A model generated the notes under the pieces. That model worked only from the letters and a program-made list of their open reading frames with translations. It did not search any database and had not been told where the DNA came from. Of a stretch of DNA of 64,000 nt, positions 1 to 64,000 are shown one piece after another. Source of the stretch: Patescibacteria group bacterium (GTDB lineage Bacteria > Patescibacteriota > WWE3 > UBA101185 > UBA10185); assembly GCA_049322215.1 (NCBI GenBank), contig JBMORU010000001.1, positions 580,023-644,022 of the forward strand, read 5' to 3'. Positions within the stretch are counted from its first letter, which is position 1; each line of letters starts with the position of its first letter. The position numbers were made by a program, and so were the translations under genes.

Positions 1-1
1 C

Positions 2-556
2 GACTTAGCTGATGGGAGTAACTATAGATTTGGTACAGGTAACCCTAGAGAACACTACTTAGATACAGATCTTATGCAAGAGAGATGTACTTATGAAACG
101 ATTGAAACGAAACTTGGCTTAAGAGAGGTACCAATACTTTACGGCATGGGGGTTATAATTCGCCATGACGATAATCCATGCGTTGCCACGGCATATCACC
201 ATCTGCAGGGTCTAAATCCAGCACTAAAAGTCGGAGATCACATTGAACACCATGATGCTAACGGAGATAGAACAATTCTTGGAGAAATGGGACGCTCTGG
301 TGATGCAAACCTAAACAAATTCATTCACCTACACTTTGATGTGAGATGGGATTGTGCAGAGAACCCAACATTCACACATACGACTAAGTTTGACCCATTT
401 GGATGGTCTGGTAACGGTGCTGATACACTAGGTTTGATGTATAACAACCCAGCTAGCCTTTATTTATGGGGGTGCACAGAGGTTTATAAAGAAGGGGACG
501 CCTATAAATATGATTATAGTTCGTCTCTAAAACCTTGCGTAAACAGAAACAACTAA
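2..556 (+). CDS. Peptidase M23 family (LytM-like) zinc metallopeptidase, C-terminal part; the gene starts upstream of the window
   Basis: The frame is open from the window edge, with no stop before the listed ATG at 74. The HIEHHD (HxxxD) and MGRSG..LHLHFDV motifs match the M23 zinc-binding signature G.TG.STGPHLHFE. Confidence 0.6.
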   Translation, partial: DLADGSNYRFGTGNPREHYLDTDLMQERCTYETIETKLGLREVPILYGMGVIIRHDDNPCVATAYHHLQGLNPALKVGDHIEHHDANGDRTILGEMGRSGDANLNKFIHLHFDVRWDCAENPTFTHTTKFDPFGWSGNGADTLGLMYNNPASLYLWGCTEVYKEGDAYKYDYSSSLKPCVNRNN

Positions 557-609
557 ATATAAAGGGGTTAAGTTTACATAGATATACTTGATCCCTTTTT
601 TTTGCTACC

Positions 610-1410
610 ATGATAGCAATGGAAGTAATACTTCAGAAAAAAACACCTATACTTATTGTACTACTCATATTTTTGGGCGCTATATCGTATGGGGCGGTTG
701 AGCAAAATGCGAAACCCCAGTTTGGAGAACATAGTACTGATATAAAGGAGAACATAGTACGGTTCGAAGGTGTGGATAACTCACCAAAATTCATTACTGA
801 ATACGACTGTACTATAAATACCGACTTATATAATACCTCCTATGATGGTTGTTTGGCATATTTCCAAAAAGGTGTAGATAATGAATTAGCCTTCAGTATA
901 GTTATGCCTATAGAGTGGCTTGGAAGTACAGCTACCTTTGAAAAAGGACAGGGAGGCCGTGTGTCAGAATTTATAGTTGGGAATAAGGATTATTTCATTA
1001 GAGTCGGTCCAGGTTTAGAAGGAGGCAATATCAACGACCTGTGGTCAGAGTATGAGGGAAATCACCCGGTAGATTATGGTAAAGGAATAGACTATGATAG
1101 AGATTCAACTTCATTTGCAATAAAATCTGCAGAAGGATATAGCAATATTATCGAATACTTTCCAGAAAATTACGGTAAAAATATAGACCACTTTGATCAA
1201 ACCAAAGTAATTTCACCAGAAAAAGATTACAGATACTTAAAATTTATAAAATACAAACCTTATGAAAACAATGGAACAACAAATGATTATTGGGAAATAT
1301 ACGATGTGATCTTTAATAAAAATAAAACCTCTTACGAAACAGTGCTAGAAGTAGTAGATACTATTGATACACAAAATCTTGCAGAAACATATAAATTGTT
1401 TAATGAGTAG
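610..1410 (+). CDS. Hypothetical membrane-anchored or secreted protein, Asp/Glu/Tyr/Asn-rich
   Basis: 266-aa ORF with an N-terminal hydrophobic anchor (ILIVLLIFLGAISYGAV). No recognisable catalytic motif. Confidence 0.5.
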   Translation: MIAMEVILQKKTPILIVLLIFLGAISYGAVEQNAKPQFGEHSTDIKENIVRFEGVDNSPKFITEYDCTINTDLYNTSYDGCLAYFQKGVDNELAFSIVMPIEWLGSTATFEKGQGGRVSEFIVGNKDYFIRVGPGLEGGNINDLWSEYEGNHPVDYGKGIDYDRDSTSFAIKSAEGYSNIIEYFPENYGKNIDHFDQTKVISPEKDYRYLKFIKYKPYENNGTTNDYWEIYDVIFNKNKTSYETVLEVVDTIDTQNLAETYKLFNE

Positions 1411-1513
1411 AAGCCAAACTTGAACTACCTCAATATGCATGCTTCGTTAATATAATAGGAAATGAAATTCCTCTACAACAAATACGTTTATATATTTCGG
1501 ATTATCACAGTAT

Positions 1514-1810
1514 ATGTATATAACTAAGGCAAGTAAAAGCTTAATAATTGTACTTCTGTCAGCTATAACACTTGGTGGCATAGCATTAGCATGGAAAAAC
1601 AACCCTTATGGAAACGATGTACCTGCACAGGTAAATGAGACGCCTAAAGAAAATAAAGACGAAACAGTAACCTACAAAGGAATAAAATGCTTCACTGAAG
1701 ATAGCACATTTCCTTATCTTAATAAAAACATAAAAGATGGGCTTTGTGAAAAATACTTTAGTAGATACTCGGACAGGAGCAAAACATTTACTATATTTAC
1801 TCAATGTTAA
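1514..1810 (+). CDS. Hypothetical small membrane-anchored protein
   Basis: 98-aa ORF with an N-terminal TM segment (LIIVLLSAITLGGIALAW). The antisense ORF at 1586..1804 is treated as a shadow. Confidence 0.4.
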   Translation: MYITKASKSLIIVLLSAITLGGIALAWKNNPYGNDVPAQVNETPKENKDETVTYKGIKCFTEDSTFPYLNKNIKDGLCEKYFSRYSDRSKTFTIFTQC

Positions 1811-2295
1811 TTCCAGAAGAAATTATACAAATCCAAAGATACTCTGATTTTCCAAGTAGTTATAGAGGTTTGGAATTATATACACCTAACTTAGCAATCG
1901 CAATTTCTTATGTAGTTGAGTTTAATTCCGGAAATTATCAAGACTTGATAAAGATTAGCGATATCCCATTAACACAGCAACCAAATTTTTTAAGTGAAAA
2001 TTACACATATGCACCAACTACATATTTAGGGAATACTGCTATGAGAATTTACCCTAAACTGGAAAATTCGGAAGTAATTGAAAAAAGTGTATTTGGGGAA
2101 AACTATCCAGATGACCTAATCTACGTTAGATATATAGTAAACTCATTTGAGGAAGCTTTAGTAGTAGCAGATATAGTGTATTCCCCTAGTGGAATTTCAC
2201 CCAAAGAGGTTGAAGGCATTATGTCTACGCTAACATTGCAGGAACTACCTTCTACACCTATACAACCTTCCTCAAAACCCCTAAATAATCTATAA
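1804..2295 (+). CDS. Hypothetical protein
   Basis: 163-aa ORF that overlaps the upstream gene by 7 nt. No motif recognised. Confidence 0.4.
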   Translation: MLIPEEIIQIQRYSDFPSSYRGLELYTPNLAIAISYVVEFNSGNYQDLIKISDIPLTQQPNFLSENYTYAPTTYLGNTAMRIYPKLENSEVIEKSVFGENYPDDLIYVRYIVNSFEEALVVADIVYSPSGISPKEVEGIMSTLTLQELPSTPIQPSSKPLNNL

Positions 2296-2302
2296 TGCCC
2301 CC

Positions 2303-3583
2303 ATGGAACAACCAATTCCTACTAATCAAGATTCTGATCCAGTTTTAAACTCTGCCTTCACAAAAAAAATACGCAAACAAGGTTTGCGCTTAATTGGCCT
2401 GTTTTTCCTTTTAGTTATTTTGGCTTTGGCACTAAATTACGCTTCTACAAGAAATAGCAAAAATACTCAAAATCATGAATCTGCAATTTCTCAAGAAACT
2501 CAAACTGCAGAATCAACAACAAACATAGTTCCCGAGTCAATACCTGAGCAAAACGAAATTTCTGCTGAAGAAAAAGCGAACGCTACAGAACCTTTATATA
2601 TTAGTTATTTAGTTCCTGTTGATGGTAAAAAGTTTATATACTACGTAAGTAACGGTGATTTATGGAAACTATCTTTAGTTGAGCCTTACCGTAAAACTTT
2701 GGTTTTAGATGCTACTAGAGATATTATAGATTTTGATGTTTCCCCTAACGAAAATCTAATTGCATACACGTTTAATACAGATATAGCCCCTGATAATTCA
2801 GACTACTATTTAAATGGTGTATCTATTTACAACCTTGAAACACAACAAGAAAGTGAAGTTTGGCGTGCACAGGATGTAACTAAACACAGAAATATCAGAA
2901 GTATAAAGTTTTCTCCTGACGGTAATCAATTATTTTTTACTGGTAATGCTATTTGGGTTACCCCAGTTTCAGAATCAAATATACAAGAATGGCATTATGT
3001 TGAACCAAATAAGTTTTGTGGTTATTACTATATAGATGATATTAGCCCAAACTTAGAAAATATTTTAATTCGTAATGGCTGCTATGAAGGAAGTGAACAA
3101 TGGGTAATAGACTACAAAACAGGGGAAAAGGTAACTACGGTTTCGAATGGTTATATAGGTGGTGGTATATGGTTAATTGGTTTTATTGATGATTTTAACC
3201 TGCTTGGTTACGATAATCGAACTTATTTAACAGACATCGACCCTGAAACTCAAAAAACGCTAAGATTAAATACGCTAAACGTTGGTACTGAAAAATTAAC
3301 GCCTTTAGAGGCTACCATTAATACGCTATATTTTGATTCTTCAATACTTTATACCTTTAATAACGATTTTTACCTAATAAATAGATGGGAAGATATTTAT
3401 TTAGCTTTTAACCCAAATACAGAAGAAGTGTACACAGTTGACGAAACAACCCCTATTTTAATTGTTGATAACATTGCAGATGCTCTATGGTTGTCTACAC
3501 TGGAGCAAGATACTTACACAAAAATTGATGCAGAATATTACGGTGACATAGATGTTTATACGCCACGGTTTAAGTTATACTAA
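2303..3583 (+). CDS. Hypothetical membrane-anchored protein with a Ser/Thr/Glu-rich linker and a beta-propeller-like (TolB/PD40-like) extracytoplasmic domain
   Basis: 426 aa. It has a TM segment (LIGLFFLLVILALAL), a low-complexity linker rich in Thr/Glu/Ser, and repeated ..Y.VSNGDLW.. / D.SP.E..IAY stretches reminiscent of propeller blades. Confidence 0.45.
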   Translation: MEQPIPTNQDSDPVLNSAFTKKIRKQGLRLIGLFFLLVILALALNYASTRNSKNTQNHESAISQETQTAESTTNIVPESIPEQNEISAEEKANATEPLYISYLVPVDGKKFIYYVSNGDLWKLSLVEPYRKTLVLDATRDIIDFDVSPNENLIAYTFNTDIAPDNSDYYLNGVSIYNLETQQESEVWRAQDVTKHRNIRSIKFSPDGNQLFFTGNAIWVTPVSESNIQEWHYVEPNKFCGYYYIDDISPNLENILIRNGCYEGSEQWVIDYKTGEKVTTVSNGYIGGGIWLIGFIDDFNLLGYDNRTYLTDIDPETQKTLRLNTLNVGTEKLTPLEATINTLYFDSSILYTFNNDFYLINRWEDIYLAFNPNTEEVYTVDETTPILIVDNIADALWLSTLEQDTYTKIDAEYYGDIDVYTPRFKLY

Positions 3584-3656
3584 ACGCAAATTGACTACGA
3601 CTTATATTTGCGCTAGTCTATATGAAGTTCCAAGTTTAAGGATCAATTAGTGTCTT

Positions 3657-5384
3657 ATGGCAAAAAACACCACTAAAAAGAAGTCTAAAACAACAAAGAA
3701 TTTTAAGATAGCCGTAGGGTATCCGCCCATACAAACAGACAAAGGAGTTCCGCTACTTTCTCAAAACAGACAATTTCAGTTTTTTAATGCTAAAACTTAC
3801 ATTTACCCTATGGTTCCAGCTTATGCAGCATCGCGTGCACAGGAGCAGGGTTATGATGTTGTATGGTTAGACGGAATCGCAGAAGAACGGTCTTATGATG
3901 AATGGATTGAGCAGCTAAAACAAGAGAAACCCGATATGCTAATGGTAGAAACAAAGTCTCCAGTTGTTAAGCAGCACTGGAAAATCATAGATGACTTGAA
4001 AGCTAAATTTCCAAATATGATTTTGGTTTGGGTGGGAGATCAAGTAACCTTCAGACCCAAAGAAACTATGGATAATAGTAAAGTCGATTATATTATTACC
4101 GGCGGTGATTACGACTTTATGCTAACAGATTTAGCTGATTCTATTACTAAAGGAAAAGAATTAGTTGGTGGCATTTGGGGGCGTGCCAACGATACGAGAG
4201 TGAAGCTTTCGGATTTTATAAAATATGAGGACTCTGATATTACAAATGAAAAAGAGGCATACTGGGTGAGTGGTCCCTTAAAGCAAACTCATAACTTAGA
4301 TGAACTCCCTTTTGTTGATCGTGACTTAACTAAATGGAAACTATACGCATATGCAAATGGTAACTATAAATATACTCCCGCAACTTACATGTACAGTGGA
4401 AAAGATTGTTGGTGGAACAGGTGTACCTTTTGTGTTTGGGATCATACTATAAATCCAATAGGTACTTACCGCAGATTTTCTCCCGAAAGATTATTCGCAG
4501 AAATAAAACATGTTGTAGATAATTACGGTGTAAGAGAAATATTTGATGATGCAGGAACTTTATTTGTAGGTCCCCCTTTAAAGAAATTTTGCCAATTAAT
4601 GATTGATTCTGGCTATAACAAAAAAGTAGTTTTAGGTTGTAACATGCGTTTAAACGCCTTAACTCAGGAATATTACGATTTAATGGGCGAGGCTAATTTT
4701 AGATTTATTTTATACGGAATGGAATCAGGCAACAAAGAAACTTTGGACCGTTTGGACAAAGGGTTAAAAGTACACCAAATAGAAGAGGGTGTTCGCATGG
4801 CAAAAAAAGCTGGATTAGAACCTCACTTAACAATAATGCTTGGTTATCCTTGGGAAACTAAAGAAATGGCTCAAAACACAATTGCGGTTGCAAAACGCTG
4901 TTTTAAAAAAGGTTATGTAGACACAATGCAGGCTACCATTGTAATTCCTTATCCTGGAACACCTTTATATAAGGAATGTGTAGAAAATGATTGGTTACTT
5001 GTAGATAAAGATGATTACGAGGCTTTTGATATGAGAGCTCCAGTTATGAAAATTCCTTTTAGTCAGGCAGAACTTATGGAACTCACTCAAGAGCTTTATT
5101 CATCATTTTTTACCCCTCAATACATTTTAAGAAAAGTAATGTCTGTGCGAAATTATGATGATGTTAAGTTTTTAGTATATTCTGCCTGGAAAATTGTTGG
5201 CCACTTGTTAGACTTTGACGAAGAGCAAACAAAAGTAAGCATGGCTTCCCCTAAATTTTGGGGTAGAGCAGCAAAAAGCTTAATAACACATCTATTGCCA
5301 AAGAAAAAAGATAAAGAAGTTGAGGAAATGATAAAAGAATCTGCAGAAATTGAAGCCAAACAAAAAGCTAAAATTAAGATTTAG
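3657..5384 (+). CDS. B12-binding-domain radical SAM enzyme (possible sugar C-methyltransferase or modifying enzyme)
   Basis: 575 aa. The N-terminal Rossmann-like cobalamin-binding region (MLMVETKSP...ILVWVGDQ) is followed by the Cys cluster C-WWNR-C-TF-C (CX4CX2C) in the position of the radical SAM motif. The C-terminal tail is Lys-rich. It opens the glycan locus and has its own SD. Confidence 0.6.
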   Translation: MAKNTTKKKSKTTKNFKIAVGYPPIQTDKGVPLLSQNRQFQFFNAKTYIYPMVPAYAASRAQEQGYDVVWLDGIAEERSYDEWIEQLKQEKPDMLMVETKSPVVKQHWKIIDDLKAKFPNMILVWVGDQVTFRPKETMDNSKVDYIITGGDYDFMLTDLADSITKGKELVGGIWGRANDTRVKLSDFIKYEDSDITNEKEAYWVSGPLKQTHNLDELPFVDRDLTKWKLYAYANGNYKYTPATYMYSGKDCWWNRCTFCVWDHTINPIGTYRRFSPERLFAEIKHVVDNYGVREIFDDAGTLFVGPPLKKFCQLMIDSGYNKKVVLGCNMRLNALTQEYYDLMGEANFRFILYGMESGNKETLDRLDKGLKVHQIEEGVRMAKKAGLEPHLTIMLGYPWETKEMAQNTIAVAKRCFKKGYVDTMQATIVIPYPGTPLYKECVENDWLLVDKDDYEAFDMRAPVMKIPFSQAELMELTQELYSSFFTPQYILRKVMSVRNYDDVKFLVYSAWKIVGHLLDFDEEQTKVSMASPKFWGRAAKSLITHLLPKKKDKEVEEMIKESAEIEAKQKAKIKI

Positions 5385-5398
5385 GCTATACTTGTAAG

Positions 5399-6085
5399 GT
5401 GAAAAATATACTAAAGCAAGACCCTACTATTCCTGTGCATGGGCGTGCAAAAAGAAATTTAACCTTTGTTAGCGATTCTTCCATAAAAAATAAAGATATC
5501 CTTGATATAGGTTGTGGTTATGGGTGGTTTGAACTTAATGCACTAAAAAAAGGTTGTAAGCATATTACTGGTATTGAAATTACAAAAACCGACTTAGCTA
5601 CAGCAAAAAAGTGCATTAAAGACTCACGCGCTGCTTTTAAAATAGGCAGTGCTATAGAATTACCTTTTGAGGATAGCTCCTTTGATACGGTTGTGTGTTG
5701 GGAAGTACTTGAGCACATCCCTAAAAACACGGAATCGCAACTTTTTGCAGAGGCATATAGGGTTTTGCGCTCAGGTGGAGCATTTTATTTATCCACCCCT
5801 CTTCACTCAATTAGCACATATTTAGACCCTGCATGGTGGTTAATTGGGCATCGTCATTATAAACCTTCTAAAGTAAAAAATTTTGCGAAAAAAGCAGGGT
5901 TTGCAATTAAAAAAGTTGAAACTGGTGGCGGATTTTGGGAGATAGTGAACATAAACAGCATACTAATTTGCAAATGGATTTTTCGCCGCGAACCCTTTTT
6001 TTGGGATTTTATAAATAAAAAACGTGATCAGGAATACAAAGGCAAAGGTATTATCAGCATTTTTTTAAGAGCTAAAAAACCTTAA
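5399..6085 (+). CDS. Class I SAM-dependent methyltransferase
   Basis: Motif I LDIGCGYGWF, post-II VCWEVLEHIP and LRSGGAFYLSTP. GTG start with a 4-nt convergent overlap. Confidence 0.7.
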   Translation: MKNILKQDPTIPVHGRAKRNLTFVSDSSIKNKDILDIGCGYGWFELNALKKGCKHITGIEITKTDLATAKKCIKDSRAAFKIGSAIELPFEDSSFDTVVCWEVLEHIPKNTESQLFAEAYRVLRSGGAFYLSTPLHSISTYLDPAWWLIGHRHYKPSKVKNFAKKAGFAIKKVETGGGFWEIVNINSILICKWIFRREPFFWDFINKKRDQEYKGKGIISIFLRAKKP

Positions 6086-7005
6086 AAACTTTTTCCGGTT
6101 TTCCATAAACTTAAATCTCTTTTCAGTATTTTTTCCAACTCTTCTATGTCTTCTAAGTAATATTCTCGTAATTTATTCTCTAATTTTTTGTTCATTTTTG
6201 GATATTTTTTATTAGTATGTGCAATTTTTTTGTAAATAGTTTTAATAGGATTTGATGTATTTATTATTCTATTTATTACCGGACTAAATCCGGTTTTGTA
6301 TGCGGTATTTACTACTAAATAAACTAAACGCATTAATACCGGAGATCTTATTTGACGTGTTGGGTTTACTCTTTGATGCAAAAATTTTGGTTTAAAGTTT
6401 TTGTCTACACCTAAAAATTTAAAAGCACCTTTTACTACTTTTTCCGGATTATCTCTTATATCGTCCTGCAATATAACATGAACGTTTTCTTGCCCAAAAA
6501 GGCTGTAGAGTTGTTTAATCAATTTTGCCCACTTTGGTTTGCTAGGGTGATAAAAATCGTCTTTAATTTTTGTTTTTAGTGCTTCTTCAAACGAATTGGG
6601 AATTAAGTGATAAATATTAGAATATTTCATATACCAGTACATAGAATGCAAAAAGCTTACTGGGTCTCTAATAGTTACAATTACTTTAATATTTGGAAAA
6701 GCCTTTTTTAATTTTTTTTGAGCTTTGCTATCAAAAATATAGTGAATACTAAACTCACCTTTTGTCTTACTTTTAGCATGAGAAAACTCTTGCGCATATT
6801 TTTCCCAAGATTTTATTCGCTTATTTTCGTAAACAATATTAGTCCAACCTTTAGAGGGAGATAAAAAAAAGTTAACTTCTTTGTGCTTTGAAAATCCAAT
6901 TTCAGGGTGTTCTTTTAAGCATGCCCAAAGCCATTCGGTGCCACATTTTGGAGTTCCTATTCCTATGAAATCTATTTCAAAATCTTTAGGCTTTTTGTCG
7001 TGCAT
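6082..7005 (-). CDS. Sulfotransferase family protein (PAPS-dependent)
   Basis: The 5'-PSB motif GIGTPKCGTEWL (PKxGTT-like) and the 3'-PB motif TIRDPVSFLHS are both present. It is encoded on the opposite strand inside the plus-strand glycan locus. Confidence 0.7.
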   Translation of the reverse strand: MHDKKPKDFEIDFIGIGTPKCGTEWLWACLKEHPEIGFSKHKEVNFFLSPSKGWTNIVYENKRIKSWEKYAQEFSHAKSKTKGEFSIHYIFDSKAQKKLKKAFPNIKVIVTIRDPVSFLHSMYWYMKYSNIYHLIPNSFEEALKTKIKDDFYHPSKPKWAKLIKQLYSLFGQENVHVILQDDIRDNPEKVVKGAFKFLGVDKNFKPKFLHQRVNPTRQIRSPVLMRLVYLVVNTAYKTGFSPVINRIINTSNPIKTIYKKIAHTNKKYPKMNKKLENKLREYYLEDIEELEKILKRDLSLWKTGKSF

Positions 7006-7053
7006 TCTGTTGATTATACCGCAGTTTTGTTTATTAACTTAAAATGTTAAAAT

Positions 7054-7851
7054 TTGTGCGTGACTGAAGGAATAAGGCAGGAAATAAATACGCATATAAA
7101 CTTGTTAAGAAGTCACTCAATTGAGCCTGATTTTAAATCTATTTACGATTTTCCAGTTTACAATAATATTTTAGTAGAAGACTTACACCTTATAAAAAAG
7201 TTATTTCCACAGGGGAGTAATATTTTAGATTTTGGTTGTGGTCGAGGGACTATTTCATATTTGCTTTCAAATAGTGGCTACAATGTAACAGGTATCGATA
7301 TTGGTTATGAAGATTTAGGCTCAGAATTTACTTCTTATGTTTTTTCTAAAGAAAAACAAAAACCCCTTTGGGATATAACAGCGAAGGCAAGCAAAAAAAA
7401 CATAAACTTTGAGTTTTATGCGGGTTTAGACATGACGCTTGAGGATAACAGCTTTGATGCTGTTGTAGCCTATGCAGTGTTAGAACATGTTGCTGACCTG
7501 TCTTTAACTTTGAACGAACTTCATAGAGTTTTAAAACCAGGAGGTCCTTTGTTTATATCTCGCACGCCAAATAAGCTTTCTCTTTTAGAAAACATGGCAC
7601 AGTTTTTAGGGTTTCCTGCGCACGAAAATACATATAGTTTTAAAGCAATGCAAAGTTATCTAGAAAACTCTGGTTTTAAGGTTATAAGTATTGAACTGGT
7701 GGATTTTTTTCCATCAAATTTACCAACTAAGTTTATAAATAATTTTTATCAAAGTTTTAGTGATGCTCTAATGAAACTAGAATTGTTAGTGAGAAAAACT
7801 CCTATAAATAAGTTTAGTCATCATTTTAGAATAGTTGCTCAAAAGATTTAA
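7054..7851 (+). CDS. Class I SAM-dependent methyltransferase
   Basis: ILDFGCGRGTISY, AYAVLEHVAD and LKPGGPLFISRTP motifs. Confidence 0.7.
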   Translation: MCVTEGIRQEINTHINLLRSHSIEPDFKSIYDFPVYNNILVEDLHLIKKLFPQGSNILDFGCGRGTISYLLSNSGYNVTGIDIGYEDLGSEFTSYVFSKEKQKPLWDITAKASKKNINFEFYAGLDMTLEDNSFDAVVAYAVLEHVADLSLTLNELHRVLKPGGPLFISRTPNKLSLLENMAQFLGFPAHENTYSFKAMQSYLENSGFKVISIELVDFFPSNLPTKFINNFYQSFSDALMKLELLVRKTPINKFSHHFRIVAQKI

Positions 7852-8929
7852 CATGCAGGAATTTAAATACTATCCTAAGGTTTCTTTTATAATGGGTACT
7901 TTGAATGCAGAACGTACTTTACGTGAATGTTTAGCATCTATTCGAATGCAAAACTATCCTCAAGAAAAAATTGAAATTGTTTTGGCCGACGGCGGTTCTA
8001 CTGATAAAACTTTAAAAATTGCAAAAAAGTATGGTGCTGATGTGGTGGAAAACAAATTAGTTACATCTGAATCAGGGAAGGCGGTGGCTTTAAAGGCTTC
8101 TACCGGAGAATTAATATGCTCTATAGATTCAGATAATATTCTTCCAACAAAAAGTTGGTTAAAAAAAATGGTTAAGCCCTTGGTTAAAAACCCTTCTTAT
8201 ATTGGCTCAGAAGCTATTCGTTTTACTTACAGAAAAGAAGACGGTTATATTGATAGATACTGTGCGCTTATAGGCATGAATGACCCTTTATGTATGTGGT
8301 TAGGAACCTATGATCGTATAAATACACTAACCGGGAAATGGACGGGGCTTCCTGTTAAATACAAAAAGAAAAATGGTTACATTGAAGTTTTGTTAGAACA
8401 CGGAAACATTCCAACAATTGGTGCTAACGGTTTTATGCTTAGAAAATCTATTTTTGAAGAAAACTCTGCTTTAGTGGGGGAATATTTGTTTGATGTAGAT
8501 TTACTAGAAATGATAACTGCAAATAAAGGACCCCAAAAATTTGCAAAAGTTTACGTTGGAGTTATACATTTGTATTGTGGATCAAGTTTAAAAAGGTTTT
8601 CTAAAAAACAACTGCGTCGTGTCAAAGATTATTTATACCGAAGAAATGTATCTGATGTGTTTATTACCAATACTTACAATGATAGAAGCTATACTTATGG
8701 GCAAGGTTCTGCATTAGCTTTATTTAAAAATATATTAAGGTTTGCTATTGAAACAGTTTTAGTATTCCCGCTTTTAATACAATCAATACGGGGCTACCTA
8801 AAAGTAAAAGATAAAGCCTGGTTTGCCCACATTATTTTGTGTTGGTTAACTCTACTAATGTATATGTATGGTACTGTCCAAAGTTTTTTTTCACGTAAAG
8901 AATTATCTAGGGAAAACTGGAAACAATGA
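7835..8929 (+). CDS. Family 2 glycosyltransferase (GT-A fold) with a C-terminal membrane segment
   Basis: N-terminal VSFIMGTLNAERTLRECLASI...IEIVLADGGSTDKT is typical of GT2 and includes a DxD-like SIDSD. Hydrophobic C-terminus. Confidence 0.75.
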   Translation: MLKRFNMQEFKYYPKVSFIMGTLNAERTLRECLASIRMQNYPQEKIEIVLADGGSTDKTLKIAKKYGADVVENKLVTSESGKAVALKASTGELICSIDSDNILPTKSWLKKMVKPLVKNPSYIGSEAIRFTYRKEDGYIDRYCALIGMNDPLCMWLGTYDRINTLTGKWTGLPVKYKKKNGYIEVLLEHGNIPTIGANGFMLRKSIFEENSALVGEYLFDVDLLEMITANKGPQKFAKVYVGVIHLYCGSSLKRFSKKQLRRVKDYLYRRNVSDVFITNTYNDRSYTYGQGSALALFKNILRFAIETVLVFPLLIQSIRGYLKVKDKAWFAHIILCWLTLLMYMYGTVQSFFSRKELSRENWKQ

Positions 8930-11127
8930 AACTACTTAAAAAAAATTTAAGCACACTTTTAGTTATTGCCCCAGCGATTGTTTTACTTTTACTTGTTTTT
9001 GCTACTAACTTAAAAGAAATTCCTGTAGAAACAAAAGAGCCACTATTAAATTTCACAGGAAACGAATCTTTACTATTATCTCCACTAGAGCCTGGAGATG
9101 GTTTTGCTGCACAAGCACAAGGTGCTCCAATTGACATTACTTTTAGCATTCCAACTACAATAAATGGGTTTTCATTTTTGTTTGGAGGCAATTTACATGA
9201 GGTAAGTTCATATTTAGCGGAAGATTTTGATATATATGTTTTATCTGCAAACGGTGAGTGGCACTCAGAAGCAGAAATTAGATCTAATAAAAAGGCAAGC
9301 TTTGTATATATGTTTGAAGATTCTCGTGAAGTGCTAGGAATTCGCTTAGTAATTCACAAGGCTCCTTTTAGTAATGCTGTTTTAATAAAGGATCTAAAAT
9401 TTTACAACTTGAAAACAGTAACAGTATTAAACGGCTTAACTCACTTTTTACAATCACAGAGTAAGTCAGTATTTTCATACTACTTTTATTCAATTATTTT
9501 TTACTTTTGGCTCATTATTCCTGGTTTTGTAGTTATGAAGTATATGAATACGCGACTGAGTTTAAAGTTTTCGGGAGAAAAATTATATGTCTTTGCTCCT
9601 GTTATATCCTTTTGTTTGTTGGCTGCGGTAACAACATTTTATTTGTTATTTAGACAAAAAATAATTTTTGATTTGTACTGGCTATATTTCTTGTTTAGCA
9701 TTTATTTGCTGATTAAAAATACATATTGGAAAGAAATAAATATTTCTAAGCAAATAATATTTGTTACCGCCTTTGCTTTGTTAATTACTACTTCCTTGCA
9801 AATAAAAAGAGATTATCTGTTTAATTTAAACTACATTGAGCATCAAATGGATGCTTTACAATATATGCCACACTATTTTTATGGAGGCTATTTTGGATAC
9901 CACGCCGATAATACTATGCCTTGGGGAATTGCGCGTGCCTACATTAATGATGCCCCTTTATATTCCGAAGAAGCCTCCCGTTATAGAATTGGCTTTGGTC
10001 CTGAAAGCGTTATAGACAGGACACCAATGCTACCTCTTATGGTAGCCCCTATATTGCGTACTTTCGGAGAAAGCCATTTCATTTACCAAAGATTTCTTAC
10101 AGTTATTATGCTTTTTTATTATCCAGCGGCGTTTATTTTGCTTAAAAGATACTTTAATGAAAAAACTGCGACTATTGTTTCTATTTTAATGCTTCTTAGT
10201 GTGCAGCTGACTTTTCAAGTAAATAATGTTGAAATTTATTATAAGTTTATAGCAATATTTCCTACGTTTTTGGCGCTAGTTTCCCTAAAGTCTAGTAAAA
10301 CTAGTTTATTTACTAAACATGCATTAGCAGGTTTATTGCTTGGGGTTTCGTACTTAATACACCCTATTACTTTATTTTTTGTGATTACTTTAGGTGTTTT
10401 ACACTTAAAAGGAATAAAACTTAACACGAATTATATTAAAAGGTCATTGTATCTTTTTGGGCCTGTGTTGGTTTTGTTTGCTGTTTGGATGTTGTTTACA
10501 CTTTACATTAGATCAATTGCTCCAGAGCACGCCTCTTTAAGGCAGGCAATTTATGTGGAAGAAGTGTCACGTATATCAACAGAGCCTCTTTTAAATAAAC
10601 TATATAATGTTGTAAATATTTTTGTTCCTGATTTTCAACGACGCGCTAATTCATATAAGTTGTTTTCTTCTGATTATTTCAGAATAGAATTTTCGCGATT
10701 ATCTTTAATTGCAGCAGTCACACCTTTCTTTTTGTTAACTTTGGTTTTAAAAGGGTTTAGGAAAAAGTTTTTTCGCAAATACTTTGCACACTTTGTTTTT
10801 GGGTTATTTCCATTTGTTGTTTATTTAGCATTTTTTCACAAATACTCACTTGGGGGTTACATATTGCTTTACCCTTTCACGCTTCCATTTTTGTTTGGCT
10901 TAATAGTTACTTTGCTACAGCGCATTGAACTTGAAAAAAGAATTTACATTTACCTTTCGTATCCGGTTTTTATGTTGGTTCCTTTTTATTACATTTCCGA
11001 AGTTTTCACAAAGTTACTGCACAAAAATTTTACTGTTTATACAATGTCCTTTATATTGTTTTCACTCTATATTTATTTGTCGTTCTTGCTAATTGCAAAG
11101 GTTACAAGGTATAAAGGAAACCAATGA
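8926..11127 (+). CDS. Large polytopic membrane protein (putative GT-C-like glycosyltransferase or polymerase) with an N-terminal extracytoplasmic beta-rich domain
   Basis: 733 aa. It has a TM anchor, a ~170-aa soluble domain, then more than 10 predicted TM helices. The function is assigned by context only. Confidence 0.45.
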   Translation: MKLLKKNLSTLLVIAPAIVLLLLVFATNLKEIPVETKEPLLNFTGNESLLLSPLEPGDGFAAQAQGAPIDITFSIPTTINGFSFLFGGNLHEVSSYLAEDFDIYVLSANGEWHSEAEIRSNKKASFVYMFEDSREVLGIRLVIHKAPFSNAVLIKDLKFYNLKTVTVLNGLTHFLQSQSKSVFSYYFYSIIFYFWLIIPGFVVMKYMNTRLSLKFSGEKLYVFAPVISFCLLAAVTTFYLLFRQKIIFDLYWLYFLFSIYLLIKNTYWKEINISKQIIFVTAFALLITTSLQIKRDYLFNLNYIEHQMDALQYMPHYFYGGYFGYHADNTMPWGIARAYINDAPLYSEEASRYRIGFGPESVIDRTPMLPLMVAPILRTFGESHFIYQRFLTVIMLFYYPAAFILLKRYFNEKTATIVSILMLLSVQLTFQVNNVEIYYKFIAIFPTFLALVSLKSSKTSLFTKHALAGLLLGVSYLIHPITLFFVITLGVLHLKGIKLNTNYIKRSLYLFGPVLVLFAVWMLFTLYIRSIAPEHASLRQAIYVEEVSRISTEPLLNKLYNVVNIFVPDFQRRANSYKLFSSDYFRIEFSRLSLIAAVTPFFLLTLVLKGFRKKFFRKYFAHFVFGLFPFVVYLAFFHKYSLGGYILLYPFTLPFLFGLIVTLLQRIELEKRIYIYLSYPVFMLVPFYYISEVFTKLLHKNFTVYTMSFILFSLYIYLSFLLIAKVTRYKGNQ

Positions 11128-12107
11128 TTATTACACAAACACCTTTAAGAATAAGTTTTGTTGGTGGAGGAAGTGATTTAGCCTCTTTTTATAAGCACTC
11201 TTATGGTGCTGTAGTTTCTACAAGTATTGATAAATACATTTATATAACTGTAAATAAAAAGTTTGATTCAAAAATTAGAGCATCTTACTCTAGAACTGAA
11301 ATGGTAGATAATGTTAGCGATCTTCAACACCAACTAATTAGGGAAGCATTAAAGTTGACTGGAGTAAAAAACGGAATAGAAATCACTTCAATTTCAGACA
11401 TTCCCTCTACGGGAACCGGACTGGGATCTTCAAGTTCTTACACTGTAGGTTTAATAAATTCGTTGCGTGCTTATAATAATAAAATATCAAGTAGTGCTTA
11501 TTTAGCAGAGAAGGCCTGCCAAATAGAAATAGAAAAATGCGGAGAGCCTATTGGTAAACAAGATCAATATGCGGCCGCTTATGGTGGTTTAAATTACATT
11601 AAGTTTAATTCCGACGGAACAGTTGACGTTTCGCCCATATTAATTTCAAACAAAGTGAAAAATAAGTTACAAGATAATTTGTTAATGCTTTATACTGGCA
11701 TCACTCGTTCGGCTTCTAAAATTTTAGAAAACCAGTCAAGAAATGTGCAAGGAGAAGATACAAAAAAAATAATTTTGAGACAAATGGTTCAGCTAGCTGA
11801 AGAAATGCGCCTTGTGCTGGCTGAAGGAAATTTAAGCAAGTTTGGTAATTTACTAGATATTAACTGGGAATTAAAAAAACAACTTGCCGGAGGTATTTCA
11901 ACTCCCATAATTGATGAATGGTATAAAAAAGCTAAAAATGCAGGAGCTTTGGGGGGTAAAATTTTAGGTGCCGGTGGTGGTGGCTTTTTGCTTTTATATG
12001 CTCCTAAGTCTAGACACCCAGAAATTCAAAATGCACTAAAAGATTTAAAATCAATACCTATTAAATTTGAAAACGACGGTAGTAAAATTATTTTCATAAA
12101 GGAATAA
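11124..12107 (+). CDS. hddA: GHMP-family sugar kinase, HddA-like D-glycero-alpha-D-manno-heptose 7-phosphate kinase
   Basis: N-terminal MIITQTPLRISFVGGGSD and the GHMP ATP motif PSTGTGLGSSSSYTVGLINSL, plus a C-terminal GAGGGGF. It sits directly upstream of gmhA. Confidence 0.65.
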   Translation: MIITQTPLRISFVGGGSDLASFYKHSYGAVVSTSIDKYIYITVNKKFDSKIRASYSRTEMVDNVSDLQHQLIREALKLTGVKNGIEITSISDIPSTGTGLGSSSSYTVGLINSLRAYNNKISSSAYLAEKACQIEIEKCGEPIGKQDQYAAAYGGLNYIKFNSDGTVDVSPILISNKVKNKLQDNLLMLYTGITRSASKILENQSRNVQGEDTKKIILRQMVQLAEEMRLVLAEGNLSKFGNLLDINWELKKQLAGGISTPIIDEWYKKAKNAGALGGKILGAGGGGFLLLYAPKSRHPEIQNALKDLKSIPIKFENDGSKIIFIKE

Positions 12108-12109
12108 TC

Positions 12110-12694
12110 ATGAAAACACATGTTGATTCATATATAAAAGGTTTAAAGACTCAACTAGACACTATTTCTCCAGAAAAAGTGGAATCCTTAGTACAAATGA
12201 TGTTAAGCACGGCAGACAATTGCGGAACTATTTATATTGCTGGCAACGGAGGCAGCGCAGCTACATCCTCTCACTTTGTGTGTGACATAAAAAAGACAGT
12301 ACTTGGTAAAGCTCCTAAAAGGGTAAAAAAAGGTAGATTTAAAGTAGTAAGTTTAAACGATAATATTCCTTTATTAACTGCCTGGGCAAATGATTCTTCT
12401 TATGACGATGTTTTTAGTGAGCCCTTACTTAATTTTGCTGAGGTGGATGATTTATTTATTGTTATAACAGGAAGTGGGAATTCTAAAAACATTGTTAAAG
12501 CCGTTAAAACAGCAAAAAAACTCAAAGTTAAAACTTTTGGCTTGCTAGGATTTAATGGAGGACTATGCAAAGATCTTCTCGATGACCACATAACTATTCC
12601 CTCAAATAACTATGGCCACATAGAAGATGCTCACATGATTCTTGTACATTTGGTTACAGATTATTTAAAACAACGATTTAATGAAAAAAAATAA
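12110..12694 (+). CDS. gmhA: Phosphoheptose isomerase (sedoheptulose-7-phosphate isomerase), SIS domain
   Basis: IYIAGNGGSAATSSHFVCD, LNDN...TAWANDSSYDDVFS and ITGSGNSKNIVKA are collinear with E. coli GmhA. Confidence 0.75.
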   Translation: MKTHVDSYIKGLKTQLDTISPEKVESLVQMMLSTADNCGTIYIAGNGGSAATSSHFVCDIKKTVLGKAPKRVKKGRFKVVSLNDNIPLLTAWANDSSYDDVFSEPLLNFAEVDDLFIVITGSGNSKNIVKAVKTAKKLKVKTFGLLGFNGGLCKDLLDDHITIPSNNYGHIEDAHMILVHLVTDYLKQRFNEKK

Positions 12695-13853
12695 AAAACA
12701 TGTCTTAATTATTTGTCCATTTTCCAGTCCAAACTTAGGTGGTGTTGAAACTCATATTGACAAGCTAATAAGATACGCAACTAAAAAAAACTACTTTGTG
12801 ACTTTGCTTACTTATCAACCCTTAACAAGAAATGTTAAAGGTAAAAAGGTAGAAATACACAAAAATTATGAAGTTCACCGTGTTTCCTGGTTTGGTCGTG
12901 GTTGGTTTCCTGTTTTAGAGCACTATTTTCCGCTGGTTTTTTTTTATATGTTTCCTGGTTTGTTTTTTAAATCTTTAATATTTTATGCTAAAAATTCTGG
13001 CAATATAGATACAATTCACGCTCATGGTTTAGTTGCAGCTTTAATTACCAAGATAATCACTAAATTTAAAAAAACTAACATAGTTGTAAGTACCCATGCC
13101 GTTTACAGATTTGGAGAGCGTGCTTTACTGGCTCGTTTAGTGCGGTGGGTGCTGTCTGACTTCAACACGGTTTTAGCTGTTTCTGAAGTTTCAAGAAAAG
13201 AACTAATTTTGCTGGGCTTGTCTAAGAAAAAAGTTAAGGTACATCCCAACTGGATAGAAACAGATTTAATAAAACCCTTAAACAAAAAAAGTAGCTTACA
13301 AGCTCTTAATTTAAAACCAGGATGCCATGTTCTTTTTGTGGGGCGTCTAATTGATTTAAAAGGGGTTGAGCTTTTACTACAGTCATCTAAATTACTTAAA
13401 GAAATCCATTTTCACTTTGTAGGTAACGGTCCTTTAGAGTCTAAAGTTGTCTTAGCGAGTAAGCAACAAAAGAATGTTACTTACCATGGTGTGCTAATGC
13501 AATATAAAAAAAAGGAATTCGAAAAGTTAATGACTTTATATAGTATTGCAGACTTTTTTGTATCCCCGTATTTATATGATGAGGGTTTTTCCGCAGCGTT
13601 AATTGAATCTGCTGCCATGGGAATCCCTGTTGTTATACCAAATAGAGGATCTCCCCCAACATTTTTAAGTAAAGATTGTGCGTACTTTATGTCACCTAAG
13701 CCTACTGTTGATGAAGTAGTTAAGACACTTAAAAATTTATGTAGTACCATAAGTAATGGTAAAAACACCTTTAGTTCAGACGTATGCAGAAAATATGCAG
13801 AAGATAATTTTGGTTCGGCTAATGCCGATGTAATTACTAATAGTTATGCATAA
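12681..13853 (+). CDS. GT4-family glycosyltransferase (GT-B fold)
   Basis: C-terminal EGFSAALIESAAMGIPVV is the E-x7-E-like GT4 signature. Confidence 0.7.
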   Translation: MKKNKKHVLIICPFSSPNLGGVETHIDKLIRYATKKNYFVTLLTYQPLTRNVKGKKVEIHKNYEVHRVSWFGRGWFPVLEHYFPLVFFYMFPGLFFKSLIFYAKNSGNIDTIHAHGLVAALITKIITKFKKTNIVVSTHAVYRFGERALLARLVRWVLSDFNTVLAVSEVSRKELILLGLSKKKVKVHPNWIETDLIKPLNKKSSLQALNLKPGCHVLFVGRLIDLKGVELLLQSSKLLKEIHFHFVGNGPLESKVVLASKQQKNVTYHGVLMQYKKKEFEKLMTLYSIADFFVSPYLYDEGFSAALIESAAMGIPVVIPNRGSPPTFLSKDCAYFMSPKPTVDEVVKTLKNLCSTISNGKNTFSSDVCRKYAEDNFGSANADVITNSYA

Positions 13854-14655
13854 AAAACAAAAAGAAAAAAATAAAAATCCAGTGCCTTCAAAAATGTATG
13901 ATTCGGAGTATTACGAAAAATATAATCACGGTTACGACGAATTTGTAAAAGATAAAAGCTTAATGCCCGATTTAGAAGCAAAGGTTTCTCAAATTAACTT
14001 TAAAAATAAAAAAGTATTAGACGCTGCATGTGGTAGAGGGGAGTTCGTTCGATATGCAGCCTTAAAAGGTGCAGAGGCAACCGGTTTTGATTACTCTCCC
14101 TCTGCAATAAAAATATGTAACGACATGATTAAGGATTTGGATAAAAAAACTAAGTCTAAAATAAGTTTTGATGTAATGGATATAAAAGAACTTGGTTATG
14201 GTGATAATGAATTTGATTTAGTAGTTATGTTTGACATTATTGAACACTTGCATCATTGGGAATTAAAAAAAACAATGCATGAAATTCACAGAGTATTAAA
14301 GCCGGGCGGTGAAATATATGTACACACTAGCCCTAACAAAATAATGATGGACTTAGTAAGAAAGGTAACCCGGCCTTTTGGGGTTACTTTGAAAAGTGAA
14401 GAATTTCATGTTAATGAAATTACATACAAGTCTATGCTTGATTACACGCAATATTTTGAAGGTAAAGTAATGTTGGAGAAAGATAAAAATTATTGGTCAA
14501 AGCAAATGGTTTTTAGAGGGTCTTTTCTAAAGGGTGTTGCAAAAGTGCTAGATTTATTTGTAGATTTTTACCCTATTCATAAATTAATGTCTATAAAACC
14601 TTTTAGTGTTGTAACTGCTACAGACATTTGGTTTTTAGGGAAAAAACCCCTTTAG
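13846..14655 (+). CDS. Class I SAM-dependent methyltransferase
   Basis: VLDAACGRGEF, MFDIIEHLHHWE and LKPGGEIYVHTSP motifs. Confidence 0.7.
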   Translation: MHKKQKEKNKNPVPSKMYDSEYYEKYNHGYDEFVKDKSLMPDLEAKVSQINFKNKKVLDAACGRGEFVRYAALKGAEATGFDYSPSAIKICNDMIKDLDKKTKSKISFDVMDIKELGYGDNEFDLVVMFDIIEHLHHWELKKTMHEIHRVLKPGGEIYVHTSPNKIMMDLVRKVTRPFGVTLKSEEFHVNEITYKSMLDYTQYFEGKVMLEKDKNYWSKQMVFRGSFLKGVAKVLDLFVDFYPIHKLMSIKPFSVVTATDIWFLGKKPL

Positions 14656-14723
14656 CCGTTACTAATCCCATAGTATAATAACTCAGACAATTTTTTACCA
14701 ATGTCCAATAAGGAGACAGAAAA

Positions 14724-15152
14724 ATGAAAACAAAGCTTGAATATGGCTTTTCAATTGGTTGGTCGGCACTGGGAACATTAGCATCAGTTATGCTCGTTGC
14801 TTCTCTAATTAGTTTTAGCTGGTCGCTTATGAACAGTGGTGATGCTGCTTCTGCAGAATATATTGTAGATCGATTCCGTGGTATTAGGTACTTTGTTGAG
14901 CATCCAACAATGTACTATTTATTTGCCCTATTGCTAGGACTGTTTTCAGCTGCTTTAGAGGTAGCTTTAAATTTGTCTCGTGATTTAAGTTGGGCTAAGA
15001 GGTTAGGTGTAAATTACTTGGTTATTGGCACTGCGCGCGAATACAATATTCATTTACTCAAAGGTGGTTCAACTTTAACGCCCGCCCGTTTCAAACGAGT
15101 GTTTGAGGCTGTCACTGATATTAAGCTTCCTGAGCAACCAACAGAAAACTAA
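14724..15152 (+). CDS. Hypothetical small integral membrane protein
   Basis: 142 aa with 2-3 predicted TM helices. It has its own SD (aggagacagaaaaATG). Confidence 0.45.
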   Translation: MKTKLEYGFSIGWSALGTLASVMLVASLISFSWSLMNSGDAASAEYIVDRFRGIRYFVEHPTMYYLFALLLGLFSAALEVALNLSRDLSWAKRLGVNYLVIGTAREYNIHLLKGGSTLTPARFKRVFEAVTDIKLPEQPTEN

Positions 15153-15162
15153 ACTGCCAGCT

Positions 15163-15207
15163 CCGCGTATTTGTGTTTGAATACAACATAAATACGCGGT
15201 TTTTTTA
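15163..15207 (+). terminator. Rho-independent terminator closing the first operon of the glycan locus
   Basis: CCGCGTATTTGTGTT / loop TGAATAC / AACATAAATACGCGG forms a 15-bp stem with one G-U pair, followed by TTTTTTT. Confidence 0.8.
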
Positions 15208-15235
15208 TGCGTTTTTTTAGTGCTACAATCCTTAT

Positions 15236-16123
15236 ATGAATTTAACTTCAACTCAACAGCAAAAGTTAGACCAAGTACTGTCTAAAGTAGGAGATCTAAA
15301 TTTTAAACGGCGTATTTTAACAATGCTTGACTACATGAATATTCAGCCTGGTGACAAAATTTTAGATATGGGTTGTGGCGAAGGTTTTTATTCTATGATT
15401 TTTGATCAGCTTTTTGATGTTGAAGTTACAGCGGTTGACTATGATGAGGAAATTCTTTCAATGGCTCGAGAGTGGCTAAACAACGCAACAAAAGTTACCC
15501 TTATGCAGGGTGATATAACTAATCTTCCATTTGAAGATAACTATTTTGACAAAATTGTATGCACCGAAGTGTTAGAGCACATTCCAGATGATGTTAAAGC
15601 CGCCAAAGAGTTATTTCGTGTGTTAAAGCCTGGGGGTGTATTAGCGGCTACTGTTCCAAATTGGAACTATCCTTTTATGTGGGATCCCCTTAACAAAGTG
15701 CGTGAGGCTGTGGGCTTAGGGCATTTTAATCCTCTAAATGGTTTTTGGGGAGGTATTTGGGCTTATGATCACAAACGACTGTACTACCCAAATGATTTTA
15801 AGATTCTTTTAGAAGGTGCAGGGTTTGATGTTGAAGATTTAAAAGTATTGACGCATTATGGAGTTCCTTTTAATCACTTGGTTTTATATACAGGTAAGCA
15901 GTTTTATACTAGCCTTCCGGTTTCTGCTGATGTAAAAAACTCTATGGAAAAGTTTAAGTGGGATTCTGCTGGCGAAGGTAAAAGTGGTCGTCAATCTATT
16001 TTATCTTATATTTTAAGTAAAGGACTTGCTGTTCTTAAATGGGTTGATAAACATAATGATAAGGAATTTACCTTAGATACTTCAGCTATGGCTGTTGCGG
16101 CATTAGCCAAAAAGAAAAAATGA
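15236..16123 (+). CDS. Class I SAM-dependent methyltransferase
   Basis: ILDMGCGEGFYS, CTEVLEHIPDD and LKPGGVLAATVP motifs. Confidence 0.7.
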   Translation: MNLTSTQQQKLDQVLSKVGDLNFKRRILTMLDYMNIQPGDKILDMGCGEGFYSMIFDQLFDVEVTAVDYDEEILSMAREWLNNATKVTLMQGDITNLPFEDNYFDKIVCTEVLEHIPDDVKAAKELFRVLKPGGVLAATVPNWNYPFMWDPLNKVREAVGLGHFNPLNGFWGGIWAYDHKRLYYPNDFKILLEGAGFDVEDLKVLTHYGVPFNHLVLYTGKQFYTSLPVSADVKNSMEKFKWDSAGEGKSGRQSILSYILSKGLAVLKWVDKHNDKEFTLDTSAMAVAALAKKKK

Positions 16124-17319
16124 AGGTTTTGTTTTTATTCAATCAGCTTTTGGTAGAAGAGTTTTCAAGTGGAGGCGATGTAAAAGGATTTACAATTTTT
16201 GAAGAAGCTATGCATGATGAAAGCTTGCATCCTGGCGTTATGTGTTCGGCAGTTGCTAAAAAATCTTTTTCTGTAGCAGATAAATATTTGGTTGGTAATT
16301 CTTTTGTAGAAAGTATATTTGACCGCAAGTTCGTTCCATTTATTTTTGTATTGTATTTTTTTAGGGCTATCGAAGCCATTAGTTTATTATCAAAAGTATC
16401 TACAAATGTTATTTACACTACTGGAGACTTTTTTTGTAATGTTTTACCTGCTTATAAATATAAAAAAAACAATCCGGCAGTAATTTGGTGTGCTTGTGTT
16501 TACCACATTAACGAGAGTCCGTTTAATAGAAAATCAAACTTTTTTTTACGTAGTTTAATTTCTTATTTAATGCAAAAGTATAGTTTTAGCCTTATAAAAA
16601 AGAAGGCGGACTTAATTTTTGTTTTAAACGAAGGCGTAAAAAAATCTTTAATAAACTTAGGGTTTAAAAATAAAATAGTTGTTTCGGGGTTAGGCTTAAA
16701 CACTTCTGAAATAAAAAATAAAGTAAATAGTTACAGCAAAAGCGATTTTAAGTACAAAAACTCCAATTTAGTGTTTTTTAATAGAGTAAACCCAACTAAA
16801 GGGGTTTTTGATTTACCAAAAATATTAAGTGAGGTTAAGCTCTCACATTCTGATGCGTATTTGCATATTATAGGTAGTGTTGATCCTTCTATAAAAAACA
16901 AGTTGAATGTAGAATTTGCTGCACTAAGCTGTGAAAACAGCTATAAGTTTCACGGATTTCTACCTAAAAACGATGTTTACAAAATAATTAGTGAATCTAA
17001 AGTTTTTTTGCAAACTTCATACGAAGAAGGGTGGAGTTTAGTATTATTTGAGGGTATTATGTGTAGAACAATTCCGGTTGTTTATGATTTACCAGTTTAC
17101 CGTGAAGTGTTTAAAAATACCTTAAATATTGCCCCTTTAGGAGATATAGCAGCATTTGTAAATTTAATTAATGAGGTACTTGATTTAAATAAATCAGAGT
17201 ACGAAAAAACCCTACATGATTGCTATACTATAGCGGCAAGCTATGATAATAAGCAGGTTTATGAAAAGGAAAAATTGGCAATTGAATCACTGAAAAATGA
17301 AAGAATTATTAAAGCGTAG
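16120..17319 (+). CDS. GT4-family glycosyltransferase
   Basis: C-terminal EGWSLVLFEGIMCRTIPVV motif. 4-nt overlap with the upstream gene. Confidence 0.6.
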   Translation: MKVLFLFNQLLVEEFSSGGDVKGFTIFEEAMHDESLHPGVMCSAVAKKSFSVADKYLVGNSFVESIFDRKFVPFIFVLYFFRAIEAISLLSKVSTNVIYTTGDFFCNVLPAYKYKKNNPAVIWCACVYHINESPFNRKSNFFLRSLISYLMQKYSFSLIKKKADLIFVLNEGVKKSLINLGFKNKIVVSGLGLNTSEIKNKVNSYSKSDFKYKNSNLVFFNRVNPTKGVFDLPKILSEVKLSHSDAYLHIIGSVDPSIKNKLNVEFAALSCENSYKFHGFLPKNDVYKIISESKVFLQTSYEEGWSLVLFEGIMCRTIPVVYDLPVYREVFKNTLNIAPLGDIAAFVNLINEVLDLNKSEYEKTLHDCYTIAASYDNKQVYEKEKLAIESLKNERIIKA

Positions 17320-20300
17320 AAGCATCAAAAACATTTTAGCTATTTTCTTTTATTTACTAGTCGGTTTACTTCTTTTTAAGCCTATATTTTCATCTAAGGG
17401 TATAATCACCGGTGGGGATTGGTCTTTTCCCTATACATTTTTGCAATTGAATAATTTTTTAATTGATCGTATTTTTTCCTGGGGGAAAATTGAGTTAGTA
17501 GGCGGTTTTAGAATATTTTTAGTTGATTTGCCTTTTGCACTACTTCTTAAAGGATTAGGTTTTGCAGGTGTTTCTCCTATTTTATATCCAAAGCTTGCAT
17601 TGTTAGGTGCTTATGTATTAGCGGGCTTTGGGATGTTTTATTACTTAAAGTACTTGAAGGTTAAATTTCCTGTAGCATTGTTTGGCGGTTTACTATACGT
17701 ATTCTCTCCATTTTTCTTTAATTATACTGTCATGGGGTGGATTTATGTTTTGATCTCTATGGGCATATTTCCTTTGTTTTTAACTTTTTTTGATAGAGCA
17801 GTTAAAGAGCGTAAGTTTCATTTTGCGGCACTTTGCGGAATTTTGTTTTCTCTAGCATTTATGCAGTCTACCTCAATAATTTGGTATTCGTTTGGACTGT
17901 TAGCAATTGGAATAACTTATGTAACAAACAAAAAACACCTTCAAAACTTTATTTTAATGAGTATTGTTACTTATTCTATTCTATTTCTGACCCACTTATA
18001 TTGGGCTTATAACCTGTTTACAATTAGAGATTCCACAATTTTTGGTTCAGAAAATGTTTTATCCAGCGTAAGTTTGGGCACTTGGGCTCATTTAAGTCTT
18101 CAAAATCTTATACGCGGGTGGGGATCTTTGTTTAATGCTACCTATGAATACAGTTACTTTTCTGATTTTCCTCTAGTTTCGTATGCTTTAACTATTCTTG
18201 CACTTTTAAGCTTGTTTATTCCTAGAGAAAGAAAACACGTGCACTTGCAGTCGGTTGTACTGTTTCTTATTCCAATATTTTTGTATCTGTTAGGCCCTGA
18301 ACGTATTGCACTTCTTCCACTTGGAAATGTAATGCGCGATGTTGCACGTATGTCTGTTTTAATTTCATTTAGTTTAACCGTGCTTTCCATTTTGTTTATA
18401 AATTATTTGTATAAAACGCAAAAATATTTCCTATTAATTATTTGTATCTTTGTGTCGTTTTTAAGTGCTAATCCCTTTTGGTCGGGTAAATTTTATGCAA
18501 ACCCCAAACTACCGCAGGATATTCGTTTAAGAACTTATGTTTATCCTGAAGACTACTCAATAATTGAGTCTTTTATAGCTAGCAATAGTGAAGCAGATAA
18601 AGTTATGTATATACCTACCTATTCATCTTTTAGTGATTTCACAAATCCTAACTTTAGTGGTCCCTATAGAGAAATGGCTTATGTTTTTGCTTCAATGTCC
18701 CCTAAGCAAGGCATAATTTATACAACTGATAAAGAACGTCGCGGAATCAACGGCTACTATGGAAATTTAGTAGAGCAACTTAAATATAATTATGATGAAA
18801 GTATTAGCTATATATTAAGTTCTTTAAATGTTAAGTATTTTGTTTTCTACTACAATTCTATGGGAGCAGAAGATTGGCGTTTGTATGAAAAAGTTTCTAC
18901 AGATAATAATCGCTTTAATGATATAACGGCGAAAGTTTTAGGTAATTCTTCAAATAAAGTATCTGTTTTTGAAGTAGCTACCCCATCAGCAACTATTGAA
19001 GCTGTTAACTATGTTGTTTCTAATTCCGACCCCAAGGAGAGTATAAAAACTAAAGCCACTATTTTTTCAGATAATCCTGAATTACGAATATTTACCTCTC
19101 CATATAAAGACGTAACTACTATTGATTCATTAATTTACAAAGCCAAAGTTGCTCGGGAATTTGATTTACAAACTAAAGCGGTTAATTCAGGGTGGTTTTG
19201 GCCAACAGTGCGTCATAAACCAGGTACCCTTACTTATAAACTTATTAGATTTTTAGAAGATAAAAAAGTTACTACTGCAAAAGACAGAAAAATACAACTA
19301 GAATTACTTTTGTGGCATGCTTCCAAAAGAGCAGCTGAGGTTGCCACATTTGGCGACGCAAATAAAGAATCACTTACTACATCTTTTTATGCTAATCATA
19401 CAGAAATAAGCGAATTACTTTCTTCGTTTGATTTTGATGATAAGGATGATTGGTACTATGGTTACTTGTACAAATTGGACTATTACTTAAACGAAAGTGA
19501 TCCCTATATCGACACAGAAGTTCTTCAAAATGATTTAGAAAACAAGTTAAAGTTTGAGCGTTTTTCCATTTTAGATTCAAACCGTATAAATTGCGAAGAA
19601 CTATGCTACGGTGTTAATTTGGGCGTAGAAAACTTTGATTCACTTTATTTTGTGTTAAATAACTCGGTAGTAAAATCACCTTCTTATACTCTGATTTCGC
19701 CAAACGTATTGGAAATACAGAAAAGCAAAGAGATACTTATAAATCAAAATGATTTTTTGAACTCTACCTATGTATTTAACTCTAACGAAGCTAAAGAATT
19801 ACTCTCAGCACATTGGCAGGCTTTTGAGCAAGTGCTGTCTAGAGATATTTTTAAATATATATTCTTTTCGCTATCGAATGCTCAACTAATTTCTATAGAA
19901 AACTGGGAACCTTCAACTACTTATGACATTTCTTTTGATTATGTTCAGGGAGATCTTCCAATTAGAGTGTTTATTGTAGAGGATGTGGAGCAAATCACTT
20001 CTGATTTTGTAGAGGGTGTAAAAAACGAAAACATTATTTTAAAGCCAAAAATTAATGACATTAAAGAAATAGCCTCTCTGGCTAAAGGTACTACTTCTAT
20101 AGAACGACCATTCAAAATGTCATTTACAACGCACCCTCTTGCACAAACTGGATATATATACATTTTAAATGGTAATCCAGAAACTGCTCCGGCCGAAACC
20201 TTAGAAACGATAAAAAATTTTGAAATTTCCAAACCTTTTGCACCTGATTTATACCTAACTAATTTTGATGCAAACTCTTCAAGTGGCTTGCCGGAAATAG

Positions 20301-21355
20301 CCTTTACATATATTAATCCAACAAAATATTTAGCTTCTGTTAAAGGTGCTAGTTCAACATTTGGGCTTGTTTTAAAGCAAAGGTTTCATCCAAGCTGGGA
20401 GGTTAAATTTGCAGATTCTGGTACTATCTTAGATGAAGAAAATCACTATATAAGCGATGGTTATGGTAATGGGTGGGTAATAAATTCAGAAAGTATAGGA
20501 AGTGCAGACTTTGATTTAGTTATAGAATTTGCACCTCAAAAATACACTACTATTGGTTTCATGATTTCATTAATAGTTTTTGGAAGTTCTATATTATTTA
20601 TTGCATACAAACTACTTAAGCCTTCCCCTATACCGGACTATTCTGCATATGAAACAAGCTTTTTTAAAGAAAAGCTGAAAACTTTGGGGTATGTGTTGAA
20701 AGAAAACGGAATAAAAGGGTTATTCTTAATAGCACTGCGCACTCTAACCTATTTATATTACAAGGTTTTTAAGAAATCTACATTTGTATTTAATAATAAA
20801 CGGTACTCTTACTTTTATCACTGGTACAACGTAACCTTTAGGAATGAGCGTTGTGTAGAATTACCTATAGCCAAAGAGTATTTAGACAGGTTTCAAACTA
20901 ATTCAGTGCTAGAGGTTGGAAATGTTTTATCTCATTACTTCGATGTATCTCACGATGTAGTAGATAAGTATGAAGATAGTTCAACTACAATACGAGAAGA
21001 CATAGTTGACTTTAATACGCCTAAAAAATATGACTTGGTAATAAGCATTTCTACACTAGAGCATGTGGGGTGGGATGAAGACAAAAGAGACCCAAAAAAG
21101 TTTTTGAAAGCTCTCTCTAAAATGCGTTCGTTACTAAAACCGGGAGGAAAACTGTTAGTTACAATGCCCATGGGGTGGAGTGACTTTGTGGATAACTATG
21201 TGAAGCAAGGGGAGTTTCTTGACTATAAAGTTAACTTTATGAAAAGACACACTGCTGACAACAGCTGGAAGCAGGTTTCTCGTGAAGAGATAGTAGGTTC
21301 TAACTATAATGAGCCATTTCCAAATGCCAATGCAATCATTATTATAGAGCTATAA
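17297..21355 (+). CDS. Giant (1352 aa) polytopic membrane protein with a large extracytoplasmic region and a C-terminal cytoplasmic class I methyltransferase-like domain
   Basis: About 12 N-terminal TM helices and a ~650-aa soluble middle. A late TM (IGFMISLIVFGSSILFIAY) is followed by LEVGNV...DLVISISTLEHVGWDE...LKPGGKLLVTMP, a methyltransferase-fold signature. Confidence 0.55.
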   Translation: MKELLKRRSIKNILAIFFYLLVGLLLFKPIFSSKGIITGGDWSFPYTFLQLNNFLIDRIFSWGKIELVGGFRIFLVDLPFALLLKGLGFAGVSPILYPKLALLGAYVLAGFGMFYYLKYLKVKFPVALFGGLLYVFSPFFFNYTVMGWIYVLISMGIFPLFLTFFDRAVKERKFHFAALCGILFSLAFMQSTSIIWYSFGLLAIGITYVTNKKHLQNFILMSIVTYSILFLTHLYWAYNLFTIRDSTIFGSENVLSSVSLGTWAHLSLQNLIRGWGSLFNATYEYSYFSDFPLVSYALTILALLSLFIPRERKHVHLQSVVLFLIPIFLYLLGPERIALLPLGNVMRDVARMSVLISFSLTVLSILFINYLYKTQKYFLLIICIFVSFLSANPFWSGKFYANPKLPQDIRLRTYVYPEDYSIIESFIASNSEADKVMYIPTYSSFSDFTNPNFSGPYREMAYVFASMSPKQGIIYTTDKERRGINGYYGNLVEQLKYNYDESISYILSSLNVKYFVFYYNSMGAEDWRLYEKVSTDNNRFNDITAKVLGNSSNKVSVFEVATPSATIEAVNYVVSNSDPKESIKTKATIFSDNPELRIFTSPYKDVTTIDSLIYKAKVAREFDLQTKAVNSGWFWPTVRHKPGTLTYKLIRFLEDKKVTTAKDRKIQLELLLWHASKRAAEVATFGDANKESLTTSFYANHTEISELLSSFDFDDKDDWYYGYLYKLDYYLNESDPYIDTEVLQNDLENKLKFERFSILDSNRINCEELCYGVNLGVENFDSLYFVLNNSVVKSPSYTLISPNVLEIQKSKEILINQNDFLNSTYVFNSNEAKELLSAHWQAFEQVLSRDIFKYIFFSLSNAQLISIENWEPSTTYDISFDYVQGDLPIRVFIVEDVEQITSDFVEGVKNENIILKPKINDIKEIASLAKGTTSIERPFKMSFTTHPLAQTGYIYILNGNPETAPAETLETIKNFEISKPFAPDLYLTNFDANSSSGLPEIAFTYINPTKYLASVKGASSTFGLVLKQRFHPSWEVKFADSGTILDEENHYISDGYGNGWVINSESIGSADFDLVIEFAPQKYTTIGFMISLIVFGSSILFIAYKLLKPSPIPDYSAYETSFFKEKLKTLGYVLKENGIKGLFLIALRTLTYLYYKVFKKSTFVFNNKRYSYFYHWYNVTFRNERCVELPIAKEYLDRFQTNSVLEVGNVLSHYFDVSHDVVDKYEDSSTTIREDIVDFNTPKKYDLVISISTLEHVGWDEDKRDPKKFLKALSKMRSLLKPGGKLLVTMPMGWSDFVDNYVKQGEFLDYKVNFMKRHTADNSWKQVSREEIVGSNYNEPFPNANAIIIIEL

Positions 21356-21356
21356 T

Positions 21357-22955
21357 ATGTTTGTTTTAGGCGGTCTTGAAGATCAAATAACTTCTATAGT
21401 ATGGGGATTAATATCAAGCTCACCCTTTTCGCTTGATAATACTGCTTTACTACAGCATCTTCCTTATTATGTGCATTTTGAGCCTTTTATACATCCGTTA
21501 AGTACTAATCAGCCTATACTTTGGTTTTTTATTTCTATAATTTTATCTATATTTGGAACAGGCATATATAATTCTTTGGTTGTCTTGACTATACTTGCTA
21601 CACTTTTAACAAGTTATCGCTATTTTAAAAAATACAACTGGCCGTATGCCTATTCTCTAATATTTACATTCTCTGCTTATACCTGGAGTCATTTAGGTAG
21701 GCATATAGCTATTTCTCAATTGTGGCTCATTCCTGTTTATTTTATTTTATTTGAAAAATTAGAAAAGGAAGTTAAGTTTAAAACTATTCTAATTTCTGGA
21801 CTTTTTTTAGCTATTTGCGTTTTGATTTCTAATTATTTGGGATTCTTTCTTTTGCTGTTTAGTTTTATTCACATTGTATGTAAGGAATTTTATTACCTAT
21901 TTTTCAAAAAAGCTTACAACTTTAAACTACTAAAAAACTATTTTTTAACTTTTTTGTTTGGTGCTATTTTTAGTGTACCGTTTTTGCTACCTTTTTTACG
22001 TGCAACATACTTTTCTAGTACTACAGTTTCAAATGTAGTTCCCATTAGTAGGGGAATTGAAGATTTTGTTACTTTTAGTGTGCGTCCTTGGTATTTTGTG
22101 GCTCCACCAATAAAAAATCCGTTTATAGGCGTAGTAGGAAGCAAAGTTGTTACAGCTGCTGAAAAAACCGGTTATTTTTTGGCGGACGACTACTTTGCAG
22201 GAGAACACTCTGGTTTATTTTTTGGTTATACATTTTTAACACTTCTAGGATGTGGTTCATTTATTTTATTAAAAACGGGGAAAACTGCACTAAAAAGAAA
22301 AGTTTATTTTTATTACTTACAAGTGCTTATTGTGCTTAGTTTTATGCTCCCTCCTTTTTTTACTATTTCTGGTGTAAAAGTTTTAACTCCTGGATATTTA
22401 GTATATTTGCTATTTCCTATGTTTAGGGTTACTTCAAGAATGGCGCCAATTGTTTTGTTTTTATTACTAATAATATTTGCAGAGATAATTAGCCACCTAT
22501 ATTACAAACTAAGTAAGAAAAAATTATTAATGAGTGTAGTTTTTGTTGTTGCTGTTACCTTGGCAGAAGTTTTTGTTCCAGTTAAAGTATTTAATTACTC
22601 TAATACGCCAGAAGTGTATACCGCACTATCAGAACTACCTCCAGAAGAATCTTATTTTGCTGTATATCCCTATAGTGAATCTGATGAGGCATTTTTTTGG
22701 TTATGGCAGCACAAACGCTTGCTAATAAATCCAAGGTTTTATTCAACAGCTACCTTTGACTCGGAGACATTTACTAAAAACCTTGCTACTGACCAAGGAC
22801 TACAAAGTTTAAGTGCGTATTCTAATGCCTATCTAGTTGTAATTAAAGAAAAGACTGAAGTGTCTACCTTAGATTTTTTTGAAAGTTCAAATAAACTAAA
22901 AAAAATCAAAGAGACCGCAACATATTCTATATATAAAACTAATGTTTCAAACTAA
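21357..22955 (+). CDS. Polytopic membrane protein (putative GT-C-like glycan polymerase or transferase)
   Basis: 532 aa with more than 10 predicted TM helices. It starts 1 nt after the upstream stop. Function assigned by context. Confidence 0.45.
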   Translation: MFVLGGLEDQITSIVWGLISSSPFSLDNTALLQHLPYYVHFEPFIHPLSTNQPILWFFISIILSIFGTGIYNSLVVLTILATLLTSYRYFKKYNWPYAYSLIFTFSAYTWSHLGRHIAISQLWLIPVYFILFEKLEKEVKFKTILISGLFLAICVLISNYLGFFLLLFSFIHIVCKEFYYLFFKKAYNFKLLKNYFLTFLFGAIFSVPFLLPFLRATYFSSTTVSNVVPISRGIEDFVTFSVRPWYFVAPPIKNPFIGVVGSKVVTAAEKTGYFLADDYFAGEHSGLFFGYTFLTLLGCGSFILLKTGKTALKRKVYFYYLQVLIVLSFMLPPFFTISGVKVLTPGYLVYLLFPMFRVTSRMAPIVLFLLLIIFAEIISHLYYKLSKKKLLMSVVFVVAVTLAEVFVPVKVFNYSNTPEVYTALSELPPEESYFAVYPYSESDEAFFWLWQHKRLLINPRFYSTATFDSETFTKNLATDQGLQSLSAYSNAYLVVIKEKTEVSTLDFFESSNKLKKIKETATYSIYKTNVSN

Positions 22956-23022
22956 CCTGTGTGTATTGCCCCTTACTGAACTTATAGTATAATTCTCGCA
23001 TCTTGTAAAAAGAAAAAAGGAG

Positions 23023-23844
23023 ATGAATATGACACCAAGATTTAATGTGGGTGTTAGTGTGGCCTCGTTTCTGCCTTTTTCCGCAATTCCCGCTGTTGGC
23101 GTGGCTTTGGCTGCTGCAATGCGTAATGCTGTCGGGTATAAATTTACACAAATTTTACCTTTACGCAGTTTTACATCTAATTCTATACAAGCAGTAGATC
23201 TTAATCCTGTTTATGCTGAGCACGCTTGGAATCCAAATACCTTTTCTAGGTTTTTAATAGGATTGAAAGGGTATTCAGGAGAACCATCTAAATTGCACGA
23301 TGTTTTGTTTTTTCCTAGTCCAGGTCGTGCGGAAGATCGTATTTATAGCATGGTAGCTTTGCAATCCTTGCGTTTAATACATCATACATGGAAGGATCTG
23401 CGTTCGGGCTTTAAAGATTTGGTAGAACTGAATGCTGCTTTGCCTGAGAGATCCCTGACTGCTTTGGTACAACACGCAATGACTTTTTCGCATAAGGTCG
23501 TTGTTATTGACACTAGGCACATGGCATACAATAAGTATTCAGATAAATGGCACCCTTTTGGGTTATCCGTAGATGTTTTAAATGCGTTGCTTCCGTATAC
23601 AGGTGCCATTCAAGTGCAAGCTCGTCCAGATGAGGGGTGGGATTTTACCTCGGGCTCATGGCTTAGCATGGTTTTAAATCACATTGGGGCTTATTACCAA
23701 ATACATGGTGGGTTTATCGACTTAATTGTAGAAGCGAATCCTGCTGAATTTGGTAAAAGAGCTTTGGTTGATCCTTTTTACCTTGTTGAGCAACATAAAC
23801 AATTGCGGCAAAACATACTTAAACGGTTGTTTCTAGACACATAG
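23023..23844 (+). CDS. Hypothetical protein with an N-terminal signal/anchor, GC-richer than its surroundings
   Basis: 273 aa. It has a strong SD (aaaggagatgaatATG), its own TATAAT box and its own terminator. Its codon usage and GC content are visibly higher than those of its neighbours. Confidence 0.5.
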   Translation: MNMTPRFNVGVSVASFLPFSAIPAVGVALAAAMRNAVGYKFTQILPLRSFTSNSIQAVDLNPVYAEHAWNPNTFSRFLIGLKGYSGEPSKLHDVLFFPSPGRAEDRIYSMVALQSLRLIHHTWKDLRSGFKDLVELNAALPERSLTALVQHAMTFSHKVVVIDTRHMAYNKYSDKWHPFGLSVDVLNALLPYTGAIQVQARPDEGWDFTSGSWLSMVLNHIGAYYQIHGGFIDLIVEANPAEFGKRALVDPFYLVEQHKQLRQNILKRLFLDT

Positions 23845-23851
23845 TATAAAA

Positions 23852-23897
23852 GAGCAGCGAAAACATTTTAATGTCTTCGCTGCTCCTTCTTTTTTGT
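23852..23897 (+). terminator. Rho-independent terminator after the GC-rich insert gene
   Basis: GAGCAGCGAA...TTCGCTGCTC forms a 10-bp stem followed by CTTCTTTTTTGTT. Confidence 0.65.
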
Positions 23898-23909
23898 TAT
23901 CATTTACTA

Positions 23910-24356
23910 ATGGGATTATTATTAGATGAAATTGGTCACGGAATTGCGTTCTGTCTTGTATCTCTTTATATTTTTCAATTCATTCCCAAGCTTTATAGTG
24001 ACCGGGCGTTTGTTTTTGGATTAGTTTCTACGTACTTCATAGACTTAGATCACTTGTTTGATTATTTTCTCAACATGGGGTTTTCAGTAAACTTTTCAAA
24101 AATTCTTACCGGTAGTTACTTTGGAGAAAATCAAAAAATTTATGTTTTGTTGCACTCCTGGGAATTAGTGGCGCTATTACTGGGGGTTTTTTTATTCTCA
24201 AAAAACAAACTTAATCATAAAGTGCTTTTTTTTATTTTTGTAGCCTTTGCAATGCATTTAACCTATGATCTTGCCTCTTATGGATTTGATTACAAAGTAT
24301 ACTTTGCTCTTTATCGCCTAATAAATTCTTTTGATATAAATGTGTTCTTAACCTGA
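23910..24356 (+). CDS. Small integral membrane protein (possibly a DUF457/YdjM-like membrane hydrolase)
   Basis: The start was moved to the internal ATG at 23910 because the listed start at 23871 lies inside the terminator hairpin. Four TM helices, with spaced His/Asp residues (DEIGHG, IDLDHLFDY, HSWE). Confidence 0.4.
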   Translation: MGLLLDEIGHGIAFCLVSLYIFQFIPKLYSDRAFVFGLVSTYFIDLDHLFDYFLNMGFSVNFSKILTGSYFGENQKIYVLLHSWELVALLLGVFLFSKNKLNHKVLFFIFVAFAMHLTYDLASYGFDYKVYFALYRLINSFDINVFLT

Positions 24357-24368
24357 TAAAATATACCC

Positions 24369-25808
24369 ATGAAAACGTTTCTTACAATTGTAGTTAGTTC
24401 GCTTTTAATCTTTTTTTTCTCATGGTTTTTGGTTTTTAAACTAAATATAAACGATCTTTCTTTGCAATCTGAAGACACAATACCTGCTTTGTTTCTTCCG
24501 GTAACACTAATTAAAGAGAGAACACTTTATGCTGATACTTACTACGAAATGATTCGAGAGCGTTATCCGCATCCTGATGATAAAAATCATGAAAAAGGCT
24601 TAACTCCGTTTTACTTTCGAAAAGTAACAAATGGCGAAAAACACTACATTTCAGCATTTCCCTTAACTACAGGACTTTTAGCCGTTCCAATATACTACTT
24701 ACCCTTAAAGTTAGGTATGGAAGTTACTTTTGAAAACTTGATTTTGTTAGGTCACATTAGTGCCTCCACAATTGTTGCCCTTGCGGGTGGGGTTTTTTAC
24801 TTACTGCTAAGTAAATTTTTTGGTTTATCTCGCTCGCAACGCCTTTTGTTAACAACCATTTATTTATTTGCCACTATAAACTTTGCCTTAATTTCACAAG
24901 CGTTATGGCAACATGGCACTGTACAGTTGCTATCGTTACTTTCTTTATACTTTTTGTTTTATGGAAGCATTTCTGTTAGGGTAAAAAAATACTTGTTTTA
25001 TTTAGCTAGTGGTTTGTTCTTAGGTTTAACTATTTTAACAAGGCCAACAGCAGCGCTACTTTTACCTTACTTCGGGTTACTTCTAGTTTATAAAGATCAA
25101 AAGCAAGATTTTTCTTTGTCTTTAAAAAACATAGACTTACTTTTTAAAACCACTATTGGGTACGCATTCAAGCTGTTTCTATTGCTGGTAGGTTTGTTTC
25201 CTTCTTATTTGTTTTTTAACTGGTATACAAATATTTGGTATAAAAGTATTTCTAATAACGGTTATGCAAATCAGCTGTTTAATGGTTGGTTATCTCGGTT
25301 TCCAGAGGGGTTACTCGGTATTTGGATTTCACCAAGTAAGGGGATTTTAGTTTATTCACCTGTTTTTATTTTCATTTTTGTATCCTTAATAGTTGCACTT
25401 CGTTCTAATGTTTGGCGTAAAAATGTAGAGTATCTTATATATTTTTCTATTGTTGCCGTACACACTCTTGTAATGAGTCGTTGGAAACATTGGTACGGTG
25501 GTTGGGGGTTTGGTTACCGAATGGCTTCAGATGTTATACCTTTTTTAGTACTTTTGTTAATTCCATATTTAAAGTCAGATTTTTTTAAACGAACAAAAAA
25601 GTTATTTTTTTTCATAGTAATTTTTTCTGTTCTAGTTCAAATATTTGGGATAGTCTTTTTTGATGGCATTTGGCATGCCGCATATGACGGTGGTTTTGAA
25701 AATACTACGTGGCTCTGGTCAATAAAAGACTCTGAGTTTGCTTTTAATATTCGCCGCCTTTTAGTAAAAGTAAATTTATTAGATAGAGCCTGCCCGAAGT
25801 GTATGTAA
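24369..25808 (+). CDS. GT-C-fold membrane glycosyltransferase (ArnT/PMT, GT39/GT83-like)
   Basis: 479 aa and polytopic. LTILTRPTAALLLPYFGLLL and the overall layout resemble undecaprenyl- or dolichyl-phosphate-sugar-dependent transferases. Confidence 0.5.
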   Translation: MKTFLTIVVSSLLIFFFSWFLVFKLNINDLSLQSEDTIPALFLPVTLIKERTLYADTYYEMIRERYPHPDDKNHEKGLTPFYFRKVTNGEKHYISAFPLTTGLLAVPIYYLPLKLGMEVTFENLILLGHISASTIVALAGGVFYLLLSKFFGLSRSQRLLLTTIYLFATINFALISQALWQHGTVQLLSLLSLYFLFYGSISVRVKKYLFYLASGLFLGLTILTRPTAALLLPYFGLLLVYKDQKQDFSLSLKNIDLLFKTTIGYAFKLFLLLVGLFPSYLFFNWYTNIWYKSISNNGYANQLFNGWLSRFPEGLLGIWISPSKGILVYSPVFIFIFVSLIVALRSNVWRKNVEYLIYFSIVAVHTLVMSRWKHWYGGWGFGYRMASDVIPFLVLLLIPYLKSDFFKRTKKLFFFIVIFSVLVQIFGIVFFDGIWHAAYDGGFENTTWLWSIKDSEFAFNIRRLLVKVNLLDRACPKCM

Positions 25809-25812
25809 TATA

Positions 25813-27036
25813 ATGGCAACAATGAAGAATTTGGAAAAATACAATGTAATATGTTTATCAAACCAACTGTGGGACTTTCCTAATTGGACAAATAAAAAAC
25901 ACGTTATGAGTCGTTTAGCTAAATTGGGGCACAAAGTGCTATTTGTTGACCCTCCCATTAACACTGGTTTTGTTTTTTTCCGCCAAATAAAACGCGGTCT
26001 GTGGAATATGCAGCGTTTTATAAATCGTTATGTAAAAGATTTTGATGGAAATGTTTTAGTATTTACTCCATTAAATTTAGTTCCTGTTTCAGCACTTACT
26101 TCTTTAATTCATATTAGTAGAATTAGATATTTAGCAAAGCGGCATTTTGATTCAAGTAATAAAACAATTTTATGGGTATATCATGTTCAGATTCCTCAAA
26201 TAGAGAAGTATATTAAATACTTAAACTACGACTTACTAGTATATGACTGTGTAGATAATTATGAAGCATTTCCTGAGCAAGGATCTTTTTATAGAGCATC
26301 TTCCAATATTAGTGAAACCTTGCAAAACGAAGACTATTTAGCTGCTAAAGCTGACTTGGTTTTTGCTTCGGCTCCTGGTTTGGTTGAAAAGTTGAAAAAA
26401 TTTAACAATAAAGTTTATTTCACTCCAAATGTTGGTAACTATAAAAAGTTTAAAAATGCTCAAAAGTATAAATATCATTTGCCTTCCGACATTCGTAATA
26501 TTTCTTCACCCCGAATAGGTTTTATTGGCGCTTTAGATGACTACAAATTTGACTACAAATTATTTAAAAGTTTAGTTGAAACATATCCAGATTATTCTTT
26601 TGTGCTAATAGGCTCAATGGCAATTAAAGATAAAAATGCAGATTTACATTCACTCGGTTTGACAGGGTATAAAAATGTTCATTTGCTTGGATCAAAGCCT
26701 TACGATGAGATTGAAAAGTATATGGGTGGATTTGATGTATTTATTATTCCTTACGTTTTAAATGATTACACAGTTGGAGGATGTTTTCCTGTTAAGTTCC
26801 ATGAGGGACTAGCTGCTGGGGTTCCGGTTGTAGTAACTGATTTGCCTGCATATTATCCATTTGATGAGGTTTGTTATATATCTAAAAATGATACAGATTT
26901 TGTAGAAAACATTAAAAAGGCTTTAAGTGATAATTCTGCGCAAAAAATGAGAGAACGCCAAATAGTCGCAAAAGAAAATGATTGGGATGGAAAAGTTCAA
27001 AGGCTTTTAGGTTATATACAAACTTCACTTAGTTAA
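25813..27036 (+). CDS. GT4-family glycosyltransferase
   Basis: C-terminal GGCFPVKFHEGLAAGVPVVVTD. Confidence 0.6.
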   Translation: MATMKNLEKYNVICLSNQLWDFPNWTNKKHVMSRLAKLGHKVLFVDPPINTGFVFFRQIKRGLWNMQRFINRYVKDFDGNVLVFTPLNLVPVSALTSLIHISRIRYLAKRHFDSSNKTILWVYHVQIPQIEKYIKYLNYDLLVYDCVDNYEAFPEQGSFYRASSNISETLQNEDYLAAKADLVFASAPGLVEKLKKFNNKVYFTPNVGNYKKFKNAQKYKYHLPSDIRNISSPRIGFIGALDDYKFDYKLFKSLVETYPDYSFVLIGSMAIKDKNADLHSLGLTGYKNVHLLGSKPYDEIEKYMGGFDVFIIPYVLNDYTVGGCFPVKFHEGLAAGVPVVVTDLPAYYPFDEVCYISKNDTDFVENIKKALSDNSAQKMRERQIVAKENDWDGKVQRLLGYIQTSLS

Positions 27037-27088
27037 CTTTCTCTTTTACAATCTTATTAGTAACGGAAATAAGTAAGGAGAGTGTGAA

Positions 27089-27370
27089 ATGGACTATACG
27101 TTATTTTTGCCTGGAAGCCCTACCGCCATGAAGCAAAGTAATAAAGGTCGTGCACGGTTACCCGGCCTTATGATAACGCTACAAAGCATAAGGGGAGATC
27201 AAGCTGAGTTTGTTATAAACAGTGTTGTAATACATACAGTTAGTAAAGGTCATCCTGCTGTTTATGATCACTTAGGTACCTTTTTTGCTTTTAAACTAAA
27301 AGAAATTGGACCTGATTTTGTAAGAGTTTCAATTTCTAAAGATGGGTTTATTGTTCCAGCATATACGTAG
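27089..27370 (+). CDS. Hypothetical small protein
   Basis: 93 aa with a strong SD (aaggagagtgtgaaATG). A stem-loop follows at 27377..27410. Confidence 0.4.
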   Translation: MDYTLFLPGSPTAMKQSNKGRARLPGLMITLQSIRGDQAEFVINSVVIHTVSKGHPAVYDHLGTFFAFKLKEIGPDFVRVSISKDGFIVPAYT

Positions 27371-27440
27371 AAATATGGGTGTGCTTTGAAAATTCAAATC
27401 ACACCCATAATGTTTGTCAATTTACGTTATAATTGCCTAT

Positions 27441-28589
27441 ATGAATATTTTGTATGTACTAAACTCAGGAAATCCAGGTGGAATGGAACAGCATGTTTTG
27501 GATTTAGTGAAAGGAATGCACTCTAGGGGATATCGTGTTCACGTTTGGTGCTCTGAGGGAAGTATAGTTGAATTGTATAAAAATGCAGGCGCACAAGTTA
27601 CAGTTAAACCCATATCCTTTGATATTGATCCATCTTACATAAAAGAATTACATACGTACTTACTGACTAATAATATTGATGTTTTGCATTCTCATGAATT
27701 AAAGGCGGGAATAAATGCTCTTATAGCGGCCACATTAGCCGGAACCAAAGTTAAAGTTAGCCATGTACATACACCTATTAGCGAATGGAAAGTTCCCAAT
27801 TGGAAGAAAGTTGTAGATATACTTATTTATACAATGTCGGTTGCTTTTTTATCTAATATTGAAATAGCTTTAACTGCGTCTAGAAAATCTGCAAAACTTA
27901 AAGAAGGTATTCCATCTAATAAGCTTGGTGTAATACCTAACGCAATTAACGTTTCTGATTATACCTTTAGCAGTGGTACAAAATCGCAGTACAGAGCAGA
28001 AATTCTTACAAAACATAATATTCCTGCTAACCGTTTTATTTTTGGAAATATAAGTAGAACAAGTGTAGAAAAAGGACATTCTGTTTTAATTGAGGCTTTT
28101 TCAAAATTTTTCGCAAACAAACATGATAAAGAAAATTTTCATTTACTTATTGCCGGGGGAGGAGAGCTTGAAGAAGCTTTAATCTTCCAAATAAATGAAC
28201 TTAACTTAACAAATTATGTTACTATCACAGGACGTTTTGCAGAGTCTGATAAGCTTAAATACTATGCCTCATTTGACTCTTTTGTTTTTCCTTCGTTTGC
28301 TGAAGGTTTTGGCATAGTTCTTATTGAAGCAATGGCTGCTGGTTTACCTGTTATTTGTTCTAACTTGCCTGTACTGTGTGAAGTGGCACAAGATAATGTT
28401 GCTTACTTTAATGTAGGTGATTCGCAAGATTTAGCAGAAAAGTTAAACTCTTTAGTTGTAGACCAACAAAAGTTGAATTCTATTGGTCAAAATGCGCGTA
28501 TGTTTGTTAAAGAACACTATTCTATGGACAAGTTTATTGAAAACTACATTAAGTTATATACTTATTTACTAAATAAGGGCAAAAAATGA
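27441..28589 (+). CDS. GT4-family glycosyltransferase
   Basis: The start was moved to MNILYVLNSGNPGG, a typical GT4 N-terminus. C-terminal EGFGIVLIEAMAAGLPVICSN. Confidence 0.7.
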   Translation: MNILYVLNSGNPGGMEQHVLDLVKGMHSRGYRVHVWCSEGSIVELYKNAGAQVTVKPISFDIDPSYIKELHTYLLTNNIDVLHSHELKAGINALIAATLAGTKVKVSHVHTPISEWKVPNWKKVVDILIYTMSVAFLSNIEIALTASRKSAKLKEGIPSNKLGVIPNAINVSDYTFSSGTKSQYRAEILTKHNIPANRFIFGNISRTSVEKGHSVLIEAFSKFFANKHDKENFHLLIAGGGELEEALIFQINELNLTNYVTITGRFAESDKLKYYASFDSFVFPSFAEGFGIVLIEAMAAGLPVICSNLPVLCEVAQDNVAYFNVGDSQDLAEKLNSLVVDQQKLNSIGQNARMFVKEHYSMDKFIENYIKLYTYLLNKGKK

Positions 28590-29725
28590 AAGTTTTAATG
28601 CAAGGCCGTTATGAGCTGTTCGATGTAGGTGGAGGAGATAAAGTTCAAATTGAAAATACGGCAAATCAATTACGTAGTCTTGGTGTATCAGTAGATGTTG
28701 CTACTCAAAAAGTCATAGATTTATCCCAGTATGATATTGTTCATATATTTCAACTGGATTGGGTAGCTGAAAACTACATTTATGCAAAACAGGCTCTTAA
28801 ACAAGGTATACCAATAGTTTTATCCCCAATTCATCATACACTTAAAGAAGTTGAACGTTTTGATAACGATTACGCCTTTGGTTTTCGCAGACTATCTAAG
28901 GCGCTTTTTAAAAATCAGTTTGCTCGAGACACTTTTAAAAACGTGTACCGTTCAGTACTTGATTACAGAAAAATCCCCCCAACTGCATTAAGTCTTATTT
29001 TAGGGTTAAAAAACATGCATAAAAAAGTTTTATCCTGGGCTGATATTGTTTTAGTGCAAACAAATATTGAAGCTTACGATCTGAAAGAGGTGTACGACGT
29101 AGATTTTGAATGGCGTAAAATACCAAACGGAGTTTCTTCAAATTTTATTCGAAGACAAAAGTTTTCTAATCCGTTTGAATTTGAAGACTATATTTTATGC
29201 GTTGGCCGCATTGAACCAAGAAAAAACCAACTATCTGTAATTGAAGCTGTGCAAAAACTTCGCTCTGAAACGAATAAAGATTTGCAACTAGTATTTGTAG
29301 GAGCACGTAGCGGAAGTAAACATATTGAATATTCGTTAAAGTTTAATTCTTTAGCGCATACATATCCTTGGGTGCATTATGTGGGGCAGGTTCCCTATGA
29401 GCAGATTCCGTCTTATTATCACTTTGCTAAGGTTGGAGTTTCTGCTAGTTGGTTTGAGTCAACCGGTTTAACAAGTTTAGAAGCTCTTTTTTGTGGTGCC
29501 AACGCTGTGGCTTGTGGTTCTCAGGCAAGGGAGTACTTAGGGGATTTAGCTTCGTATGCCGAGCCTTATAATATAGATTCTATAAAAACCGCTATAAAAG
29601 AAGCCTTGCATTCAGAACGTCCTAATATTACAAGAGAGTTAAAGCTTGAATATACTTGGTTAAATGCTGCGAAAAAAACTTTAGACAGTTATAATTCAGT
29701 TCTAGCAGCACGGAAAAATTTATGA
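28586..29725 (+). CDS. GT4-like glycosyltransferase (GT-B fold)
   Basis: ESTGLTSLEALFCGANAVA near the C-terminus. 4-nt overlaps on both sides. Confidence 0.5.
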   Translation: MKVLMQGRYELFDVGGGDKVQIENTANQLRSLGVSVDVATQKVIDLSQYDIVHIFQLDWVAENYIYAKQALKQGIPIVLSPIHHTLKEVERFDNDYAFGFRRLSKALFKNQFARDTFKNVYRSVLDYRKIPPTALSLILGLKNMHKKVLSWADIVLVQTNIEAYDLKEVYDVDFEWRKIPNGVSSNFIRRQKFSNPFEFEDYILCVGRIEPRKNQLSVIEAVQKLRSETNKDLQLVFVGARSGSKHIEYSLKFNSLAHTYPWVHYVGQVPYEQIPSYYHFAKVGVSASWFESTGLTSLEALFCGANAVACGSQAREYLGDLASYAEPYNIDSIKTAIKEALHSERPNITRELKLEYTWLNAAKKTLDSYNSVLAARKNL

Positions 29726-32700
29726 ATATTGAAGTTATCTTTCTCATTTTAATATTTGTTGGCTCGCTTTACGTAATACATCGTAATTTACGTGACTCTT
29801 TGCTTTTAGCAATGCTTCTTTCTTTACTTTTGCATAAAGAACTATTTAGTATTTATAGATGGGATGTGTTACCTGTGCGGGTATTTATGCTAGCTTTGAC
29901 TTTTTATGCCTTCCTTTTTATAGTGCACCGCTACAGGCACAAAATTAACTTCAAAGAAATTTCTAGCTATTTACGGGATCCGTTTATCTTTTTACTTGGA
30001 AGCATTTGGGTGGCTCGTGGAATTTCTTTATTAAATACGAAAAACTTGCAAGCAAGTATATTTTTGTATGGGTTTTTTACTACGGTTATTGTACTTGGCT
30101 TTGCAATTTATTATACCTTTAATTCCTCATCAGATATTTTGTCTTTTATAAAAAAATACATTTATCTACTGTTTTTTACATGTTTATTTGGTTTTATTCA
30201 GTTTTTTATTTATCTAAAATTTGATTATATAGTTGGTGCTCTTTGGAATGTTCCAGGGCATTTACCAAGAATCGGGTCAGTGTTTTGGGATATAAATCAT
30301 TATGGTGGTTTGTTAGCTAGTCTTTTGCCTGTAGTTGGCGTGTTGGTTTTAGTTGAGAAAAAAGTAAAGACTAAACTTTTGTACCTGCTCATTCTAATTC
30401 CCATGACGGGAATATTGCTCATGACTAGTTCACGCACTGCTTGGTTATTAGGTTTAACTGCTTTTTTGGTTTTTGTAGTAGTACTTTTAGTAAGAAAATT
30501 TAAGTTAAAAGGGATTTTATACTTAGCAGGGTTTTTAATTTTGATATCTATACCTGTTATACGCGAATATAATATAAAATCTAGCCCTTTTAGAGCGTAC
30601 GTACGCCAAAATTTTCACTATAGAATTGATTCCTTTGATTCTCACTTTTTATTAATTCAAGGAGCTTTTCAAGTTTTCGAAAAGTATCCCTATATTGGAG
30701 GCGGTTATGGTAGTTTTTTTGAACACTTCAGTAAAACAAAAATTGCCCCAACCTATTTTGCCCGGGATCCCGCTGGTTTAAACACACGTGTTCCGGCACA
30801 TACTATTTGGGGAGAAATATTCTCAGAAACTGGGATTTTGGGATCTTCTTTATTTATTCTTCTTATGCTGTTGGTAATATTAACTTTACTTTATGCTGCC
30901 TTGACCTTGCAAAACAAGCGTGACTATTTATTAAGCACTGCAATGCTTGGTTCTACTATTGGCTGGGGTGTGGCGGGTATATTTTATTCTTATAACTCTG
31001 AATTTTTCTGGCTTATATTCTTTTTATATTTTACTTTTGGAGTAAAAGTTCTTGGGGATTCTTATAACGTTACTAACATAGTAAATTATTTTTTCACCTC
31101 TAATAAAACTTATTTAGCTTTTGTTGCAAGTGTAAGTTTTTGCCTGATTTTCATAGGTTTAGGAAAAAACCATTTACTGCCTTGGGATGAAGCAATTTAC
31201 GCAGAAATTGCAAAGAATATGAATGTCACGGGGGATTATATAGTTCAGTACTGGAAGGAAACAATTCCATGGTTTGAAAAACCACCTCTTATGATGTGGC
31301 TAATGAGTTTTTCTACGAAACTATTTGGGATGTCGGAATTTGCTGTGCGCTTACCTTCTGCTTTACTAGGTTTTGGAACAGTTTTAGTTACATACTACTT
31401 TGGAAGAAAGCTATTTAACAAAACAGCAGGTCTATTAGCAGCTCTTGTTTTAGTTACAACTACGCAATTCCTCTATTATTCTCGTACTTCTATGCTTGAT
31501 GTAAGTCTCACCTTTTTTATAACTTTGTCCTTGTATATGTACTATTTAGCACGGTCAAAAAATACTAATAAACTGTTTGTGTTTTCGGGGGTGTTTGGGG
31601 GCTTGGCCTTTATGGTTAAGGGTGTAGTCGGTTTACTTGTGTTTCCGATAATTGGTTTGTACGAGCTTTACTTGCTTTTTTCCGGTGAACTGAAACTAAA
31701 AAGTAAAACTATTTTACAGTACATTAACTTATTCATTAGTTATTTAGTTATTGCACTGCCTTGGCATATTGCTTCTTATGCAATTTATGGGAGGGAATTT
31801 TACGATACTTATATTGGTTATCACGTTTTAACACGTGCTACTCAAGAAATAGAAGATAAGGGTCAACCATGGTACTGGTATTTGATAGTTATGAAAGTTA
31901 GTATGCGTATTTGGTTTGTTGCTTTACTTGGTGCATTTCCTTTTAGTTTAGTAAGTGCCTCTTTTGCTAAGCTCAAATACTTTTCTTCTAATGCCAGGCA
32001 ACACGCCTTTTTGGTTATTTGGGTATTAGTAGTTCTAATATTTTTTTCCAGTTCTAAATCTAAACTAGTTTGGTATGTAATGCCTTTATATCCGGCAGCG
32101 TCTTTAATGGTGGGTGCTTTCATGGAAAGGGTGCTAACCATAATAGACTCAAAGTTATTTTCTACCAGAAATGCTTTGTTTAGGTATTTAGCAGTTTATT
32201 TTATAGTCTTAGGAGGTTTGTTTTACTTATTCTTAAGCAAAAATCTTGTTTACACTTCTGATTTAACAGGTTCTCAAGCTGAATTACTTCAAGTTAAAGA
32301 TGCTACTTTTGGAACAGAGTCCATTGTGTATGCCGATAGAATAGAACTTCCTCTAATACTCTTTTACTCTGACAGTCCCTTTGAGGTAGTAGACTTTGGC
32401 CCTTTAAAAGATACTTTGTCTTCAGCTAAATATTCTCAAGAAATAATATTTATTACAAAAGAAAGCAGATTTTCTGACTTTGCAGATATTTATAATCGCT
32501 TAGAGTTAGAGGGTTCTCGTAATGAGTGGGTTTTAGGCAGACTTCCCTCAAAACATGAAATTGACTTAGAGACTCTCCATGAGCTAGAAGTAGAGTTAGA
32601 ACGTTTCGACAAAGATATTGCACAAAAAAGAGAAGACAATGAGTTTATACCTCCGCATGTAACTGGTGATAGAGAGCGTATTTTTAATGAAATAGAAACT

Positions 32701-32739
32701 TTAAAGCAAGAAATTGAGCTTAAATTAAATGCTTCTTAG
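29722..32739 (+). CDS. Fusion protein: O-antigen polymerase/ligase-like (Wzy_C-type) membrane domain, then a GT39/GT83 (ArnT/PMT-like) GT-C glycosyltransferase domain, then a C-terminal coiled-coil
   Basis: 1005 aa. The first ~430 aa are polytopic with a Wzy-like loop. The second half starts with LPWDEAIYAEIAKNM...GDYIVQY...KPPLMMWL...FGMSEFAVRLPSALLG, the DE-containing first loop typical of ArnT/PMT enzymes. The tail is rich in E/L/K. Confidence 0.55.
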   Translation: MNIEVIFLILIFVGSLYVIHRNLRDSLLLAMLLSLLLHKELFSIYRWDVLPVRVFMLALTFYAFLFIVHRYRHKINFKEISSYLRDPFIFLLGSIWVARGISLLNTKNLQASIFLYGFFTTVIVLGFAIYYTFNSSSDILSFIKKYIYLLFFTCLFGFIQFFIYLKFDYIVGALWNVPGHLPRIGSVFWDINHYGGLLASLLPVVGVLVLVEKKVKTKLLYLLILIPMTGILLMTSSRTAWLLGLTAFLVFVVVLLVRKFKLKGILYLAGFLILISIPVIREYNIKSSPFRAYVRQNFHYRIDSFDSHFLLIQGAFQVFEKYPYIGGGYGSFFEHFSKTKIAPTYFARDPAGLNTRVPAHTIWGEIFSETGILGSSLFILLMLLVILTLLYAALTLQNKRDYLLSTAMLGSTIGWGVAGIFYSYNSEFFWLIFFLYFTFGVKVLGDSYNVTNIVNYFFTSNKTYLAFVASVSFCLIFIGLGKNHLLPWDEAIYAEIAKNMNVTGDYIVQYWKETIPWFEKPPLMMWLMSFSTKLFGMSEFAVRLPSALLGFGTVLVTYYFGRKLFNKTAGLLAALVLVTTTQFLYYSRTSMLDVSLTFFITLSLYMYYLARSKNTNKLFVFSGVFGGLAFMVKGVVGLLVFPIIGLYELYLLFSGELKLKSKTILQYINLFISYLVIALPWHIASYAIYGREFYDTYIGYHVLTRATQEIEDKGQPWYWYLIVMKVSMRIWFVALLGAFPFSLVSASFAKLKYFSSNARQHAFLVIWVLVVLIFFSSSKSKLVWYVMPLYPAASLMVGAFMERVLTIIDSKLFSTRNALFRYLAVYFIVLGGLFYLFLSKNLVYTSDLTGSQAELLQVKDATFGTESIVYADRIELPLILFYSDSPFEVVDFGPLKDTLSSAKYSQEIIFITKESRFSDFADIYNRLELEGSRNEWVLGRLPSKHEIDLETLHELEVELERFDKDIAQKREDNEFIPPHVTGDRERIFNEIETLKQEIELKLNAS

Positions 32740-33934
32740 CTTGCTCTGTTTTAAAGTAAATATAAGAACCTGAAATCAGTAATGCACCTAAAGCAGCTAT
32801 TAACTGGGCTACAGCTAATCCTGGAAGTTCATACAATGGTATTAGCAAATAAGATCCTGCAATTAAAGCAAATAACTTAACTAATGTAATTATTAATAGC
32901 GGCATTGTATTTTTTTCAATAAAATAATAGCTTTCCATAAACGTGTGAATTGCTGTAATCGCAGACGCAATAATTAATATATCAAGAAGTTTTTTAGACT
33001 CTGCAAATTTACTTCCAAAAACTATTTCTACAAAAAATTCTGCACTAAACATTGCAAATATTGCTAAAATCAAAACACCCATTCCTAGTAGTAATGTTTC
33101 TCTCCAGTTATATTCATTGTTACTACGCTTCTGTTTCGCTTGTTTTGGTAGCAGGACGGTAAAAATCCCCAATGCAACTAATGTGAAAATGTTTGCAATT
33201 TTATCTGCTAATGAATATATGCCTACATCTGTGAAAGTTTTAAAAAGTTTTGCTAAGCCGTTGCCTATTGCAGACCATCCAAACCCTATTCCCTGGGCAG
33301 CGCCACCAGATATAGATTTGCTTAATAAAGATAAAGTTTCAGTTGTTACAAATCTTGGTTGTTTAAGTTCTTTTGGCACCAGCACATACATAACTGTGCA
33401 ACTTAACATTGATAATGCAAAAATTGCGAAAGCACTTGTTAATGTAAGGTTAAATATACCCACGAAAACAAGCACAGCAAATAATCCTTTAATTGCAGCC
33501 GGTATAGTGTTTATTAAAACCAAATGTATAAACATTTCTACCCGTTGAAAATACGCAAAAAGTAAAAGATTTATTCCATAGGCTAATAACCCTACAATAA
33601 AAAGCCAAGTTATATTTTGATCTAGTAGGTTAAAAACTTTTAACAGCACTAATGTTATTGGTACCGCTACAATAAATTGCATGATTTTTAAGGAAAACAG
33701 TGTATCTTTTAGTTTTCTTGTATCTGCAATAGATTCTGCTACAAAAATGGAATTGGTTCCCAAATCCATTAGTTTCGACAAAAAAACCAACAAACTTGTC
33801 ATTAATGCGTATTTGCCAAAATCTTCAACAGCCAAGTTTTTAGCTACAGCAGTTAAAAAGGTAAAACCTAAAACTGCATTAAATACATTACCTCCGCTTA
33901 CTATAGAAATTTTTAAAATTGATTTTCTCAGCAC
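32720..33934 (-). CDS. wzx: Polysaccharide/oligosaccharide flippase of the MOP superfamily (Wzx-like)
   Basis: 404 aa with about 12 TM helices. The N-terminus LRKSILKISIVSGGNVFNAVLGFTFLTAVAKNL is typical of Wzx. It is convergent with the upstream gene and overlaps it by 20 nt. Confidence 0.6.
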   Translation of the reverse strand: MLRKSILKISIVSGGNVFNAVLGFTFLTAVAKNLAVEDFGKYALMTSLLVFLSKLMDLGTNSIFVAESIADTRKLKDTLFSLKIMQFIVAVPITLVLLKVFNLLDQNITWLFIVGLLAYGINLLLFAYFQRVEMFIHLVLINTIPAAIKGLFAVLVFVGIFNLTLTSAFAIFALSMLSCTVMYVLVPKELKQPRFVTTETLSLLSKSISGGAAQGIGFGWSAIGNGLAKLFKTFTDVGIYSLADKIANIFTLVALGIFTVLLPKQAKQKRSNNEYNWRETLLLGMGVLILAIFAMFSAEFFVEIVFGSKFAESKKLLDILIIASAITAIHTFMESYYFIEKNTMPLLIITLVKLFALIAGSYLLIPLYELPGLAVAQLIAALGALLISGSYIYFKTEQAKKHLI

Positions 33935-33993
33935 GTTTAAATAATAACACTTACCCTTTTAGGGTAAATCTCTATTTGTAGTAAAATTACATT

Positions 33994-35139
33994 ATGAAAA
34001 TAGGTATAGATTGCAGAATGTGGAATGAAACGGGGGTGGGGCGTTATATTCAAAATATTGTTGGGATAATTGAAAAGCAAGATAAAAAAAACCAGTATGT
34101 ACTTTTTGTGTTGAAAGATAATATGGGTATGAATTTGCCCAGCAATTTTGAGTTGGTAGAAGCAAATATACGCTGGCACTCTGTAGCAGAGCAATTTGTT
34201 TTGCCCTTTATTATGCTAAGGCAAAATTTAGACTTGCTACATTCACCACATTTTAATGTGCCCATTTTGTATTATAAAAAGTTCGTCGTGACTATACACG
34301 ACCTTACTATACTTCGTGTTAAAACCGGCAGGGCTACTACTTTGCCTTTCCCCATTTACTTTTTAAAACGGTTAGCTTTTAAACTTGTTTTGCTTAATTC
34401 TGTATATAGATCAAAAAAAGTTTTTACAGTTTCTAAGTTTGTGCTTAAAGATATATGTAAAACTTTTAAAGTACCCGAAAGTAAAATTGTACTTACACCA
34501 AATGCTGTTACCGGTAAGTTTTTCAAAGTAAGTGCCCCTGAAGTAAAACCTGTGCTAAACAAATACAATATAGATTGCCCATATATTTTTTACATAGGTA
34601 ATGCACACCCACACAAAAACTTAGAGCGGTTACTTAATGCTTTTGAAAAAGTAAACAAAAAGTTTCCTGATGTAAAATTAGTTTTGGGCGGGTCGAAACA
34701 GTTTTTTTACGAACGTTTAGAAAAAGAATGGCAGAATAAACCTGTATATGAAAATATCAAGTTTATTGGTTTCGTAGATGATGCTGATTTGCCTGCAATA
34801 TATTCTGGCGCAGATTTATTTGTGAATCCATCTTTGTACGAAGGTTTTGGAATTCAATTGCTTGAGGCTTTTGCCTGTGGTACTAGAGTAGTTTGTTCTA
34901 ATACTACATCATTACCAGAAATAGGAGGTGCCGCTGCGCAATATTTTAATCCACGTAACGTTGATAGTATGGCATCTACAATAATTTCTGCCTTAACCTT
35001 TAAAGATACCTCGAAGATTGAATTAGGTTTTGAGATAGTAAAAAAGTATTCCTGGAAGGAGTCTGCTCAAAAAACTCTAGACATTTATTCCATGTTTGAA
35101 CCTGTACTAGTGGATTCTCCTGAGGGTTGGCATTTATAA
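33994..35139 (+). CDS. GT4-family glycosyltransferase
   Basis: EGFGIQLLEAFACGTRVVCSN. Confidence 0.7.
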   Translation: MKIGIDCRMWNETGVGRYIQNIVGIIEKQDKKNQYVLFVLKDNMGMNLPSNFELVEANIRWHSVAEQFVLPFIMLRQNLDLLHSPHFNVPILYYKKFVVTIHDLTILRVKTGRATTLPFPIYFLKRLAFKLVLLNSVYRSKKVFTVSKFVLKDICKTFKVPESKIVLTPNAVTGKFFKVSAPEVKPVLNKYNIDCPYIFYIGNAHPHKNLERLLNAFEKVNKKFPDVKLVLGGSKQFFYERLEKEWQNKPVYENIKFIGFVDDADLPAIYSGADLFVNPSLYEGFGIQLLEAFACGTRVVCSNTTSLPEIGGAAAQYFNPRNVDSMASTIISALTFKDTSKIELGFEIVKKYSWKESAQKTLDIYSMFEPVLVDSPEGWHL

Positions 35140-35151
35140 TAGCTTCACCTT

Positions 35152-36270
35152 ATGCGTTTAGCTTTAGTTCACGATGATTTAATACAGTTTGGAGGTGCCG
35201 AGAGCTTGCTGTTGGCCATGCATGAAATTTGGCCGCAGGCACCTGTGTTCACCTCAGTAGCCTCAGAGAAGTGGCAACAAGTATGTAAAGATAAAAGAAT
35301 AAATCTCAATACATCTTTTATGCAGAAACTGCCCAAAATAGAAAGATTAAATAGATATTATGCCCCTTTACATTTACATCCAATTGCTTTTGAGAGTTTC
35401 GACTTTTCTCAGTTTGATGTTGTACTTTCTGTATCTGCCAGATTTTCACATGGTGTAATTACTAAGCCGTCTACAAAACATATATGTTATATGAATTCTC
35501 CGGGACGTATGTTTTGGGAATCTAAGGACTATTTTGATTATGAAAACTTTTTAGGAGCTAAAAAGCTGAAGAATCTTGCGTTAAGTTTGTTAAAGCTTCC
35601 TTTAGCGAGTTTACGCATGTGGGACTACACTGCAGCACAGCGTGTTGACTATTTTATTGCTAACTCAAAAACGCCTCAAGCTCGTATTTATAAATACTAT
35701 AAAAGAAACTCTGAAATTATTTATCCCTTTGTTGATAACAAGAAATTTTTAAATGTAAAGTCAAAAAAGGGAAGATATTATGTTGTCATTTCAAGACTAA
35801 ATGCCTGGAAGCGTGTTGATTTAGCTGTGCAGGCCTGCAGTAATTTAAAGCTGCCTTTGGTAGTGATTGGGGATGGCCCAGAGCTAGAAAAATTAAAAAG
35901 TATTGCTGGCAGCACTGTTAAGTTTACTGGTTACGTTTCTGAAGAAGAAAAAATAAAGCTGCTTTCTGAATGTATAGCTTTAATTAATACGCAATACGAA
36001 GATTTTGGCATAGTTCCTTTAGAAGCTATGGCAGCTGGGAAACCCGTTATTGCATATAAGAGAGGTGGTGCTTTAGAAACTGTGATTCCAAATGTTACAG
36101 GAACTTTTTTTGAATCACAAAGCATTGAAGAATTAATTAACGTTTTAAAAGCCTTTGAACCCAATGTTTATTCAGAGTTTGATTGTAAAGATAGAGCCCG
36201 TGAATTTGATAAAAGTGTTTTTACTCGCAGACTTAAAGATTTTGTTTATTATGTAAGTAATTTGGCATAA
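35152..36270 (+). CDS. GT4-family glycosyltransferase
   Basis: EDFGIVPLEAMAAGKPVIAYKRGGALETV. Confidence 0.7.
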   Translation: MRLALVHDDLIQFGGAESLLLAMHEIWPQAPVFTSVASEKWQQVCKDKRINLNTSFMQKLPKIERLNRYYAPLHLHPIAFESFDFSQFDVVLSVSARFSHGVITKPSTKHICYMNSPGRMFWESKDYFDYENFLGAKKLKNLALSLLKLPLASLRMWDYTAAQRVDYFIANSKTPQARIYKYYKRNSEIIYPFVDNKKFLNVKSKKGRYYVVISRLNAWKRVDLAVQACSNLKLPLVVIGDGPELEKLKSIAGSTVKFTGYVSEEEKIKLLSECIALINTQYEDFGIVPLEAMAAGKPVIAYKRGGALETVIPNVTGTFFESQSIEELINVLKAFEPNVYSEFDCKDRAREFDKSVFTRRLKDFVYYVSNLA

Positions 36271-36310
36271 AATTATGATATTATGCTAGGGCAACTTAGC
36301 AAATTATATT

Positions 36311-36946
36311 ATGTACGACATAGGTAAAAGAATAATTGATGTTATTGGTTCTACATGTGCGCTACTTCTGTTTTCTCCAATAATGATAATTACTTCTACT
36401 CTTATAAAAATATATTCTCCCGATGGTCCAATATTTGCGGACATTCCTATGCGTGTAAGTAAAGGTGGGGGGGAGTTTAGAATGTATAAGTTTCGCTCCA
36501 TGATTCCAAATGCGCATGAATGGTTGCTAAATAATCCGGAATGGTATAAAAAATATCAGGAAAATAATTATAAACTTGAAGAAAATGAAGATCCGCGTTT
36601 AATTAAAGGAGGTAGGTTCATAAGAAAGTTTAGTATCGACGAATTACCTCAATTCATCAATGTGTTAAAAGGTGACATGAGTATTGTTGGCCCACGGGCG
36701 TATTACCCGTTTGAACTTAAAGAGCAAGCAGAAGCGTTTCCGGAAACTAAGGCATACATTGGACTTCTTAAGGAAGTAAAGCCCGGAATTACTGGTCCCT
36801 GGCAAGTAGGTGGCAGATCTAAAATAGGATTTGTTGATAGAGTCAAAATGGATGCAGAATATGCCAAAAGGAAATCTTTAGTGTATGATTTACTAATAAT
36901 TTTGAAGACGCCGGTAGCTGTCTTCACGAGTAAAGGAGCTTATTAA
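36311..36946 (+). CDS. Undecaprenyl-phosphate sugar phosphotransferase (bacterial sugar transferase, WbaP/WcaJ C-terminal domain type); the initiating enzyme
   Basis: One N-terminal TM helix, then KFRSM...DELPQFINVLKGDMSIVGPRA, the hallmark of the Bac_transf family. Confidence 0.75.
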   Translation: MYDIGKRIIDVIGSTCALLLFSPIMIITSTLIKIYSPDGPIFADIPMRVSKGGGEFRMYKFRSMIPNAHEWLLNNPEWYKKYQENNYKLEENEDPRLIKGGRFIRKFSIDELPQFINVLKGDMSIVGPRAYYPFELKEQAEAFPETKAYIGLLKEVKPGITGPWQVGGRSKIGFVDRVKMDAEYAKRKSLVYDLLIILKTPVAVFTSKGAY

Positions 36947-36947
36947 T

Positions 36948-38942
36948 ATGCCAGAATCACAATTTTGGAAACCATCAAATAATATGAATACAGCAGCAAT
37001 CAAACCTAAAAAAAATGGAAAAGCGCTAAAAAACTTAGGTTTAAGCGGCATAGTTGTATTGATAATTATCGGGTTGTTTGGTTTAGCAAGCTTTATTTTT
37101 GTAATAAAGCCAGGTTTAGCTTTATCTAAGCAAGCAGAGCTTTTGAAAGCAGACACTGCTAACATACAGGAAGCTCTATTAAGCCGTGATTTAGTTGCAT
37201 TTAACGATGCACTAAATAATACTGAAGCCCATTTAAATGATCTTAGAAAAGAGCGTGACAATAATTTTGGTTGGGCAAAAAATTTTGGACCTACTGCCCC
37301 ATATTACTCAGATTCTGAGCATTTTATTAATGCAGGTTTGCATGCGGTTGCTGCAGGCAAAGAGTTTGCTGTAGTAATTGAACCTTTTGCAGATGCAGTA
37401 GGTTTAAAAGTGGCTCCTAAAAATTCTGAGGTGACTGAATCTACTGACTCTGTAGAATTAACCGATGCAGAGCAAGCAAGTTTAAATGAAGAACCTGAAG
37501 AATTAAGTTTAGCTGAAGCATTTTCAACATGGATAGGTGTTATGCCTGCTGTAGCAGACGATTTAGATGGTGTAATTGCAGAATTAACTCTTGTTGGTGA
37601 CGAGTTAGAACAAGTTGATCCAAACAGATACCCTGAACAGGTAAGAGGTATTTACGTAAGAGATACAATTGAACAAGCGCAAGCAGCTTTATCTCAATTA
37701 AACGAGTATGCTCCTGACCTTAAAAGGGCTCTAACTATTGTACCTGGCATTTTAGGTGTTGATACCGGTGAAAAGCGTTACATGATTATAATGCAAAATG
37801 ATAAGGAATTACGTGCAACTGGTGGTTTTTGGACTTTCATTTCAACATTTAAGATTAATAACGCCTTACTAAGTTCTGACTTTACTTCGTATAATTCTTA
37901 TTATGTTGACGATGTGTTAAACACTATTGATGCTATTCACACTTTTCCAACAGTACCTGATGCGTATGCACGACACTTAAAAGTAGAAAGAATGTTTGCT
38001 CGTGATGCAAACGTGTCACCTGATCTCCCAACTTCTGTAGATCAATTCATGGAATTTTGGGAGTTAGCACAACCTTTAGCTCCTTCTCAAATAAAATCTG
38101 TTGATGGTGTTTTTACAATTGATACAAAAGTTTTAGAAGAGCTTCTTGAGGTTACTGGGCCAGTTACAGTTAATGGAGTAACCTATACTCACGAAAATGT
38201 AGTGTTAGAACTTGAGCGTTTAGCAAGTTTAACTTTGCGGGAGCAAGTAAACAGAAAACAAATTTTAGGCGATATGATGGAAGCGATGTTAGTAAACGTG
38301 TTTGAGTCTAACAGCAATTTATGGCCAAAAATAATTGAAAAAGGCGTTGACTTAGCTGTTAGAAAACACATTAGTGGTTATTTATTTGATCCTGAAGCCC
38401 AAGCATTGTTAGAGCGTTATGGCTTCGCTAACGTTATTGTAAATAACGTATCCGGTGATTACGCATATGTTGTTCAAACAAATCTTGGTGGTGATAAAAC
38501 CAACTGGTTTGTTAATAAGGAAATTACCCATACTTTAGAGCAAGAAAACGGTCGTTGGGTAAGAACAGTTAAGGTTTCTTATAATTACCCACAACCTTCT
38601 GCTGAATATGGTCCTTTTATTAAGAGATTTAGAGATTGGGTAAGAGTTTATGTTCCATTGGGCTCTGAGCTTATAGAAATAAATGGTTCTCAAGATGTAA
38701 CCGGTGAAGGCGAAGAAAAAGATCGTACTTACTTTCATGGTTATGTAGAGGCAGGCCCCGGGGAAGCTGCAGAAATCACATTTAAGTATTACTTACCTGA
38801 GAACACAATTGAAGGTAATACCTATAACCTGTACATTCAAAAGCAATCAGGTATAGACATTGAAACTCACAATGTAATTGTTAATGGCAAATCAGAATCT
38901 GTTGAGTTTAAACTTGATAAACAGTACTCAACTGCGCTGTAG
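36948..38942 (+). CDS. Membrane-anchored extracytoplasmic protein of unknown function (DUF4012-like by size and architecture)
   Basis: 664 aa with a single N-terminal TM (LSGIVVLIIIGLFGLASFIFVI) and a long coiled or acidic region. It is the last gene of the glycan locus. Confidence 0.45.
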   Translation: MPESQFWKPSNNMNTAAIKPKKNGKALKNLGLSGIVVLIIIGLFGLASFIFVIKPGLALSKQAELLKADTANIQEALLSRDLVAFNDALNNTEAHLNDLRKERDNNFGWAKNFGPTAPYYSDSEHFINAGLHAVAAGKEFAVVIEPFADAVGLKVAPKNSEVTESTDSVELTDAEQASLNEEPEELSLAEAFSTWIGVMPAVADDLDGVIAELTLVGDELEQVDPNRYPEQVRGIYVRDTIEQAQAALSQLNEYAPDLKRALTIVPGILGVDTGEKRYMIIMQNDKELRATGGFWTFISTFKINNALLSSDFTSYNSYYVDDVLNTIDAIHTFPTVPDAYARHLKVERMFARDANVSPDLPTSVDQFMEFWELAQPLAPSQIKSVDGVFTIDTKVLEELLEVTGPVTVNGVTYTHENVVLELERLASLTLREQVNRKQILGDMMEAMLVNVFESNSNLWPKIIEKGVDLAVRKHISGYLFDPEAQALLERYGFANVIVNNVSGDYAYVVQTNLGGDKTNWFVNKEITHTLEQENGRWVRTVKVSYNYPQPSAEYGPFIKRFRDWVRVYVPLGSELIEINGSQDVTGEGEEKDRTYFHGYVEAGPGEAAEITFKYYLPENTIEGNTYNLYIQKQSGIDIETHNVIVNGKSESVEFKLDKQYSTAL

Positions 38943-38963
38943 GTTTTTGATTGATTTAGTAAT

Positions 38964-38990
38964 GGGGCATGCGTACGCATGCCCTTTTTC
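38964..38990 (+). terminator. Rho-independent terminator ending the glycan locus
   Basis: Perfect palindrome GGGCATGCG-TA-CGCATGCCC followed by TTTTT. Confidence 0.8.
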
Positions 38991-39052
38991 GTACGCCATG
39001 TATTCTCAGATCCAAGCTGGTAGCTTTAAGTAAAGACTTGTAAAATAAGCTT

Positions 39053-39823
39053 ATGCGTAAATACAATATTGAAGGTATTGTCTTAAAAAGCATCAACTAC
39101 CGTGATTCCGATAAACTTTATACTTTATTCACTCCAAGCAGGGGTAAAATTACTGTGCAGGGTAGGGGAGTTAGAAAAATATCCTCAAGACGTGGTGGTA
39201 ATTTAGATACTTTAAATTATATAAACACGGGTATATCTGAATCTATTAATGGGTATAAAACTGTAACCGAGGTTAAATCTCTAAACTCTTTTATAAGCTT
39301 AAAGTCTTCTTTATCTATATCTACTAGGGCATATTACTTATTAGAGCTAGTGCATAGGTTTATTGAAGAAGAAGATATAACAATTGCAAGACCTGTTTTT
39401 ACATCATTGTTAAAAACAGTTACTAAACTAAATGAATCTAAATCCGAACTAAGCACTTTAATAATTGTGAATGCCTTTGAATTAAACTTCATGAATCTAC
39501 TTGGGTATGGTCTTAGTTTGGAGAAGTGCACAAAATGCGGAAAGCCTTTTTCTTTAGATTGGGAACTTTATAAAGTGGGTATTTATGATGGGGGATTCAT
39601 TTGTGATACATGTTCTGCATTGGGTGTTTCGGTAACACGTGGAACTGCTCAGGTTTTAAATTACATTACGCGATACAACAATAAAACCCTTAAAGATGGA
39701 AAAAAATTTAGTATATTTTCTAGAGAAGATATATACGCGGCAGATGAATTAATCAAGTATTATATTTCAGAAACTTTAGAAGGGAGTTTTAAAACTATTA
39801 GAGTTTTTAAGAATTTAATTTAG
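39053..39823 (+). CDS. recO: DNA repair protein RecO
   Basis: N-terminal OB-fold signature EGIVLKSINYRDSDKLYTLFT..GKITVQGRGVRK and a C-terminal zinc finger C-TKC-GK...CDTC. Confidence 0.8.
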   Translation: MRKYNIEGIVLKSINYRDSDKLYTLFTPSRGKITVQGRGVRKISSRRGGNLDTLNYINTGISESINGYKTVTEVKSLNSFISLKSSLSISTRAYYLLELVHRFIEEEDITIARPVFTSLLKTVTKLNESKSELSTLIIVNAFELNFMNLLGYGLSLEKCTKCGKPFSLDWELYKVGIYDGGFICDTCSALGVSVTRGTAQVLNYITRYNNKTLKDGKKFSIFSREDIYAADELIKYYISETLEGSFKTIRVFKNLI

Positions 39824-39874
39824 GGTACTCAATTTGTTTTAAACAGCAAAATTGAATACCCCTTGTGTTTGATG

Positions 39875-40411
39875 TTAATCCTCAGACATTAAAGCAATTT
39901 CGGCACCCGTGAAAGTTCTTGTGTAGAGTCTTCCTCTTTGGTCTTTTGCAAAAACAGTGATTGAATCTTCTTGGGAAATTGATTCTATAGATAGGTGTAT
40001 TACCCCGTTGTCGTGAACGTGATTTGTTCCTACCATTGCTGTGATAATGCTACCTGCAAATTCTGTTGTGAGCGTACTATCTGTAATGTTGGCATTTTCA
40101 ACCCAGTACTCGGTGATTCCTGACTGGCTATACAACAGAATATCTATCCAGCCGGTGCTTTCCAGTTGAATGTCTTCGTCCATATCTCCTGTTGCTATTG
40201 ACATGTTGTTGGTAAACACATCTATCATCATTTGTGGTTCAAAAATCCAAGTATGTCCGCCGTCCGCTTGTTTCATTTGCAGCCAAAACATATTACCCGT
40301 ATCTACAGACGCATGCGGCCCCATTTGGTTGAGGACTGTGTTAAGCATAAATAATGCCAAAGCTAGCAGTGCCGCTAGTCCCGTTATAGTTCTAACGTCT
40401 TTTTTATTCAT
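39875..40411 (-). CDS. Hypothetical secreted or membrane-anchored protein
   Basis: 178 aa with a signal or anchor (ITGLAALLALALFMLNTV). No motif recognised. Confidence 0.45.
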   Translation of the reverse strand: MNKKDVRTITGLAALLALALFMLNTVLNQMGPHASVDTGNMFWLQMKQADGGHTWIFEPQMMIDVFTNNMSIATGDMDEDIQLESTGWIDILLYSQSGITEYWVENANITDSTLTTEFAGSIITAMVGTNHVHDNGVIHLSIESISQEDSITVFAKDQRGRLYTRTFTGAEIALMSED

Positions 40412-40474
40412 AAGACTCTCCTTTGTTATTTGTTTTCAGGTATTTTAACACACATTATAACGCATATTATAGGT

Positions 40475-41734
40475 TTAATGTTTTAAAAAGCTGCTTATTT
40501 TACCCTTTGTGTTATCTGCTTGCAGTGTATCAGCCGTTACAATTGTAAATTCCCCAAATTTGTTGTTTATTAAATCAGAAGTTTTAATAAGTTTCTCGTT
40601 TCTTTGGTATTCTGGTAGCAAATACAAAGGTAAACTCTTTTTTTTTATTAAATTACTTATGCTTACCCCTACTAGTCTTGTTTCCCTATTCCAGTGCATG
40701 TTGGCTAAAATTTTAACGGTGGTGTCGTATATTACTTTTCCATCTTCTGTATAAGTAGCTATCGTGAAATCTTGATGGTATCCTTTTTTACTAGCATCTC
40801 TTAAGTACAACGAAATTGTTTTACCTGCCATTTTGTTTCTACGCAGCCTTCTTGCCACCATTTCCGAAAGTTTTCTCAAGTTGCGCTTAATAATTTGTAA
40901 ATCTTTTGTGTTTTTATTAAGAGTGTGTTGATGTCCTATTGATTTAGGGGCTTTTTTGATCTCGGCTTTACTAACCCTGCTGTAATCTACCCCATAACTT
41001 AAGTTTTTTAGAAATGCGCTTTCTACATTACCAAACGCTTTATAAAGAGTTTCTATATCTATATTTTGGAGATCACATACTGAATAAACACCTAAATTAT
41101 TTAGTCGATATTCAATTTGTCTTCCTATACCACAAAAATCCCTAAGTGATGCTTTTTCCAGTATTGAAAGTAAATTTTCTTGGGTGACTTCTACAATGCC
41201 ATTTGGTTTTTCCATATCAGATACTAATTTAGCTATTAACTTATTTGGGGCGATACCTATTGAGCATGTTATATAAGGGCCAAACTTTTTTTTGACTTTA
41301 TTTTTTATGTCTAAGGCAATAGCTTTAGATGACTCAAAGTTTTTTAGGATGTGCGTAATATCTAAAAATGCCTCATCTATACTGAATGGTTCTATCAAAT
41401 CGGTATACTCATTAAAAATCTTTAAACTTTCTTTTTGAATATATGTGTATTTAGTTCCATCTCCTTTAACCGGCAATATGTTGGGACACAATTCTTTTGC
41501 TTTAAATAAGGGCATACCAGTTTTTACCCCAAAAACCTTTGCTTCTTTTGAAGCGGCGCATATTATAGCTCGGCTTAAAGAACTTCCAGTTATGCCAATA
41601 GGTTTGTTCCTCAAAAAAGGATTAGCTTGCTGTTCTACAGAAGCAAAAAAAGAGTCGTAATCTATATGTAGTATGACTCTATTTTTTGTATTTTTTTGCC
41701 TTAAGTTTGTATTTTTGTTTAATGTTGGGAACAT
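40475..41734 (-). CDS. dinB: Y-family (DinB/UmuC-like) translesion DNA polymerase
   Basis: ILHIDYDSFFASVEQ, the catalytic Asp-containing motif of Y-family polymerases, and SIDEAFLDIT. 419 aa. Confidence 0.8.
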   Translation of the reverse strand: MFPTLNKNTNLRQKNTKNRVILHIDYDSFFASVEQQANPFLRNKPIGITGSSLSRAIICAASKEAKVFGVKTGMPLFKAKELCPNILPVKGDGTKYTYIQKESLKIFNEYTDLIEPFSIDEAFLDITHILKNFESSKAIALDIKNKVKKKFGPYITCSIGIAPNKLIAKLVSDMEKPNGIVEVTQENLLSILEKASLRDFCGIGRQIEYRLNNLGVYSVCDLQNIDIETLYKAFGNVESAFLKNLSYGVDYSRVSKAEIKKAPKSIGHQHTLNKNTKDLQIIKRNLRKLSEMVARRLRRNKMAGKTISLYLRDASKKGYHQDFTIATYTEDGKVIYDTTVKILANMHWNRETRLVGVSISNLIKKKSLPLYLLPEYQRNEKLIKTSDLINNKFGEFTIVTADTLQADNTKGKISSFLKH

Positions 41735-42005
41735 CGTTTAACTTGTAATCTTTTACAAACCCTTCAGAATAAACTTCTTTTATACGCCATAACAAATGTT
41801 TTGTATTAAAAGTTAATTTGAAAGCCTCGTTTTTAGTTGAAACCGCAAAGTGGTATAAAAGACTATCTCCTTCTTTTGAAGTATGTATAAAATTAATATC
41901 TTTAATTTCGTAGTCAGTACCTTTCCAGGTAAAGTACAGTGGTATTGCACCTGCATAAGTGAAGTTTACAAGTATTTCTATAGGGTCATTAACTCTTTCA
42001 AACAT
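41679..42005 (-). CDS. Small protein encoded immediately upstream of the Y-family polymerase and overlapping it by 56 nt; possibly YolD-like (UmuD-analogue)
   Basis: 108 aa with a Lys-rich C-terminus. The position (small gene fused in an operon with a umuC/dinB-type gene) matches Gram-positive yolD/yqjX-type genes. The ATG lies 5 nt downstream of a TATATA -10 box, so the mRNA is probably leaderless. Confidence 0.45.
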   Translation of the reverse strand: MFERVNDPIEILVNFTYAGAIPLYFTWKGTDYEIKDINFIHTSKEGDSLLYHFAVSTKNEAFKLTFNTKHLLWRIKEVYSEGFVKDYKLNDVPNIKQKYKLKAKKYKK

Positions 42006-42011
42006 ATATTA

Positions 42012-42040
42012 TATATACCCGAAACTAACCCGAATGTAAA
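42012..42040 (-). promoter_or_regulatory. Promoter with TTCGG direct repeats in the spacer (candidate SOS operator) for the yolD-like/polymerase operon
   Basis: Read on the minus strand: TTTACA - TTCGGGTTAGTTTCGGG (17 nt) - TATATA. The same architecture is present at lexA. Confidence 0.5.
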
Positions 42041-42109
42041 TATTTATTCTTGCTTTTTTTAAGTTTTTAACCTATATAATAGTAAAACCTCAATCAAAGG
42101 AGACAAATA

Positions 42110-42361
42110 ATGAGCAATAAAGTTATTAGGTATTTTTGGGCTAAGCTTGGAAGTGCCGATACGGTGCAGCACTTGTTGCAGAAAAATCGTTTGACCAGTG
42201 ACATTGAAATACTACCACCAACGCCTGCTTTTGATCCAAAGCATCAGCCGGTACGCTTTATGCACGATACCACAATGCCGTTTAATTTTGATGTAGAAGC
42301 AATGGCGCCACATACAGTAGACAGTGCCAAAATACACGATACTTCTTATAGAAGCTATTAG
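42110..42361 (+). CDS. Small protein, family A paralogue 1 (unknown function)
   Basis: 83 aa with SD aaaggagacaaataATG. It is 35-40% identical to the next ORF (MSN..Y.WA..G.A..V..LL.K....EI.PP..FDP..QPV.F.....PFN.D....T.D.A.IH). Confidence 0.5.
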   Translation: MSNKVIRYFWAKLGSADTVQHLLQKNRLTSDIEILPPTPAFDPKHQPVRFMHDTTMPFNFDVEAMAPHTVDSAKIHDTSYRSY

Positions 42362-42375
42362 CAAGGAGGTTACTC

Positions 42376-42633
42376 GTGTCAAATATTGATTTTGGTTATT
42401 TATGGGCGAGTATTGGGAATGCTAACAAAGTACGTGATTTATTAAATAAGCACGTTCAAGCGTCTGGTGTTGAAATAATGCCCCCAGAACTTGGCTTTGA
42501 CCCACCATATCAACCTGTGGAGTTTTGTTACAACAGAAGCATACCGTTTAACCTCGATAGGTCAGTTTTTGGGCCGTATACCATAGATAACGCACGCATT
42601 CACTCGGGTACAAGAAAAGTCAAAAGATCCTGA
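42376..42633 (+). CDS. Small protein, family A paralogue 2 (unknown function)
   Basis: 85 aa with a GTG start and SD caaggaggttactcGTG. Tandem paralogue of 42110..42361. Confidence 0.5.
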   Translation: MSNIDFGYLWASIGNANKVRDLLNKHVQASGVEIMPPELGFDPPYQPVEFCYNRSIPFNLDRSVFGPYTIDNARIHSGTRKVKRS

Positions 42634-42638
42634 CTTGA

Positions 42639-42690
42639 GTTGCTGCTAATTGGTTTTAAAATTGATTAGCAGCAATTTAATTATTGACAC
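42639..42690 (+). terminator. Stem-loop (probable terminator) after the family A pair
   Basis: TTGCTGCTAAT / 15-nt loop / ATTAGCAGCAA forms an 11-bp stem followed by TTTAATTATT. Confidence 0.45.
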
Positions 42691-42699
42691 CGACTTTAT

Positions 42700-42866
42700 A
42701 TCATTATAGATTCAAACTAGTTTAAACTACGACGGCCTTTGGAAAGCCAGAGTTTTAATTTAATATTAAGCGGACTGTTTACAGTCAAGCGGGGTGGAAC
42801 CGCGCAAGTTTACACTTTCGTCCCCGAATTTATATAATAGATTTGGTGGTAGATAAGTGTTTTTTT
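42700..42866 (+). promoter_or_regulatory. Putative T-box riboswitch-like leader of glyQS
   Basis: GGGTGGAACCGCG at 42792..42804 matches the T-box core GGGUGGNACCGCG at every defined position. A GGC (Gly) codon lies in a small hairpin GGCCUUUGGAAAGCC upstream. No canonical terminator U-tract was found, only a CGGGG/CCCCG helix. Confidence 0.4.
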
Positions 42867-44339
42867 ATGTCTGAAATAACTCTTCAAAAAATAGTAGCTC
42901 TAGCTAAGCGCCGTGGATTTGTATTTCCGGGTTCGGAAATATATGGCGGACTTGCTAACACCTATGATATGGGACCTTTAGGGGTTGAATTACTTCGTAA
43001 TATTCAAAATTCCTGGTGGAAAACTTTTGTGCATAATAGAGAAGATATAGTTGGTTTAGATACAAGTATTTTGATGTCTCCTCGTGTTTGGGAAGCCTCT
43101 GGTCACACGCAAAGCTTTACTGATGTACTAATCGATTGTAAAGAATGTAAAACACGCACTAGAGCAGATCACTTGATTGAAGACTGGTTTGCGGAGTCAA
43201 AGCGGGAGCTTGCCCGTAATGATGAAAAAGGTAAGGGGACTTATGTTGCGCATGTGGAAACCGAGGTAGGGTCTTTAAATGCCGCGCTAGATTCTAGTGC
43301 TGAAATTAACCAATCTGTCGAAGGACTTTCCCCAGAAGAATTAGAAAAAATAATTAAAACAAACAAAATAACATGTCCTTCATGCAAGAAACTTAATTGG
43401 ACTAAACCTCGCGCATTTAATTTATTATTTGAAACAAATGTGGGAATAGTAGAAGAAAGTCAGTCAAAAGTTTATTTGCGAGGAGAAATAGCTCAAGGAA
43501 TGTTTGTAAATTTTAAAAATGTGCTAGATACTGTGCGTCCTAAACTACCTTTTGGTATTGCTCAATCAGGTAAAGCCTTTAGAAATGAAATAACTTTAGG
43601 TAATTTTATATTTAGAACTCTTGAATTTAACTTAGCCGAATTTGAATACTTTATAGACCCTAAAGAATCTTCATGGGAAGAAGTTTTTGAATACTGGCAG
43701 GATGAAGTAAAAGCTTGGGTTTTGTCATTAGGTATAGACAGCAAAAAACTTAAATGGCGTCCACATACAGATGAAGAGCGTGCACATTATTCTACAAGAA
43801 CAGAAGATATAGACTTTGAGTTTCCAATGGGTTTTAAAGAAATGGCTGCAGTTGCATATAGAACTGATTACGACCTACGCAATCACATGGAAAAATCAGG
43901 CCAGGATATGCGCTACACAAACCCTCAAACCGGTGAAAAATTTATACCACACGTTATAGAACCTACCTTTGGTATTAATCGCGTGTTTTTAGCTTTACTG
44001 GTAGATGCTTATGCAGAAGAAGAAAATAGAACAGTTTTAAAACTCGATCCTAAAATTGCACCTTATAGAGCAGCGGTGTTTCCTTTAGTACGAAATAAAC
44101 CTGAAATTACCGATTATGCACGCAAAGTGTTTTCACAACTTTCCAACATCGTAAACGTTGCTTGGGATGATCGTGGTAATATAGGTAAGCGCTATTTAAG
44201 CCAAGATGAAATTGGAACCCCATATTGCATAACTGTTGATTATGATACTTTACAGGACAACTCCGTTACAGTAAGGCATAGAGATACAACCAAACAAGAA
44301 CGTGTCTCAGTAGATAATCTCATTAAGTACATTAGCTAA
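42867..44339 (+). CDS. glyQS: Glycine--tRNA ligase (class II, single-chain alpha2 type)
   Basis: IVALAKRRGFVFPGSEIYGGLANTYDMGPLGVELLRNIQNSWW and the class II motifs. The start was placed at the ATG at 42867 (MSEITLQ) rather than the listed TTG at 42843. Confidence 0.85.
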   Translation: MSEITLQKIVALAKRRGFVFPGSEIYGGLANTYDMGPLGVELLRNIQNSWWKTFVHNREDIVGLDTSILMSPRVWEASGHTQSFTDVLIDCKECKTRTRADHLIEDWFAESKRELARNDEKGKGTYVAHVETEVGSLNAALDSSAEINQSVEGLSPEELEKIIKTNKITCPSCKKLNWTKPRAFNLLFETNVGIVEESQSKVYLRGEIAQGMFVNFKNVLDTVRPKLPFGIAQSGKAFRNEITLGNFIFRTLEFNLAEFEYFIDPKESSWEEVFEYWQDEVKAWVLSLGIDSKKLKWRPHTDEERAHYSTRTEDIDFEFPMGFKEMAAVAYRTDYDLRNHMEKSGQDMRYTNPQTGEKFIPHVIEPTFGINRVFLALLVDAYAEEENRTVLKLDPKIAPYRAAVFPLVRNKPEITDYARKVFSQLSNIVNVAWDDRGNIGKRYLSQDEIGTPYCITVDYDTLQDNSVTVRHRDTTKQERVSVDNLIKYIS

Positions 44340-44359
44340 ATATTTCTTTTACTCAATCT

Positions 44360-45748
44360 ATGGAAAGTAAAGTATTACAAGCAAAAAATTTCGCTGCTGC
44401 GTTTCATAAAGACCATATAAGGATTTCAGGGGAAAGCCTTTATGATCATCTTTTAAGAGTTTTTAATAAACTTGAAGATTCAGGTGTAACTAATGAAGAC
44501 ATTTTAGCAGCATCACTGCTTCATCATATAAATGAGTATTCGCCAAAAAAGGAGTTTCTACTAAATGAGTTTGGGCATAGAGTTTTAGAAATTGTAACCG
44601 TTTATAACAAATTATCTAGTTACCATGTAGAACTAAACACGCCAAGAAAGTTTAATGAAAAATTTATTATTCAAACTTTTTTAAATTTAGCCCGCGATTT
44701 AGACGTTTTAGCAATTAGATTTGCGGACAGAGCCGATAATGTGGAAACTTCCTATGTATTTCCTAAAGAAAAACGTAAGGATATTGCGCTAAGAGCAATG
44801 AATATATACTCACCTATATGCCGGTTTTTAGGCTTAAATAATTTTGTAAAAAGTATGGAAAATGAGTCTTTTAAAATTTTACAACCTTCTGATTACCATA
44901 AAATAAAAAGATATGTAGAACAGTTACGTCCAGATGTTGAAGATTTTTTCGAAGATGCGGAAAACGTTTTGATATCTTTATTGGGGGAAAAACAAATTAG
45001 CGCTCAGGTTTATAGTAGATTTAAGCATTATTATTCTATATATAGAAAATTTAAAAAACTGTATACGCGTGGTGAAGTAAAAAATATTAATGCAATGAGT
45101 GCTTACGATTTGGCAGCCTTGCGTGTAATAGTTGACCGTGTTGAGCATTGTTATGAGGTAGAGGATGTTTTAAGCACCCTTTGGGATCCAGTTTCCACGA
45201 CTAGAGATGATTACATTCAAAGCCCAAAACCAAATGGTTATAAATCTTTGCAATGCTCGTATAAAGTAGCACATGCTTTTAATGCAGAATTTCAAATTCG
45301 TACAAAAGATATGCACGAACACAACGAATTTGGTTTAGCAAGTCATGCTTTTTACAAAATTGGTACAAGTTTTAAAGAAAATCTAGAAAAAGACCCAACT
45401 TGGTTAAAAAAACTAAACTATTGGGAAACTGAAGCTATAAATAAAGAACTAGAGCATAAACCTGTTGCGAACAAGATTTATATATTTAGTCCAAAAGGTG
45501 ATATTTTTGAGCTTCCCTGCGGTGCCTTGGTTTTAGATTTTGCTTATGCACTTCATGCTGACATTGGGCATGGCTGTGTTGGTGCTACAGTAAATGGAAA
45601 AATAGCGAAAATAACAGACCGTCTAACCGATGGAGACACCGTTGAAATTAAAGTTTCTAAAAGTAAACGAATGCCAAGCAAAGACTGGTTAGAGGTTGTA
45701 CAAACAAAAAAAGCTAAAGCGTTAATACGAAAAAGATTAAAAAAATAG
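44360..45748 (+). CDS. rel: Short RelA/SpoT homologue with HD hydrolase, (p)ppGpp synthetase and TGS domains, no ACT/C-terminal regulatory region
   Basis: HD region ...SGESLYDHLLRV...AASLLHHINEY. Synthetase motif YSIYRKFKKLY...NAMSAYDLAALRVIV. TGS region IYIFSPKGDIFELPCGALVLDFAYALHADIGHGCVGATVNGK. Only 462 aa. Confidence 0.7.
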   Translation: MESKVLQAKNFAAAFHKDHIRISGESLYDHLLRVFNKLEDSGVTNEDILAASLLHHINEYSPKKEFLLNEFGHRVLEIVTVYNKLSSYHVELNTPRKFNEKFIIQTFLNLARDLDVLAIRFADRADNVETSYVFPKEKRKDIALRAMNIYSPICRFLGLNNFVKSMENESFKILQPSDYHKIKRYVEQLRPDVEDFFEDAENVLISLLGEKQISAQVYSRFKHYYSIYRKFKKLYTRGEVKNINAMSAYDLAALRVIVDRVEHCYEVEDVLSTLWDPVSTTRDDYIQSPKPNGYKSLQCSYKVAHAFNAEFQIRTKDMHEHNEFGLASHAFYKIGTSFKENLEKDPTWLKKLNYWETEAINKELEHKPVANKIYIFSPKGDIFELPCGALVLDFAYALHADIGHGCVGATVNGKIAKITDRLTDGDTVEIKVSKSKRMPSKDWLEVVQTKKAKALIRKRLKK

Positions 45749-45751
45749 GGC

Positions 45752-45779
45752 TAATTGTTTAGTTTTATGTAAACAATTA
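45752..45779. terminator. Bidirectional stem-loop between rel (+) and the small membrane gene (-)
   Basis: TAATTGTTTA-gttttatg-TAAACAATTA forms a 10-bp stem. A U-run follows on the minus strand only. Confidence 0.5.
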
Positions 45780-45791
45780 ACCCTTATGTTA

Positions 45792-46193
45792 TTAGCGTTT
45801 AAATATCTTGAGTGCAATGACAAACGTCATACTGGATCCTGTGGTTATTGCACCTCCAACGGCTACCATGAGCGTTGTGAATAAAATCACGTTTGGCCGT
45901 GCAAATGATGCCACTAGGTCTGCGCGCCCATCCAGTTGGCTAAGAGCAGCATCCGCTACGGTAAAACTTATACCTGCAAACATAATGTTGAGTATCAGCC
46001 CAACCAAAAATAATATTGCAGCTACCACGAATGTAATGCCCGCATAATATGCTACTTGTGCCCCTTTTTCCACTGCTTCTGCAATGCCTTTTTTGAAGCC
46101 TACAAGCGCAATGTATACTAGGACAAGTGTAGGAATGCCCATTGTTGCCAGCAAAATTTCTCCCACTGCCCACCAACGAATGTAATAATCCAT
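45792..46193 (-). CDS. Small integral membrane protein (unknown function)
   Basis: The start was moved to MDYYIRWW (SD aaggagaaacacaaaaATG), which removes the 58-nt overlap with the next gene. Three or four TM helices. Confidence 0.45.
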   Translation of the reverse strand: MDYYIRWWAVGEILLATMGIPTLVLVYIALVGFKKGIAEAVEKGAQVAYYAGITFVVAAILFLVGLILNIMFAGISFTVADAALSQLDGRADLVASFARPNVILFTTLMVAVGGAITTGSSMTFVIALKIFKR

Positions 46194-46222
46194 TTTTGTG
46201 TTTCTCCTTATTTTTATTCGTT

Positions 46223-46534
46223 TTAGTTTATTTGTTTGTTTGCAAAGATTCTGTGACAAAATTTTGTGACTAAGTTCCAAAATAGCGCTGTTAGCGAATT
46301 AAAAAACATAGTTACTGTAAAGAATGTCCAGAAAATTAAATCGCCCCACGAAAATTCTACTACAAAAATTTTTGCGACGATTATACCAACAATTGCAAGC
46401 CCTGAACCTTTTATTGCGAAAAAAGCTAAGTTTTTTGCTTCTTCGCATTTACCTTGAATTACGCTTAAATACACGTAAATTCCGGAATACAGGGCATTAG
46501 CAGCAAAAACTATAAGTAAGTCTAAAATGGTCAT
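46223..46534 (-). CDS. Small integral membrane protein (unknown function)
   Basis: 103 aa with 3 TM helices and SD aaggagcgaaATG. Confidence 0.45.
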   Translation of the reverse strand: MTILDLLIVFAANALYSGIYVYLSVIQGKCEEAKNLAFFAIKGSGLAIVGIIVAKIFVVEFSWGDLIFWTFFTVTMFFNSLTALFWNLVTKFCHRIFANKQIN

Positions 46535-46595
46535 TTCGCTCCTTATTTAACCTATAGTTTATCAATTATACTCCTAATAAAGTTTTTAGTAAAAT

Positions 46596-46641
46596 TGAAA
46601 AAAAGAGCCGATAACTCTTTAATAGTAGATTATCGGCTCTA
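46596..46641 (-). terminator. Rho-independent terminator for the 46639..46854 gene
   Basis: AGAGCCGATAA...TTATCGGCTCT forms an 11-bp stem, followed on the minus strand by TTTTTTTCAATTTT. Confidence 0.6.
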
Positions 46642-46854
46642 TTTACTGACTTTTATGACAATAGAAATCAGCGCTATTATTATTAAACCAGTTAAGAAAC
46701 TTCCAAAATTTAGAAACAACATTCCAATCCAGTTAAACATTGGTGCGATGCTTCTTTCTACCAATACGTTGTCGATAACTGGTATTACAAGTGTAAAAAA
46801 CAAAAAAGTTAATACGCCTGCTAGCCCATAATCTATTAAACGCCAGTTTCTCAT
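46639..46854 (-). CDS. Small integral membrane protein (unknown function)
   Basis: The start was moved to MRNWRLIDYG, preceded by aaaaggagaaaacaaATG. Two TM helices. Confidence 0.4.
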   Translation of the reverse strand: MRNWRLIDYGLAGVLTFLFFTLVIPVIDNVLVERSIAPMFNWIGMLFLNFGSFLTGLIIIALISIVIKVSK

Positions 46855-46919
46855 TTGTTTTCTCCTTTTAGTATTTGCTTGTAGTATAGCATTTTCGGGT
46901 TCTGTTTGTATTGACAATG

Positions 46920-47040
46920 GATGCTCTATGGTGGAATATGGATAACATATGGTGAACTGTGGTGAAAGAGCCTTTAGTCTTTGAACTGCCTTTAAAGACT
47001 GTGATCTATCGATCTAACTGCCTCAGGCTCTTTCAACCCC
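46920..47040 (+). promoter_or_regulatory. dcw-cluster control region with helically phased ATGGTG/GTGGTG direct repeats (candidate MraZ boxes) and nested inverted repeats
   Basis: ATGGTGG (46928), ATGGAT (46938), ATGGTGA (46949) and GTGGTGA (46959) are spaced at 10-11 bp. Inverted repeats GGTGAAAGAGCC/GGCTCTTTCAACC and AGTCTTT...AAAGACT are also present. Confidence 0.5.
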
Positions 47041-47058
47041 ATTCATGAAAATACGATT

Positions 47059-47469
47059 ATGAGAATGTTTCTTGGGGAATACAATCCAAATATTACCGAA
47101 GGTTCTCGTTTAGCACTGCCCAAGAAACTACGAGATCAAATTACAGGTGATGAAGTTATCCTTTCTAGAGGGTTTGAAAAGTGTATTTTCATTTATGCAA
47201 AAGAAGATTGGGTAAACGAAGCATCAAAGCAAATTGAAAATCCTATAACTGATATTCGAACACGAGATTTAAAGCGTTATATGTATGCATCTGCTGCAGA
47301 ATCTTCTATAGATACCCAAGGACGCTTAGTAGTTCCAGCAAATTTAAAAGAGTATGCAGGTCTTTCAAAAGAAACGGCCGTAATTGGTGCTGGTGACCAT
47401 ATAGAAATTTGGGATGCAAGTTATTGGAAGACTCACTTAGAAAAAATTTCGAGGGATTTAGCTGCCTAA
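47059..47469 (+). CDS. mraZ: Transcriptional regulator MraZ
   Basis: MFLGEYNPNITEGSRLALPKKLRDQI...GRLVVPANLKEY is the duplicated MraZ fold signature. It is the first gene of the division cluster. Confidence 0.85.
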   Translation: MRMFLGEYNPNITEGSRLALPKKLRDQITGDEVILSRGFEKCIFIYAKEDWVNEASKQIENPITDIRTRDLKRYMYASAAESSIDTQGRLVVPANLKEYAGLSKETAVIGAGDHIEIWDASYWKTHLEKISRDLAA

Positions 47470-47480
47470 TTTCAATTCAA

Positions 47481-48398
47481 ATGAATGGTACATTTCACGA
47501 ACCTGTATTGCTTAACGAAGTTTTACATTTTTTAGATGTAAAACCCGGGAAAAAGTATATTGACTGCACTTTAGGGGATGCCGGGCACACTATAGAAATT
47601 TTAAAATTAGGTGGTAAAGTGCTGGGTTTTGATTATAGCGAAGAATCCATATCAAGAGCTGAAAACCGCATATCACAGTTAGGATTAAAAGAAAATTTTA
47701 AGGCAGTACAAAAGAACTTTAAAAATATTGATACAGTGGCCAGTGAAAATGACTTCGACGTAGTTGAGGGTGTGCTTTTTGACTTAGGATACAGTTCTTA
47801 TCAACTCGACAAAGGGGAAAAAGGCTTATCTTTTTTAAGAAATGAAAATTTAGATATGCGTTTATCTAATGAGTTTACAGTCACGGCTGCTGATTTAATT
47901 AATGCTTTGCCCGAAACCGAACTTGTTCGTTTGTTTAGAGTTTATGGAGAAGAGATTTTAGCTAAAAGGTTTGCAAGTGCAATAGTTAAAGCTCGTAGGT
48001 TGAAGAAGCTTACGTCTACCAAGGATCTTACAGATATATTGGTAAAAGAAGCTCCTCCAGGTTATGAGCATAAAAGGATTCATCCTGCAACTCGTGTGTT
48101 TCAAGCACTCCGAATTGCAGTAAATGATGAGCTTGAAAGCTTAAAAGTGTCACTGCCCCGTGCCGCGCACTTACTAAGGAGTCCTTTAACGGATTCTGAA
48201 GGCTCTATACTGCCTGGCGGGCGAATGCTTGTTATTACTTTTCATTCGCTCGAAGATAGAGTGGTCAAAAACTTTGGTCAAAGTGCGCGGCATACGATTA
48301 AGCTTGTAAATGAAAAGCTTGTCGTTCCTGGGGAGAAAGAACTTGAATTTAATAGGAGATCCAGAAGTGCAAAAATGCGCGTTTTCGAAAAAATTTAA
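47481..48398 (+). CDS. rsmH: 16S rRNA (cytosine1402-N4)-methyltransferase RsmH (MraW)
   Basis: HEPVLLNEVLHFLDVKPGKKYIDCTLGDAGHT, FDLGYSSYQLD and ITFHSLEDRVVK. The start was set to the ATG at 47481 just after the mraZ stop. Confidence 0.85.
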   Translation: MNGTFHEPVLLNEVLHFLDVKPGKKYIDCTLGDAGHTIEILKLGGKVLGFDYSEESISRAENRISQLGLKENFKAVQKNFKNIDTVASENDFDVVEGVLFDLGYSSYQLDKGEKGLSFLRNENLDMRLSNEFTVTAADLINALPETELVRLFRVYGEEILAKRFASAIVKARRLKKLTSTKDLTDILVKEAPPGYEHKRIHPATRVFQALRIAVNDELESLKVSLPRAAHLLRSPLTDSEGSILPGGRMLVITFHSLEDRVVKNFGQSARHTIKLVNEKLVVPGEKELEFNRRSRSAKMRVFEKI

Positions 48399-48405
48399 TA
48401 GGGAA

Positions 48406-48729
48406 TTGAATATAGGTTGGTTACAAAATAAGTACTCTCTTTGCAAGTTTGCTGCCAGACTTTCATTTTTGTTTTTAATAGTGAGTTTATTCGCTCAAAT
48501 ATATGTGACTAATAAAGCTGCAGTCAAAAGTGTTGATATGGGTGATTTAGCTTCGTCAAAGGTACAATTAGAAAAAGACATTCAAACATTAAATCTTAAA
48601 TTGTCTGAAGTTTCTTCTTTATCTTATATTGAAGCAAAAGCTCTTGCCAATGGGTTTGTACCTCAAGAAGGTGCTGTTCAGGTTTTAGGGCCTATACCGT
48701 TTGCTGCTGCTACACCGTCATCTTTGTAG
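48406..48729 (+). CDS. ftsL: Cell division protein FtsL-like (bitopic, coiled-coil)
   Basis: Position between rsmH and ftsI, with a single TM (LSFLFLIVSLFAQIYV) and a short periplasmic coiled coil. The start is uncertain: there is no in-frame ATG after the rsmH stop, so TTG at 48406 is assumed. Confidence 0.5.
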   Translation: MNIGWLQNKYSLCKFAARLSFLFLIVSLFAQIYVTNKAAVKSVDMGDLASSKVQLEKDIQTLNLKLSEVSSLSYIEAKALANGFVPQEGAVQVLGPIPFAAATPSSL

Positions 48730-48730
48730 T

Positions 48731-50509
48731 ATGAAATATCACAAAAACAGACTATCACAACCTAAATCATCTAATAAGTTAACTTTTTTATTTGTTGGGG
48801 TTGTTTTTGTTCAAGTTGTGTTTATACTTCGTTTGTTTCAACTTCAGGTTCTTCAGCATGCTAAATATACTGCCTTAGCTAATGATCAACACTGGGAGCT
48901 GCAAGATATTCCAGCTGTTAGAGGTACAATACTAAGCCGAAATGGTTACCCCTTGGCTTCTAATCAACCTTCTTATCTTATGTATGGTAATCCTAAATTA
49001 ATTGAGGATCCTTTATATACGGCAGACGAATTAGCTAAAGTAGTCGCCAAATTAAAATCCAAGTCAGATTCTGAGTTTTTAGAGTTACACACGCATTACA
49101 AAAATAAATACTATGACTATTTACAGTCTGAACACTTTTGGGTGGCTCTAGAAAGAAATTTATCCATAATTGAAAAGACCAAAATCGAAGAAGAGAACTT
49201 AGCAGGTATAGGATTTGAAAAAGGTGCTTCAAGACATTACCCTGAAGGTACCCTCGCAGCACACGTTTTGGGTTTTGTTGCCAGTGATGAATTTGGTGAA
49301 AGACAAGGTTACTATGGCATTGAAGGTAGATTTAATGGAGAGCTTAAAGGGAAACCGGGAAGAATTATAGAAGAGCGTGATGCTACTGGCACACCAATAC
49401 TTGTAGGTGACTTTAAAAAAGTTGATCCAATAAAGGGTAGAGATGTTGTACTAACAATTGATAGGGCAGTTCAGTATGTTGTAGAAAAAAGATTAAAAGA
49501 AGGTGTAGAGAAGTATGGGGCTTTAGCTGGGTCGGTTATAGTCATGAATCCTTTAAACGGTGATGTTTTAGCTATGGCCAACTATCCTACTTATGACCCT
49601 TTAAATTTTAATGACTTTCTAGACACCGAAGAGTCTGACGGTTACACAATTGAACGAAAAAACTTAAGTGTTTCTGAAACATACGAACCGGGATCAGTGA
49701 TAAAAGCTTTAACTGTGTCTGCAGGTATTGACTCCGGAAAAATCACCCCTTATTCAACTTTTGAAGATCTTGGCCCTGTAACTTATTCAGGATATACAAT
49801 TGATAATTGGGATTTAAAGCACCATGGTACTCAAAACATGTTTGATTTATTGAAAAAGTCGAACAACATAGGTTCTGCCTGGGTAGGACATGTGCTAGGG
49901 GCAGATTTATTATCTAAGTATTTTGACTCTTTTGGTTTAGGTACGAAAACAGGTATAGAATTAGAAGGTGAAGATACCGGCATTATTAGGGATTCAGGTG
50001 AGTGGACAGACATTGATTTAGCTACGGCTGCCTTCGGTCAAGGTATTTCGGCAACACCATTACAGGTTTTAAATGCATTTAATGCCTTGGCAAATAGTGG
50101 TAGATTAATGCAGCCACGTATAGTTTTGCAAGTAGTTGAAGAAGATGAAACAATTGATATTGCTTCAAAGGAGTTAGGGTATCCTATTTCTGAAGAGACC
50201 GCAGAGACAATGGTAAGTATGCTAACCGAAGCTGTTGCAGATGGCGAATCAAAGTATTTTAATTTAGAAGATTACAAAATTGCCGGAAAAACAGGTACTG
50301 CACAAATTCCTGTTGATGGTAAATACGACCCAAGCAAAACTAATGTTACTTTTGTTGGGTTTTTACCCACAAGTAGAAGATTTTCTATGTTAGTACATTT
50401 AAATCAGCCATCCTCAAGTATATACGCAGCAGAGACCGCAGTACCTTTGTGGATGCAAATTACTGATGATTTGGTTAAGTACTACGGTGTTCCTCCTGAT
50501 GACATATAA
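48731..50509 (+). CDS. ftsI: Class B penicillin-binding protein (FtsI/PBP2-type transpeptidase)
   Basis: SxxK (SVIK), SxN (SNN) and KTG (KTGTA) motifs in order. N-terminal TM. The start was set to the ATG at 48731. Confidence 0.8.
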   Translation: MKYHKNRLSQPKSSNKLTFLFVGVVFVQVVFILRLFQLQVLQHAKYTALANDQHWELQDIPAVRGTILSRNGYPLASNQPSYLMYGNPKLIEDPLYTADELAKVVAKLKSKSDSEFLELHTHYKNKYYDYLQSEHFWVALERNLSIIEKTKIEEENLAGIGFEKGASRHYPEGTLAAHVLGFVASDEFGERQGYYGIEGRFNGELKGKPGRIIEERDATGTPILVGDFKKVDPIKGRDVVLTIDRAVQYVVEKRLKEGVEKYGALAGSVIVMNPLNGDVLAMANYPTYDPLNFNDFLDTEESDGYTIERKNLSVSETYEPGSVIKALTVSAGIDSGKITPYSTFEDLGPVTYSGYTIDNWDLKHHGTQNMFDLLKKSNNIGSAWVGHVLGADLLSKYFDSFGLGTKTGIELEGEDTGIIRDSGEWTDIDLATAAFGQGISATPLQVLNAFNALANSGRLMQPRIVLQVVEEDETIDIASKELGYPISEETAETMVSMLTEAVADGESKYFNLEDYKIAGKTGTAQIPVDGKYDPSKTNVTFVGFLPTSRRFSMLVHLNQPSSSIYAAETAVPLWMQITDDLVKYYGVPPDDI

Positions 50510-50571
50510 ATTCTAATTTACATAGAATTCTTTTTATTTCGCATTTTCTTTAAAAATAGTATTAGTTTAAT

Positions 50572-50916
50572 ATGAACCGTACTAAAGGCGCTTTTGGGGA
50601 AAACATTGCCAAAAATTATTTGGAATCCTTAGGTATGAAAGTTTTATGCCTTAACTGGACATGCCACTGGGGAGAGTTAGATATTATAGCTAAAGAAGGT
50701 ATTGTTTTAGTCTTTGTTGAGGTGAAATACCGTACTAGTTTAAAGTATGGCCAACCATATGAGGCTCTAACTTATAAAAAGCGAGCAAACTTACAGAGAT
50801 CTATAAATTTTTACTTAACTAAGCAACATGTGCAAATGTGGAGGCTCGATTTTATTTCTATTACTAAACTGCAAGGAAACTATAAAATACTATACTATCC
50901 TAGTTTTCCTCTGTAG
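50572..50916 (+). CDS. yraN: YraN-family (UPF0102) putative endonuclease
   Basis: FGENIAKNYLESLGMKVL..NW.C..GELDIIAKEG..LVFVEVKYR...YG.PYEALT.KK. Confidence 0.7.
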   Translation: MNRTKGAFGENIAKNYLESLGMKVLCLNWTCHWGELDIIAKEGIVLVFVEVKYRTSLKYGQPYEALTYKKRANLQRSINFYLTKQHVQMWRLDFISITKLQGNYKILYYPSFPL

Positions 50917-51994
50917 GAGTTTCTTTAGCTTGTGGTATAACTTCTTGTCCTGTAGAGGTTGGTGTGTCTTCATAATTTAAGTCGTTAAGCTTGGCATTCA
51001 AAACTTCTTGAAACTTTTTGTAGCCGTTTTCATTTTCTACCAAAACCCAGGCACCACCATAATCTTCTAAAGGTGGATTATAAAGATATTCACCATCTAA
51101 ATATAAGGATTCAATTTCATAAAGGTCTTTGTCTTTATATAAGTCCCAAAGTAATTTGGCTTTATCTAGTGATAAACTAGTAATCATTTTATTTGTAGTT
51201 ACTAACTTAAAAGCTTCTTCTACAACCATAGGGTTGAAAATGCTTTCAGGGGATGTAACTGCATCGAGCATTCCCTTTAGTATTAAATGTTGTCTTCGCA
51301 TTCTCATCCAATCGCTTCCTTCTCCATTATCACCCTTTCGGCTCCTTGCATATATCAAGGCTCTTTCTCCAGTTAATTTTTCAGCGCCTGCTGTGAATTC
51401 TATTGTCTGATATTCTTTTGTTTCGTCTACTGGATAGCTGGTATCTACGAAGGTTCTTTCTACTGTAACTGGAACTCCTCCCATGGCATCAACTATCCAC
51501 ACGAAATCATCAAAATCTGTATAAATGTAATCGTTAATTGTAAAACCTGTAATTTCTTTTAAGCCTGCCTGAAGACTTTCCCAACCATTTTGTGTAAATA
51601 GCGCATTGATACGCCCACCATTTACCCATAAGTCTCTAGGAACTGAAGTTAGCACAACTTTGTTTGTTTCTGTGTTTGCAGATACTATTACGATTGTGTC
51701 TGTTCTAAAGCCCAGTTCATCTTTACTACGTCTGTCTATTCCTAGTAATACCAAAGTAACTAAGTCATCTGACCCAGTTAAGGGGTTAGTTTCTTCTGGT
51801 AACATTTTTGGTTCTTCTGTTGTTACAGAATATTTTGAAAAAACGTCAACAGGATGTGAATCTTCATTTTTTACAACTGGTGAAAATGTTTGAGTTTGTA
51901 CCTGCTCATTTTGGTTGGTTTTGTACCTTATTGCTGCAAAACCTCCAATAGTTATTAAAATAGCTATTACAAATATGAGAATTGCTGTCTTCAC
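50900..51994 (-). CDS. LytR-CpsA-Psr (LCP) family glycopolymer-to-peptidoglycan ligase
   Basis: N-terminal TM anchor, then LVLLGIDRRSKDELGFRTDTIVIVSANTETNKVVLTSVPRDLWV, which is the LCP core. Confidence 0.75.
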   Translation of the reverse strand: MKTAILIFVIAILITIGGFAAIRYKTNQNEQVQTQTFSPVVKNEDSHPVDVFSKYSVTTEEPKMLPEETNPLTGSDDLVTLVLLGIDRRSKDELGFRTDTIVIVSANTETNKVVLTSVPRDLWVNGGRINALFTQNGWESLQAGLKEITGFTINDYIYTDFDDFVWIVDAMGGVPVTVERTFVDTSYPVDETKEYQTIEFTAGAEKLTGERALIYARSRKGDNGEGSDWMRMRRQHLILKGMLDAVTSPESIFNPMVVEEAFKLVTTNKMITSLSLDKAKLLWDLYKDKDLYEIESLYLDGEYLYNPPLEDYGGAWVLVENENGYKKFQEVLNAKLNDLNYEDTPTSTGQEVIPQAKETPTEEN

Positions 51995-52075
51995 AACATA
52001 TAGAATACTTCACTTCACTTCATTGAGCAACCCGCAGCTTTGAATTTCGAAAATGTTGCTTACAAATTCTAATTT

Positions 52076-52495
52076 ATGTATCATTTTCTTATGCACAAGA
52101 TATTAATAGTAGAAGATGACGTAGCCTTATTTAATTTATATAAAACTCAACTAGAACTTAGTGACTATAGTGTGGTTCATGTTGCCGATGGTTCTTTAGC
52201 TATTCAAACAATCAAAAGTGAACAGCCAGCTTTAGTATTATTAGACATAATGCTTCCAGGTAGAAGTGGTTTGGAAATTTTACAAGCCATAAGAGAAGAT
52301 GAGGAGATTAAAGATACAAACGTGATAATGCTAACAAACTTTGGTAATGAGGAAAATGTAAGTACAGCATTGGAGCTTGGTGCTATTGATTACATAATGA
52401 AGTATAAAATAGTTCCTACCGAGTTGGTTGAAAAAATTAGTTCCGTGCTTGGTGGGGCTGAGACAACATCTTCCATTGCAGTAACAAATACATAA
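52076..52495 (+). CDS. Single-domain response regulator (REC/CheY-like receiver only)
   Basis: KILIVEDDVALFNLY...VLLDIMLPGRSGLEIL...IMLT has the conserved D/D/K positions. No output domain. Confidence 0.75.
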   Translation: MYHFLMHKILIVEDDVALFNLYKTQLELSDYSVVHVADGSLAIQTIKSEQPALVLLDIMLPGRSGLEILQAIREDEEIKDTNVIMLTNFGNEENVSTALELGAIDYIMKYKIVPTELVEKISSVLGGAETTSSIAVTNT

Positions 52496-52527
52496 ATAAA
52501 TTTATTTCTAAGGTTGGTTAATATTAT

Positions 52528-54255
52528 TTGATGGACGCTGCCCAATTAATGTATTTTTATGTTGCCTTTGTTCTTACGACCATTTTATGTGTTGTGTTTC
52601 TTTTGCTCTTAATAAAAAGAACCCGCGCCTATAAAGAGTTATCCACTGAGTTTGAAGAGAAAACTTCTAAACTTTCTTTACGTATGTATGAAAGTACTGT
52701 TTTAGCCGAATTGAGCATAAGGTTTGGATATTCTCTAAATTTAGAATTAGTACTTCATACTGTAATTGGTTCCCTCCAAAAAATAATGCCTTATTCTGTT
52801 GCTTCTTACCTACTTTTAGATGGAAAGACCAGTAAATACAGGTTTCATTTACTTGAAAGTGTCCCTAGAAGTTATATTGATTCCTTAAAGGAAAGTATGA
52901 AAAAAGAAATGCTTAGTTTATCTGTTTCTGATATAAGCCAACGTGCCGAAGATGAAGCTATTTTTGGTCAGTTTATTAGCAGTGATGCAAAAGAAGCTAA
53001 AACCTTATTAAATATACCTTTACTTGTTAGTGGAAACGTAATGGGCATTTTAAGTATCTCTTCTACAGAAAAGGCTGCTTTTAGTAGAGGTGCTATTGAT
53101 AGTTTAGAAAATGTTTTGTCAAAGTCAACTGAGGCAGTGACCAACCTGCATGATTTAATTAAGCATGAAAAAGGAAAACTGGAAGCAATGGTTGAAAGTA
53201 TGACCGATGGTGTATTAATGATAGATTCAGAATTTCGCGTTTTGCTATCAAATCCAGCGTGCACAACTTTATTGGGAATTACCAAAAAGTCCAATTCTGC
53301 AGTACTAGACAAAATACTTAATTCTACCCAGGGAATGAAAATTAATGGCGCAAAAGGCTTTAGCATTAATATTTTTGATGTAGTCAGTAGCCTTAATACT
53401 CAATTTCCCGTAGAAGAAACTTTGGCAGAAGTCTTTGAAAAGCAGGAAACTCGTTCTGTATCAAATATCACGGTAAATGATAAGCACTTAAATGTTGTAA
53501 TAATTCCGGTTACTTTAGGGGATGATCAAAGAGGTGTTGGAATACTTATTCACGATCAATCAAAAGAATGGAAACTAAAAAAACTGAGAGAAGAATTTAC
53601 AGCCATGATAGTTCACGAGCTAAGGTCGCCTTTAACGGTTGTGTTAGGAACAGCAGATTTGTTAGAGAAGCAGTACGAAAGACTTAGCAAAGAACAAATT
53701 GAGTTATTATTAGGTCAGGTTAAAACATCTGTTTCAAGTCTATTAGCCATTGTAAATGATTTGTTGGATGCAGCTAAAATTGAAGCTGGAAAGTTTGAAG
53801 TGTTTAAAGATTCAGAACATAATCTAAACGACTTAATTACAGAGGAAGCGAGTTACTACTCAAACTTAGCTTCTGAAAAAGGTTTAACAATAGAACTTCA
53901 TTCAGATAAAAAGCTAAAACCCTTTAAGTTTGATGAAGACAAAATAAAGCAGGTAATGAACAATTTAATTTCTAACGCTATAAAATTTACTGAGCACGGA
54001 AATATTACAATAGCAACAAAAGTTTTGCATGCCCATGTTCAAGTAACTGTGGCAGATACGGGTTTGGGAATTACTGATGAAGAAAAAGAAAAACTCTTTA
54101 ATAAGTTTGTTCAGGTATCTCAAAGCAAGCATAAAGGAACAGGTTTAGGTTTAGTGGTTTCAAAAGGTATTATAGAAGGTCACGGTGGTAAAATATGGGT
54201 TGAAGATAATTTTCCTTCTGGTGCTAAATTTGTTTTTACTTTGCCCTTGGACTAA
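52528..54255 (+). CDS. Sensor histidine kinase (TM, GAF/PAS-like, HisKA, HATPase_c)
   Basis: H-box MIVHELRSPLT, N-box NLISNAIKFT and G-boxes DTGLGI / GTGLGLVVSKGIIEGHGGKIWVE. Confidence 0.8.
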   Translation: MMDAAQLMYFYVAFVLTTILCVVFLLLLIKRTRAYKELSTEFEEKTSKLSLRMYESTVLAELSIRFGYSLNLELVLHTVIGSLQKIMPYSVASYLLLDGKTSKYRFHLLESVPRSYIDSLKESMKKEMLSLSVSDISQRAEDEAIFGQFISSDAKEAKTLLNIPLLVSGNVMGILSISSTEKAAFSRGAIDSLENVLSKSTEAVTNLHDLIKHEKGKLEAMVESMTDGVLMIDSEFRVLLSNPACTTLLGITKKSNSAVLDKILNSTQGMKINGAKGFSINIFDVVSSLNTQFPVEETLAEVFEKQETRSVSNITVNDKHLNVVIIPVTLGDDQRGVGILIHDQSKEWKLKKLREEFTAMIVHELRSPLTVVLGTADLLEKQYERLSKEQIELLLGQVKTSVSSLLAIVNDLLDAAKIEAGKFEVFKDSEHNLNDLITEEASYYSNLASEKGLTIELHSDKKLKPFKFDEDKIKQVMNNLISNAIKFTEHGNITIATKVLHAHVQVTVADTGLGITDEEKEKLFNKFVQVSQSKHKGTGLGLVVSKGIIEGHGGKIWVEDNFPSGAKFVFTLPLD

Positions 54256-54264
54256 TATAAAGTT

Positions 54265-55668
54265 ATGAAAATCCCTGCCTCTATTTTCAGATCTTATGAT
54301 ATACGTGGTATTTATCCCGATGCTTTAAATGAGGAAAACATTGAGCATATAGGCAAGGCTTTTGGTACTTTTCTGGTAAGAAAAGGGTTAAAAAAAGTTG
54401 TTGTAGGTCGTGATAATAGAGAAAGTTCCCCAACTCTAAGTGAGTCTTTTATTTCCGGTTTGTTAAGTACTGGCTGCAATGTTACTGATATTGGTATTAG
54501 CTTAACTCCTATAATACATTTTTTAACATGTGTGAAACATTTTGACGCTGGTGTTTGCGTAACTGCGAGTCATAATCCTAAAGAATACAACGGGTTGCGT
54601 ATGGACTATGCGAAAGCAGTATCTTTTTATGGTGATGATATAACTAAACTGCGGGATATTGCCTTACGAGAGGATTATGTTACTGGCAAAGGTAGTTTAC
54701 AAGAGGAAAACTTATCTGATTTGTACATAGACTATATTGCTAAAAGATTTAGCTTTAACGGCGTTCGCGTTGCGATAGACTGTGGTAATGGTACCTCGAG
54801 TTATTTTGCAGAGAAAATATTTAGTCGCATTGGTTGTGATGTTAAAACTTTATATTGCGAACCCAATTCTACTTTTCCCTTAGGTGTACCTGACCCTGAG
54901 AGAAAATCATTTATGAATATTTTAGAGGAATCTGTTAAAGAAAATGATGTAGATATAGGCATTGCCTTTGACAACGACGTTGATCGTTTTGGTGTAGTGG
55001 ATGAAACTGGTGTGTCTTATGAAACTGATAAATTGTTATTACTACTAGCTGAATCTGTTCTTGAACACACGAAGGGAGCAACAATTGTTTACGATGTTAA
55101 GTGCACAGGCTTGCTTGAAAAATACATTAAAGACGCAGGCGGTGTTGCTAAAATTTTACGTACAGGACATCCTTATATAACACAAGCTGTACAAGCAGGT
55201 GCACTTTTAGGTGGAGAATTTTCAGGGCATGTGGTTTTTGGTGGACAATATTTTGGCTACGATGACGGTATTTACTCAGCATGTAAAGTTATTGAGGTTA
55301 TGCAAAATAAAGAAAAACCACTATCTGAGCTTATGAGTAAGTATCCAAAGTTGGCGCATACTTCTGAAATAAAGGTACCAAGCCCAGATGATAAAAAGTT
55401 TAAGATTATTGAGGATGTTGTTGCTGCGCTTATGACTACTAAAGAAGTTAGGAGTGTAATAAGTGTTGATGGTGTTAGGGTTAGAATAAATGAAACAGGG
55501 TGGTTTTTAATAAGAGCTTCTAATACTACTCCAGTTTTATCTGTTAGAGTTGAGGGTAAAGACGAAAATGAGGTTAATCAGCTATTAGAAATGGTTAGAA
55601 TAATACTATCTCCTTATGATGACTTAGATGTAACTGTATTAGATCAGGCACAAATTTATTTTTCCTAA
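54265..55668 (+). CDS. Phosphomannomutase/phosphoglucomutase (alpha-D-phosphohexomutase)
   Basis: Active-site TASHNPKEYNG, the Mg loop FDNDVDR, and the GEFSGH sugar-binding loop. Confidence 0.8.
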   Translation: MKIPASIFRSYDIRGIYPDALNEENIEHIGKAFGTFLVRKGLKKVVVGRDNRESSPTLSESFISGLLSTGCNVTDIGISLTPIIHFLTCVKHFDAGVCVTASHNPKEYNGLRMDYAKAVSFYGDDITKLRDIALREDYVTGKGSLQEENLSDLYIDYIAKRFSFNGVRVAIDCGNGTSSYFAEKIFSRIGCDVKTLYCEPNSTFPLGVPDPERKSFMNILEESVKENDVDIGIAFDNDVDRFGVVDETGVSYETDKLLLLLAESVLEHTKGATIVYDVKCTGLLEKYIKDAGGVAKILRTGHPYITQAVQAGALLGGEFSGHVVFGGQYFGYDDGIYSACKVIEVMQNKEKPLSELMSKYPKLAHTSEIKVPSPDDKKFKIIEDVVAALMTTKEVRSVISVDGVRVRINETGWFLIRASNTTPVLSVRVEGKDENEVNQLLEMVRIILSPYDDLDVTVLDQAQIYFS

Positions 55669-55711
55669 CTTAATGCTTCACCCCTAAGATTGTTTTTGTT
55701 AAACTTATTTC

Positions 55712-58024
55712 ATGAGTAAAAATACTGCCCAAGTGTTATGGTTTTCAGAGATAAACAAAAAAGATATTCCTTTAGTAGGCGGTAAAGGCGCGAATTTAGG
55801 TGAAATGTATAACGCTGATATTCCAGTACCCAACGGCTTTGTTGTTACTTCTCATGCTTATTTCGAATTTTTAAAAGGAACCTCGTTAAAACATAAGATA
55901 CAAACTGAATTAACAGGATTAGATGTTAGTGATGCTAAAAAACTAGCAGCTGCATCAAAAACTATTAAAACAGCGATTTTAGCAGCTAAAATGCCCGATG
56001 AATTGCAAGAAGATATAAAGCTAAACTACCACCGTTTATCGGGTGAGTTTGATCGCAGAGTTGCTGTTAGGTCTTCTGCAACAGCTGAAGATTTACCTGA
56101 TGCATCTTTTGCAGGACAGCAAGAAACCTATTTAAATATTGTTGGTCATGCCGATGTTATTAAGCATGTGCAAATGTGTTGGGCATCTTTATTTGAATCT
56201 CGTGCTATTTTTTATAGAACCGAAAAAGGCTTTAGTCACTTTAAAGTTGGTATAGCTGTTCCAGTTCAATTAATGGTTCAATCTGAAGTATCAGGGATTA
56301 TGTTTACAGTAAATCCTTTAACCAATAGTAGAGAAGAAGTATCTATAGAAGCTGCTTTTGGTTTAGGACAACCAATTGTATCTGGAGAAATTACACCAGA
56401 TCAATTCATTGTAAATAAGAAATCAAAAAAAATAACCAGCAAACATATAGTTAAACAAACATGGCAGTACACTTTAGCTGGTGAAACACCAATTTCAAAA
56501 AAATATCAGGAAATGCAAAAACTTCAGGATGATTTGGTAGTAGAATTAGCCGAGATAGGTATGCATATAGAAGAGCACTACGGGCGCCCGCAGGATATAG
56601 AATGGGCGTACGAAAATAAGAAACTACTAATTGTTCAGTCGCGTCCTGTAACTACTTTAAATGGGGGAGATTCCAGTAAAGAAAAAAATGTTATTGATGA
56701 GGCACATCATGGAAAAGCAATTTTGGAAGGTTTAGGTGCCTCGCCAGGTGCAGCGTCTGGCCCTGTAACCATAGTTAAAAATCCTTCAGAAATCTCGAAA
56801 GTAAAAGAAGGAGATATTTTAGTTGCAGAAATGACAAACCCTGATTATGTTCCTGCTATGAGAAAGGCTTCTGCAATTTTAACTGATAAAGGTGGTAGGA
56901 CATCTCACGCTGCGATAGTTAGTCGCGAATTAGGTATTCCTGCAGTTGTAGGTTCGTCTAATGCAACCACGCTGCTTCGTAAAGGTGAAGTTATAACAGT
57001 CGATGGCGACACGGGCAGAGTATATGAAGGAAACGTGACTGTAAAAGTGGAAGTCAAAGAAACCATAACCTCCTTGGGTGGGGCTGAGGTAAAGACTGCC
57101 ACAAAAATTTATATGAACTTAGCAGAACCATTTTTAGCTGATGAAATGGCTAAACGAAACGTTGACGGTGTTGGCTTGTTACGTGCCGAATTTATGATTG
57201 CAGAAATTGGAACACATCCACGTAAATTTATTGAAGATAAAAAGCAAAAAGAGTTTGTTCATAAATTAGCCGAAGGATTAGAAACTTTTGCAAAAGCTTT
57301 CGAGCCTAGACCGGTAATTTACAGAACTACTGATTTTAGAACTAATGAATACAAAAATTTAAAAGGTGGAGCTAAATACGAAAAAGAAGAATTTAATCCA
57401 ATGATTGGGTTTAGAGGAGTTTCTAGATATTTAGCTGATGATGATGTGTTTAAACTGGAAGTAGAAGCAATTAAACATGTTAGAAATAAGTTAGGTTATA
57501 AAAATCTTCACGTAATGCTACCCTTTGTTCGAACATTAGATCAGTTAAAAGATATGAAGCACCTTTTGTCTACACTGGGTCTTAAGAGAAGTGCCTCATT
57601 TAAGTTGTGGATGATGGTTGAAATTCCTTCTAATGTGCTCTTACTAGACGAATTTATAGATATTGGAATTGATGGAGTATCAATTGGTACAAATGACTTA
57701 ACTATGTTAACCCTTGGTGTTGATAGAGATAATGAAAAAGTTGCAAAAGTTTATACTGAAATGGATCCTGCAGTTTTGAAAAGTTTAGAAATAATTGTAA
57801 CAACCTGTAAAAAGCGTGGAATAACATGTTCTATTTGTGGGCAAGCTCCGTCTGTATACCCGGAGTTAGTAGAAAAGCTTGTGGATTGGGGAATTACATC
57901 GGTTTCTGTAAGCCCTGATGTTCTTGCAAAGACCAGGGGGATAGTTTATGAAGCGGAGAAAAAGTTAGTTTCTAGTAAACATTCAAGTAAATCTTCAAAG
58001 AAGAAAAATACTTCAAAAAAGTAA
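55712..58024 (+). CDS. ppsA: Phosphoenolpyruvate synthase (pyruvate, water dikinase)
   Basis: N-terminal ATP-grasp VGGKGANLGEM, the phospho-His swivel domain GGRTSHAAIVSRELGIPAVVG, and a C-terminal PEP-utilising TIM barrel. 770 aa, with a Lys/Ser-rich tail. Confidence 0.8.
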   Translation: MSKNTAQVLWFSEINKKDIPLVGGKGANLGEMYNADIPVPNGFVVTSHAYFEFLKGTSLKHKIQTELTGLDVSDAKKLAAASKTIKTAILAAKMPDELQEDIKLNYHRLSGEFDRRVAVRSSATAEDLPDASFAGQQETYLNIVGHADVIKHVQMCWASLFESRAIFYRTEKGFSHFKVGIAVPVQLMVQSEVSGIMFTVNPLTNSREEVSIEAAFGLGQPIVSGEITPDQFIVNKKSKKITSKHIVKQTWQYTLAGETPISKKYQEMQKLQDDLVVELAEIGMHIEEHYGRPQDIEWAYENKKLLIVQSRPVTTLNGGDSSKEKNVIDEAHHGKAILEGLGASPGAASGPVTIVKNPSEISKVKEGDILVAEMTNPDYVPAMRKASAILTDKGGRTSHAAIVSRELGIPAVVGSSNATTLLRKGEVITVDGDTGRVYEGNVTVKVEVKETITSLGGAEVKTATKIYMNLAEPFLADEMAKRNVDGVGLLRAEFMIAEIGTHPRKFIEDKKQKEFVHKLAEGLETFAKAFEPRPVIYRTTDFRTNEYKNLKGGAKYEKEEFNPMIGFRGVSRYLADDDVFKLEVEAIKHVRNKLGYKNLHVMLPFVRTLDQLKDMKHLLSTLGLKRSASFKLWMMVEIPSNVLLLDEFIDIGIDGVSIGTNDLTMLTLGVDRDNEKVAKVYTEMDPAVLKSLEIIVTTCKKRGITCSICGQAPSVYPELVEKLVDWGITSVSVSPDVLAKTRGIVYEAEKKLVSSKHSSKSSKKKNTSKK

Positions 58025-58094
58025 AAATTAATTACTACATCCATTTGTGTATAATGAGTTTAGTTACCTTTATTAACTATATTAAGGAGAGAAA

Positions 58095-58250
58095 ATGGTA
58101 AAAAACGGTAATACTAAAAATGGGGCAGCACCAGATAAAAAAAATCACAAGAGTCAAAAGCGGGTTAAAAAGGTGACACCTGTGCCTCACACGCACTGGA
58201 CTGACTGGTTTAAACAGTACCATCGTGAGAGACAACGTTTGCCCAGGTAG
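58095..58250 (+). CDS. Unlisted small basic protein (51 aa), convergent with lexA
   Basis: Strong SD ttaaggagagaaaATG. Product MVKNGNTKNGAAPDKKNHKSQKRVKKVTPVPHTHWTDWFKQYHRERQRLPR. It was preferred over the antisense 58077..58289 ORF, which has no SD. Confidence 0.35.
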   Translation: MVKNGNTKNGAAPDKKNHKSQKRVKKVTPVPHTHWTDWFKQYHRERQRLPR

Positions 58251-58253
58251 TTC

Positions 58254-58301
58254 ACAAAAAAAAAGTGCTAGCTTTGGTCGCCCCGGCAAAAACTAGCACT
58301 T
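58254..58301 (-). terminator. Intrinsic terminator of lexA (bidirectional hairpin)
   Basis: AAGTGCTAG...CTAGCACTT stem with an inner GCC/GGC helix. On the minus strand it is followed by a 9-nt U-run. Confidence 0.65.
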
Positions 58302-58315
58302 CCTTTATATTTTAA

Positions 58316-58939
58316 TTAGTATTTTCTTATTACGCCTGTTACTTTTCCTTGTATTTGCAAATCTCCTGGATTTACATAAATAGGATCCATATTTTGATTA
58401 GCGGGTTGTAAGCGTACTCTATCTTTTTCTTTATAAAATGTTTTTAGTGTTGCAAAATTATTATCAATTAGAGCTACAATAATATCTCCATTGTTTGCTG
58501 TTTCTTGCTTTTGTATTACTACGTAGTCTCCATCATGAATGCCTTCTTCAATCATGGAGTCACCACGAACTTGTAGTACATAACATCGCTTAACTCGTGA
58601 AACTAAATCAGGAGAAACCACAATAGTTTGAGTGCTGTCTTCGATAGCATCAATAGGTTCACCTGCTGCAATGAAACCTACTAATGGAAGCTCTATTCCT
58701 TGTAGGGTTGCATTTACTTTTTCATCTAAAATTTCTATTCCCCTAACAGCTCCTTCAAATCTCTTTATAACACCTTTTTTAACTAGTGCTTGCAAATGTT
58801 CGTGCACTGTAGCTAATGATGATAAGCTCATTGCGTCTGCAATTTCTTGCAATGTAGGAGAGGATCCATTTTTTTGAATATATTGGGAAATAAAGTCTAG
58901 AATTTCTTTTTGACGTTTATATAAAGTAACTGCACACAT
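58316..58939 (-). CDS. lexA: LexA repressor (SOS regulator, S24 self-cleaving peptidase)
   Basis: N-terminal winged HTH (RQKEILDFISQYIQKNGSSPTLQEIA). C-terminal LQVRGDSMIEEGI (Ser nucleophile) and the Lys in GKVTGVIRKY. Confidence 0.85.
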   Translation of the reverse strand: MCAVTLYKRQKEILDFISQYIQKNGSSPTLQEIADAMSLSSLATVHEHLQALVKKGVIKRFEGAVRGIEILDEKVNATLQGIELPLVGFIAAGEPIDAIEDSTQTIVVSPDLVSRVKRCYVLQVRGDSMIEEGIHDGDYVVIQKQETANNGDIIVALIDNNFATLKTFYKEKDRVRLQPANQNMDPIYVNPGDLQIQGKVTGVIRKY

Positions 58940-58983
58940 AGAAGACCTTTCTAAATAATTTTGGGTTTCTTTTGGTAAAATAA

Positions 58984-59012
58984 ATATACCGAAGAGTTAC
59001 CGAAGATGTCAA
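58984..59012 (-). promoter_or_regulatory. lexA promoter with two TTCGGTA direct repeats filling the -35/-10 spacer (candidate SOS operator)
   Basis: Read on the minus strand: TTGACA - TCTTCGGTAACTCTTCG (17 nt) - GTATAT. Confidence 0.55.
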
Positions 59013-59082
59013 CTGCCTAATTAATTTGCTACAATTTTAAAGTTATTGAATACCCGAATATACGCAAAGTAAGGAGATAAAT

Positions 59083-59355
59083 ATGCCAGAGAAGAAATTT
59101 GTGCGAAAACCAGAAGGTAAAAATGAGGTAAAAGGAAAAGTTATAAAGGCGAGTGGAAGACATTTTACGGTTGAAGTTCCAGGGGAAAAAAAGCCTTTGA
59201 TTTGGGCCAATGCTTTTTATGACAGTCATAAAGGTTGTTGGTGGGGTATGGTGAATGATTCAACTGTTTGTTGGTGGGAAGGAAACTATAATGTTGACTT
59301 AAAACCAGCTGTGCACGTGCCTAACATACCTGGTCGTGGCATTTTAGGAGGTTAA
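59083..59355 (+). CDS. Small protein, family B paralogue 1 (WWG-motif protein, unknown function)
   Basis: 90 aa with SD gtaaggagataaatATG. It shares SG..F.V...K....A.YD...G.WWG..N..T.C.W with the next ORF. Confidence 0.5.
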   Translation: MPEKKFVRKPEGKNEVKGKVIKASGRHFTVEVPGEKKPLIWANAFYDSHKGCWWGMVNDSTVCWWEGNYNVDLKPAVHVPNIPGRGILGG

Positions 59356-59365
59356 AGGAGAAACA

Positions 59366-59632
59366 ATGTCGGAAGATGGTTTTATTGCAGGAGTACCGGA
59401 GTCTGTTGTAAAGATTCGCGCAAGTGTTGTATCCAGGTCTGGTGAGAGAGCGTTTAAGGTTCGTTTAAAATCAGAAGGAAAAGCTGAGGTAAATGTTGAA
59501 TATGCATGCTATGACGTGAAACGTGGTCGTTGGTGGGGAAAGATAAACGCAAAAACTATTTGTTATTGGCGAGCGCAACCACCAAATGGGATTAAGTTGG
59601 GCAAACGCATACTTTCTTGGCTTCCAGTTTAA
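59366..59632 (+). CDS. Small protein, family B paralogue 2 (WWG-motif protein)
   Basis: 88 aa with SD aggaggttaaaggagaaacaATG. Tandem paralogue of 59083..59355. Confidence 0.5.
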   Translation: MSEDGFIAGVPESVVKIRASVVSRSGERAFKVRLKSEGKAEVNVEYACYDVKRGRWWGKINAKTICYWRAQPPNGIKLGKRILSWLPV

Positions 59633-59642
59633 TAGAAATTTA

Positions 59643-59690
59643 AGGGGATAAATAAAGCAATTTTGTTTTATTAATCCCCATTTTTATTTG
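59643..59690 (+). terminator. Rho-independent terminator after the family B pair
   Basis: GGGGATAAATAAA...TTTATTAATCCCC stem of about 13 bp with one mismatch, followed by ATTTTTATTT. Confidence 0.65.
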
Positions 59691-59740
59691 TGCTAATACA
59701 ACTCCAAACAAAACCCAAAACTTATGTTAAAATTTAATTT

Positions 59741-61819
59741 ATGTTTGACCTTCACGCATCTTATAAACCTACTGGTGATCAACCTAAAGCCATAGAGCAG
59801 CTTACTGAATGGGTTAACAATAACAGCCGGAATCAGGTTTTACTTGGTGTTACGGGTAGTGGAAAAACCTTTACAATAGCTAACGTAATTAAAAATACTA
59901 ATAGACCAACACTTATTATTTCTCATAACAAAACATTAGCTGCTCAACTTTATCAAGAATTCAGAGATTTTTTTCCAAACAATGCAGTTGAATACTTTGT
60001 GAGTTATTACGATTATTATCAACCAGAAAGTTATTTGCCTCAAACAGATACATATATAGAAAAAGATGCTGATATAAATGAGGAAATAGAAAAACTGCGT
60101 TTAGCAGCTACTACTTCTTTAATGAGTAGAAAAGATGTAATAGTGGTTTCTTCAGTTTCATGTATTTACAATTTGGGTTCACCGGCTGAGTACTCGAATT
60201 TTGCTGTAAGACTAAGTAAAGGCATGAAGATTCGGTTGCAAGACTTGTTAACACGTCTTACTCAAGTTCACTATGAAAGAAACGAATTTGATTTTGTAAG
60301 AGGTAGTTATCGCGTTAGAGGTGAAATTGTAGATGTATTTCCTGCATACCAGGATTTTGGTGTGCGCTTAGAGGTGTTTAATGATACTCTTGTCGACATT
60401 TCTTATTTTGATCCTTTAACAGGAGAGGTTATTAACTTTAGTAACTTGCCTAAAACAAGATTAGGCGGGCGTATCAGAGAAATTACACAAAATGAGGGTG
60501 AATACATAAAACACTTAATACAAAATAGTCTTGTAGAAATTTATCCTGCAAAACACTACATAACTGCAGAAGAACGTCGTCCGGCTGCAATTAAGCAAAT
60601 AGAAGCTGATTTAGAAGAACACCTAAAGTTTTTAAGAAACACTGGTAAAACTATAGAAGCCTACCGTTTAGAGCAACGAACTCGCTATGATTTAGAAATG
60701 GTGCAAGAAATAGGTTACTGCAAAGGAATTGAAAACTATTCACGTTATTTTGATGGGCGAAAGCCTGGAGGTACACCATATACATTAATGGACTTTTTCC
60801 CTAAAAATTATTTAGTGGTAATTGATGAGTCTCATATTACTGTTCCGCAAATTAGGGGAATGTTTAACGGTGACCAAGCGCGTAAAAGAGTTTTAATTGA
60901 GCATGGATTTAGATTACCTTCTGCATTGGATAATCGTCCCTTAAATTTTGAAGAATTTATGCGTAATTTGAATCAGGGTTTGTACACGAGTGCTACTCCT
61001 GGAGATTGGGAATTAAGTATGGCTGAGGGTAAAATTGCTGAACAGTTAATTAGGCCAACAGGAATTGTAGATCCTGAAGTCATTGTTTTACCCACAAAAA
61101 ATCAAATTACAGATTTAACAGAAAAAATACGAGCTCGTGTGAAAAATAAAGAACGTGTTTTAGTTACTACTTTAACAAAAAGAATGGCTGAAGAATTGTC
61201 TACATACTTGCTTGAACAGGGCATAAAAGTTACTTACTTGCATTCAGATATTATCACGCTCGAACGAACTGCAATTTTAGATGATTTACGTAGAGGTAAT
61301 TATGATGTACTTGTTGGAATTAATTTATTAAGAGAAGGATTAGATTTACCTGAAGTTTCTTTAGTAGCTATTTTAGATGCAGATAAAGAAGGCTTTTTGA
61401 GATCAGATACCTCATTAATTCAAACAATGGGTAGAGCGGCACGCCACATTCAAGGTGAAGTTGTAATGTATGCTGATAATATTACTAAAAGTATGGAACG
61501 TGCCATTGAAGAAGTAAGTCGTCGTAGAGAAATTCAACGAGAATATAATATTGCACATAATATTGTTCCTCAAAAAATTACAAAGCCTATAAGAGAAAAA
61601 TTAATTGATGAGGAAATAGAAGAAAGTATCAGTGGAAAAGACAAAAGGAAATCAAAGTTTAAAGATGTAGATTACATGTCACTTTCTCCCAATGACTTTA
61701 AAAAAGAGCTAAAACGCCTTACTGAATTAATGAAGTATGAAGCAGAAATGCTTAATTTTGAAAAAGCAGCCGTTATTAGAGATCAAATACGTAAAATCAA
61801 AAAGATCCGAGAGGAGTAA
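59741..61819 (+). CDS. uvrB: Excinuclease ABC subunit B
   Basis: Walker [16 protein letters not shown], helicase motifs, the beta-hairpin region and a C-terminal UVR domain ([13 protein letters not shown]). Confidence 0.9.
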
Positions 61820-61828
61820 CTTATAGTA

Positions 61829-61857
61829 TTGACAGAATGGTGTGTATAGTGTAGTAT
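61829..61857 (+). promoter_or_regulatory. Sigma-70-type promoter driving the downstream non-coding RNA
   Basis: TTGACA - 17 nt - TAGTAT, immediately after the uvrB stop. Confidence 0.6.
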
Positions 61858-61863
61858 TTCACC

Positions 61864-62125
61864 ACAACGTTGGTGCTGTGTTCTTTATTTAATAAAGAAT
61901 TTAGATGATTGTTCATGCATGTCAGTTGAGCTTTCTGTTCAATGGTTTCCGGAAAAACTTAAGCAGCGTATGAGTCTGATTCGATTGGTTTTACCAGCAG
62001 CGCGCAGTGAGGGAAGGAACAGACCAACATATCTGAAGTGCTTTAAAGCTACTTTTTAAATATTCAATTCCGGTGAATGGCTAAAAAGTTTTCCTAGCAA
62101 AGTTCGAATCTTTGCCAACGTCTTA
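61864..62125 (+). ncRNA. Structured non-coding RNA of about 260 nt with a split tRNA-like domain; candidate tmRNA (ssrA)
   Basis: No ORF on either strand. The 5' ACGUUGG (61867..61873) pairs with the 3' CCAACGU (62115..62121). A perfect T-arm CAAAG-UUCGAAU-CUUUG (62098..62114) and a discriminator C lie directly upstream of the 3' strand. There is no D or anticodon arm, so it is tRNA-like only at the ends, as in tmRNA. It is bounded by a promoter and a strong terminator. Confidence 0.4.
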
Positions 62126-62127
62126 AC

Positions 62128-62182
62128 GGAGTTTCAATTAACACGTAAGTATTTACTGTGTTTTTGAAACTCCTTTTTTTTT
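62128..62182 (+). terminator. Rho-independent terminator of the non-coding RNA
   Basis: GGAGTTTCAA...TTGAAACTCC 10-bp stem followed by T9. Confidence 0.8.
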
Positions 62183-62551
62183 GCTTAACATACTTTAGCA
62201 TCTTGACGATTTCCCTTTAAGGAAAATATAATCAAGTTAGTTAGGAGCCAGGGCTTTGCGCCGAATAGCTCGATACAAATTCGCTTTATCACGTTTTCGG
62301 TTACTATAACAAATGCTTATAAATAGTTCGGATTAAGTTCCGTTTTGTTGCATTGTATTTAAAAGTTCATATTGATGTTAAAAAGTGTAGTTAGTAGTTT
62401 AAAAAAACTAATACTGCTCGTGCTATTTGAGATTGTTGATTTTTTGGTTTGGTTGGGCAATAAAATCCTCTTTGCAGTAGGGGGTTTAATTAGGCATGTT
62501 CGGGATTTTCCCATTTATGTAAAACGCATTCCATTAAGTAAGTTAAGTAAT

Positions 62552-64000
62552 TTGCCAAAAACAAAGAACTTCAAATTGAAGTTTAAAGCTGTCCCTCTCA
62601 AAATAAAATTAAAAAATTCTGCAAAGAAAAAAAGATCAATTAAAAAAAGAAAAGATAAACGTGAAATAAAATTGGTTCCTAGGTTTTTTAAAAGCTTTTC
62701 TGTGTTTACTTCAGGTATGTTTTTTACTTTGGTTTTTGTTTGGTTTCCTTTTGAAGCTTACACTTGGTATTCGTCCTTACCTCAGCCTAGTCTTTTGTTA
62801 GAAACTGAACACAATAAGTCCACAAAAATTTTGGACAGAAATGGAAAACTTTTATATGAAATATATGTTGACAAAAAATACGATCCAGTTCCTTTAAATG
62901 AAATACCTGACTATGTTGTTAATGCCACTTTGGCAATAGAAGATGATGCTTTTTACTTCCATAAAGGAGTTAGACCTTTAAGTATGCTAAGAGCAGCAAA
63001 GGCCATAGTGCTAGATGATCACTTACAAGGTGGTTCTACAATTACACAGCAACTAGTTAAAAATGTGTTGTTATCTCCTGAGCGTACTTTTCAAAGAAAG
63101 CTGAAAGAAGGAGTATTAGCATTAAGAGTTGAACACACATTTACAAAAAATGAAATTCTTGAAATGTATCTAAACAATATTCCCTATGGTGGAACTGCCT
63201 GGGGAATTCAGGCTGCTTCTAAAAAATTTTTCAACAAAAAAGTTCAAGATTTATCTTTGGCTGAAGCAGCGTATTTGGTTATACTTCCTTCTGCTCCAAC
63301 TACCTATTCTCCATATGATGGTGATAAAGATCTTGCCAAAAGTAAACAACACTTTGTTTTAGATAAAATGCACGAGTTAGGTTACATAAGCAAGGCCGAA
63401 GCTGACTTAGCAAAAAATGAAGAGTTAGTTTTTGCTACACCGGTAGAGTATATAAGGGCGCCTCATTTTGTCAGTTATATAAGAAGTGAGTTAGTAAAAT
63501 TGTATGGAGAACGCATGGTAGATTTTGGTGGCTTAACTGTAACTACTTCTTTAAACATTGATTTGCAAGATAAGGTTCAGGAAATTGTAGCTGAAGAAGT
63601 TGCTAAAAGTAATGACCTAAATATAACTAATGGTGCGGCAGTGGTTTTAGATAGCGAAAATGGAGAAATTCTTGCACACGTAGGCTCAATAAATTACTTT
63701 GATAAAGAACACGATGGTGCATTTGATGTTGTAACTGCCTATAGATCTCCCGGGTCTACAATAAAAGCAGTTACCTATGCACTTGCTTTAGATAGTGGTT
63801 TAACGCCTGTCACTCAAATAAATGATTCTCCATTTACAGTTCAGGCATACGGGCAAACTTACTCCCCGGTAAATTATGATGGAAAATTTCATGGGCGGGT
63901 TTCGTTAAGAACTGCCCTTGCAAATTCTTATAATATTCCTGCAGTTAAGTTAGTAAAAGCTTTGGGTCCGGATAAAATGGTTGCACTTGGAAAAAGCATG
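62552..64000 (+). CDS. Class A penicillin-binding protein (PBP1A-type, GT51 transglycosylase plus transpeptidase); 3' end beyond the window and the start uncertain
   Basis: GT51 motifs EDDAFYFHKGV, GGSTITQQLVKN and RKLKE. Transpeptidase motifs STIK and SYN. The frame is open from 62399 with no in-frame ATG before the TM segment, so a TTG start at 62552 is assumed (GTG 62420 and TTG 62576 are alternatives). It is not in the ORF track because there is no stop in the window. Confidence 0.7.
   Translation, partial: MPKTKNFKLKFKAVPLKIKLKNSAKKKRSIKKRKDKREIKLVPRFFKSFSVFTSGMFFTLVFVWFPFEAYTWYSSLPQPSLLLETEHNKSTKILDRNGKLLYEIYVDKKYDPVPLNEIPDYVVNATLAIEDDAFYFHKGVRPLSMLRAAKAIVLDDHLQGGSTITQQLVKNVLLSPERTFQRKLKEGVLALRVEHTFTKNEILEMYLNNIPYGGTAWGIQAASKKFFNKKVQDLSLAEAAYLVILPSAPTTYSPYDGDKDLAKSKQHFVLDKMHELGYISKAEADLAKNEELVFATPVEYIRAPHFVSYIRSELVKLYGERMVDFGGLTVTTSLNIDLQDKVQEIVAEEVAKSNDLNITNGAAVVLDSENGEILAHVGSINYFDKEHDGAFDVVTAYRSPGSTIKAVTYALALDSGLTPVTQINDSPFTVQAYGQTYSPVNYDGKFHGRVSLRTALANSYNIPAVKLVKALGPDKMVALGKSM

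Follow-up and report, generated by a model that had tools for sequence, protein, structure and literature searches.

Gene content of the interval

The window analysed here, a 64,000-nucleotide stretch of DNA, belongs to a bacterium of candidate division WWE3 (Patescibacteria), an uncultivated and ultra-small organism. Positions 3657–38942 hold a surface-glycan biosynthesis locus with genes for methylation, sulfation and, probably, heptose supply, as an earlier note on this DNA had proposed. Searches of Pfam, NCBIfam and the PDB upheld most of the domain assignments made in that note. The genes are co-directional, tightly packed and overlapping (coordinates below are on the plus strand unless marked otherwise), and the run closes at a single intrinsic-terminator-like hairpin (38964..38985; 9-bp stem with 6 GC pairs, then a T-run), which places the 3′ boundary where it had been put before.

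The first gene (3657..5384) encodes the one B12-binding radical-SAM enzyme that had been claimed, a protein of 575 aa with Radical_SAM (PF04055, 60 bits) and B12-binding (PF02310, 33.9 bits) domains and the cysteine motif C251-x4-C256-x2-C259. Its best NCBIfam match is HpnJ (159 bits; cut-off, 578), and partial matches to C- and P-methyltransferase families were also obtained. C-methylation, the activity suggested previously, is only one option for this enzyme, because its best full-length family matches, HpnJ and BchE, are non-methylases (PMC9204698).

Four standalone class I SAM methyltransferases are encoded in the run, of 228 aa (5399..6085; Methyltransf_11, 77.8 bits), 265 aa (7054..7851; Methyltransf_23, 73.8 bits), 269 aa (13846..14655; Methyltransf_25, 75.5 bits) and 295 aa (15236..16123; Methyltransf_11, 94.2 bits). 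Since they are mutually 27–33% identical, they are distant relatives and not recent paralogues; of the five paralogous enzymes counted before, four are clear, and the fifth is a weak candidate fused to the C-terminus of a 1352-aa protein (see below). Of these, the 295-aa enzyme shows the highest conservation and forms part of the backbone common to related loci, with homologues 53–74% identical in the related loci L005, L017, L030 and L073. The 228-aa and 265-aa enzymes have homologues in L087 (50% identical in the same cassette and 44% identical, respectively). Between these two genes, on the minus strand as stated earlier, lies the gene for a PAPS-type sulfotransferase of 307 aa (6082..7005; Sulfotransfer_1, 45.9 bits; PDB 3rnl, E 2e-20), in which the PAPS loops GTPKCGTEW and RDP are conserved, both aligned to 3rnl. 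It is found again in the same super-locus of L035, L044, L062, L087, L090 and L091, and domain searches detected no PAPS-synthesis gene in the window.

A GHMP sugar kinase (11124..12107; GHMP_kinases_N and _C) and a SIS-domain isomerase (12110..12694; SIS_2) find their best NCBIfam matches in HddA (NF049969, 156.6 bits versus a cut-off of 600) and GmhA (TIGR00441, 93 bits versus 209), both below cut-off, in agreement with the pair named in the note. Homologues of the isomerase occur in L005 (51% identical) and L029. No NTP_transferase or HAD domain was detected in any window ORF of at least 100 aa, and GmhB and HddC are accordingly lacking from the window, as had been noted.

The single GT2 of the interval, also predicted before, carries two C-terminal membrane helices (7835..8929; Glycos_transf_2, 70.7 bits; helices within residues 300–348). 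Near the radical-SAM gene, about 37 of 81 loci contain a member of its family (median identity, 46%). It is probably a polyprenyl-phosphate-sugar synthase that partners the GT-C enzymes described below, a role not demonstrable by sequence, as it most resembles generic GT2s and scores only 26 bits against the model for dolichyl-phosphate hexose transferase.

Seven GT4 enzymes were identified rather than eight, and an HMM built from the seven retrieved no eighth member at E ≤ 1. Five belong to the backbone shared with related loci: 12681..13853 (Pfam; L005, L017 and L073 have 46–49% identical homologues in the same gene order), 16120..17319 (Glycos_transf_1, 76.6 bits; 41% identical in L017), 25813..27036 (best match TuaH, below cut-off; 50–57% identical in L016, L020, L031 and L073), 27414..28589 (128.5 bits; synteny in L016, L020 and L073) and 28586..29725 (Pfam; 52–54% identical in L016 and L020). 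The other two lie at 33994..35139 (111.6 bits) and 35152..36270 (103.4 bits). They are followed by the initiating monotopic phosphoglycosyl transferase (36311..36946), a small protein of 211 aa whose earlier assignment is confirmed by Bac_transf (180 bits; TIGR03025, 226 bits versus a cut-off of 296), and by the last gene of the operon, which encodes a DUF4012 protein anchored by one N-terminal transmembrane helix (36948..38942; PF13196, 74 bits). The Wzx-type flippase listed in the note was likewise recovered (Polysacc_synt; 32720..33934, minus strand); in L016 and L020, too, it occupies this position and runs against the other genes. A Wzz/PCP chain-length regulator was not detected.

Three small proteins complete the inventory. 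A membrane protein of 142 aa with two to three hydrophobic segments (14724..15152) has no Pfam or NCBIfam match, and a protein of 273 aa whose N-terminus includes a hydrophobic segment (23023..23844) has neither a match in Pfam, NCBIfam or the PDB nor a homologue in related loci. The third, of 161 aa with about four transmembrane helices (23871..24356), belongs to a family present in 16 loci, usually directly 3′ of the radical-SAM gene.

Membrane glycosyltransferases and fusion proteins

Where three GT-C-like or Wzy-like polytopic proteins had been counted, five GT-C modules and one Wzy_C domain are recognised, the modules residing in proteins of 733, 1352 and 479 aa, in the C-terminal half of a 1005-aa fusion and, probably, in a 532-aa protein. 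Two of the five carry carbohydrate-binding domains. The 733-aa protein (8926..11127), which has no Pfam match and 59 relatives among 1.84e9 cluster representatives, is predicted to consist of an N-terminal anchor, an extracytoplasmic CBM32-like domain and a GT-C module. Its AF2 model (pLDDT 89.6) is matched by Foldseek to CBM32 (2xqx), AglB, ArnT and Pmt4, and hhalign relates it to PMT families at 95–96%. Genes of this family adjoin a 61% identical homologue of the GHMP kinase in L085 (729-aa protein) and GT2 genes of the 7835 type in L086 and L087.

In the 1352-aa fusion (17297..21355), an AftD-like GT-C module (residues ~1–400) is followed by a CBM-like beta domain in the extracytoplasmic region (~860–1080), a membrane helix (~1085–1103) and a cytoplasmic methyltransferase-like domain. 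The AF2 model, built from 8 sequences, is of low confidence (mean pLDDT 64); Foldseek matched it to AftD (6w98, E 1e-6), then to STT3, AftA, ArnT, PglB and CBM22. Only 8 relatives were found among 5.8e9 proteins, and just one of these has the C-terminal domain. A methyltransferase-like nature of this domain is weakly suggested by a sub-threshold Pfam signal (23.7 bits versus a cut-off of 30) and by a 90.7% hhalign match to the methyltransferase fold in the second half only, the glycine loop being degenerate (LEVGN).

The 532-aa protein (21357..22955; about ten transmembrane helices) is probably a GT-C enzyme, although the signal is weak: hhalign gave 75% with a PMT family and 83% with that of the 733-aa protein. 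Its homologue in L017 follows that of the 1352-aa protein. The 479-aa protein (24369..25808; hhalign, 94% to a PMT family) is a backbone GT-C-type glycosyltransferase, 44–52% identical in L020, L031, L073 and L091, where the same GT4 genes come next. In the 1005-aa fusion (29722..32739), a Wzy_C domain of the O-antigen ligase/polymerase type (43.4 bits) occupies the N-terminal half and an ArnT-like GT-C module (PMT_2, 99.3 bits; ArnT 5ezm, E 2e-23) the C-terminal half.

A mosaic between conserved anchors

Relatives of the radical-SAM enzyme are encoded in 471 related species genomes. In the 80 closest of these it is 61–86% identical (median 66%), and its gene is the most conserved of the neighbourhood; the genes 3′ of it are hypervariable. 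A ferredoxin gene precedes it in 56 of 80 loci, and farther upstream lie a GT2 gene (66 of 79 loci), a second GT2 gene (54), a Wzx gene (54) and PMT-type genes, which gives the conserved block PMT-PMT-Wzx-GT2-GT2-ferredoxin. The enzyme is not a member of a strain-specific tailoring set but, like the ferredoxin, part of the conserved core, and its partners are the upstream ferredoxin and two GT2s. To judge from this neighbourhood, on which its link to glycans is based, its most likely substrate is a sugar, free or lipid-linked, that the neighbouring GT2s produce, and the reaction may be a rearrangement or a C-methylation.

The genome studied here (L082) has the same co-directional set upstream of the window, namely ferredoxin, a double GT2, Wzx and two PMT-type GT-Cs. 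The cluster thus extends at least 9 kb beyond the window, and position 3657 is not the 5′ boundary it had been taken for. Within the operon, the conserved ferredoxin and 336-aa genes are separated from the radical-SAM gene by a strain-specific five-gene insertion (a 770-aa M23-like protein and proteins of 266, 98+163 and 426 aa), the 3′ part of which fills positions 1..3583; no homologue of the insertion was found within 10 kb of the radical-SAM gene in 80 related loci.

The 1005-aa fusion is the 3′ anchor. It is present in at least 120 WWE3 clusters at 45–52% identity with the same three Pfam domains. Locus tags of the Wzy_C/GT39 fusion and the radical-SAM gene differ by 125–130 in two named WWE3 genomes, which, assuming tag increments of 5, suggests a distance of roughly 25 genes. 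As a whole, the super-locus frame reads PMT-PMT-Wzx-GT2-GT2-ferredoxin-(336 aa)-B12/radical-SAM ... Wzy_C/ArnT-like fusion-Wzx, with its 5′ part upstream of the window.

The 35 kb are not a self-contained unit. Between the anchors, cassettes have been inserted into a backbone that other WWE3 genomes have as well, which makes the interval a mosaic; the cassettes recur separately elsewhere. The backbone order, radical-SAM-GT2-GT4-methyltransferase-GT4-...-479-GT4-GT4-GT4-fusion-Wzx (minus strand), was recovered piecewise in L005, L016, L017, L020 and L073 at 37–74% identity, and L073 holds both halves in the same order within one run. Locus L087 carries a cassette of sulfotransferase, two methyltransferases, a 735-aa protein and GT2, and L090 carries radical-SAM-GT2-sulfotransferase. 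Strain diversity would arise by insertion of such cassettes into the shared backbone. Those of this strain are methyltransferase/sulfotransferase/methyltransferase; the CBM32-GT-C protein with the kinase; a methyltransferase with the 142-aa protein; and the 1352-aa fusion, AftD-like GT-C plus methyltransferase-like domain, with the 532-, 273- and 161-aa proteins.

Proposed pathway and alternative explanations

A candidate for the attachment step is an LCP-family glycopolymer-to-peptidoglycan ligase (50900..51994, minus strand; PF03816, 104 bits; TIGR00350, 90.6 bits, above the cut-off of 62.3), which lies elsewhere in the window, as reported before, 12 kb from the operon and unlinked to it. 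The pathway that follows is inferred, and so are its donors and acceptors, the sequence of reactions, where methyl and sulfate groups are added and how the product is attached. The small phosphoglycosyl transferase would start a polyprenyl-diphosphate-linked oligosaccharide that up to seven cytoplasmic GT4 enzymes extend. The soluble methyltransferases and, in this strain, the sulfotransferase may decorate this oligosaccharide or the lipid- or nucleotide-linked sugar donors, with heptose probably supplied by the GmhA-like/HddA-like pair. Transfer across the membrane by Wzx would be followed by polymerisation or ligation by the Wzy_C domain. Outside the membrane, the five GT-C enzymes could attach more sugars from polyprenyl-phosphate-sugar donors, probably made by the GT2 at 7835, while the carbohydrate-binding modules on two of them would hold the acceptor glycan. 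The product would end up on peptidoglycan, via LCP, or on protein.

In the principal WWE3 super-locus for cell-envelope glycans, 3657–38942 probably makes up the variable interior together with the 3′ anchor. A self-contained locus for one exceptionally tailored glycan, with the radical-SAM enzyme as its strain-specific sugar C-methylase, would accord with the position of this gene at the head of a co-directional run and next to a methyltransferase, with its partial methyltransferase-family matches and with the existence of cobalamin-dependent radical-SAM sugar C-methylases such as MoeK5 and GenK (PMC9204698). Such an arrangement is quite improbable, given the non-methylase best matches, the mosaic of cassettes and the contrast between the conserved enzyme, with its conserved neighbours upstream, and the hypervariable genes 3′ of it; comparative data suggest that its presence is independent of those genes.

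Protein O-glycosylation of pilins or surface-layer proteins could instead be the main function, with Wzy_C as a PglL/PilO-like oligosaccharyltransferase, the PMT-type GT-Cs as protein O-glycosyltransferases and no peptidoglycan-linked polymer. Pfam Wzy_C spans O-antigen ligases and PglL-type O-oligosaccharyltransferases, several GT-Cs match PMT or PMT_2, Pmt4 is among the fold matches, a chain-length regulator was not found, and the lineage is not expected to make LPS as a substrate for a WaaL-type ligase. This function is possible but doubtful, since the window does encode an LCP ligase, ArnT (acting on lipid) and AftD (on polysaccharide) are matches at least as good as the PMT enzymes, no acceptor protein was identified, and two GT-Cs carry CBM domains, a sign that their acceptors are glycans. 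It is also unlikely that several independent pathways (for example a Wzx/Wzy polymer, GT2/GT-C decoration and a membrane lipoglycan) are merely co-located, with no single product: only one phosphoglycosyl transferase is found in the window, both backbone halves form one run in L073, and the overlapping, co-directional genes share a single terminator. In favour of such co-location are the presence of two Wzx genes, of which one lies outside the window on its upstream side, the seven or more GT-C modules (two of them upstream), the three or more GT2 domains and the separate occurrence of modules in other genomes, and it has a precedent in mycobacterial LM/LAM and arabinogalactan, where many GT-Cs serve different polymers.

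With the super-locus reading preferred, the chemistry of the product is not predictable from known loci, as stated before, because no cluster protein scores high enough for any NCBIfam model that defines a specific named protein; the locus matches no characterised cluster. Its tailoring density, earlier called unusually high, is indeed high in comparison with E. coli but unexceptional for related loci, since methyltransferase-rich loci are typical of the lineage: of 43 full-length related loci (~21 kb), 35 contain at least one methyltransferase gene and 7 at least three.

Gene content and extent of the glycan cluster

The window has a GC content of 34%, and nearly all of its genes lie on the plus strand. 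Positions 3657–38942 hold 27 tightly packed ORFs with many start/stop overlaps, 25 of them co-directional and two on the minus strand. Pfam searches bore out most calls of the earlier note, i.e. the radical-SAM protein (575 aa, 3657–5384), the minus-strand sulfotransferase (6082–7005), one GT2 (7835), the GHMP kinase (11124), the SIS isomerase (12110), the minus-strand flippase (32720–33934) and the Bac_transf protein (36311); a Wzy_C/PMT_2 fusion (1005 aa, 29722–32739) and a DUF4012 protein (36948–38942) were also identified. Eight GT4 transferases had been counted, but only seven are present, and an HMM built from these seven retrieved no eighth. Two of them match PF20706 ('GT4-conflict') with 29–31 bits; a defence-system reading was dropped because the same regions score 112–128 bits for Glycos_transf_1 and lie in glycan synteny. 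None of the cluster proteins reached the NCBIfam cut-off for a specific named protein, and Pfam at E ≤ 10 returned no match for the 733-, 532-, 479-, 273-, 161-, 142- and 93-aa ORFs; for the 273-aa protein, phmmer against the PDB gave nothing useful either. The sole large intergenic gap of the cluster (27036–27414), which holds the 93-aa ORF (27089–27370), could be where two modules meet or could contain an internal promoter.

Directly 3' of the DUF4012 gene lies a strong terminator-like hairpin. At the other end, walking upstream on a Logan contig demonstrated that the cluster runs on past the window start, in the order two PMT-type GT-Cs, Wzx, a fused double GT2, an 86-aa ferredoxin, a 336-aa protein, five strain-specific genes and the radical-SAM gene, positions 1–3583 of the window being the tail of the strain-specific genes. 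These five genes (7635–12974 of the upstream contig, L082) interrupt the otherwise conserved operon leading from the ferredoxin and 336-aa genes to the radical-SAM gene, and no homologue of them was found near the radical-SAM gene in 80 related loci. Their products are 770 aa (faint M23 match), 266 aa, 98 plus 163 aa (a pair) and 426 aa long (weak β-propeller matches); an N-terminal hydrophobic segment is present in the 266- and 426-aa proteins at least, and the products could be secreted or surface-located. The 98- and 163-aa ORFs (approximately 1500–2295) correspond to one continuous 261-aa gene in another metagenome (L083, ERR15087771), from which the window differs near position 1776 by a 1-nt deletion and a 3-nt indel; pseudogene formation by frameshift, phase variation and an assembly error are possible explanations of the split.

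The region is flanked by DNA-repair/SOS-type genes at 39053–41734 and 58316–61819 (RecO, DinB and LexA, both on the minus strand, and UvrB), with a small RelA/SpoT homologue (462 aa) at 44360 and the start of the dcw cluster (MraZ, MraW, PBP) at 47059–50509. None of the housekeeping genes of the 39–62 kb region occurs within 10 kb of the radical-SAM gene in the 80 relatives, so synteny of the flanks is unusable. An integrative island was also considered and rejected, no tRNA or Rfam element being found within the window.

The radical-SAM enzyme and its conserved partners

The radical-SAM domain of the 575-aa protein scores 60 bits (PF04055, cut-off 29.5) and its B12-binding domain 33.9 bits (PF02310, cut-off 32.1), the latter domain being precomputed for most homologues. 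From these two domains, the B12-binding one lying marginally above its threshold, the enzyme is predicted to be of the cobalamin-dependent (class B) type. In its cysteine motif CWWNRCTFC (4407–4433, residues 251–259), 13 homologues all retain C251, C256 and C259, and the spacing is Cx4Cx2C instead of the canonical CxxxCxxC. The closest relatives of the protein belong to candidate division WWE3. A pattern scan with one genome per species found a relative encoded in 471 genomes. The best 80 of the 471 share 61–86% identity and originate from WWE3, Roizmanbacteria, other Microgenomates and a Moranbacterium.

Comparison of all locus proteins with those 80 loci by tblastn demonstrated that everything 3' of the radical-SAM gene is hypervariable. 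Clustering of ORFs placed the conserved partners upstream, namely a GT2 (66 of 79 loci), a second GT2 and a Wzx flippase (54 loci each), followed by PMT-type GT-Cs and an LPG_synthase_TM protein. The 86-aa 4Fe-4S ferredoxin (L082, 6266–6526) is found in 56 of the 80 loci, often directly before the radical-SAM gene, and is likely to be the dedicated reductant of the radical-SAM cluster. Median identities across these loci are 66% for the radical-SAM protein, 56% for the ferredoxin (up to 80%), 52% for the GT2, 47% for the PMT protein and 42% for Wzx. The domain assignment of the enzyme in the earlier note thus stands, but its gene is a core gene with upstream partners rather than a member of the variable interior.

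As to the reaction catalysed, the best NCBIfam match is HpnJ (TIGR03471), which aligns over nearly the full length (E 1.9e-46) with 158.9 bits against an NCBI cut-off of 577.6, placing the enzyme outside that family as defined; BchE is also among the best matches. Both HpnJ and BchE are cobalamin-type radical-SAM enzymes that do not methylate, and in the hopanoid pathway a GT2 installs an amino sugar (GlcNAc or glucosamine) whose ring is then contracted by HpnJ (PMC9204698). Since GT2 genes are its conserved neighbours and HpnJ and BchE its best family matches, the enzyme would be expected to perform a radical modification of a sugar, or a lipid-linked sugar, supplied by the neighbouring GT2s. 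C-methylation is a possible alternative.

A distant homologue (34% identity) in L085 (GCA_040960175.1, JBFOMP010001238.1) is accompanied by an FAD/NAD-binding reductase, a ferredoxin, methyltransferases, a GT2 and an epimerase, and the association of radical-SAM enzyme, ferredoxin and glycan genes therefore reaches beyond the close WWE3 relatives. A 161-aa four-helix membrane protein (23871–24356) without a Pfam match belongs to a family located directly 3' of the radical-SAM gene in at least 16 related genomes; because of that position it may be a core component, either a flippase or an accessory subunit, displaced by 20 kb in the present genome.

Cassettes and enzymes of the variable interior

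The 1005-aa Wzy_C/GT39 fusion is WWE3-wide, with at least 120 clusters at 45–52% identity. The locus tags of the fusion and of the radical-SAM gene are 125–130 apart in two named WWE3 genomes, which suggests about 25 intervening genes if tags step by 5; the two anchors thus appear to frame a variable interior elsewhere, too. Related loci have the orders radical-SAM–GT2–GT4–methyltransferase–GT4–methyltransferase–479-aa–GT4–GT4 (L073), radical-SAM–methyltransferase–479-aa–GT4–GT4–GT4–fusion–Wzx (minus strand; L020), radical-SAM–GT2–GmhA–GT4–methyltransferase (L005) and GT2–GT4–methyltransferase–GT4–1352-aa homologue without the methyltransferase-like domain–532-aa (L017). Relative to the backbone, the window contains four insertions: the methyltransferase/sulfotransferase/methyltransferase group, the 733-aa GT-C with the kinase, methyltransferase 13846 with the 142-aa protein, and the 1352-, 532-, 273- and 161-aa genes. 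By sequence comparison these insertions behave as cassettes that recur in other loci. One such locus (L087) combines the sulfotransferase (54% identity) with both methyltransferases (44% and 50%), a 735-aa GT-C and the GT2 (60%). In L085 a kinase 61% identical to that of the window abuts a 729-aa CBM-GT-C, with the ferredoxin and distant radical-SAM genes nearby; another locus (L086) has the GT2, a 739-aa protein, a small membrane protein and the radical-SAM enzyme, and a further one (L090) the full core followed by GT2 and sulfotransferase.

Five paralogous class I methyltransferases had been proposed. In the four standalone ones (5399, 7054, 13846 and 15236) the Rossmann-type SAM-binding domain exceeds the Pfam threshold (68–94 bits), confirming their class, but close paralogy was not borne out, and their interpretation as recent duplicates was dropped because they share only 27–33% identity. 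Methyltransferase-like ORFs are present in 35 of 43 related loci with full-length (approximately 21 kb) sequence, seven of which have at least three.

The sulfotransferase scores 45.9 bits (PF00685, cut-off 22) and matches PDB 3rnl along its entire length, both PAPS loops being kept (GTPKCGTEW; R-D-P) and R113, P115 and S121 being invariant in five homologues. Its fold and its 5'-PSB and 3'-PB loops thus agree with the earlier call and point to a PAPS-dependent enzyme. It has no NCBIfam family match, and the window contains no PAPS-synthesis genes. An alignment-based metagenome scan for homologues yielded 14 loci, whereas a single-sequence query yielded none. Two metagenome contigs (L095 and L098) carry two or three tandem homologues per locus, those of L095 adjoining methyltransferases and a distant radical-SAM gene (22% identity).

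For the adjacent SIS isomerase and GHMP kinase, GmhA (93–95 bits, cut-offs 209–276) and HddA (156.6 bits, cut-off 600) are the best NCBIfam hits, in line with the earlier note, yet both scores stay far below the NCBI cut-offs for these specific proteins. The reported absence of GmhB and HddC from the window was corroborated, no ORF of at least 100 aa containing an HAD or NTP_transferase domain. A related WWE3 genome (L029) has an NTP_transferase–GHMP kinase fusion beside a GmhA-like gene, which makes it plausible that the lineage has an NDP-heptose route, although the window lacks the transferase.

Instead of the three GT-C- or Wzy-like polytopic proteins noted before, five putative GT-C modules and one Wzy_C domain are recognized from fold, profile and ArnT matches. 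Among 1.84 billion cluster representatives, 59 are relatives of the 733-aa protein (8926–11127), for which AF2 gave a confident model (pLDDT 89.6). In Foldseek searches its residues ~30–165 match CBM32 modules and its membrane part AglB, ArnT and Pmt4; phmmer against the PDB gave only a weak CBM32 hint, and hhalign linked the family to PMT families (95–96%) and to the AftD-like family (96%). The 1352-aa protein (17297–21355) has only eight relatives among 5.8 billion proteins. The model of its first 1115 residues is of moderate quality (pLDDT 64; membrane part 80–93), and its best structural match in Foldseek is mycobacterial AftD, followed by STT3, AftA, ArnT and PglB; a β-domain resembles CBM22/CBM4. 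Two acidic residues, D41 (in GGDW) and D328, are invariant and aligned to each other between the two families, in keeping with the conserved acidic residue that GT-C enzymes have in their first extracytoplasmic loop, and the models identify both proteins as probable GT-C fold glycosyltransferases. The domain following the last membrane helix of the 1352-aa protein, taken earlier for the fifth methyltransferase, is kept in one relative only. It resembles methyltransferases in Pfam below threshold (23.7 bits, cut-off 30) and in hhalign (90.7%) over motifs IV–VI only, with motif I reading LEVGN; PDB and NCBIfam gave no hit, and phmmer against the PDB nothing useful for either the domain or the whole protein. 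The domain might tentatively be regarded as methyltransferase-like.

Neither the 479-aa (24369–25808) nor the 532-aa protein (21357–22955) has a Pfam match; hhalign linked the former to PMT (94%) and gave a weaker result for the latter (75–83%). The C-terminal half of the 1005-aa protein matches ArnT (E 2e-23), and this GT-C is fused to an N-terminal half with a Wzy_C domain (43.4 bits, cut-off 31.7), a family that also holds ligases and O-oligosaccharyltransferases. For GT2 7835, the sequence gives no support for a GtrB/ArnC/DPM-type synthase, and a donor-synthase role is therefore proposed only from its topology and neighbourhood.

Proposed pathway, significance and comparison with known systems

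The Bac_transf (180 bits) and Polysacc_synt (49 bits) matches of the initiating enzyme and the flippase are those expected of the phosphoglycosyl transferase and Wzx of a putative Wzx/Wzy pathway; no Pfam domain of a Wzz/PCP chain-length regulator was found in any window ORF. The LCP protein placed elsewhere in the window by the earlier note was located at 50900–51994 (PF03816, 104 bits; TIGR00350, 90.6 bits, cut-off 62.3, both above threshold). By family it is a LytR_cpsA_psr-domain ligase and a candidate for attaching the glycan. The 211-aa phosphoglycosyl transferase would start the glycan on polyprenyl phosphate, and the GT4s would extend the lipid-linked chain in the cytoplasm. Methylation and sulfation would occur on the same side of the membrane, given that these are soluble enzymes with cytoplasmic cofactors. 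After Wzx has flipped the intermediate, the Wzy_C domain would polymerise or ligate it, and the GT-C enzymes may attach further sugars outside the membrane, taking them from polyprenyl-phosphate donors for which the membrane-anchored GT2 is the probable source, while the CBM domains would hold the growing glycan. Final attachment would be to peptidoglycan via LCP, or to protein.

A more specific but rather unlikely proposal is that the conserved GT2–GT2–ferredoxin–radical-SAM core of WWE3, Roizmanbacteria and other Microgenomates supplies their envelope glycan with a non-canonical unit, a ring-contracted, carbocyclic or C-branched lipid-linked sugar made by an HpnJ/BchE-like rearrangement or by MoeK5-like C-methylation, and that a GT-C is fused to a cytoplasmic methyltransferase. 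If true, a cobalamin radical enzyme would catalyse a near-universal, probably essential step of envelope biosynthesis across much of the Candidate Phyla Radiation (CPR), and through the fusion, modification on one side of the membrane could be coupled to that on the other.

The surface glycans of Patescibacteria have hardly been characterised, and a 2024 perspective on the phylum makes no mention of glycans, polysaccharides or S-layers. In a genetic study of an epibiotic Saccharibacterium, predicted EPS genes were essential or fitness-relevant, and a role in host interaction was speculated (PMC10633639). WWE3 and related lineages devote approximately 5% of a ~1.1-Mb contig to one glycan super-locus, and a conserved core with a hypervariable cassette interior is the pattern expected of a surface structure under diversifying selection from hosts or phages. 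The radical-SAM family, which counts over 470 members at species level and keeps a fixed set of genomic partners, is a testable object, as are the CBM32-GT-C family and the AftD-like GT-C/methyltransferase-like fusion. The sulfotransferases, in a lineage with minimal metabolism, raise the question of the source of PAPS and cobalamin. The literature search found no report of sulfated glycans in the CPR lineage, and nothing relevant on CPR sulfotransferases, on B12-radical-SAM enzymes in Microgenomates or on radical-SAM enzymes in polysaccharide loci.

With Wzx/Wzy O-antigen, capsule and S-layer-glycan (slg) clusters the locus shares the Bac_transf initiator, many GT4s, Wzx, a Wzy_C protein, the GmhA-/HddA-like pair, methyltransferases and conserved flanks around a variable interior. 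In Aneurinibacillus thermoaerophilus, GDP-D-glycero-D-manno-heptose for the S-layer glycan is made by GmhA, HddA, GmhB and HddC. Unlike those clusters, the window lacks Wzz/PCP, GmhB and HddC, whereas it has five embedded putative GT-C enzymes, Wzy_C fused to an ArnT-like GT-C, and a core with radical-SAM enzyme and ferredoxin. Mycobacteria and corynebacteria use AftA–D, Emb and PimE/Mpt as cell-wall GT-C enzymes acting on polyprenyl-phosphate sugars; similar to that machinery are the several GT-Cs in one envelope-glycan locus, the LCP protein and the AftD architecture of the 1352-aa protein (GT-C, CBM-containing soluble domains and C-terminal helix, with AftD the best fold match), although sequence identity is only ~9–12%. 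The organism is, however, a monoderm-like CPR bacterium without arabinose or galactan genes in evidence, and its GT-C, unlike AftD, is fused to a cytoplasmic methyltransferase-like domain.

As in the ArnC/ArnT, GtrA/GtrB/GtrC and CsbB/YfhO systems, in which two or three components carry out extracytoplasmic glycosylation, a membrane-anchored GT2 (7835) is repeatedly found beside a GT-C of the 733-aa family, small 4-TM proteins lie nearby and the C-terminal half of the 1005-aa protein matches ArnT; in contrast to them, the GT2 cannot be shown from its sequence to be of the GtrB or ArnC type, and the GT-C carries an N-terminal CBM32. The small membrane proteins of the cluster have no GtrA Pfam match. 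The HpnI/HpnK/HpnJ system resembles the core in the GT2 neighbours and the best NCBIfam match, but differs in that the score is far below the HpnJ cut-off, no hopanoid genes were seen, the motif is Cx4Cx2C and the ferredoxin appears dedicated. Carbohydrate sulfotransferases of bacterial polysaccharide loci include rhizobial NodH, LpsS and KpsS and those of the cyanobacterial synechan xss genes; the enzyme studied here has the same PAPS-type fold and motifs inside a glycan cluster, but belongs to a CPR lineage, matches no NCBIfam family and lies in a window without PAPS synthesis.

The superfamilies involved are thus all known, and their logic is that of a Wzx/Wzy cluster joined with ArnC/ArnT-like or mycobacterial GT-C chemistry. 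New are their combination, the conserved B12-radical-SAM/ferredoxin core, a Wzy_C–ArnT fusion that serves as an anchor throughout the lineage, the family of CBM32-bearing GT-Cs, the fusion of an AftD-like GT-C to a methyltransferase-like domain and the sulfotransferases in this lineage, none of these elements having been described for Patescibacteria in the papers found.

Follow-up and report, generated by a model that had tools for sequence, protein, structure and literature searches.

An orphan pair of paralogous small genes lies between lexA and uvrB in a WWE3 member of the Patescibacteria

We analyzed a stretch of 64,000 nucleotides (the window) from a Patescibacteria group bacterium of the WWE3 lineage (contig JBMORU010000001.1, positions 580,023 to 644,022), in which a tandem pair of short genes, here termed B1 and B2, lies between lexA and uvrB. 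The genes and expression signals of this locus are:

58316–58939, minus strand: lexA (Pfam Peptidase_S24, E 7e-32, and LexA_DNA_bind, E 8e-20)
59071–59076, plus strand: AAGGAG, Shine-Dalgarno sequence of B1, with the ATG 6 nt further on
59083–59355, plus strand: B1, 90 aa, pI 9.4; the gene call is present in the NCBI and Logan assemblies
59354–59359, plus strand: AAGGAG, Shine-Dalgarno sequence of B2, 6 nt before the ATG and overlapping the B1 stop codon
59366–59632, plus strand: B2, 88 aa, pI 10.0, the paralogue of B1
59644–59679, plus strand: terminator hairpin, followed by the U-tract AUUUUUAUUU (59680–59689)
59741–61819, plus strand: uvrB, the next gene after B2; in relatives it is conserved as the divergent partner of lexA

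B1 and lexA are divergent, with a 143-bp spacer between them. B1 and B2 share 34% identity over 71 aa (BLASTP, E 2e-11 as a single comparison), and their similarity persists with an E-value of 7e-9 in an all-against-all comparison of 177 window ORFs. The residues invariant between the two include the motif G-x-WWG...N-x-x-T-x-C-x-W and an N-terminal S-G-x-R-x-F-x-V block. Since the ribosome-binding site of B2 overlaps the stop codon of B1, the second gene is probably translationally coupled to the first. A single hairpin with its U-tract closes the B1–B2 unit ahead of the uvrB promoter; it has a dG of −20.7 kcal/mol (z −4.8), a stability equaled by none of 200 shuffles, and was missed by a simple terminator scan because its loop and stem exceed the limits of that scan. 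The two reading frames, their divergence from lexA, their paralogy beyond chance, the strong Shine-Dalgarno sequences and the shared terminator had all been proposed in a sequence-only reading of this DNA, and each of these points held up.

Homology searches showed the pair to be an orphan. Two word-indexed searches across 5.8 billion clustered proteins returned only self matches, which come from a 1.11-Mb contig of a “Patescibacteria group bacterium” and carry the annotation hypothetical protein. When 1.84 billion representatives were searched exhaustively with an HMMER profile, the search recovered B1, B2 and 11 giant repeat proteins. Pattern scans of the JGI metagenomes and IMG/VR yielded no homologues, a profile search of the PDB sequences gave no match, and no significant match was found in the Pfam, PHROGs, NCBIfam and PADLOC profile libraries, where the weak matches were TIGR03975 for B1 (E 0.19) and PADLOC REase_II for B2 (E 0.028). 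Among window ORFs of at least 25 aa there is no further homologue of B or of a second small pair, family A, described below. The B locus itself was recovered solely in near-identical contigs from three assemblies, among which we counted two substitutions, one synonymous and one non-synonymous. We also sought a strain with an identical LexA lacking the B pair, and found only the same contig. A structured RNA was considered as an explanation, and the window has no Rfam hits.

The giant repeat proteins were evaluated as potential homologues of B, given E-values down to 1.8e-23, and rejected, as their per-repeat scores are mostly 0–8 bits. On local re-scoring, their totals proved to be sums of 5–27 weak stretches, the best single one attaining 14.5 bits, and a comparison of B with a profile of the ~112-aa giant-protein repeat gave an hhalign probability of 7.5%. 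The giant proteins score 35–99 bits with the real B profile and about 0 with column-shuffled profiles, but this control is biased, because they had been selected with the real profile, and it does not establish homology. By eye, the repeats are Calx-beta-like, and a G-x-x-A-x-F-x-V-x-L-x-S-E-x-x-A-x-V-x-V...D...G pattern aligns in register with B residues ~14–55 in every repeat. In contrast, the WWG...C-x-W motif has no counterpart in them, B spans half of the repeat unit, and each repeat scores only 0–14.5 bits. Neither B1 nor B2 has a Calx-beta match in Pfam, and the giant repeats themselves have no Pfam match at E 0.1. B and the repeats thus share some position-specific resemblance in their β-strand patterns, albeit a weak one.

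Both B proteins are basic and hydrophilic and lack a membrane-spanning segment, the maximal 19-residue Kyte-Doolittle mean being 0.34 for B1 and 1.04 for B2. AlphaFold2 was run twice from one alignment of the two sequences, each serving once as the target, and the resulting models hence rest on two sequences. B1 is modeled as an all-β protein with strands between residues ~14 and 65 and a disordered C-terminal tail (pLDDT 71), and B2 as an all-β protein with six strands across residues 15–68 (pLDDT 68, five concordant models). Neither model has a significant fold match in the PDB (Foldseek best E 0.39–0.44, TM ≤0.4), and a fold search of BFVD found nothing. The top non-significant neighbors of both models are mostly small β-barrels (the OB domain of PAN/proteasomal ATPases, IF1/eIF1A, HypC and KOW/SH3). 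Thus, the B proteins might be small β-barrel-type domains, a class assignment to be taken only as a lead: they resemble the OB, SH3 and KOW barrels in these best neighbors and in being basic, and differ from them in the Foldseek values, in having no sequence similarity to them and in being known from two-sequence models.

These properties weigh against the earlier suggestion that the pair encodes division inhibitors or toxin-like factors. The proteins have no membrane segment, and the paralogue pair is unlike a toxin–antitoxin architecture: type II systems comprise two different small proteins of known families, whereas the B genes are mutual paralogues with no significant family match.

Next, we mapped the LexA sites of the window with a position-weight matrix built from the lexA promoters of 18 relatives, the window being excluded from training. 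Five matches of at least 16 bits were found, as against 0.23 in shuffles:

42017–42034, minus strand: LexA box of the polymerase-operon promoter, 20.0 bits
58960–58977, plus strand: second LexA-like box, in the lexA leader and inverted with respect to the main operator, 18.4 bits; an equivalent is present in relatives L003 and L007
58987–59004, minus strand: main LexA operator TTCGGTAACTCTTCGGTA, within the lexA promoter spacer, 19.2 bits
59702–59719, minus strand: LexA-like box of uvrB, 16.4 bits, 5 nt upstream of the extended −10 TGTTAAAAT (59725–59733)
62728–62745, plus strand: T-rich match inside a PBP gene, 18.9 bits, probably spurious

Four of the five belong to the promoters of lexA, uvrB and the polymerase operon, and none is placed so as to repress B. 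The lexA promoter, with TTGACA at 59012–59007 and its −10 at 58988–58983 on the minus strand, has the form TTGACA-18-TATATT and agrees with the consensus at 11 of 12 positions. Of the 24 relatives inspected, most have a lexA promoter of the same architecture, TTGACA-[TTCGG N6 TTCGGTA]-TAnnAT; in these promoters, an 11-nt-period direct repeat (TTYGG-N6-TTYGGTA) is placed between TTGACA and the −10. Within the window, the full repeat CCGAA-N6/7-CCGAA is confined to the promoters of lexA and the polymerase operon (2 matches versus 0.06 expected). A Patescibacteria LexA motif has reportedly been described by Sanchez-Osuna et al. in 2017, a work cited in PMC7739468 for a direct-repeat LexA motif.

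The layout at uvrB, namely a box, a few bases, TGnTAnAAT and an ATG 6–7 nt further on, likewise recurs in L004, L005, L007 and L010, where the boxes upstream of uvrB score 18.6, 17.5, 10.0 and 15.3 bits, respectively. This recurrence of box and extended −10 implies that, beyond the B insert, uvrB has retained an SOS promoter of its own. As judged from these motifs, the B pair sits between two complete predicted SOS promoters and not behind one. The window reveals the direct-repeat LexA box of this clade and where it is placed at lexA, at uvrB and at the Y-family polymerase operon. The architecture common to the lexA promoters of the relatives agrees with the literature, according to which LexA of some lineages, with Patescibacteria among the cited cases, has evolved motifs of the direct-repeat kind (PMC7739468).

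For the B genes, the following elements are predicted:

59006–59011, plus strand: weak −35 element, ATGTCA, in the same base pairs as the lexA −35
59027–59035, plus strand: extended −10 TGCTACAAT (TG-C-TACAAT), the best promoter candidate for B1–B2
59050–59061, plus strand: half-site ATACCCGAATAT, covering roughly +9 to +20 if B is transcribed from the predicted start

Transcription from this putative promoter would start near 59042. The TGNTAYAAT pattern is rarer than chance in the window (4 matches against 9.6 expected), and promoters of the TGnTAnAAT type also drive uvrB and the lexA-divergent genes in relatives; a generic promoter scan of the B region showed no excess, with 5 sites versus 4.9 in shuffles. 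Relative to the predicted B start, the lexA operator spans about −38 to −55, and its end is 2 bp away from the B −35. It lies neither between nor over the B promoter elements, unlike the boxes at lexA, uvrB and the polymerase operon, and a matrix scan found no full 11-nt-period LexA box overlapping those elements. The uvrA–ssb pair of Escherichia coli is a divergent SOS pair with a shared operator. The B–lexA arrangement is like it in that two divergent units flank one short region with LexA boxes; in the relatives, uvrB and lexA are arranged likewise, each gene with a box of its own. It is unlike both in that the B promoter only abuts the lexA box, whereas in the window the lexA and uvrB boxes overlap their own promoters.

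The sequence-only reading had also reported half of the LexA repeat in the B leader. This half-site is present, with TACCCGAA at 59051–59058 (about +10 to +17 of the predicted transcript) and 24 nt between it and the B1 ATG. The 8-mer is weakly over-represented in the window (3 versus 0.95 expected, with 4 of 100 shuffles reaching 3), and the corresponding 18-mer scores 1.5 bits with the matrix of the relatives, against 16–25 bits for real sites. Together with the next unit, TACGCAAAG, the half-site ATACCCGAATAT forms a degenerate repeat with a period of 10 nt; the canonical period is 11 nt, as seen in all 18 training sites and every strong site of the window. When the matrix is adapted to the 10-nt period by removing one spacer column, this leader element, TTTGCGTATATTCGGGT, attains 12–14 bits and ranks 2nd–5th in the window with three of the four choices of column; with the fourth it attains 11.4 bits and ranks 7th. 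It could be a decayed or non-canonical LexA site.

The proposal that the pair is damage-inducible fared poorly, given the 1.5 bits of the half-site and the position of the nearest full box (58987–59004) outside the B promoter elements. Direct repression of B by LexA is possible rather than indicated, with the balance tilting against it. The overlap between the B and lexA −35 elements therefore leaves room for an indirect coupling of B to the SOS response, and steric coupling via this shared region could act in either direction.

We then compared the lexA neighborhood across 80 species-level loci with a related LexA (up to 81% identity), the closest of which are labeled WWE3 or Patescibacteria. 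Profiles of both families searched against all ORFs of at least 40 aa found no homologue of B or A within 5 kb of lexA in these 80 species. The idea that a WWG pair might always accompany lexA hence did not stand: 0 of 80 related species have one, and no database searched holds a relative of B. Two things taken together would have told against the original proposal, and of these the lack of a conserved adjacency to lexA was found, and a match of the proteins to a known family was not.

The feature that is conserved near lexA is uvrB. In L004, L007, L010, L015 and L037, uvrB starts ~90–150 bp upstream of lexA on the opposite strand. In L003, L005, L008, L011 and L012, it is still near lexA, but the gap is occupied, by a gene of 400–421 aa in L005 and L008 (with a winged-helix regulator domain in L005), by two unrelated ORFs in L003 and by a sigma factor in L012. 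In more distant relatives, a histidine kinase, a transglutaminase or coiled-coil proteins adjoin lexA. As the contents of the gap differ between relatives, we regard the stretch between lexA and uvrB as a spot of variable insertion, in which this species carries the B pair.

The GC content of B1, B2, A1 and A2 falls at the 94th–98th percentile of same-length chunks of the ordinary genes of the window, GC3 is high in both pairs too, and the codon usage of A1, A2 and B2 is at the 3rd–4th percentile of such chunks (B2 at the 4th). This atypical composition fits a recent acquisition of the B pair, which we regard as probable; the raised GC could partly stem from the amino-acid composition (W, G, R) and not from a foreign origin. 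A mobile-element origin was considered as well, and the flanks carry no direct or inverted repeats other than the LexA boxes themselves.

The second pair of small genes in the window, family A, is divergent from the Y-family polymerase operon:

42110–42361 and 42376–42633: family A pair, paralogous to each other (42% identity, E 1e-24)

A and B are the sole small tandem paralogue pairs in the window, and they adjoin its two strongest LexA boxes. As had been suspected, they are unrelated to each other (hhalign probability 0.1%), and A is an orphan like B. The promoter of family A, as judged by eye, does not overlap the LexA box. The A and B pairs occupy two of six divergent intergenic regions in the window; if new genes are tolerated mainly in gaps of this kind, we estimate the chance of two inserts in exactly those two at about 7%. 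With only six such gaps, insertion into permissive gaps therefore explains the A/B layout about as well as function does. The symmetry noted in the sequence-only reading is real as a layout. The presence of both orphan pairs beside the two strongest LexA boxes is nevertheless suggestive and hard to dismiss entirely.

Taken together, these observations lead us to favor, with only moderate confidence, a reading in which B1–B2 is a species-restricted ORFan operon, inserted between lexA and uvrB and outside the conserved LexA regulon. The pair would have entered the control region of lexA and uvrB, which are back-to-back in several close relatives. It would be transcribed from its own extended −10 promoter, and its transcription would stop at the strong hairpin ahead of an intact, LexA-boxed uvrB promoter. 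The products would be small, basic, cytoplasmic proteins, most likely small β-barrel-type domains acting together, perhaps as a B1–B2 heteromer that binds nucleic acid or another protein. If the pair is tied to DNA damage at all, the tie would be an indirect one: the occupancy of the operator by LexA, or the presence of polymerase at the strong lexA promoter, could modulate B.

Alternatively, B1–B2 might be genuine SOS effectors (for example a cytoplasmic SulA-like division inhibitor, a growth-arrest factor or a DNA-binding repair accessory) that are repressed by LexA, by way of the control region in common with lexA and of the half-site in the leader, and induced by damage, a reading we consider somewhat unlikely. 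It would draw on the 143-bp region common to B and lexA with its operator 2 bp from the B −35, and on the leader, where the unit at about +9 to +17 has the same 9 nt as the promoter-proximal unit of the polymerase operator and the whole element is among the top sites of the window if a 10-nt period is allowed. Family A, moreover, has a matching arrangement beside the other strong LexA box, and the basic nature of the B proteins is compatible with DNA binding. Against this, no full 11-nt-period box is in a repressing position, the pair is absent even where LexA is 72–81% identical, and the family A promoter, as judged by eye, stands clear of the LexA box. SulA is a cytoplasmic SOS inhibitor of FtsZ in Enterobacteria, a protein of ~169 aa with an α/β RecA-like fold, and its gene carries a canonical LexA box. 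The B proteins are like SulA in being soluble and cytoplasmic, and by analogy might act through a protein partner; they are unlike it in being ~90 aa and predicted all-β, with no sequence or Pfam match.

The closest parallel for the SOS-effector reading comes from several Gram-positive lineages. In Bacillus, Listeria, Staphylococcus, Mycobacterium and Corynebacterium, lexA-divergent genes code for SOS division inhibitors that are not conserved; these families (YneA, SosA, ChiZ/Rv2719c and DivS) are mutually non-homologous proteins with a single transmembrane segment and an extracellular C-terminal part, several of which have a LysM domain (PMC6851548). As these inhibitors are themselves non-homologous, a new sequence family at the lexA-divergent position would fit the pattern, and the B genes are indeed small and divergent from lexA (58316–58939 on the minus strand against 59083 on the plus strand). 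However, B lacks a transmembrane segment, LysM or any other Pfam domain; no full LexA box is placed where it could repress B, whereas the known inhibitors are LexA-controlled; and B is absent from all 80 related species compared, whereas the inhibitors keep their position across a genus or family. In addition, their loci are single-gene, and the B locus is a duplicated pair. Thus, B shares only its position with the lexA-adjacent division inhibitors and fails the three testable features.

A different possibility, which we hold to be unlikely, is that the B pair is decaying or functionless foreign DNA, for instance DNA left over from a mobile element or phage, or derived from part of a giant repeat-protein gene. 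Its confinement to one species, the atypical GC of the pair and codon usage of B2, the different cargo in the gaps of different relatives and the weak resemblance of residues ~14–70 to the first half of the ~112-aa giant-protein repeats could all be read in this way. However, both copies, at 34% identity, keep their frames, starts, ribosome-binding sites and Trp/Gly/Cys motif, and the intactness of two such diverged copies argues for purifying selection after duplication. Moreover, no phage or defense family matches them, repeats of a mobile element are lacking in the flanks, and the hhalign probability against the giant repeats is as low as noted above.

More speculatively, the divergent sides of LexA-controlled promoters might be a cradle for new SOS genes in this streamlined lineage: the unrelated genes of A and B, newly born or recently acquired, would each have landed next to a LexA box, duplicated and become coexpressed upon damage via promoter overlap; B would then comprise a new class of soluble all-β proteins acting in the SOS response, perhaps as a heterodimer that binds DNA or FtsZ, a scenario we rate as quite unlikely. 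Least probable of all, in our view, is an anti-correlation of B with the SOS response, whereby polymerase recruited to the near-consensus lexA promoter after LexA cleavage would exclude the B promoter and B would be made mainly in undamaged cells: the lexA −35 (59012–59007) does overlap the B −35 (59006–59011) and the LexA box is inside the lexA promoter and outside that of B, but the argument is purely geometric, extended −10 promoters need little −35 contact, and two polymerases might alternate.

If B should be damage-inducible, it would be a first indication that Patescibacteria possess SOS effectors specific to their lineage, and would illustrate how new genes gain regulation by landing beside an existing operator. 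We know of no SOS division inhibitor from Patescibacteria, with their tiny genomes. As matters stand, position alone is insufficient for annotating the B pair as an SOS gene, and we found better-placed candidates in and next to the window. At 46639–46854, a gene divergent from mraZ codes for a 71-aa protein with two transmembrane segments, and a LexA-like box lies 2 nt upstream of its extended −10; this membrane protein is a better candidate than B for an SOS-linked division inhibitor. Another better inhibitor candidate, a protein combining a transmembrane segment with a LysM-like domain, is encoded after a PBP gene, just beyond the end of the window.

As a candidate for an SOS-induced division inhibitor, a role that the sequence-only reading had suggested for the paralogous small genes divergent from lexA (the B pair, B1 and B2), we consider the 71-aa product of the following locus the better choice:

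46639-46854, minus strand: 71-aa ORF with two hydrophobic segments, beginning MRNWRLIDYGLAGVLTFLFF...
46883-46916: control region of this ORF

The ORF is preceded by an AAGGAG ribosome-binding site and has an extended -10 element, TGCTATACT. Two nucleotides separate the TG of this element from the end of an upstream LexA-like direct repeat (46894-46911, scoring 15.2 bits with a matrix from the lexA promoters of 18 relatives), and the control region matches the layout of box and extended -10 seen in the uvrB promoters. Running divergently from the ORF is the mraZ-rsmH-(ftsL?)-ftsI cluster; a TTGACA adjoining the LexA-like box could be an element of the mraZ promoter.

A further locus of interest lies on the same contig, about 0.7-1.1 kb past the window end:

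L001 (the lexA locus on this contig) 15580-16053: 157-aa protein with one hydrophobic segment

A LysM domain in this protein scores below threshold (E 0.0033, 17.8 bits versus a cut-off of 20.9), and the combination of the two features is the YneA/ChiZ-type architecture. The end of a class A PBP gene extends into the gene for this protein. The PBP gene has a LexA-like site (62327-62344, 14.9 bits) 28 nt before its start codon, and uvrA lies a few genes beyond.

The lexA gene itself features an additional site:

58960-58977, plus strand: second LexA-like box, in the lexA leader, 18.4 bits

This box has the opposite orientation to the operator that lies within the spacer of the lexA promoter. 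Counterparts were found in two relatives (L003 and L007) and are missing in L004 and L010, where lexA is almost without a leader. In the latter two, the spacing from the -10 to the lexA start is similarly short to that of uvrB, whose ATG lies just 7 nt past its extended -10 (TGTTAAAAT) in the window (59725-59741) and 6-7 nt past it in L004, L007 and L010. Because this gap is so short, uvrB in the window and these relatives, and lexA of L004 and L010, are probably translated from leaderless mRNAs. In contrast, the leaders of B1 and B2 carry classic Shine-Dalgarno sequences. Across the window, the extended -10 nonamer TGNTAYAAT is depleted, with four matches versus 9.6 expected (at least four in 98 of 100 shuffles), a pattern that fits selection against spurious promoters of the kind that the lineage seems to use.

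Several ORFs near lexA and the polymerase gene (the latter listed last) had no family match:

58095-58250, plus strand: very basic 51-aa ORF, beginning MVKNGNTKNGAAPDKKNHKSQKRVKK..., convergent with lexA
39875-40411, minus strand: 178-aa ORF, polymerase operon
41679-42005, minus strand: 108-aa ORF, polymerase operon
40475-41734: Y-family polymerase of this LexA-boxed operon, flanked on its two sides by the preceding two ORFs

The 51-aa ORF has a good ribosome-binding site and a GC3 at the 100th percentile, and public assemblies annotate it as a gene. The 178-aa ORF combines very atypical codon usage (0.1 percentile) with a high GC3.

Finally, family A, the other tandem pair of small paralogues, is followed by:

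42640-42842, plus strand: non-coding stretch of about 200 bp with GC-rich stem-like segments
42843-44339: class II aminoacyl-tRNA synthetase gene

Rfam at gathering thresholds returned no match in the non-coding stretch, which may represent a divergent leader or T-box-like element.

Follow-up and report, generated by a model that had tools for sequence, protein, structure and literature searches.

The gap between uvrB and a class A PBP gene was found to hold a promoter, two tRNA-like ends that pair with each other and a terminator within the window (the whole 64-kb stretch of DNA that was analysed). The order and spacing of the promoter, acceptor helix, T-arm and terminator are those of a bacterial tRNA-type transcription unit. 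The most fitting description is that of a candidate small-RNA gene, specific to one lineage, whose termini are tRNA-like and which belongs to no known family, a single-genome orphan. A sequence-only reading of the same DNA had proposed a candidate tmRNA; all the sequence features it listed lie where it had placed them, and the promoter-to-terminator unit with acceptor and T-arm ends was borne out at the sequence level, whereas the tmRNA label failed with all models. The main practical value of this result is negative: an ssrA annotation would be wrong for this element, and any real tmRNA of the genome would lie elsewhere.

Layout of the element and its locus

The features, with their positions in the window, are as follows.

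59741-61819, forward strand: uvrB (692 aa), the upstream neighbour, from the ORF list, with its stop codon at 61817-19 and Pfam UvrB domains.
61829-61857, forward strand: sigma-70-type promoter, TTGACA (61829-34), 17-nt spacer and TAGTAT (61852-57); promoter scan 10/12.
61867-61873, forward strand: 5' acceptor-like strand ACGUUGG (A1-U72, C2-G71, G3-C70 and so on), from sequence and pair probability.
61876-61904, forward strand: predicted 5' AU-rich hairpin GUUCUUUAU / AUAAAGAAU, extended by CUG/UAG; pair probability 0.94.
61925-61943, forward strand: predicted hairpin GUUGAGC-UUUCU-GUUCAAU; pair probability 0.87.
61945-62035, forward strand: G+C-richer central body by composition, with predicted helices 61968-78 / 62020-32; pair probabilities 0.64-0.67.
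62052-62088, forward strand: predicted long arm CUUUUUA/UAAAAAG plus UAUUCA/UGAAUG with the 7-nt loop AUUCCGG (62067-73); pair probabilities 0.79-0.91.
62098-62114, forward strand: T-arm CAAAG / UUCGAAU / CUUUG, from sequence; pair probability 0.76.
62115-62122, forward strand: 3' acceptor-like strand CCAACGU and discriminator C62122, from sequence.
62128-62182, forward strand: intrinsic terminator, a 19-bp interrupted hairpin followed by T9; fold -20.9 kcal/mol.
62203-62232, forward strand: second promoter, TTGACG, 18-nt spacer and TATAAT; promoter scan 11/12.

The UvrB protein of the window was 100% identical to that of an NCBI 'Patescibacteria group bacterium', and the next-best proteins (72-74% identity) were mostly labelled WWE3; the host genome is apparently that of a WWE3-like Patescibacterium. 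The gene order around the element, lexA-uvrB-PBP-uvrA-uvrC, was syntenic with that of relatives. The class A PBP gene (Transgly and Transpeptidase domains) starts near 62375, with 192 nt between the terminator and its start codon, and is presumably served by the promoter at 62203-62232, one of only 3 sites in the window scoring at least 11/12. The public assembly has no gene call in the interval from uvrB to the PBP gene. The earlier description of the gap as free of ORFs held in part: a mechanical 46-aa ATG ORF (61919-62059) does exist, the sole one in the gap, but it is preceded by no Shine-Dalgarno sequence and has no homologue among 5.8 billion proteins. A small protein gene was ruled out, as this ORF has neither a homologue nor a gene call.

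The promoter TTGACA-17-TAGTAT reported right after uvrB was recovered with a score of 10/12, its first hexamer beginning at 61829, ten bases past the end of uvrB (61819). From the spacing, transcription is predicted to start near A61864, ~3 nt ahead of the acceptor strand. Promoter sites of at least 10/12 numbered 21 in the window on both strands (128 kb), or ~1 per 6.1 kb per strand, and the probability that one would end 10 nt before the 5' acceptor strand by chance is roughly 0.1%. The reported 10-bp/T9 terminator was also present. Its arms GGAGTTTCAA (62128-37) and TTGAAACTCC (62164-73) pair, the T9 run occupies 62174-82, and none of 200 shuffles was as stable as the hairpin alone (z -6.27). 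The terminator begins about 6 nt past the discriminator C62122.

The two ends of the element are joined by the helix that the sequence-only reading had described: ACGUUGG (61867-73) and CCAACGU (62115-21) are perfectly complementary, the third pair being G3-C70 (G61869-C62119) rather than G3-U70. In the thermodynamic ensemble, this acceptor helix (P1) has a pairing probability of 0.96 with 62116-21. The perfect T-arm noted just 5' of the 3' strand lies at 62098-62114 and directly adjoins that strand with zero spacer, while the discriminator C62122 follows on its 3' side; the sequence of the T-arm and 3' strand is CAAAGUUCGAAUCUUUGCCAACGU. The T-arm comprises 5 bp and a canonical 7-nt loop and agrees with the consensus (G53-C61, T54-T55-C56-R57-A58), so that the acceptor and T-arm together make 12/12 Watson-Crick pairs (24 paired positions) with a consensus T-loop. 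C62122 is followed by UUA, and CCA is not encoded. This is the only T-arm-like site on either strand of the window, and the two-part acceptor pattern was likewise unique in the window and occurred 0 times in 100 shuffles. The D-arm and anticodon arm are missing, as had been claimed, and no cloverleaf was supported even with introns.

Between the 5' acceptor strand and the T-arm lie 224 nt, in which three internal hairpins are populated at 0.8-0.94 in the thermodynamic ensemble. The long arm at 62052-62088 folded alone at -8.9 kcal/mol (z -2.7), and the fold energy of the whole element was ordinary (z = -0.84). The G+C content was 38.7% in the element, 47% in its core and 33.6% in other intergenic DNA; structured RNAs of AT-rich genomes commonly show such G+C enrichment. 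Short palindromes such as CAACGTTG, TTTCCGGAAA and GCTTTAAAGC are abundant in the region.

For comparison, a UvrB-anchored search of genome contigs gave one close relative (L001), and the other loci (L082, L083 and L084-L086) were obtained from UvrB look-ups in public assemblies. In all six loci, which encode four distinct UvrB proteins, uvrB is followed by the same PBP gene after a spacer of 68-227 nt; the corresponding spacer in the window is 555 nt, ~360 nt longer. The tRNA-like element was absent from the uvrB-PBP spacers of 6/6 loci. Given these loci without the element and the difference in spacer length, the ~360-nt promoter-RNA-terminator module is, by comparison with the relatives, a lineage-specific insertion. 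In L084, a promoter-like TTGACT stands immediately after the uvrB stop codon, so the promoter at 61829-57 may be an ancestral PBP promoter that was co-opted by the insertion and is not dedicated to the RNA.

The element was single-copy in the window and in the fetched flanking and other loci. A second sample with the same species (L229, 99.87% identical) covers DNA other than the locus, and a LexA look-up added no contig. No useful match to the exact 3' 20-mer was obtained in viral contigs, where a loose 3' pattern found no homologue but phage tRNA-like genes, the similarity of which was imposed by the pattern. In metagenomes (JGI), the two-part acceptor/T-loop pattern gave 0 matches; for the loose 3' pattern, the matches listed were noise and one phage tRNA-like gene. 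No homologue was detected by blastn in phage and plasmid collections. A repeat or mobile element (MITE) was rejected on the lack of a second copy and of terminal inverted repeats, and the direct repeat CAACGT (6 nt) arises from the palindromic ACGT core. An integration scar or island was also rejected: the locus is syntenic with relatives, and no integrase, att repeat or duplication, island or tRNA was seen near the element.

Proposed reading and its alternatives

The explanation tentatively favoured, at somewhat less than even confidence, is that the element encodes an orphan small RNA which carries a tRNA-like minihelix as a cap and is matured by the enzymes of tRNA processing. The transcription, processing and function set out here are predictions from the sequence. 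The gene would produce a primary transcript of roughly 320 nt (about 61864-62182), the ends of which would pair as a 7-bp acceptor stem stacked on the 5-bp T-arm, giving a 12-bp tRNA 'top half' minihelix. The ~3-nt leader would be cut off by RNase P, and a cut behind C73, ahead of the terminator hairpin, would be made by RNase Z or an exonuclease. The 3' end would be finished by the CCA-adding enzyme, leaving an RNA with defined ends, about 256-259 nt long. The minihelix, with C73 and a CCA-less UUA trailer, would thus act as a tRNA-mimicking cap for processing and stability, and the multi-hairpin, G+C-richer body, devoid of D and anticodon arms, would carry the activity of the RNA. This reading follows from the layout of a bacterial tRNA unit and from the known ability of RNase P, RNase Z and CCA-adding enzymes to act on an acceptor/T-arm minihelix alone. 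Because of G3-C70, the element should not be a substrate of alanyl-tRNA synthetase. If real and processed, it would be a non-tmRNA bacterial RNA self-closed by an acceptor/T-arm minihelix, from the little-studied Candidate Phyla Radiation, and tRNA-processing enzymes would prove recruitable to set the ends of an unrelated small RNA.

A serious but rather unlikely alternative is a non-functional relic of a tRNA or tRNA-like gene, for example of horizontal or phage origin, its interior replaced or scrambled by an indel and the remainder, just the outer acceptor strands and the T-arm, incidentally transcribed. A ~360-nt insertion that is confined to one lineage, single-copy and without homologues fits such an origin, as does the unexceptional total fold stability. 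Phage contigs contain tRNA or tRNA-like genes with the ACGUUGG/CCAACGU acceptor and large insertions (e.g., L088 2303-2451), so genes of this sort do occur in mobile DNA, but the similarity to these genes was imposed by the search pattern and stops short of the interior. Furthermore, the 24 paired positions and the T-loop show no defect, yet there is zero trace of a D-arm or anticodon arm; a flawless minihelix without other tRNA remnants is not what a neutrally decaying tRNA gene would leave behind. A strong promoter and terminator have also been kept in a streamlined 1.1-Mb genome, integrase, att repeat and island are absent, and the flanking gene order is that of the relatives, all of which speak against a relic.

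Coincidence is an unlikely account as well. According to it, the gap consists of the uvrB 3' UTR with its terminator and of PBP promoter DNA, in which a T-arm-like hairpin on a TTCGAA palindrome and a 7-nt complement have arisen by chance and were picked out only in hindsight. In dinucleotide shuffles of the window (n = 400), a T-arm-like hairpin alone appeared 0.245 times per shuffled 64-kb window and was present in 22% of shuffled windows. The T-arm together with an adjoining 7 nt having a perfect complement at most 400 nt upstream, which is the full minihelix, was found in 6/400 shuffled windows (1.5%), a per-window rate that is not negligible when many windows are screened. Consistent with coincidence, promoter-like hexamers of at least 9/12 were not locally enriched (12 found vs 9.7 expected), uvrB requires a terminator somewhere in the gap, and the region is full of short palindromes. 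However, the relatives manage with 68-227 nt, so the about 360 extra nucleotides of the 555-nt spacer are left over. The 5' strand lies 10 nt past a 10/12 promoter, a site met with ~1 per 6 kb per strand, and the 3' strand ends about 6 nt ahead of the terminator. With this promoter placed 10 nt before the 5' strand and a terminator of z = -6.3 just past the discriminator, a chance arrangement becomes very unlikely: the joint chance of the full arrangement is of the order of 1e-5 per window or less, and an accidental combination of promoter, minihelix and terminator is unlikely.

It is improbable that the region is a cis-acting leader or attenuator of the class A PBP gene, transcribed from 61829 and controlled by conditional read-through of the terminator. 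The promoter after the uvrB stop matches the position of the putative PBP promoter in L084, and attenuators classically have this layout, with a structured region and then a terminator ahead of the gene. On the other hand, an 11/12 promoter intervenes between the terminator and the PBP gene, 192 nt lie between the terminator and the start codon, the 5' arm of the terminator showed no alternative pairing of the antiterminator kind, riboswitch and T-box models gave no match, and the relatives lack the leader.

A more far-reaching reading is given very little credence. The element would then represent a new class of tRNA-mimic RNAs in Patescibacteria, combining tmRNA-like architecture with a non-alanine identity (A1-U72, G3-C70 and C73), tRNA-like maturation and a CCA tail, and would not be a relic. 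Such RNAs might be charged by another synthetase, or might serve a tRNA-dependent enzyme as decoy or substrate; if true, the class would parallel the function of a tRNA-linked pathway or stand in for it.

Tests against tmRNA and other known families

The checks proposed for a tmRNA were carried out with ARAGORN and Rfam 15. ARAGORN predicted no tRNA or tmRNA in the window and no tmRNA in the region at -ps70 or -ps50, that is, even with thresholds lowered to 50%. Rfam 15, the search being confined to the 64-kb window, returned zero matches over the whole window at gathering thresholds. At E<=10, the 801-nt and 271-nt regions gave only spurious snoRNA, miRNA and sRNA matches; none was to tmRNA, alpha-, beta-, cyano- or mt-tmRNA, tRNA, SRP or RNase P models. 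The sequence-only reading had named the lack of a covariance-model match and of conserved end-to-end pairing in relatives as grounds for giving up the tmRNA; as far as could be tested, no model matched and the pairing was not conserved. No tmRNA is known to lack G3-U70 and A73, on which charging by alanyl-tRNA synthetase relies. The discriminator of the element is C (C62122) where a tmRNA would need A73, and no alternative register of the acceptor gives a G-U pair, the helix being neither extendable nor shiftable.

The tag of a tmRNA usually begins at a GCN resume codon and has a hydrophobic, usually Ala-Ala, C-terminus. Three-frame translation revealed no GCN-initiated tag with a hydrophobic or Ala-Ala end. 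The candidates, each running to a stop codon, were AAYESDSIGFTSSAQ, AFCSMVSGKT and ALKLLFKYSIPVNG, none of which ends in AA, LA or VA; the sequence-only reading, which had found no convincing tag ORF, was right, and its best candidate, AAYESDSIGFTSSAQ, was located in frame 0. In the predicted ensemble, P1 is separated from any closing helix by three hairpins, and the T-arm has no P2-type pairing next to it, pseudoknots being outside this prediction. No tRNA or tmRNA gene was found in the ~82 kb scanned of the 1.11-Mb genome (window, L081 and L228), no SmpB was detected when 30 of the ORFs of at least 100 aa in the window were compared with Pfam, and nothing relevant on tmRNA or tRNA-like RNAs in CPR/WWE3 was found in the literature. 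Membership in the tmRNA family was therefore rejected on the lack of an ARAGORN or Rfam match, on G3-C70 with C73 and on the absence of a tag.

A highly divergent tmRNA or tmRNA-like ribosome-rescue RNA is accordingly the reading that we find hardest to credit: its end-to-end acceptor and T-arm without D and anticodon arms are the tmRNA architecture, ~256 nt fits the range of reduced tmRNAs and a 15-codon frame starting GCA-GCG follows a UAA, but ARAGORN is negative at default and 50% thresholds, the Rfam tmRNA clan gives no match at E<=10, G3-C70 and C73 replace the universal G3-U70 and A73, the tag would finish SSAQ and not in a hydrophobic or Ala-Ala end, the pseudoknot-free ensemble predicts no P2 helix, related genomes have no gene at the same site, and no conserved homologue was found in the collections searched, though ssrA is normally conserved.

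A tRNA gene with an intron was examined in two ways. When introns of 0-300 nt were allowed, ARAGORN reported nothing at default settings and only poor stems at 70%. In the splice test, every possible internal segment was removed and the resulting 1,515 variants were rescanned with ARAGORN; a single one, which joined the first 9 nt to the last 80 nt, was called as tRNA-Gly(UCC) at default thresholds. This variant uses the hairpin 62061-62079, the 7-nt loop of which, AUUCCGG, resembles an anticodon loop. In the control with shuffled interiors, 156/200 sequences (78%) also gave at least one tRNA match, so the cloverleaf is unsupported and an intron-bearing tRNA or tRNA-Gly(UCC) was rejected.

The faint resemblance to SRP RNA helix 8 that had been pointed out was upheld only for its sequence blocks. 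GUCAG, UCCGGAA and AAGCAGC do follow one another in the expected order, but 22 and 6 nt are inserted between them, and the GGAA 'tetraloop' cannot be closed by its neighbours UCC and AAA; the hairpin 61925-61943 sits between the GUCAG and UCCGGAA blocks. SRP RNA was rejected because a closed GNAR tetraloop is missing and no SRP covariance model matched at E<=10. RNase P, 6S, group I intron, riboswitch and T-box RNAs were rejected on the lack of an Rfam 15 match, both at gathering thresholds and at E<=10. The Rfam Y-RNA and Yrl models did not match the element either, and no rsr gene was found nearby.

Comparison with known systems

The closest architectural parallel is tmRNA (SsrA; RF00023, clan CL00001). 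In both, the termini pair as a 7-bp acceptor adjoining a canonical T-arm, the D-arm and anticodon arm are absent with a large structured body between the two halves, and the gene stands alone with its own promoter and terminator and a length of a few hundred nucleotides. The element differs from tmRNA in having G3-C70, hence no alanine identity, and C73, and it lacks any recognisable P2 helix or D-loop analogue, as well as a tag frame with a hydrophobic end. Moreover, it matches no covariance model and is not found by ARAGORN, and it is not conserved in related genomes.

With a canonical tRNA, the element shares the 7-bp acceptor, U8, a T-arm with GUUCGAAUC, a discriminator and the promoter-gene-terminator layout. 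However, 224 nt separate its acceptor strand from its T-arm, vs about 41 nt in tRNA, and it forms no cloverleaf and lacks both D-arm and anticodon arm, whatever the position allowed for an intron. Besides canonical tRNA, the comparison covered phage tRNA-like genes in which the insertions are large (L088 2303-2451, for example). The A1-U72 first pair also occurs in the phage tRNAs that share the acceptor of the element, and it is known in bacterial tRNA-Trp.

Bacterial YrlA/Y RNAs, mascRNA-type handles and viral 3' TLS are tRNA-like modules on unrelated bodies that are recognised by tRNA-processing enzymes. YrlA differs in that its termini lie in the Ro-binding stem, whereas those of the element lie in the acceptor stem, and the modules of mascRNA and viral TLS are located only at the 3' end and include more of the cloverleaf. 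What the element has in common with all of them is a tRNA-like module attached to an unrelated RNA body.

Local pairing at the 5' acceptor strand and the uvrB-PBP neighbourhood

The 5' acceptor strand of the candidate RNA is included in a palindrome, CAACGTTG (window 61860-61875), and also lies within a local hairpin, CACCA-CAACGU-UGGUG (-5 kcal/mol). Only transcripts reading through from uvrB could form this hairpin, which in them would be a competitor of the end-to-end helix.

A cluster of about 22 kb (window 58316-64000 and L081, the downstream 8 kb of the same genome) comprises lexA, uvrB, the gene of a class A PBP, uvrA, and uvrC, and the order lexA-uvrB-PBP is kept in WWE3-like relatives. 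Such linkage of a murein synthase gene to SOS and excision-repair genes is unusual. Upstream of the PBP gene, the uvrB-PBP spacers of the relatives share a conserved motif of ~35 nt that reads approximately GAGTAaCTaAAATATTCtATTTATTCTCTCTTAAT and lies at the following positions in three relatives' loci:

L001, ~8190-8225
L082, ~6125-6160
L083, ~6170-6205

The motif may be a promoter or operator for the PBP gene; no recognisable counterpart was found in the window spacer 62183-62374.

Other ORFs of the window

Three very large ORFs without Pfam matches were found inside a long gene cluster (window ~2300-39000):

8926-11127, ORF of 733 aa
17297-21355, + strand, ORF of 1352 aa
21357-22955, ORF of 532 aa

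The cluster contains glycosyltransferase, methyltransferase, sulfotransferase, and radical-SAM genes and presumably serves cell-envelope glycan synthesis.

What looks like the window's largest gap (42006-42842) is in fact occupied by two small ORFs, which are tandem paralogues:

42110-42361, + strand, ORF of 83 aa
42376-42633, + strand, ORF of 85 aa

Both start with MSN.. and have ..LG.A..V..LL.K and MPP...FDP..QPV.F in common.

Phage tRNAs and tRNA-like genes

Two loci were noted on IMG/VR phage contigs:

L088 (77 kb, identical in sequence to L184), 2303-2451, phage-encoded tRNA-like gene of 149 nt
L104 (102 kb), 2990-3080 and 7394-7465, phage tRNA cluster

The L088 gene has the acceptor ACGUUGG/CCAACGU, a D-arm, a T-arm, an anticodon arm (loop AUUUCAA), and an encoded GCCA; an insertion of ~76 nt separates the T-arm from the anticodon arm. 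ARAGORN did not call this gene. Downstream of it there seems to be another tRNA-like sequence, likewise uncalled.

One tRNA of the L104 cluster is class-II-like and 91 nt long, with a long variable arm, the acceptor ACGUUGG, and the anticodon CCA; another has the anticodon CUA and was called as 'Pyl' (an amber suppressor). This cluster suggests stop-codon recoding in the phage.
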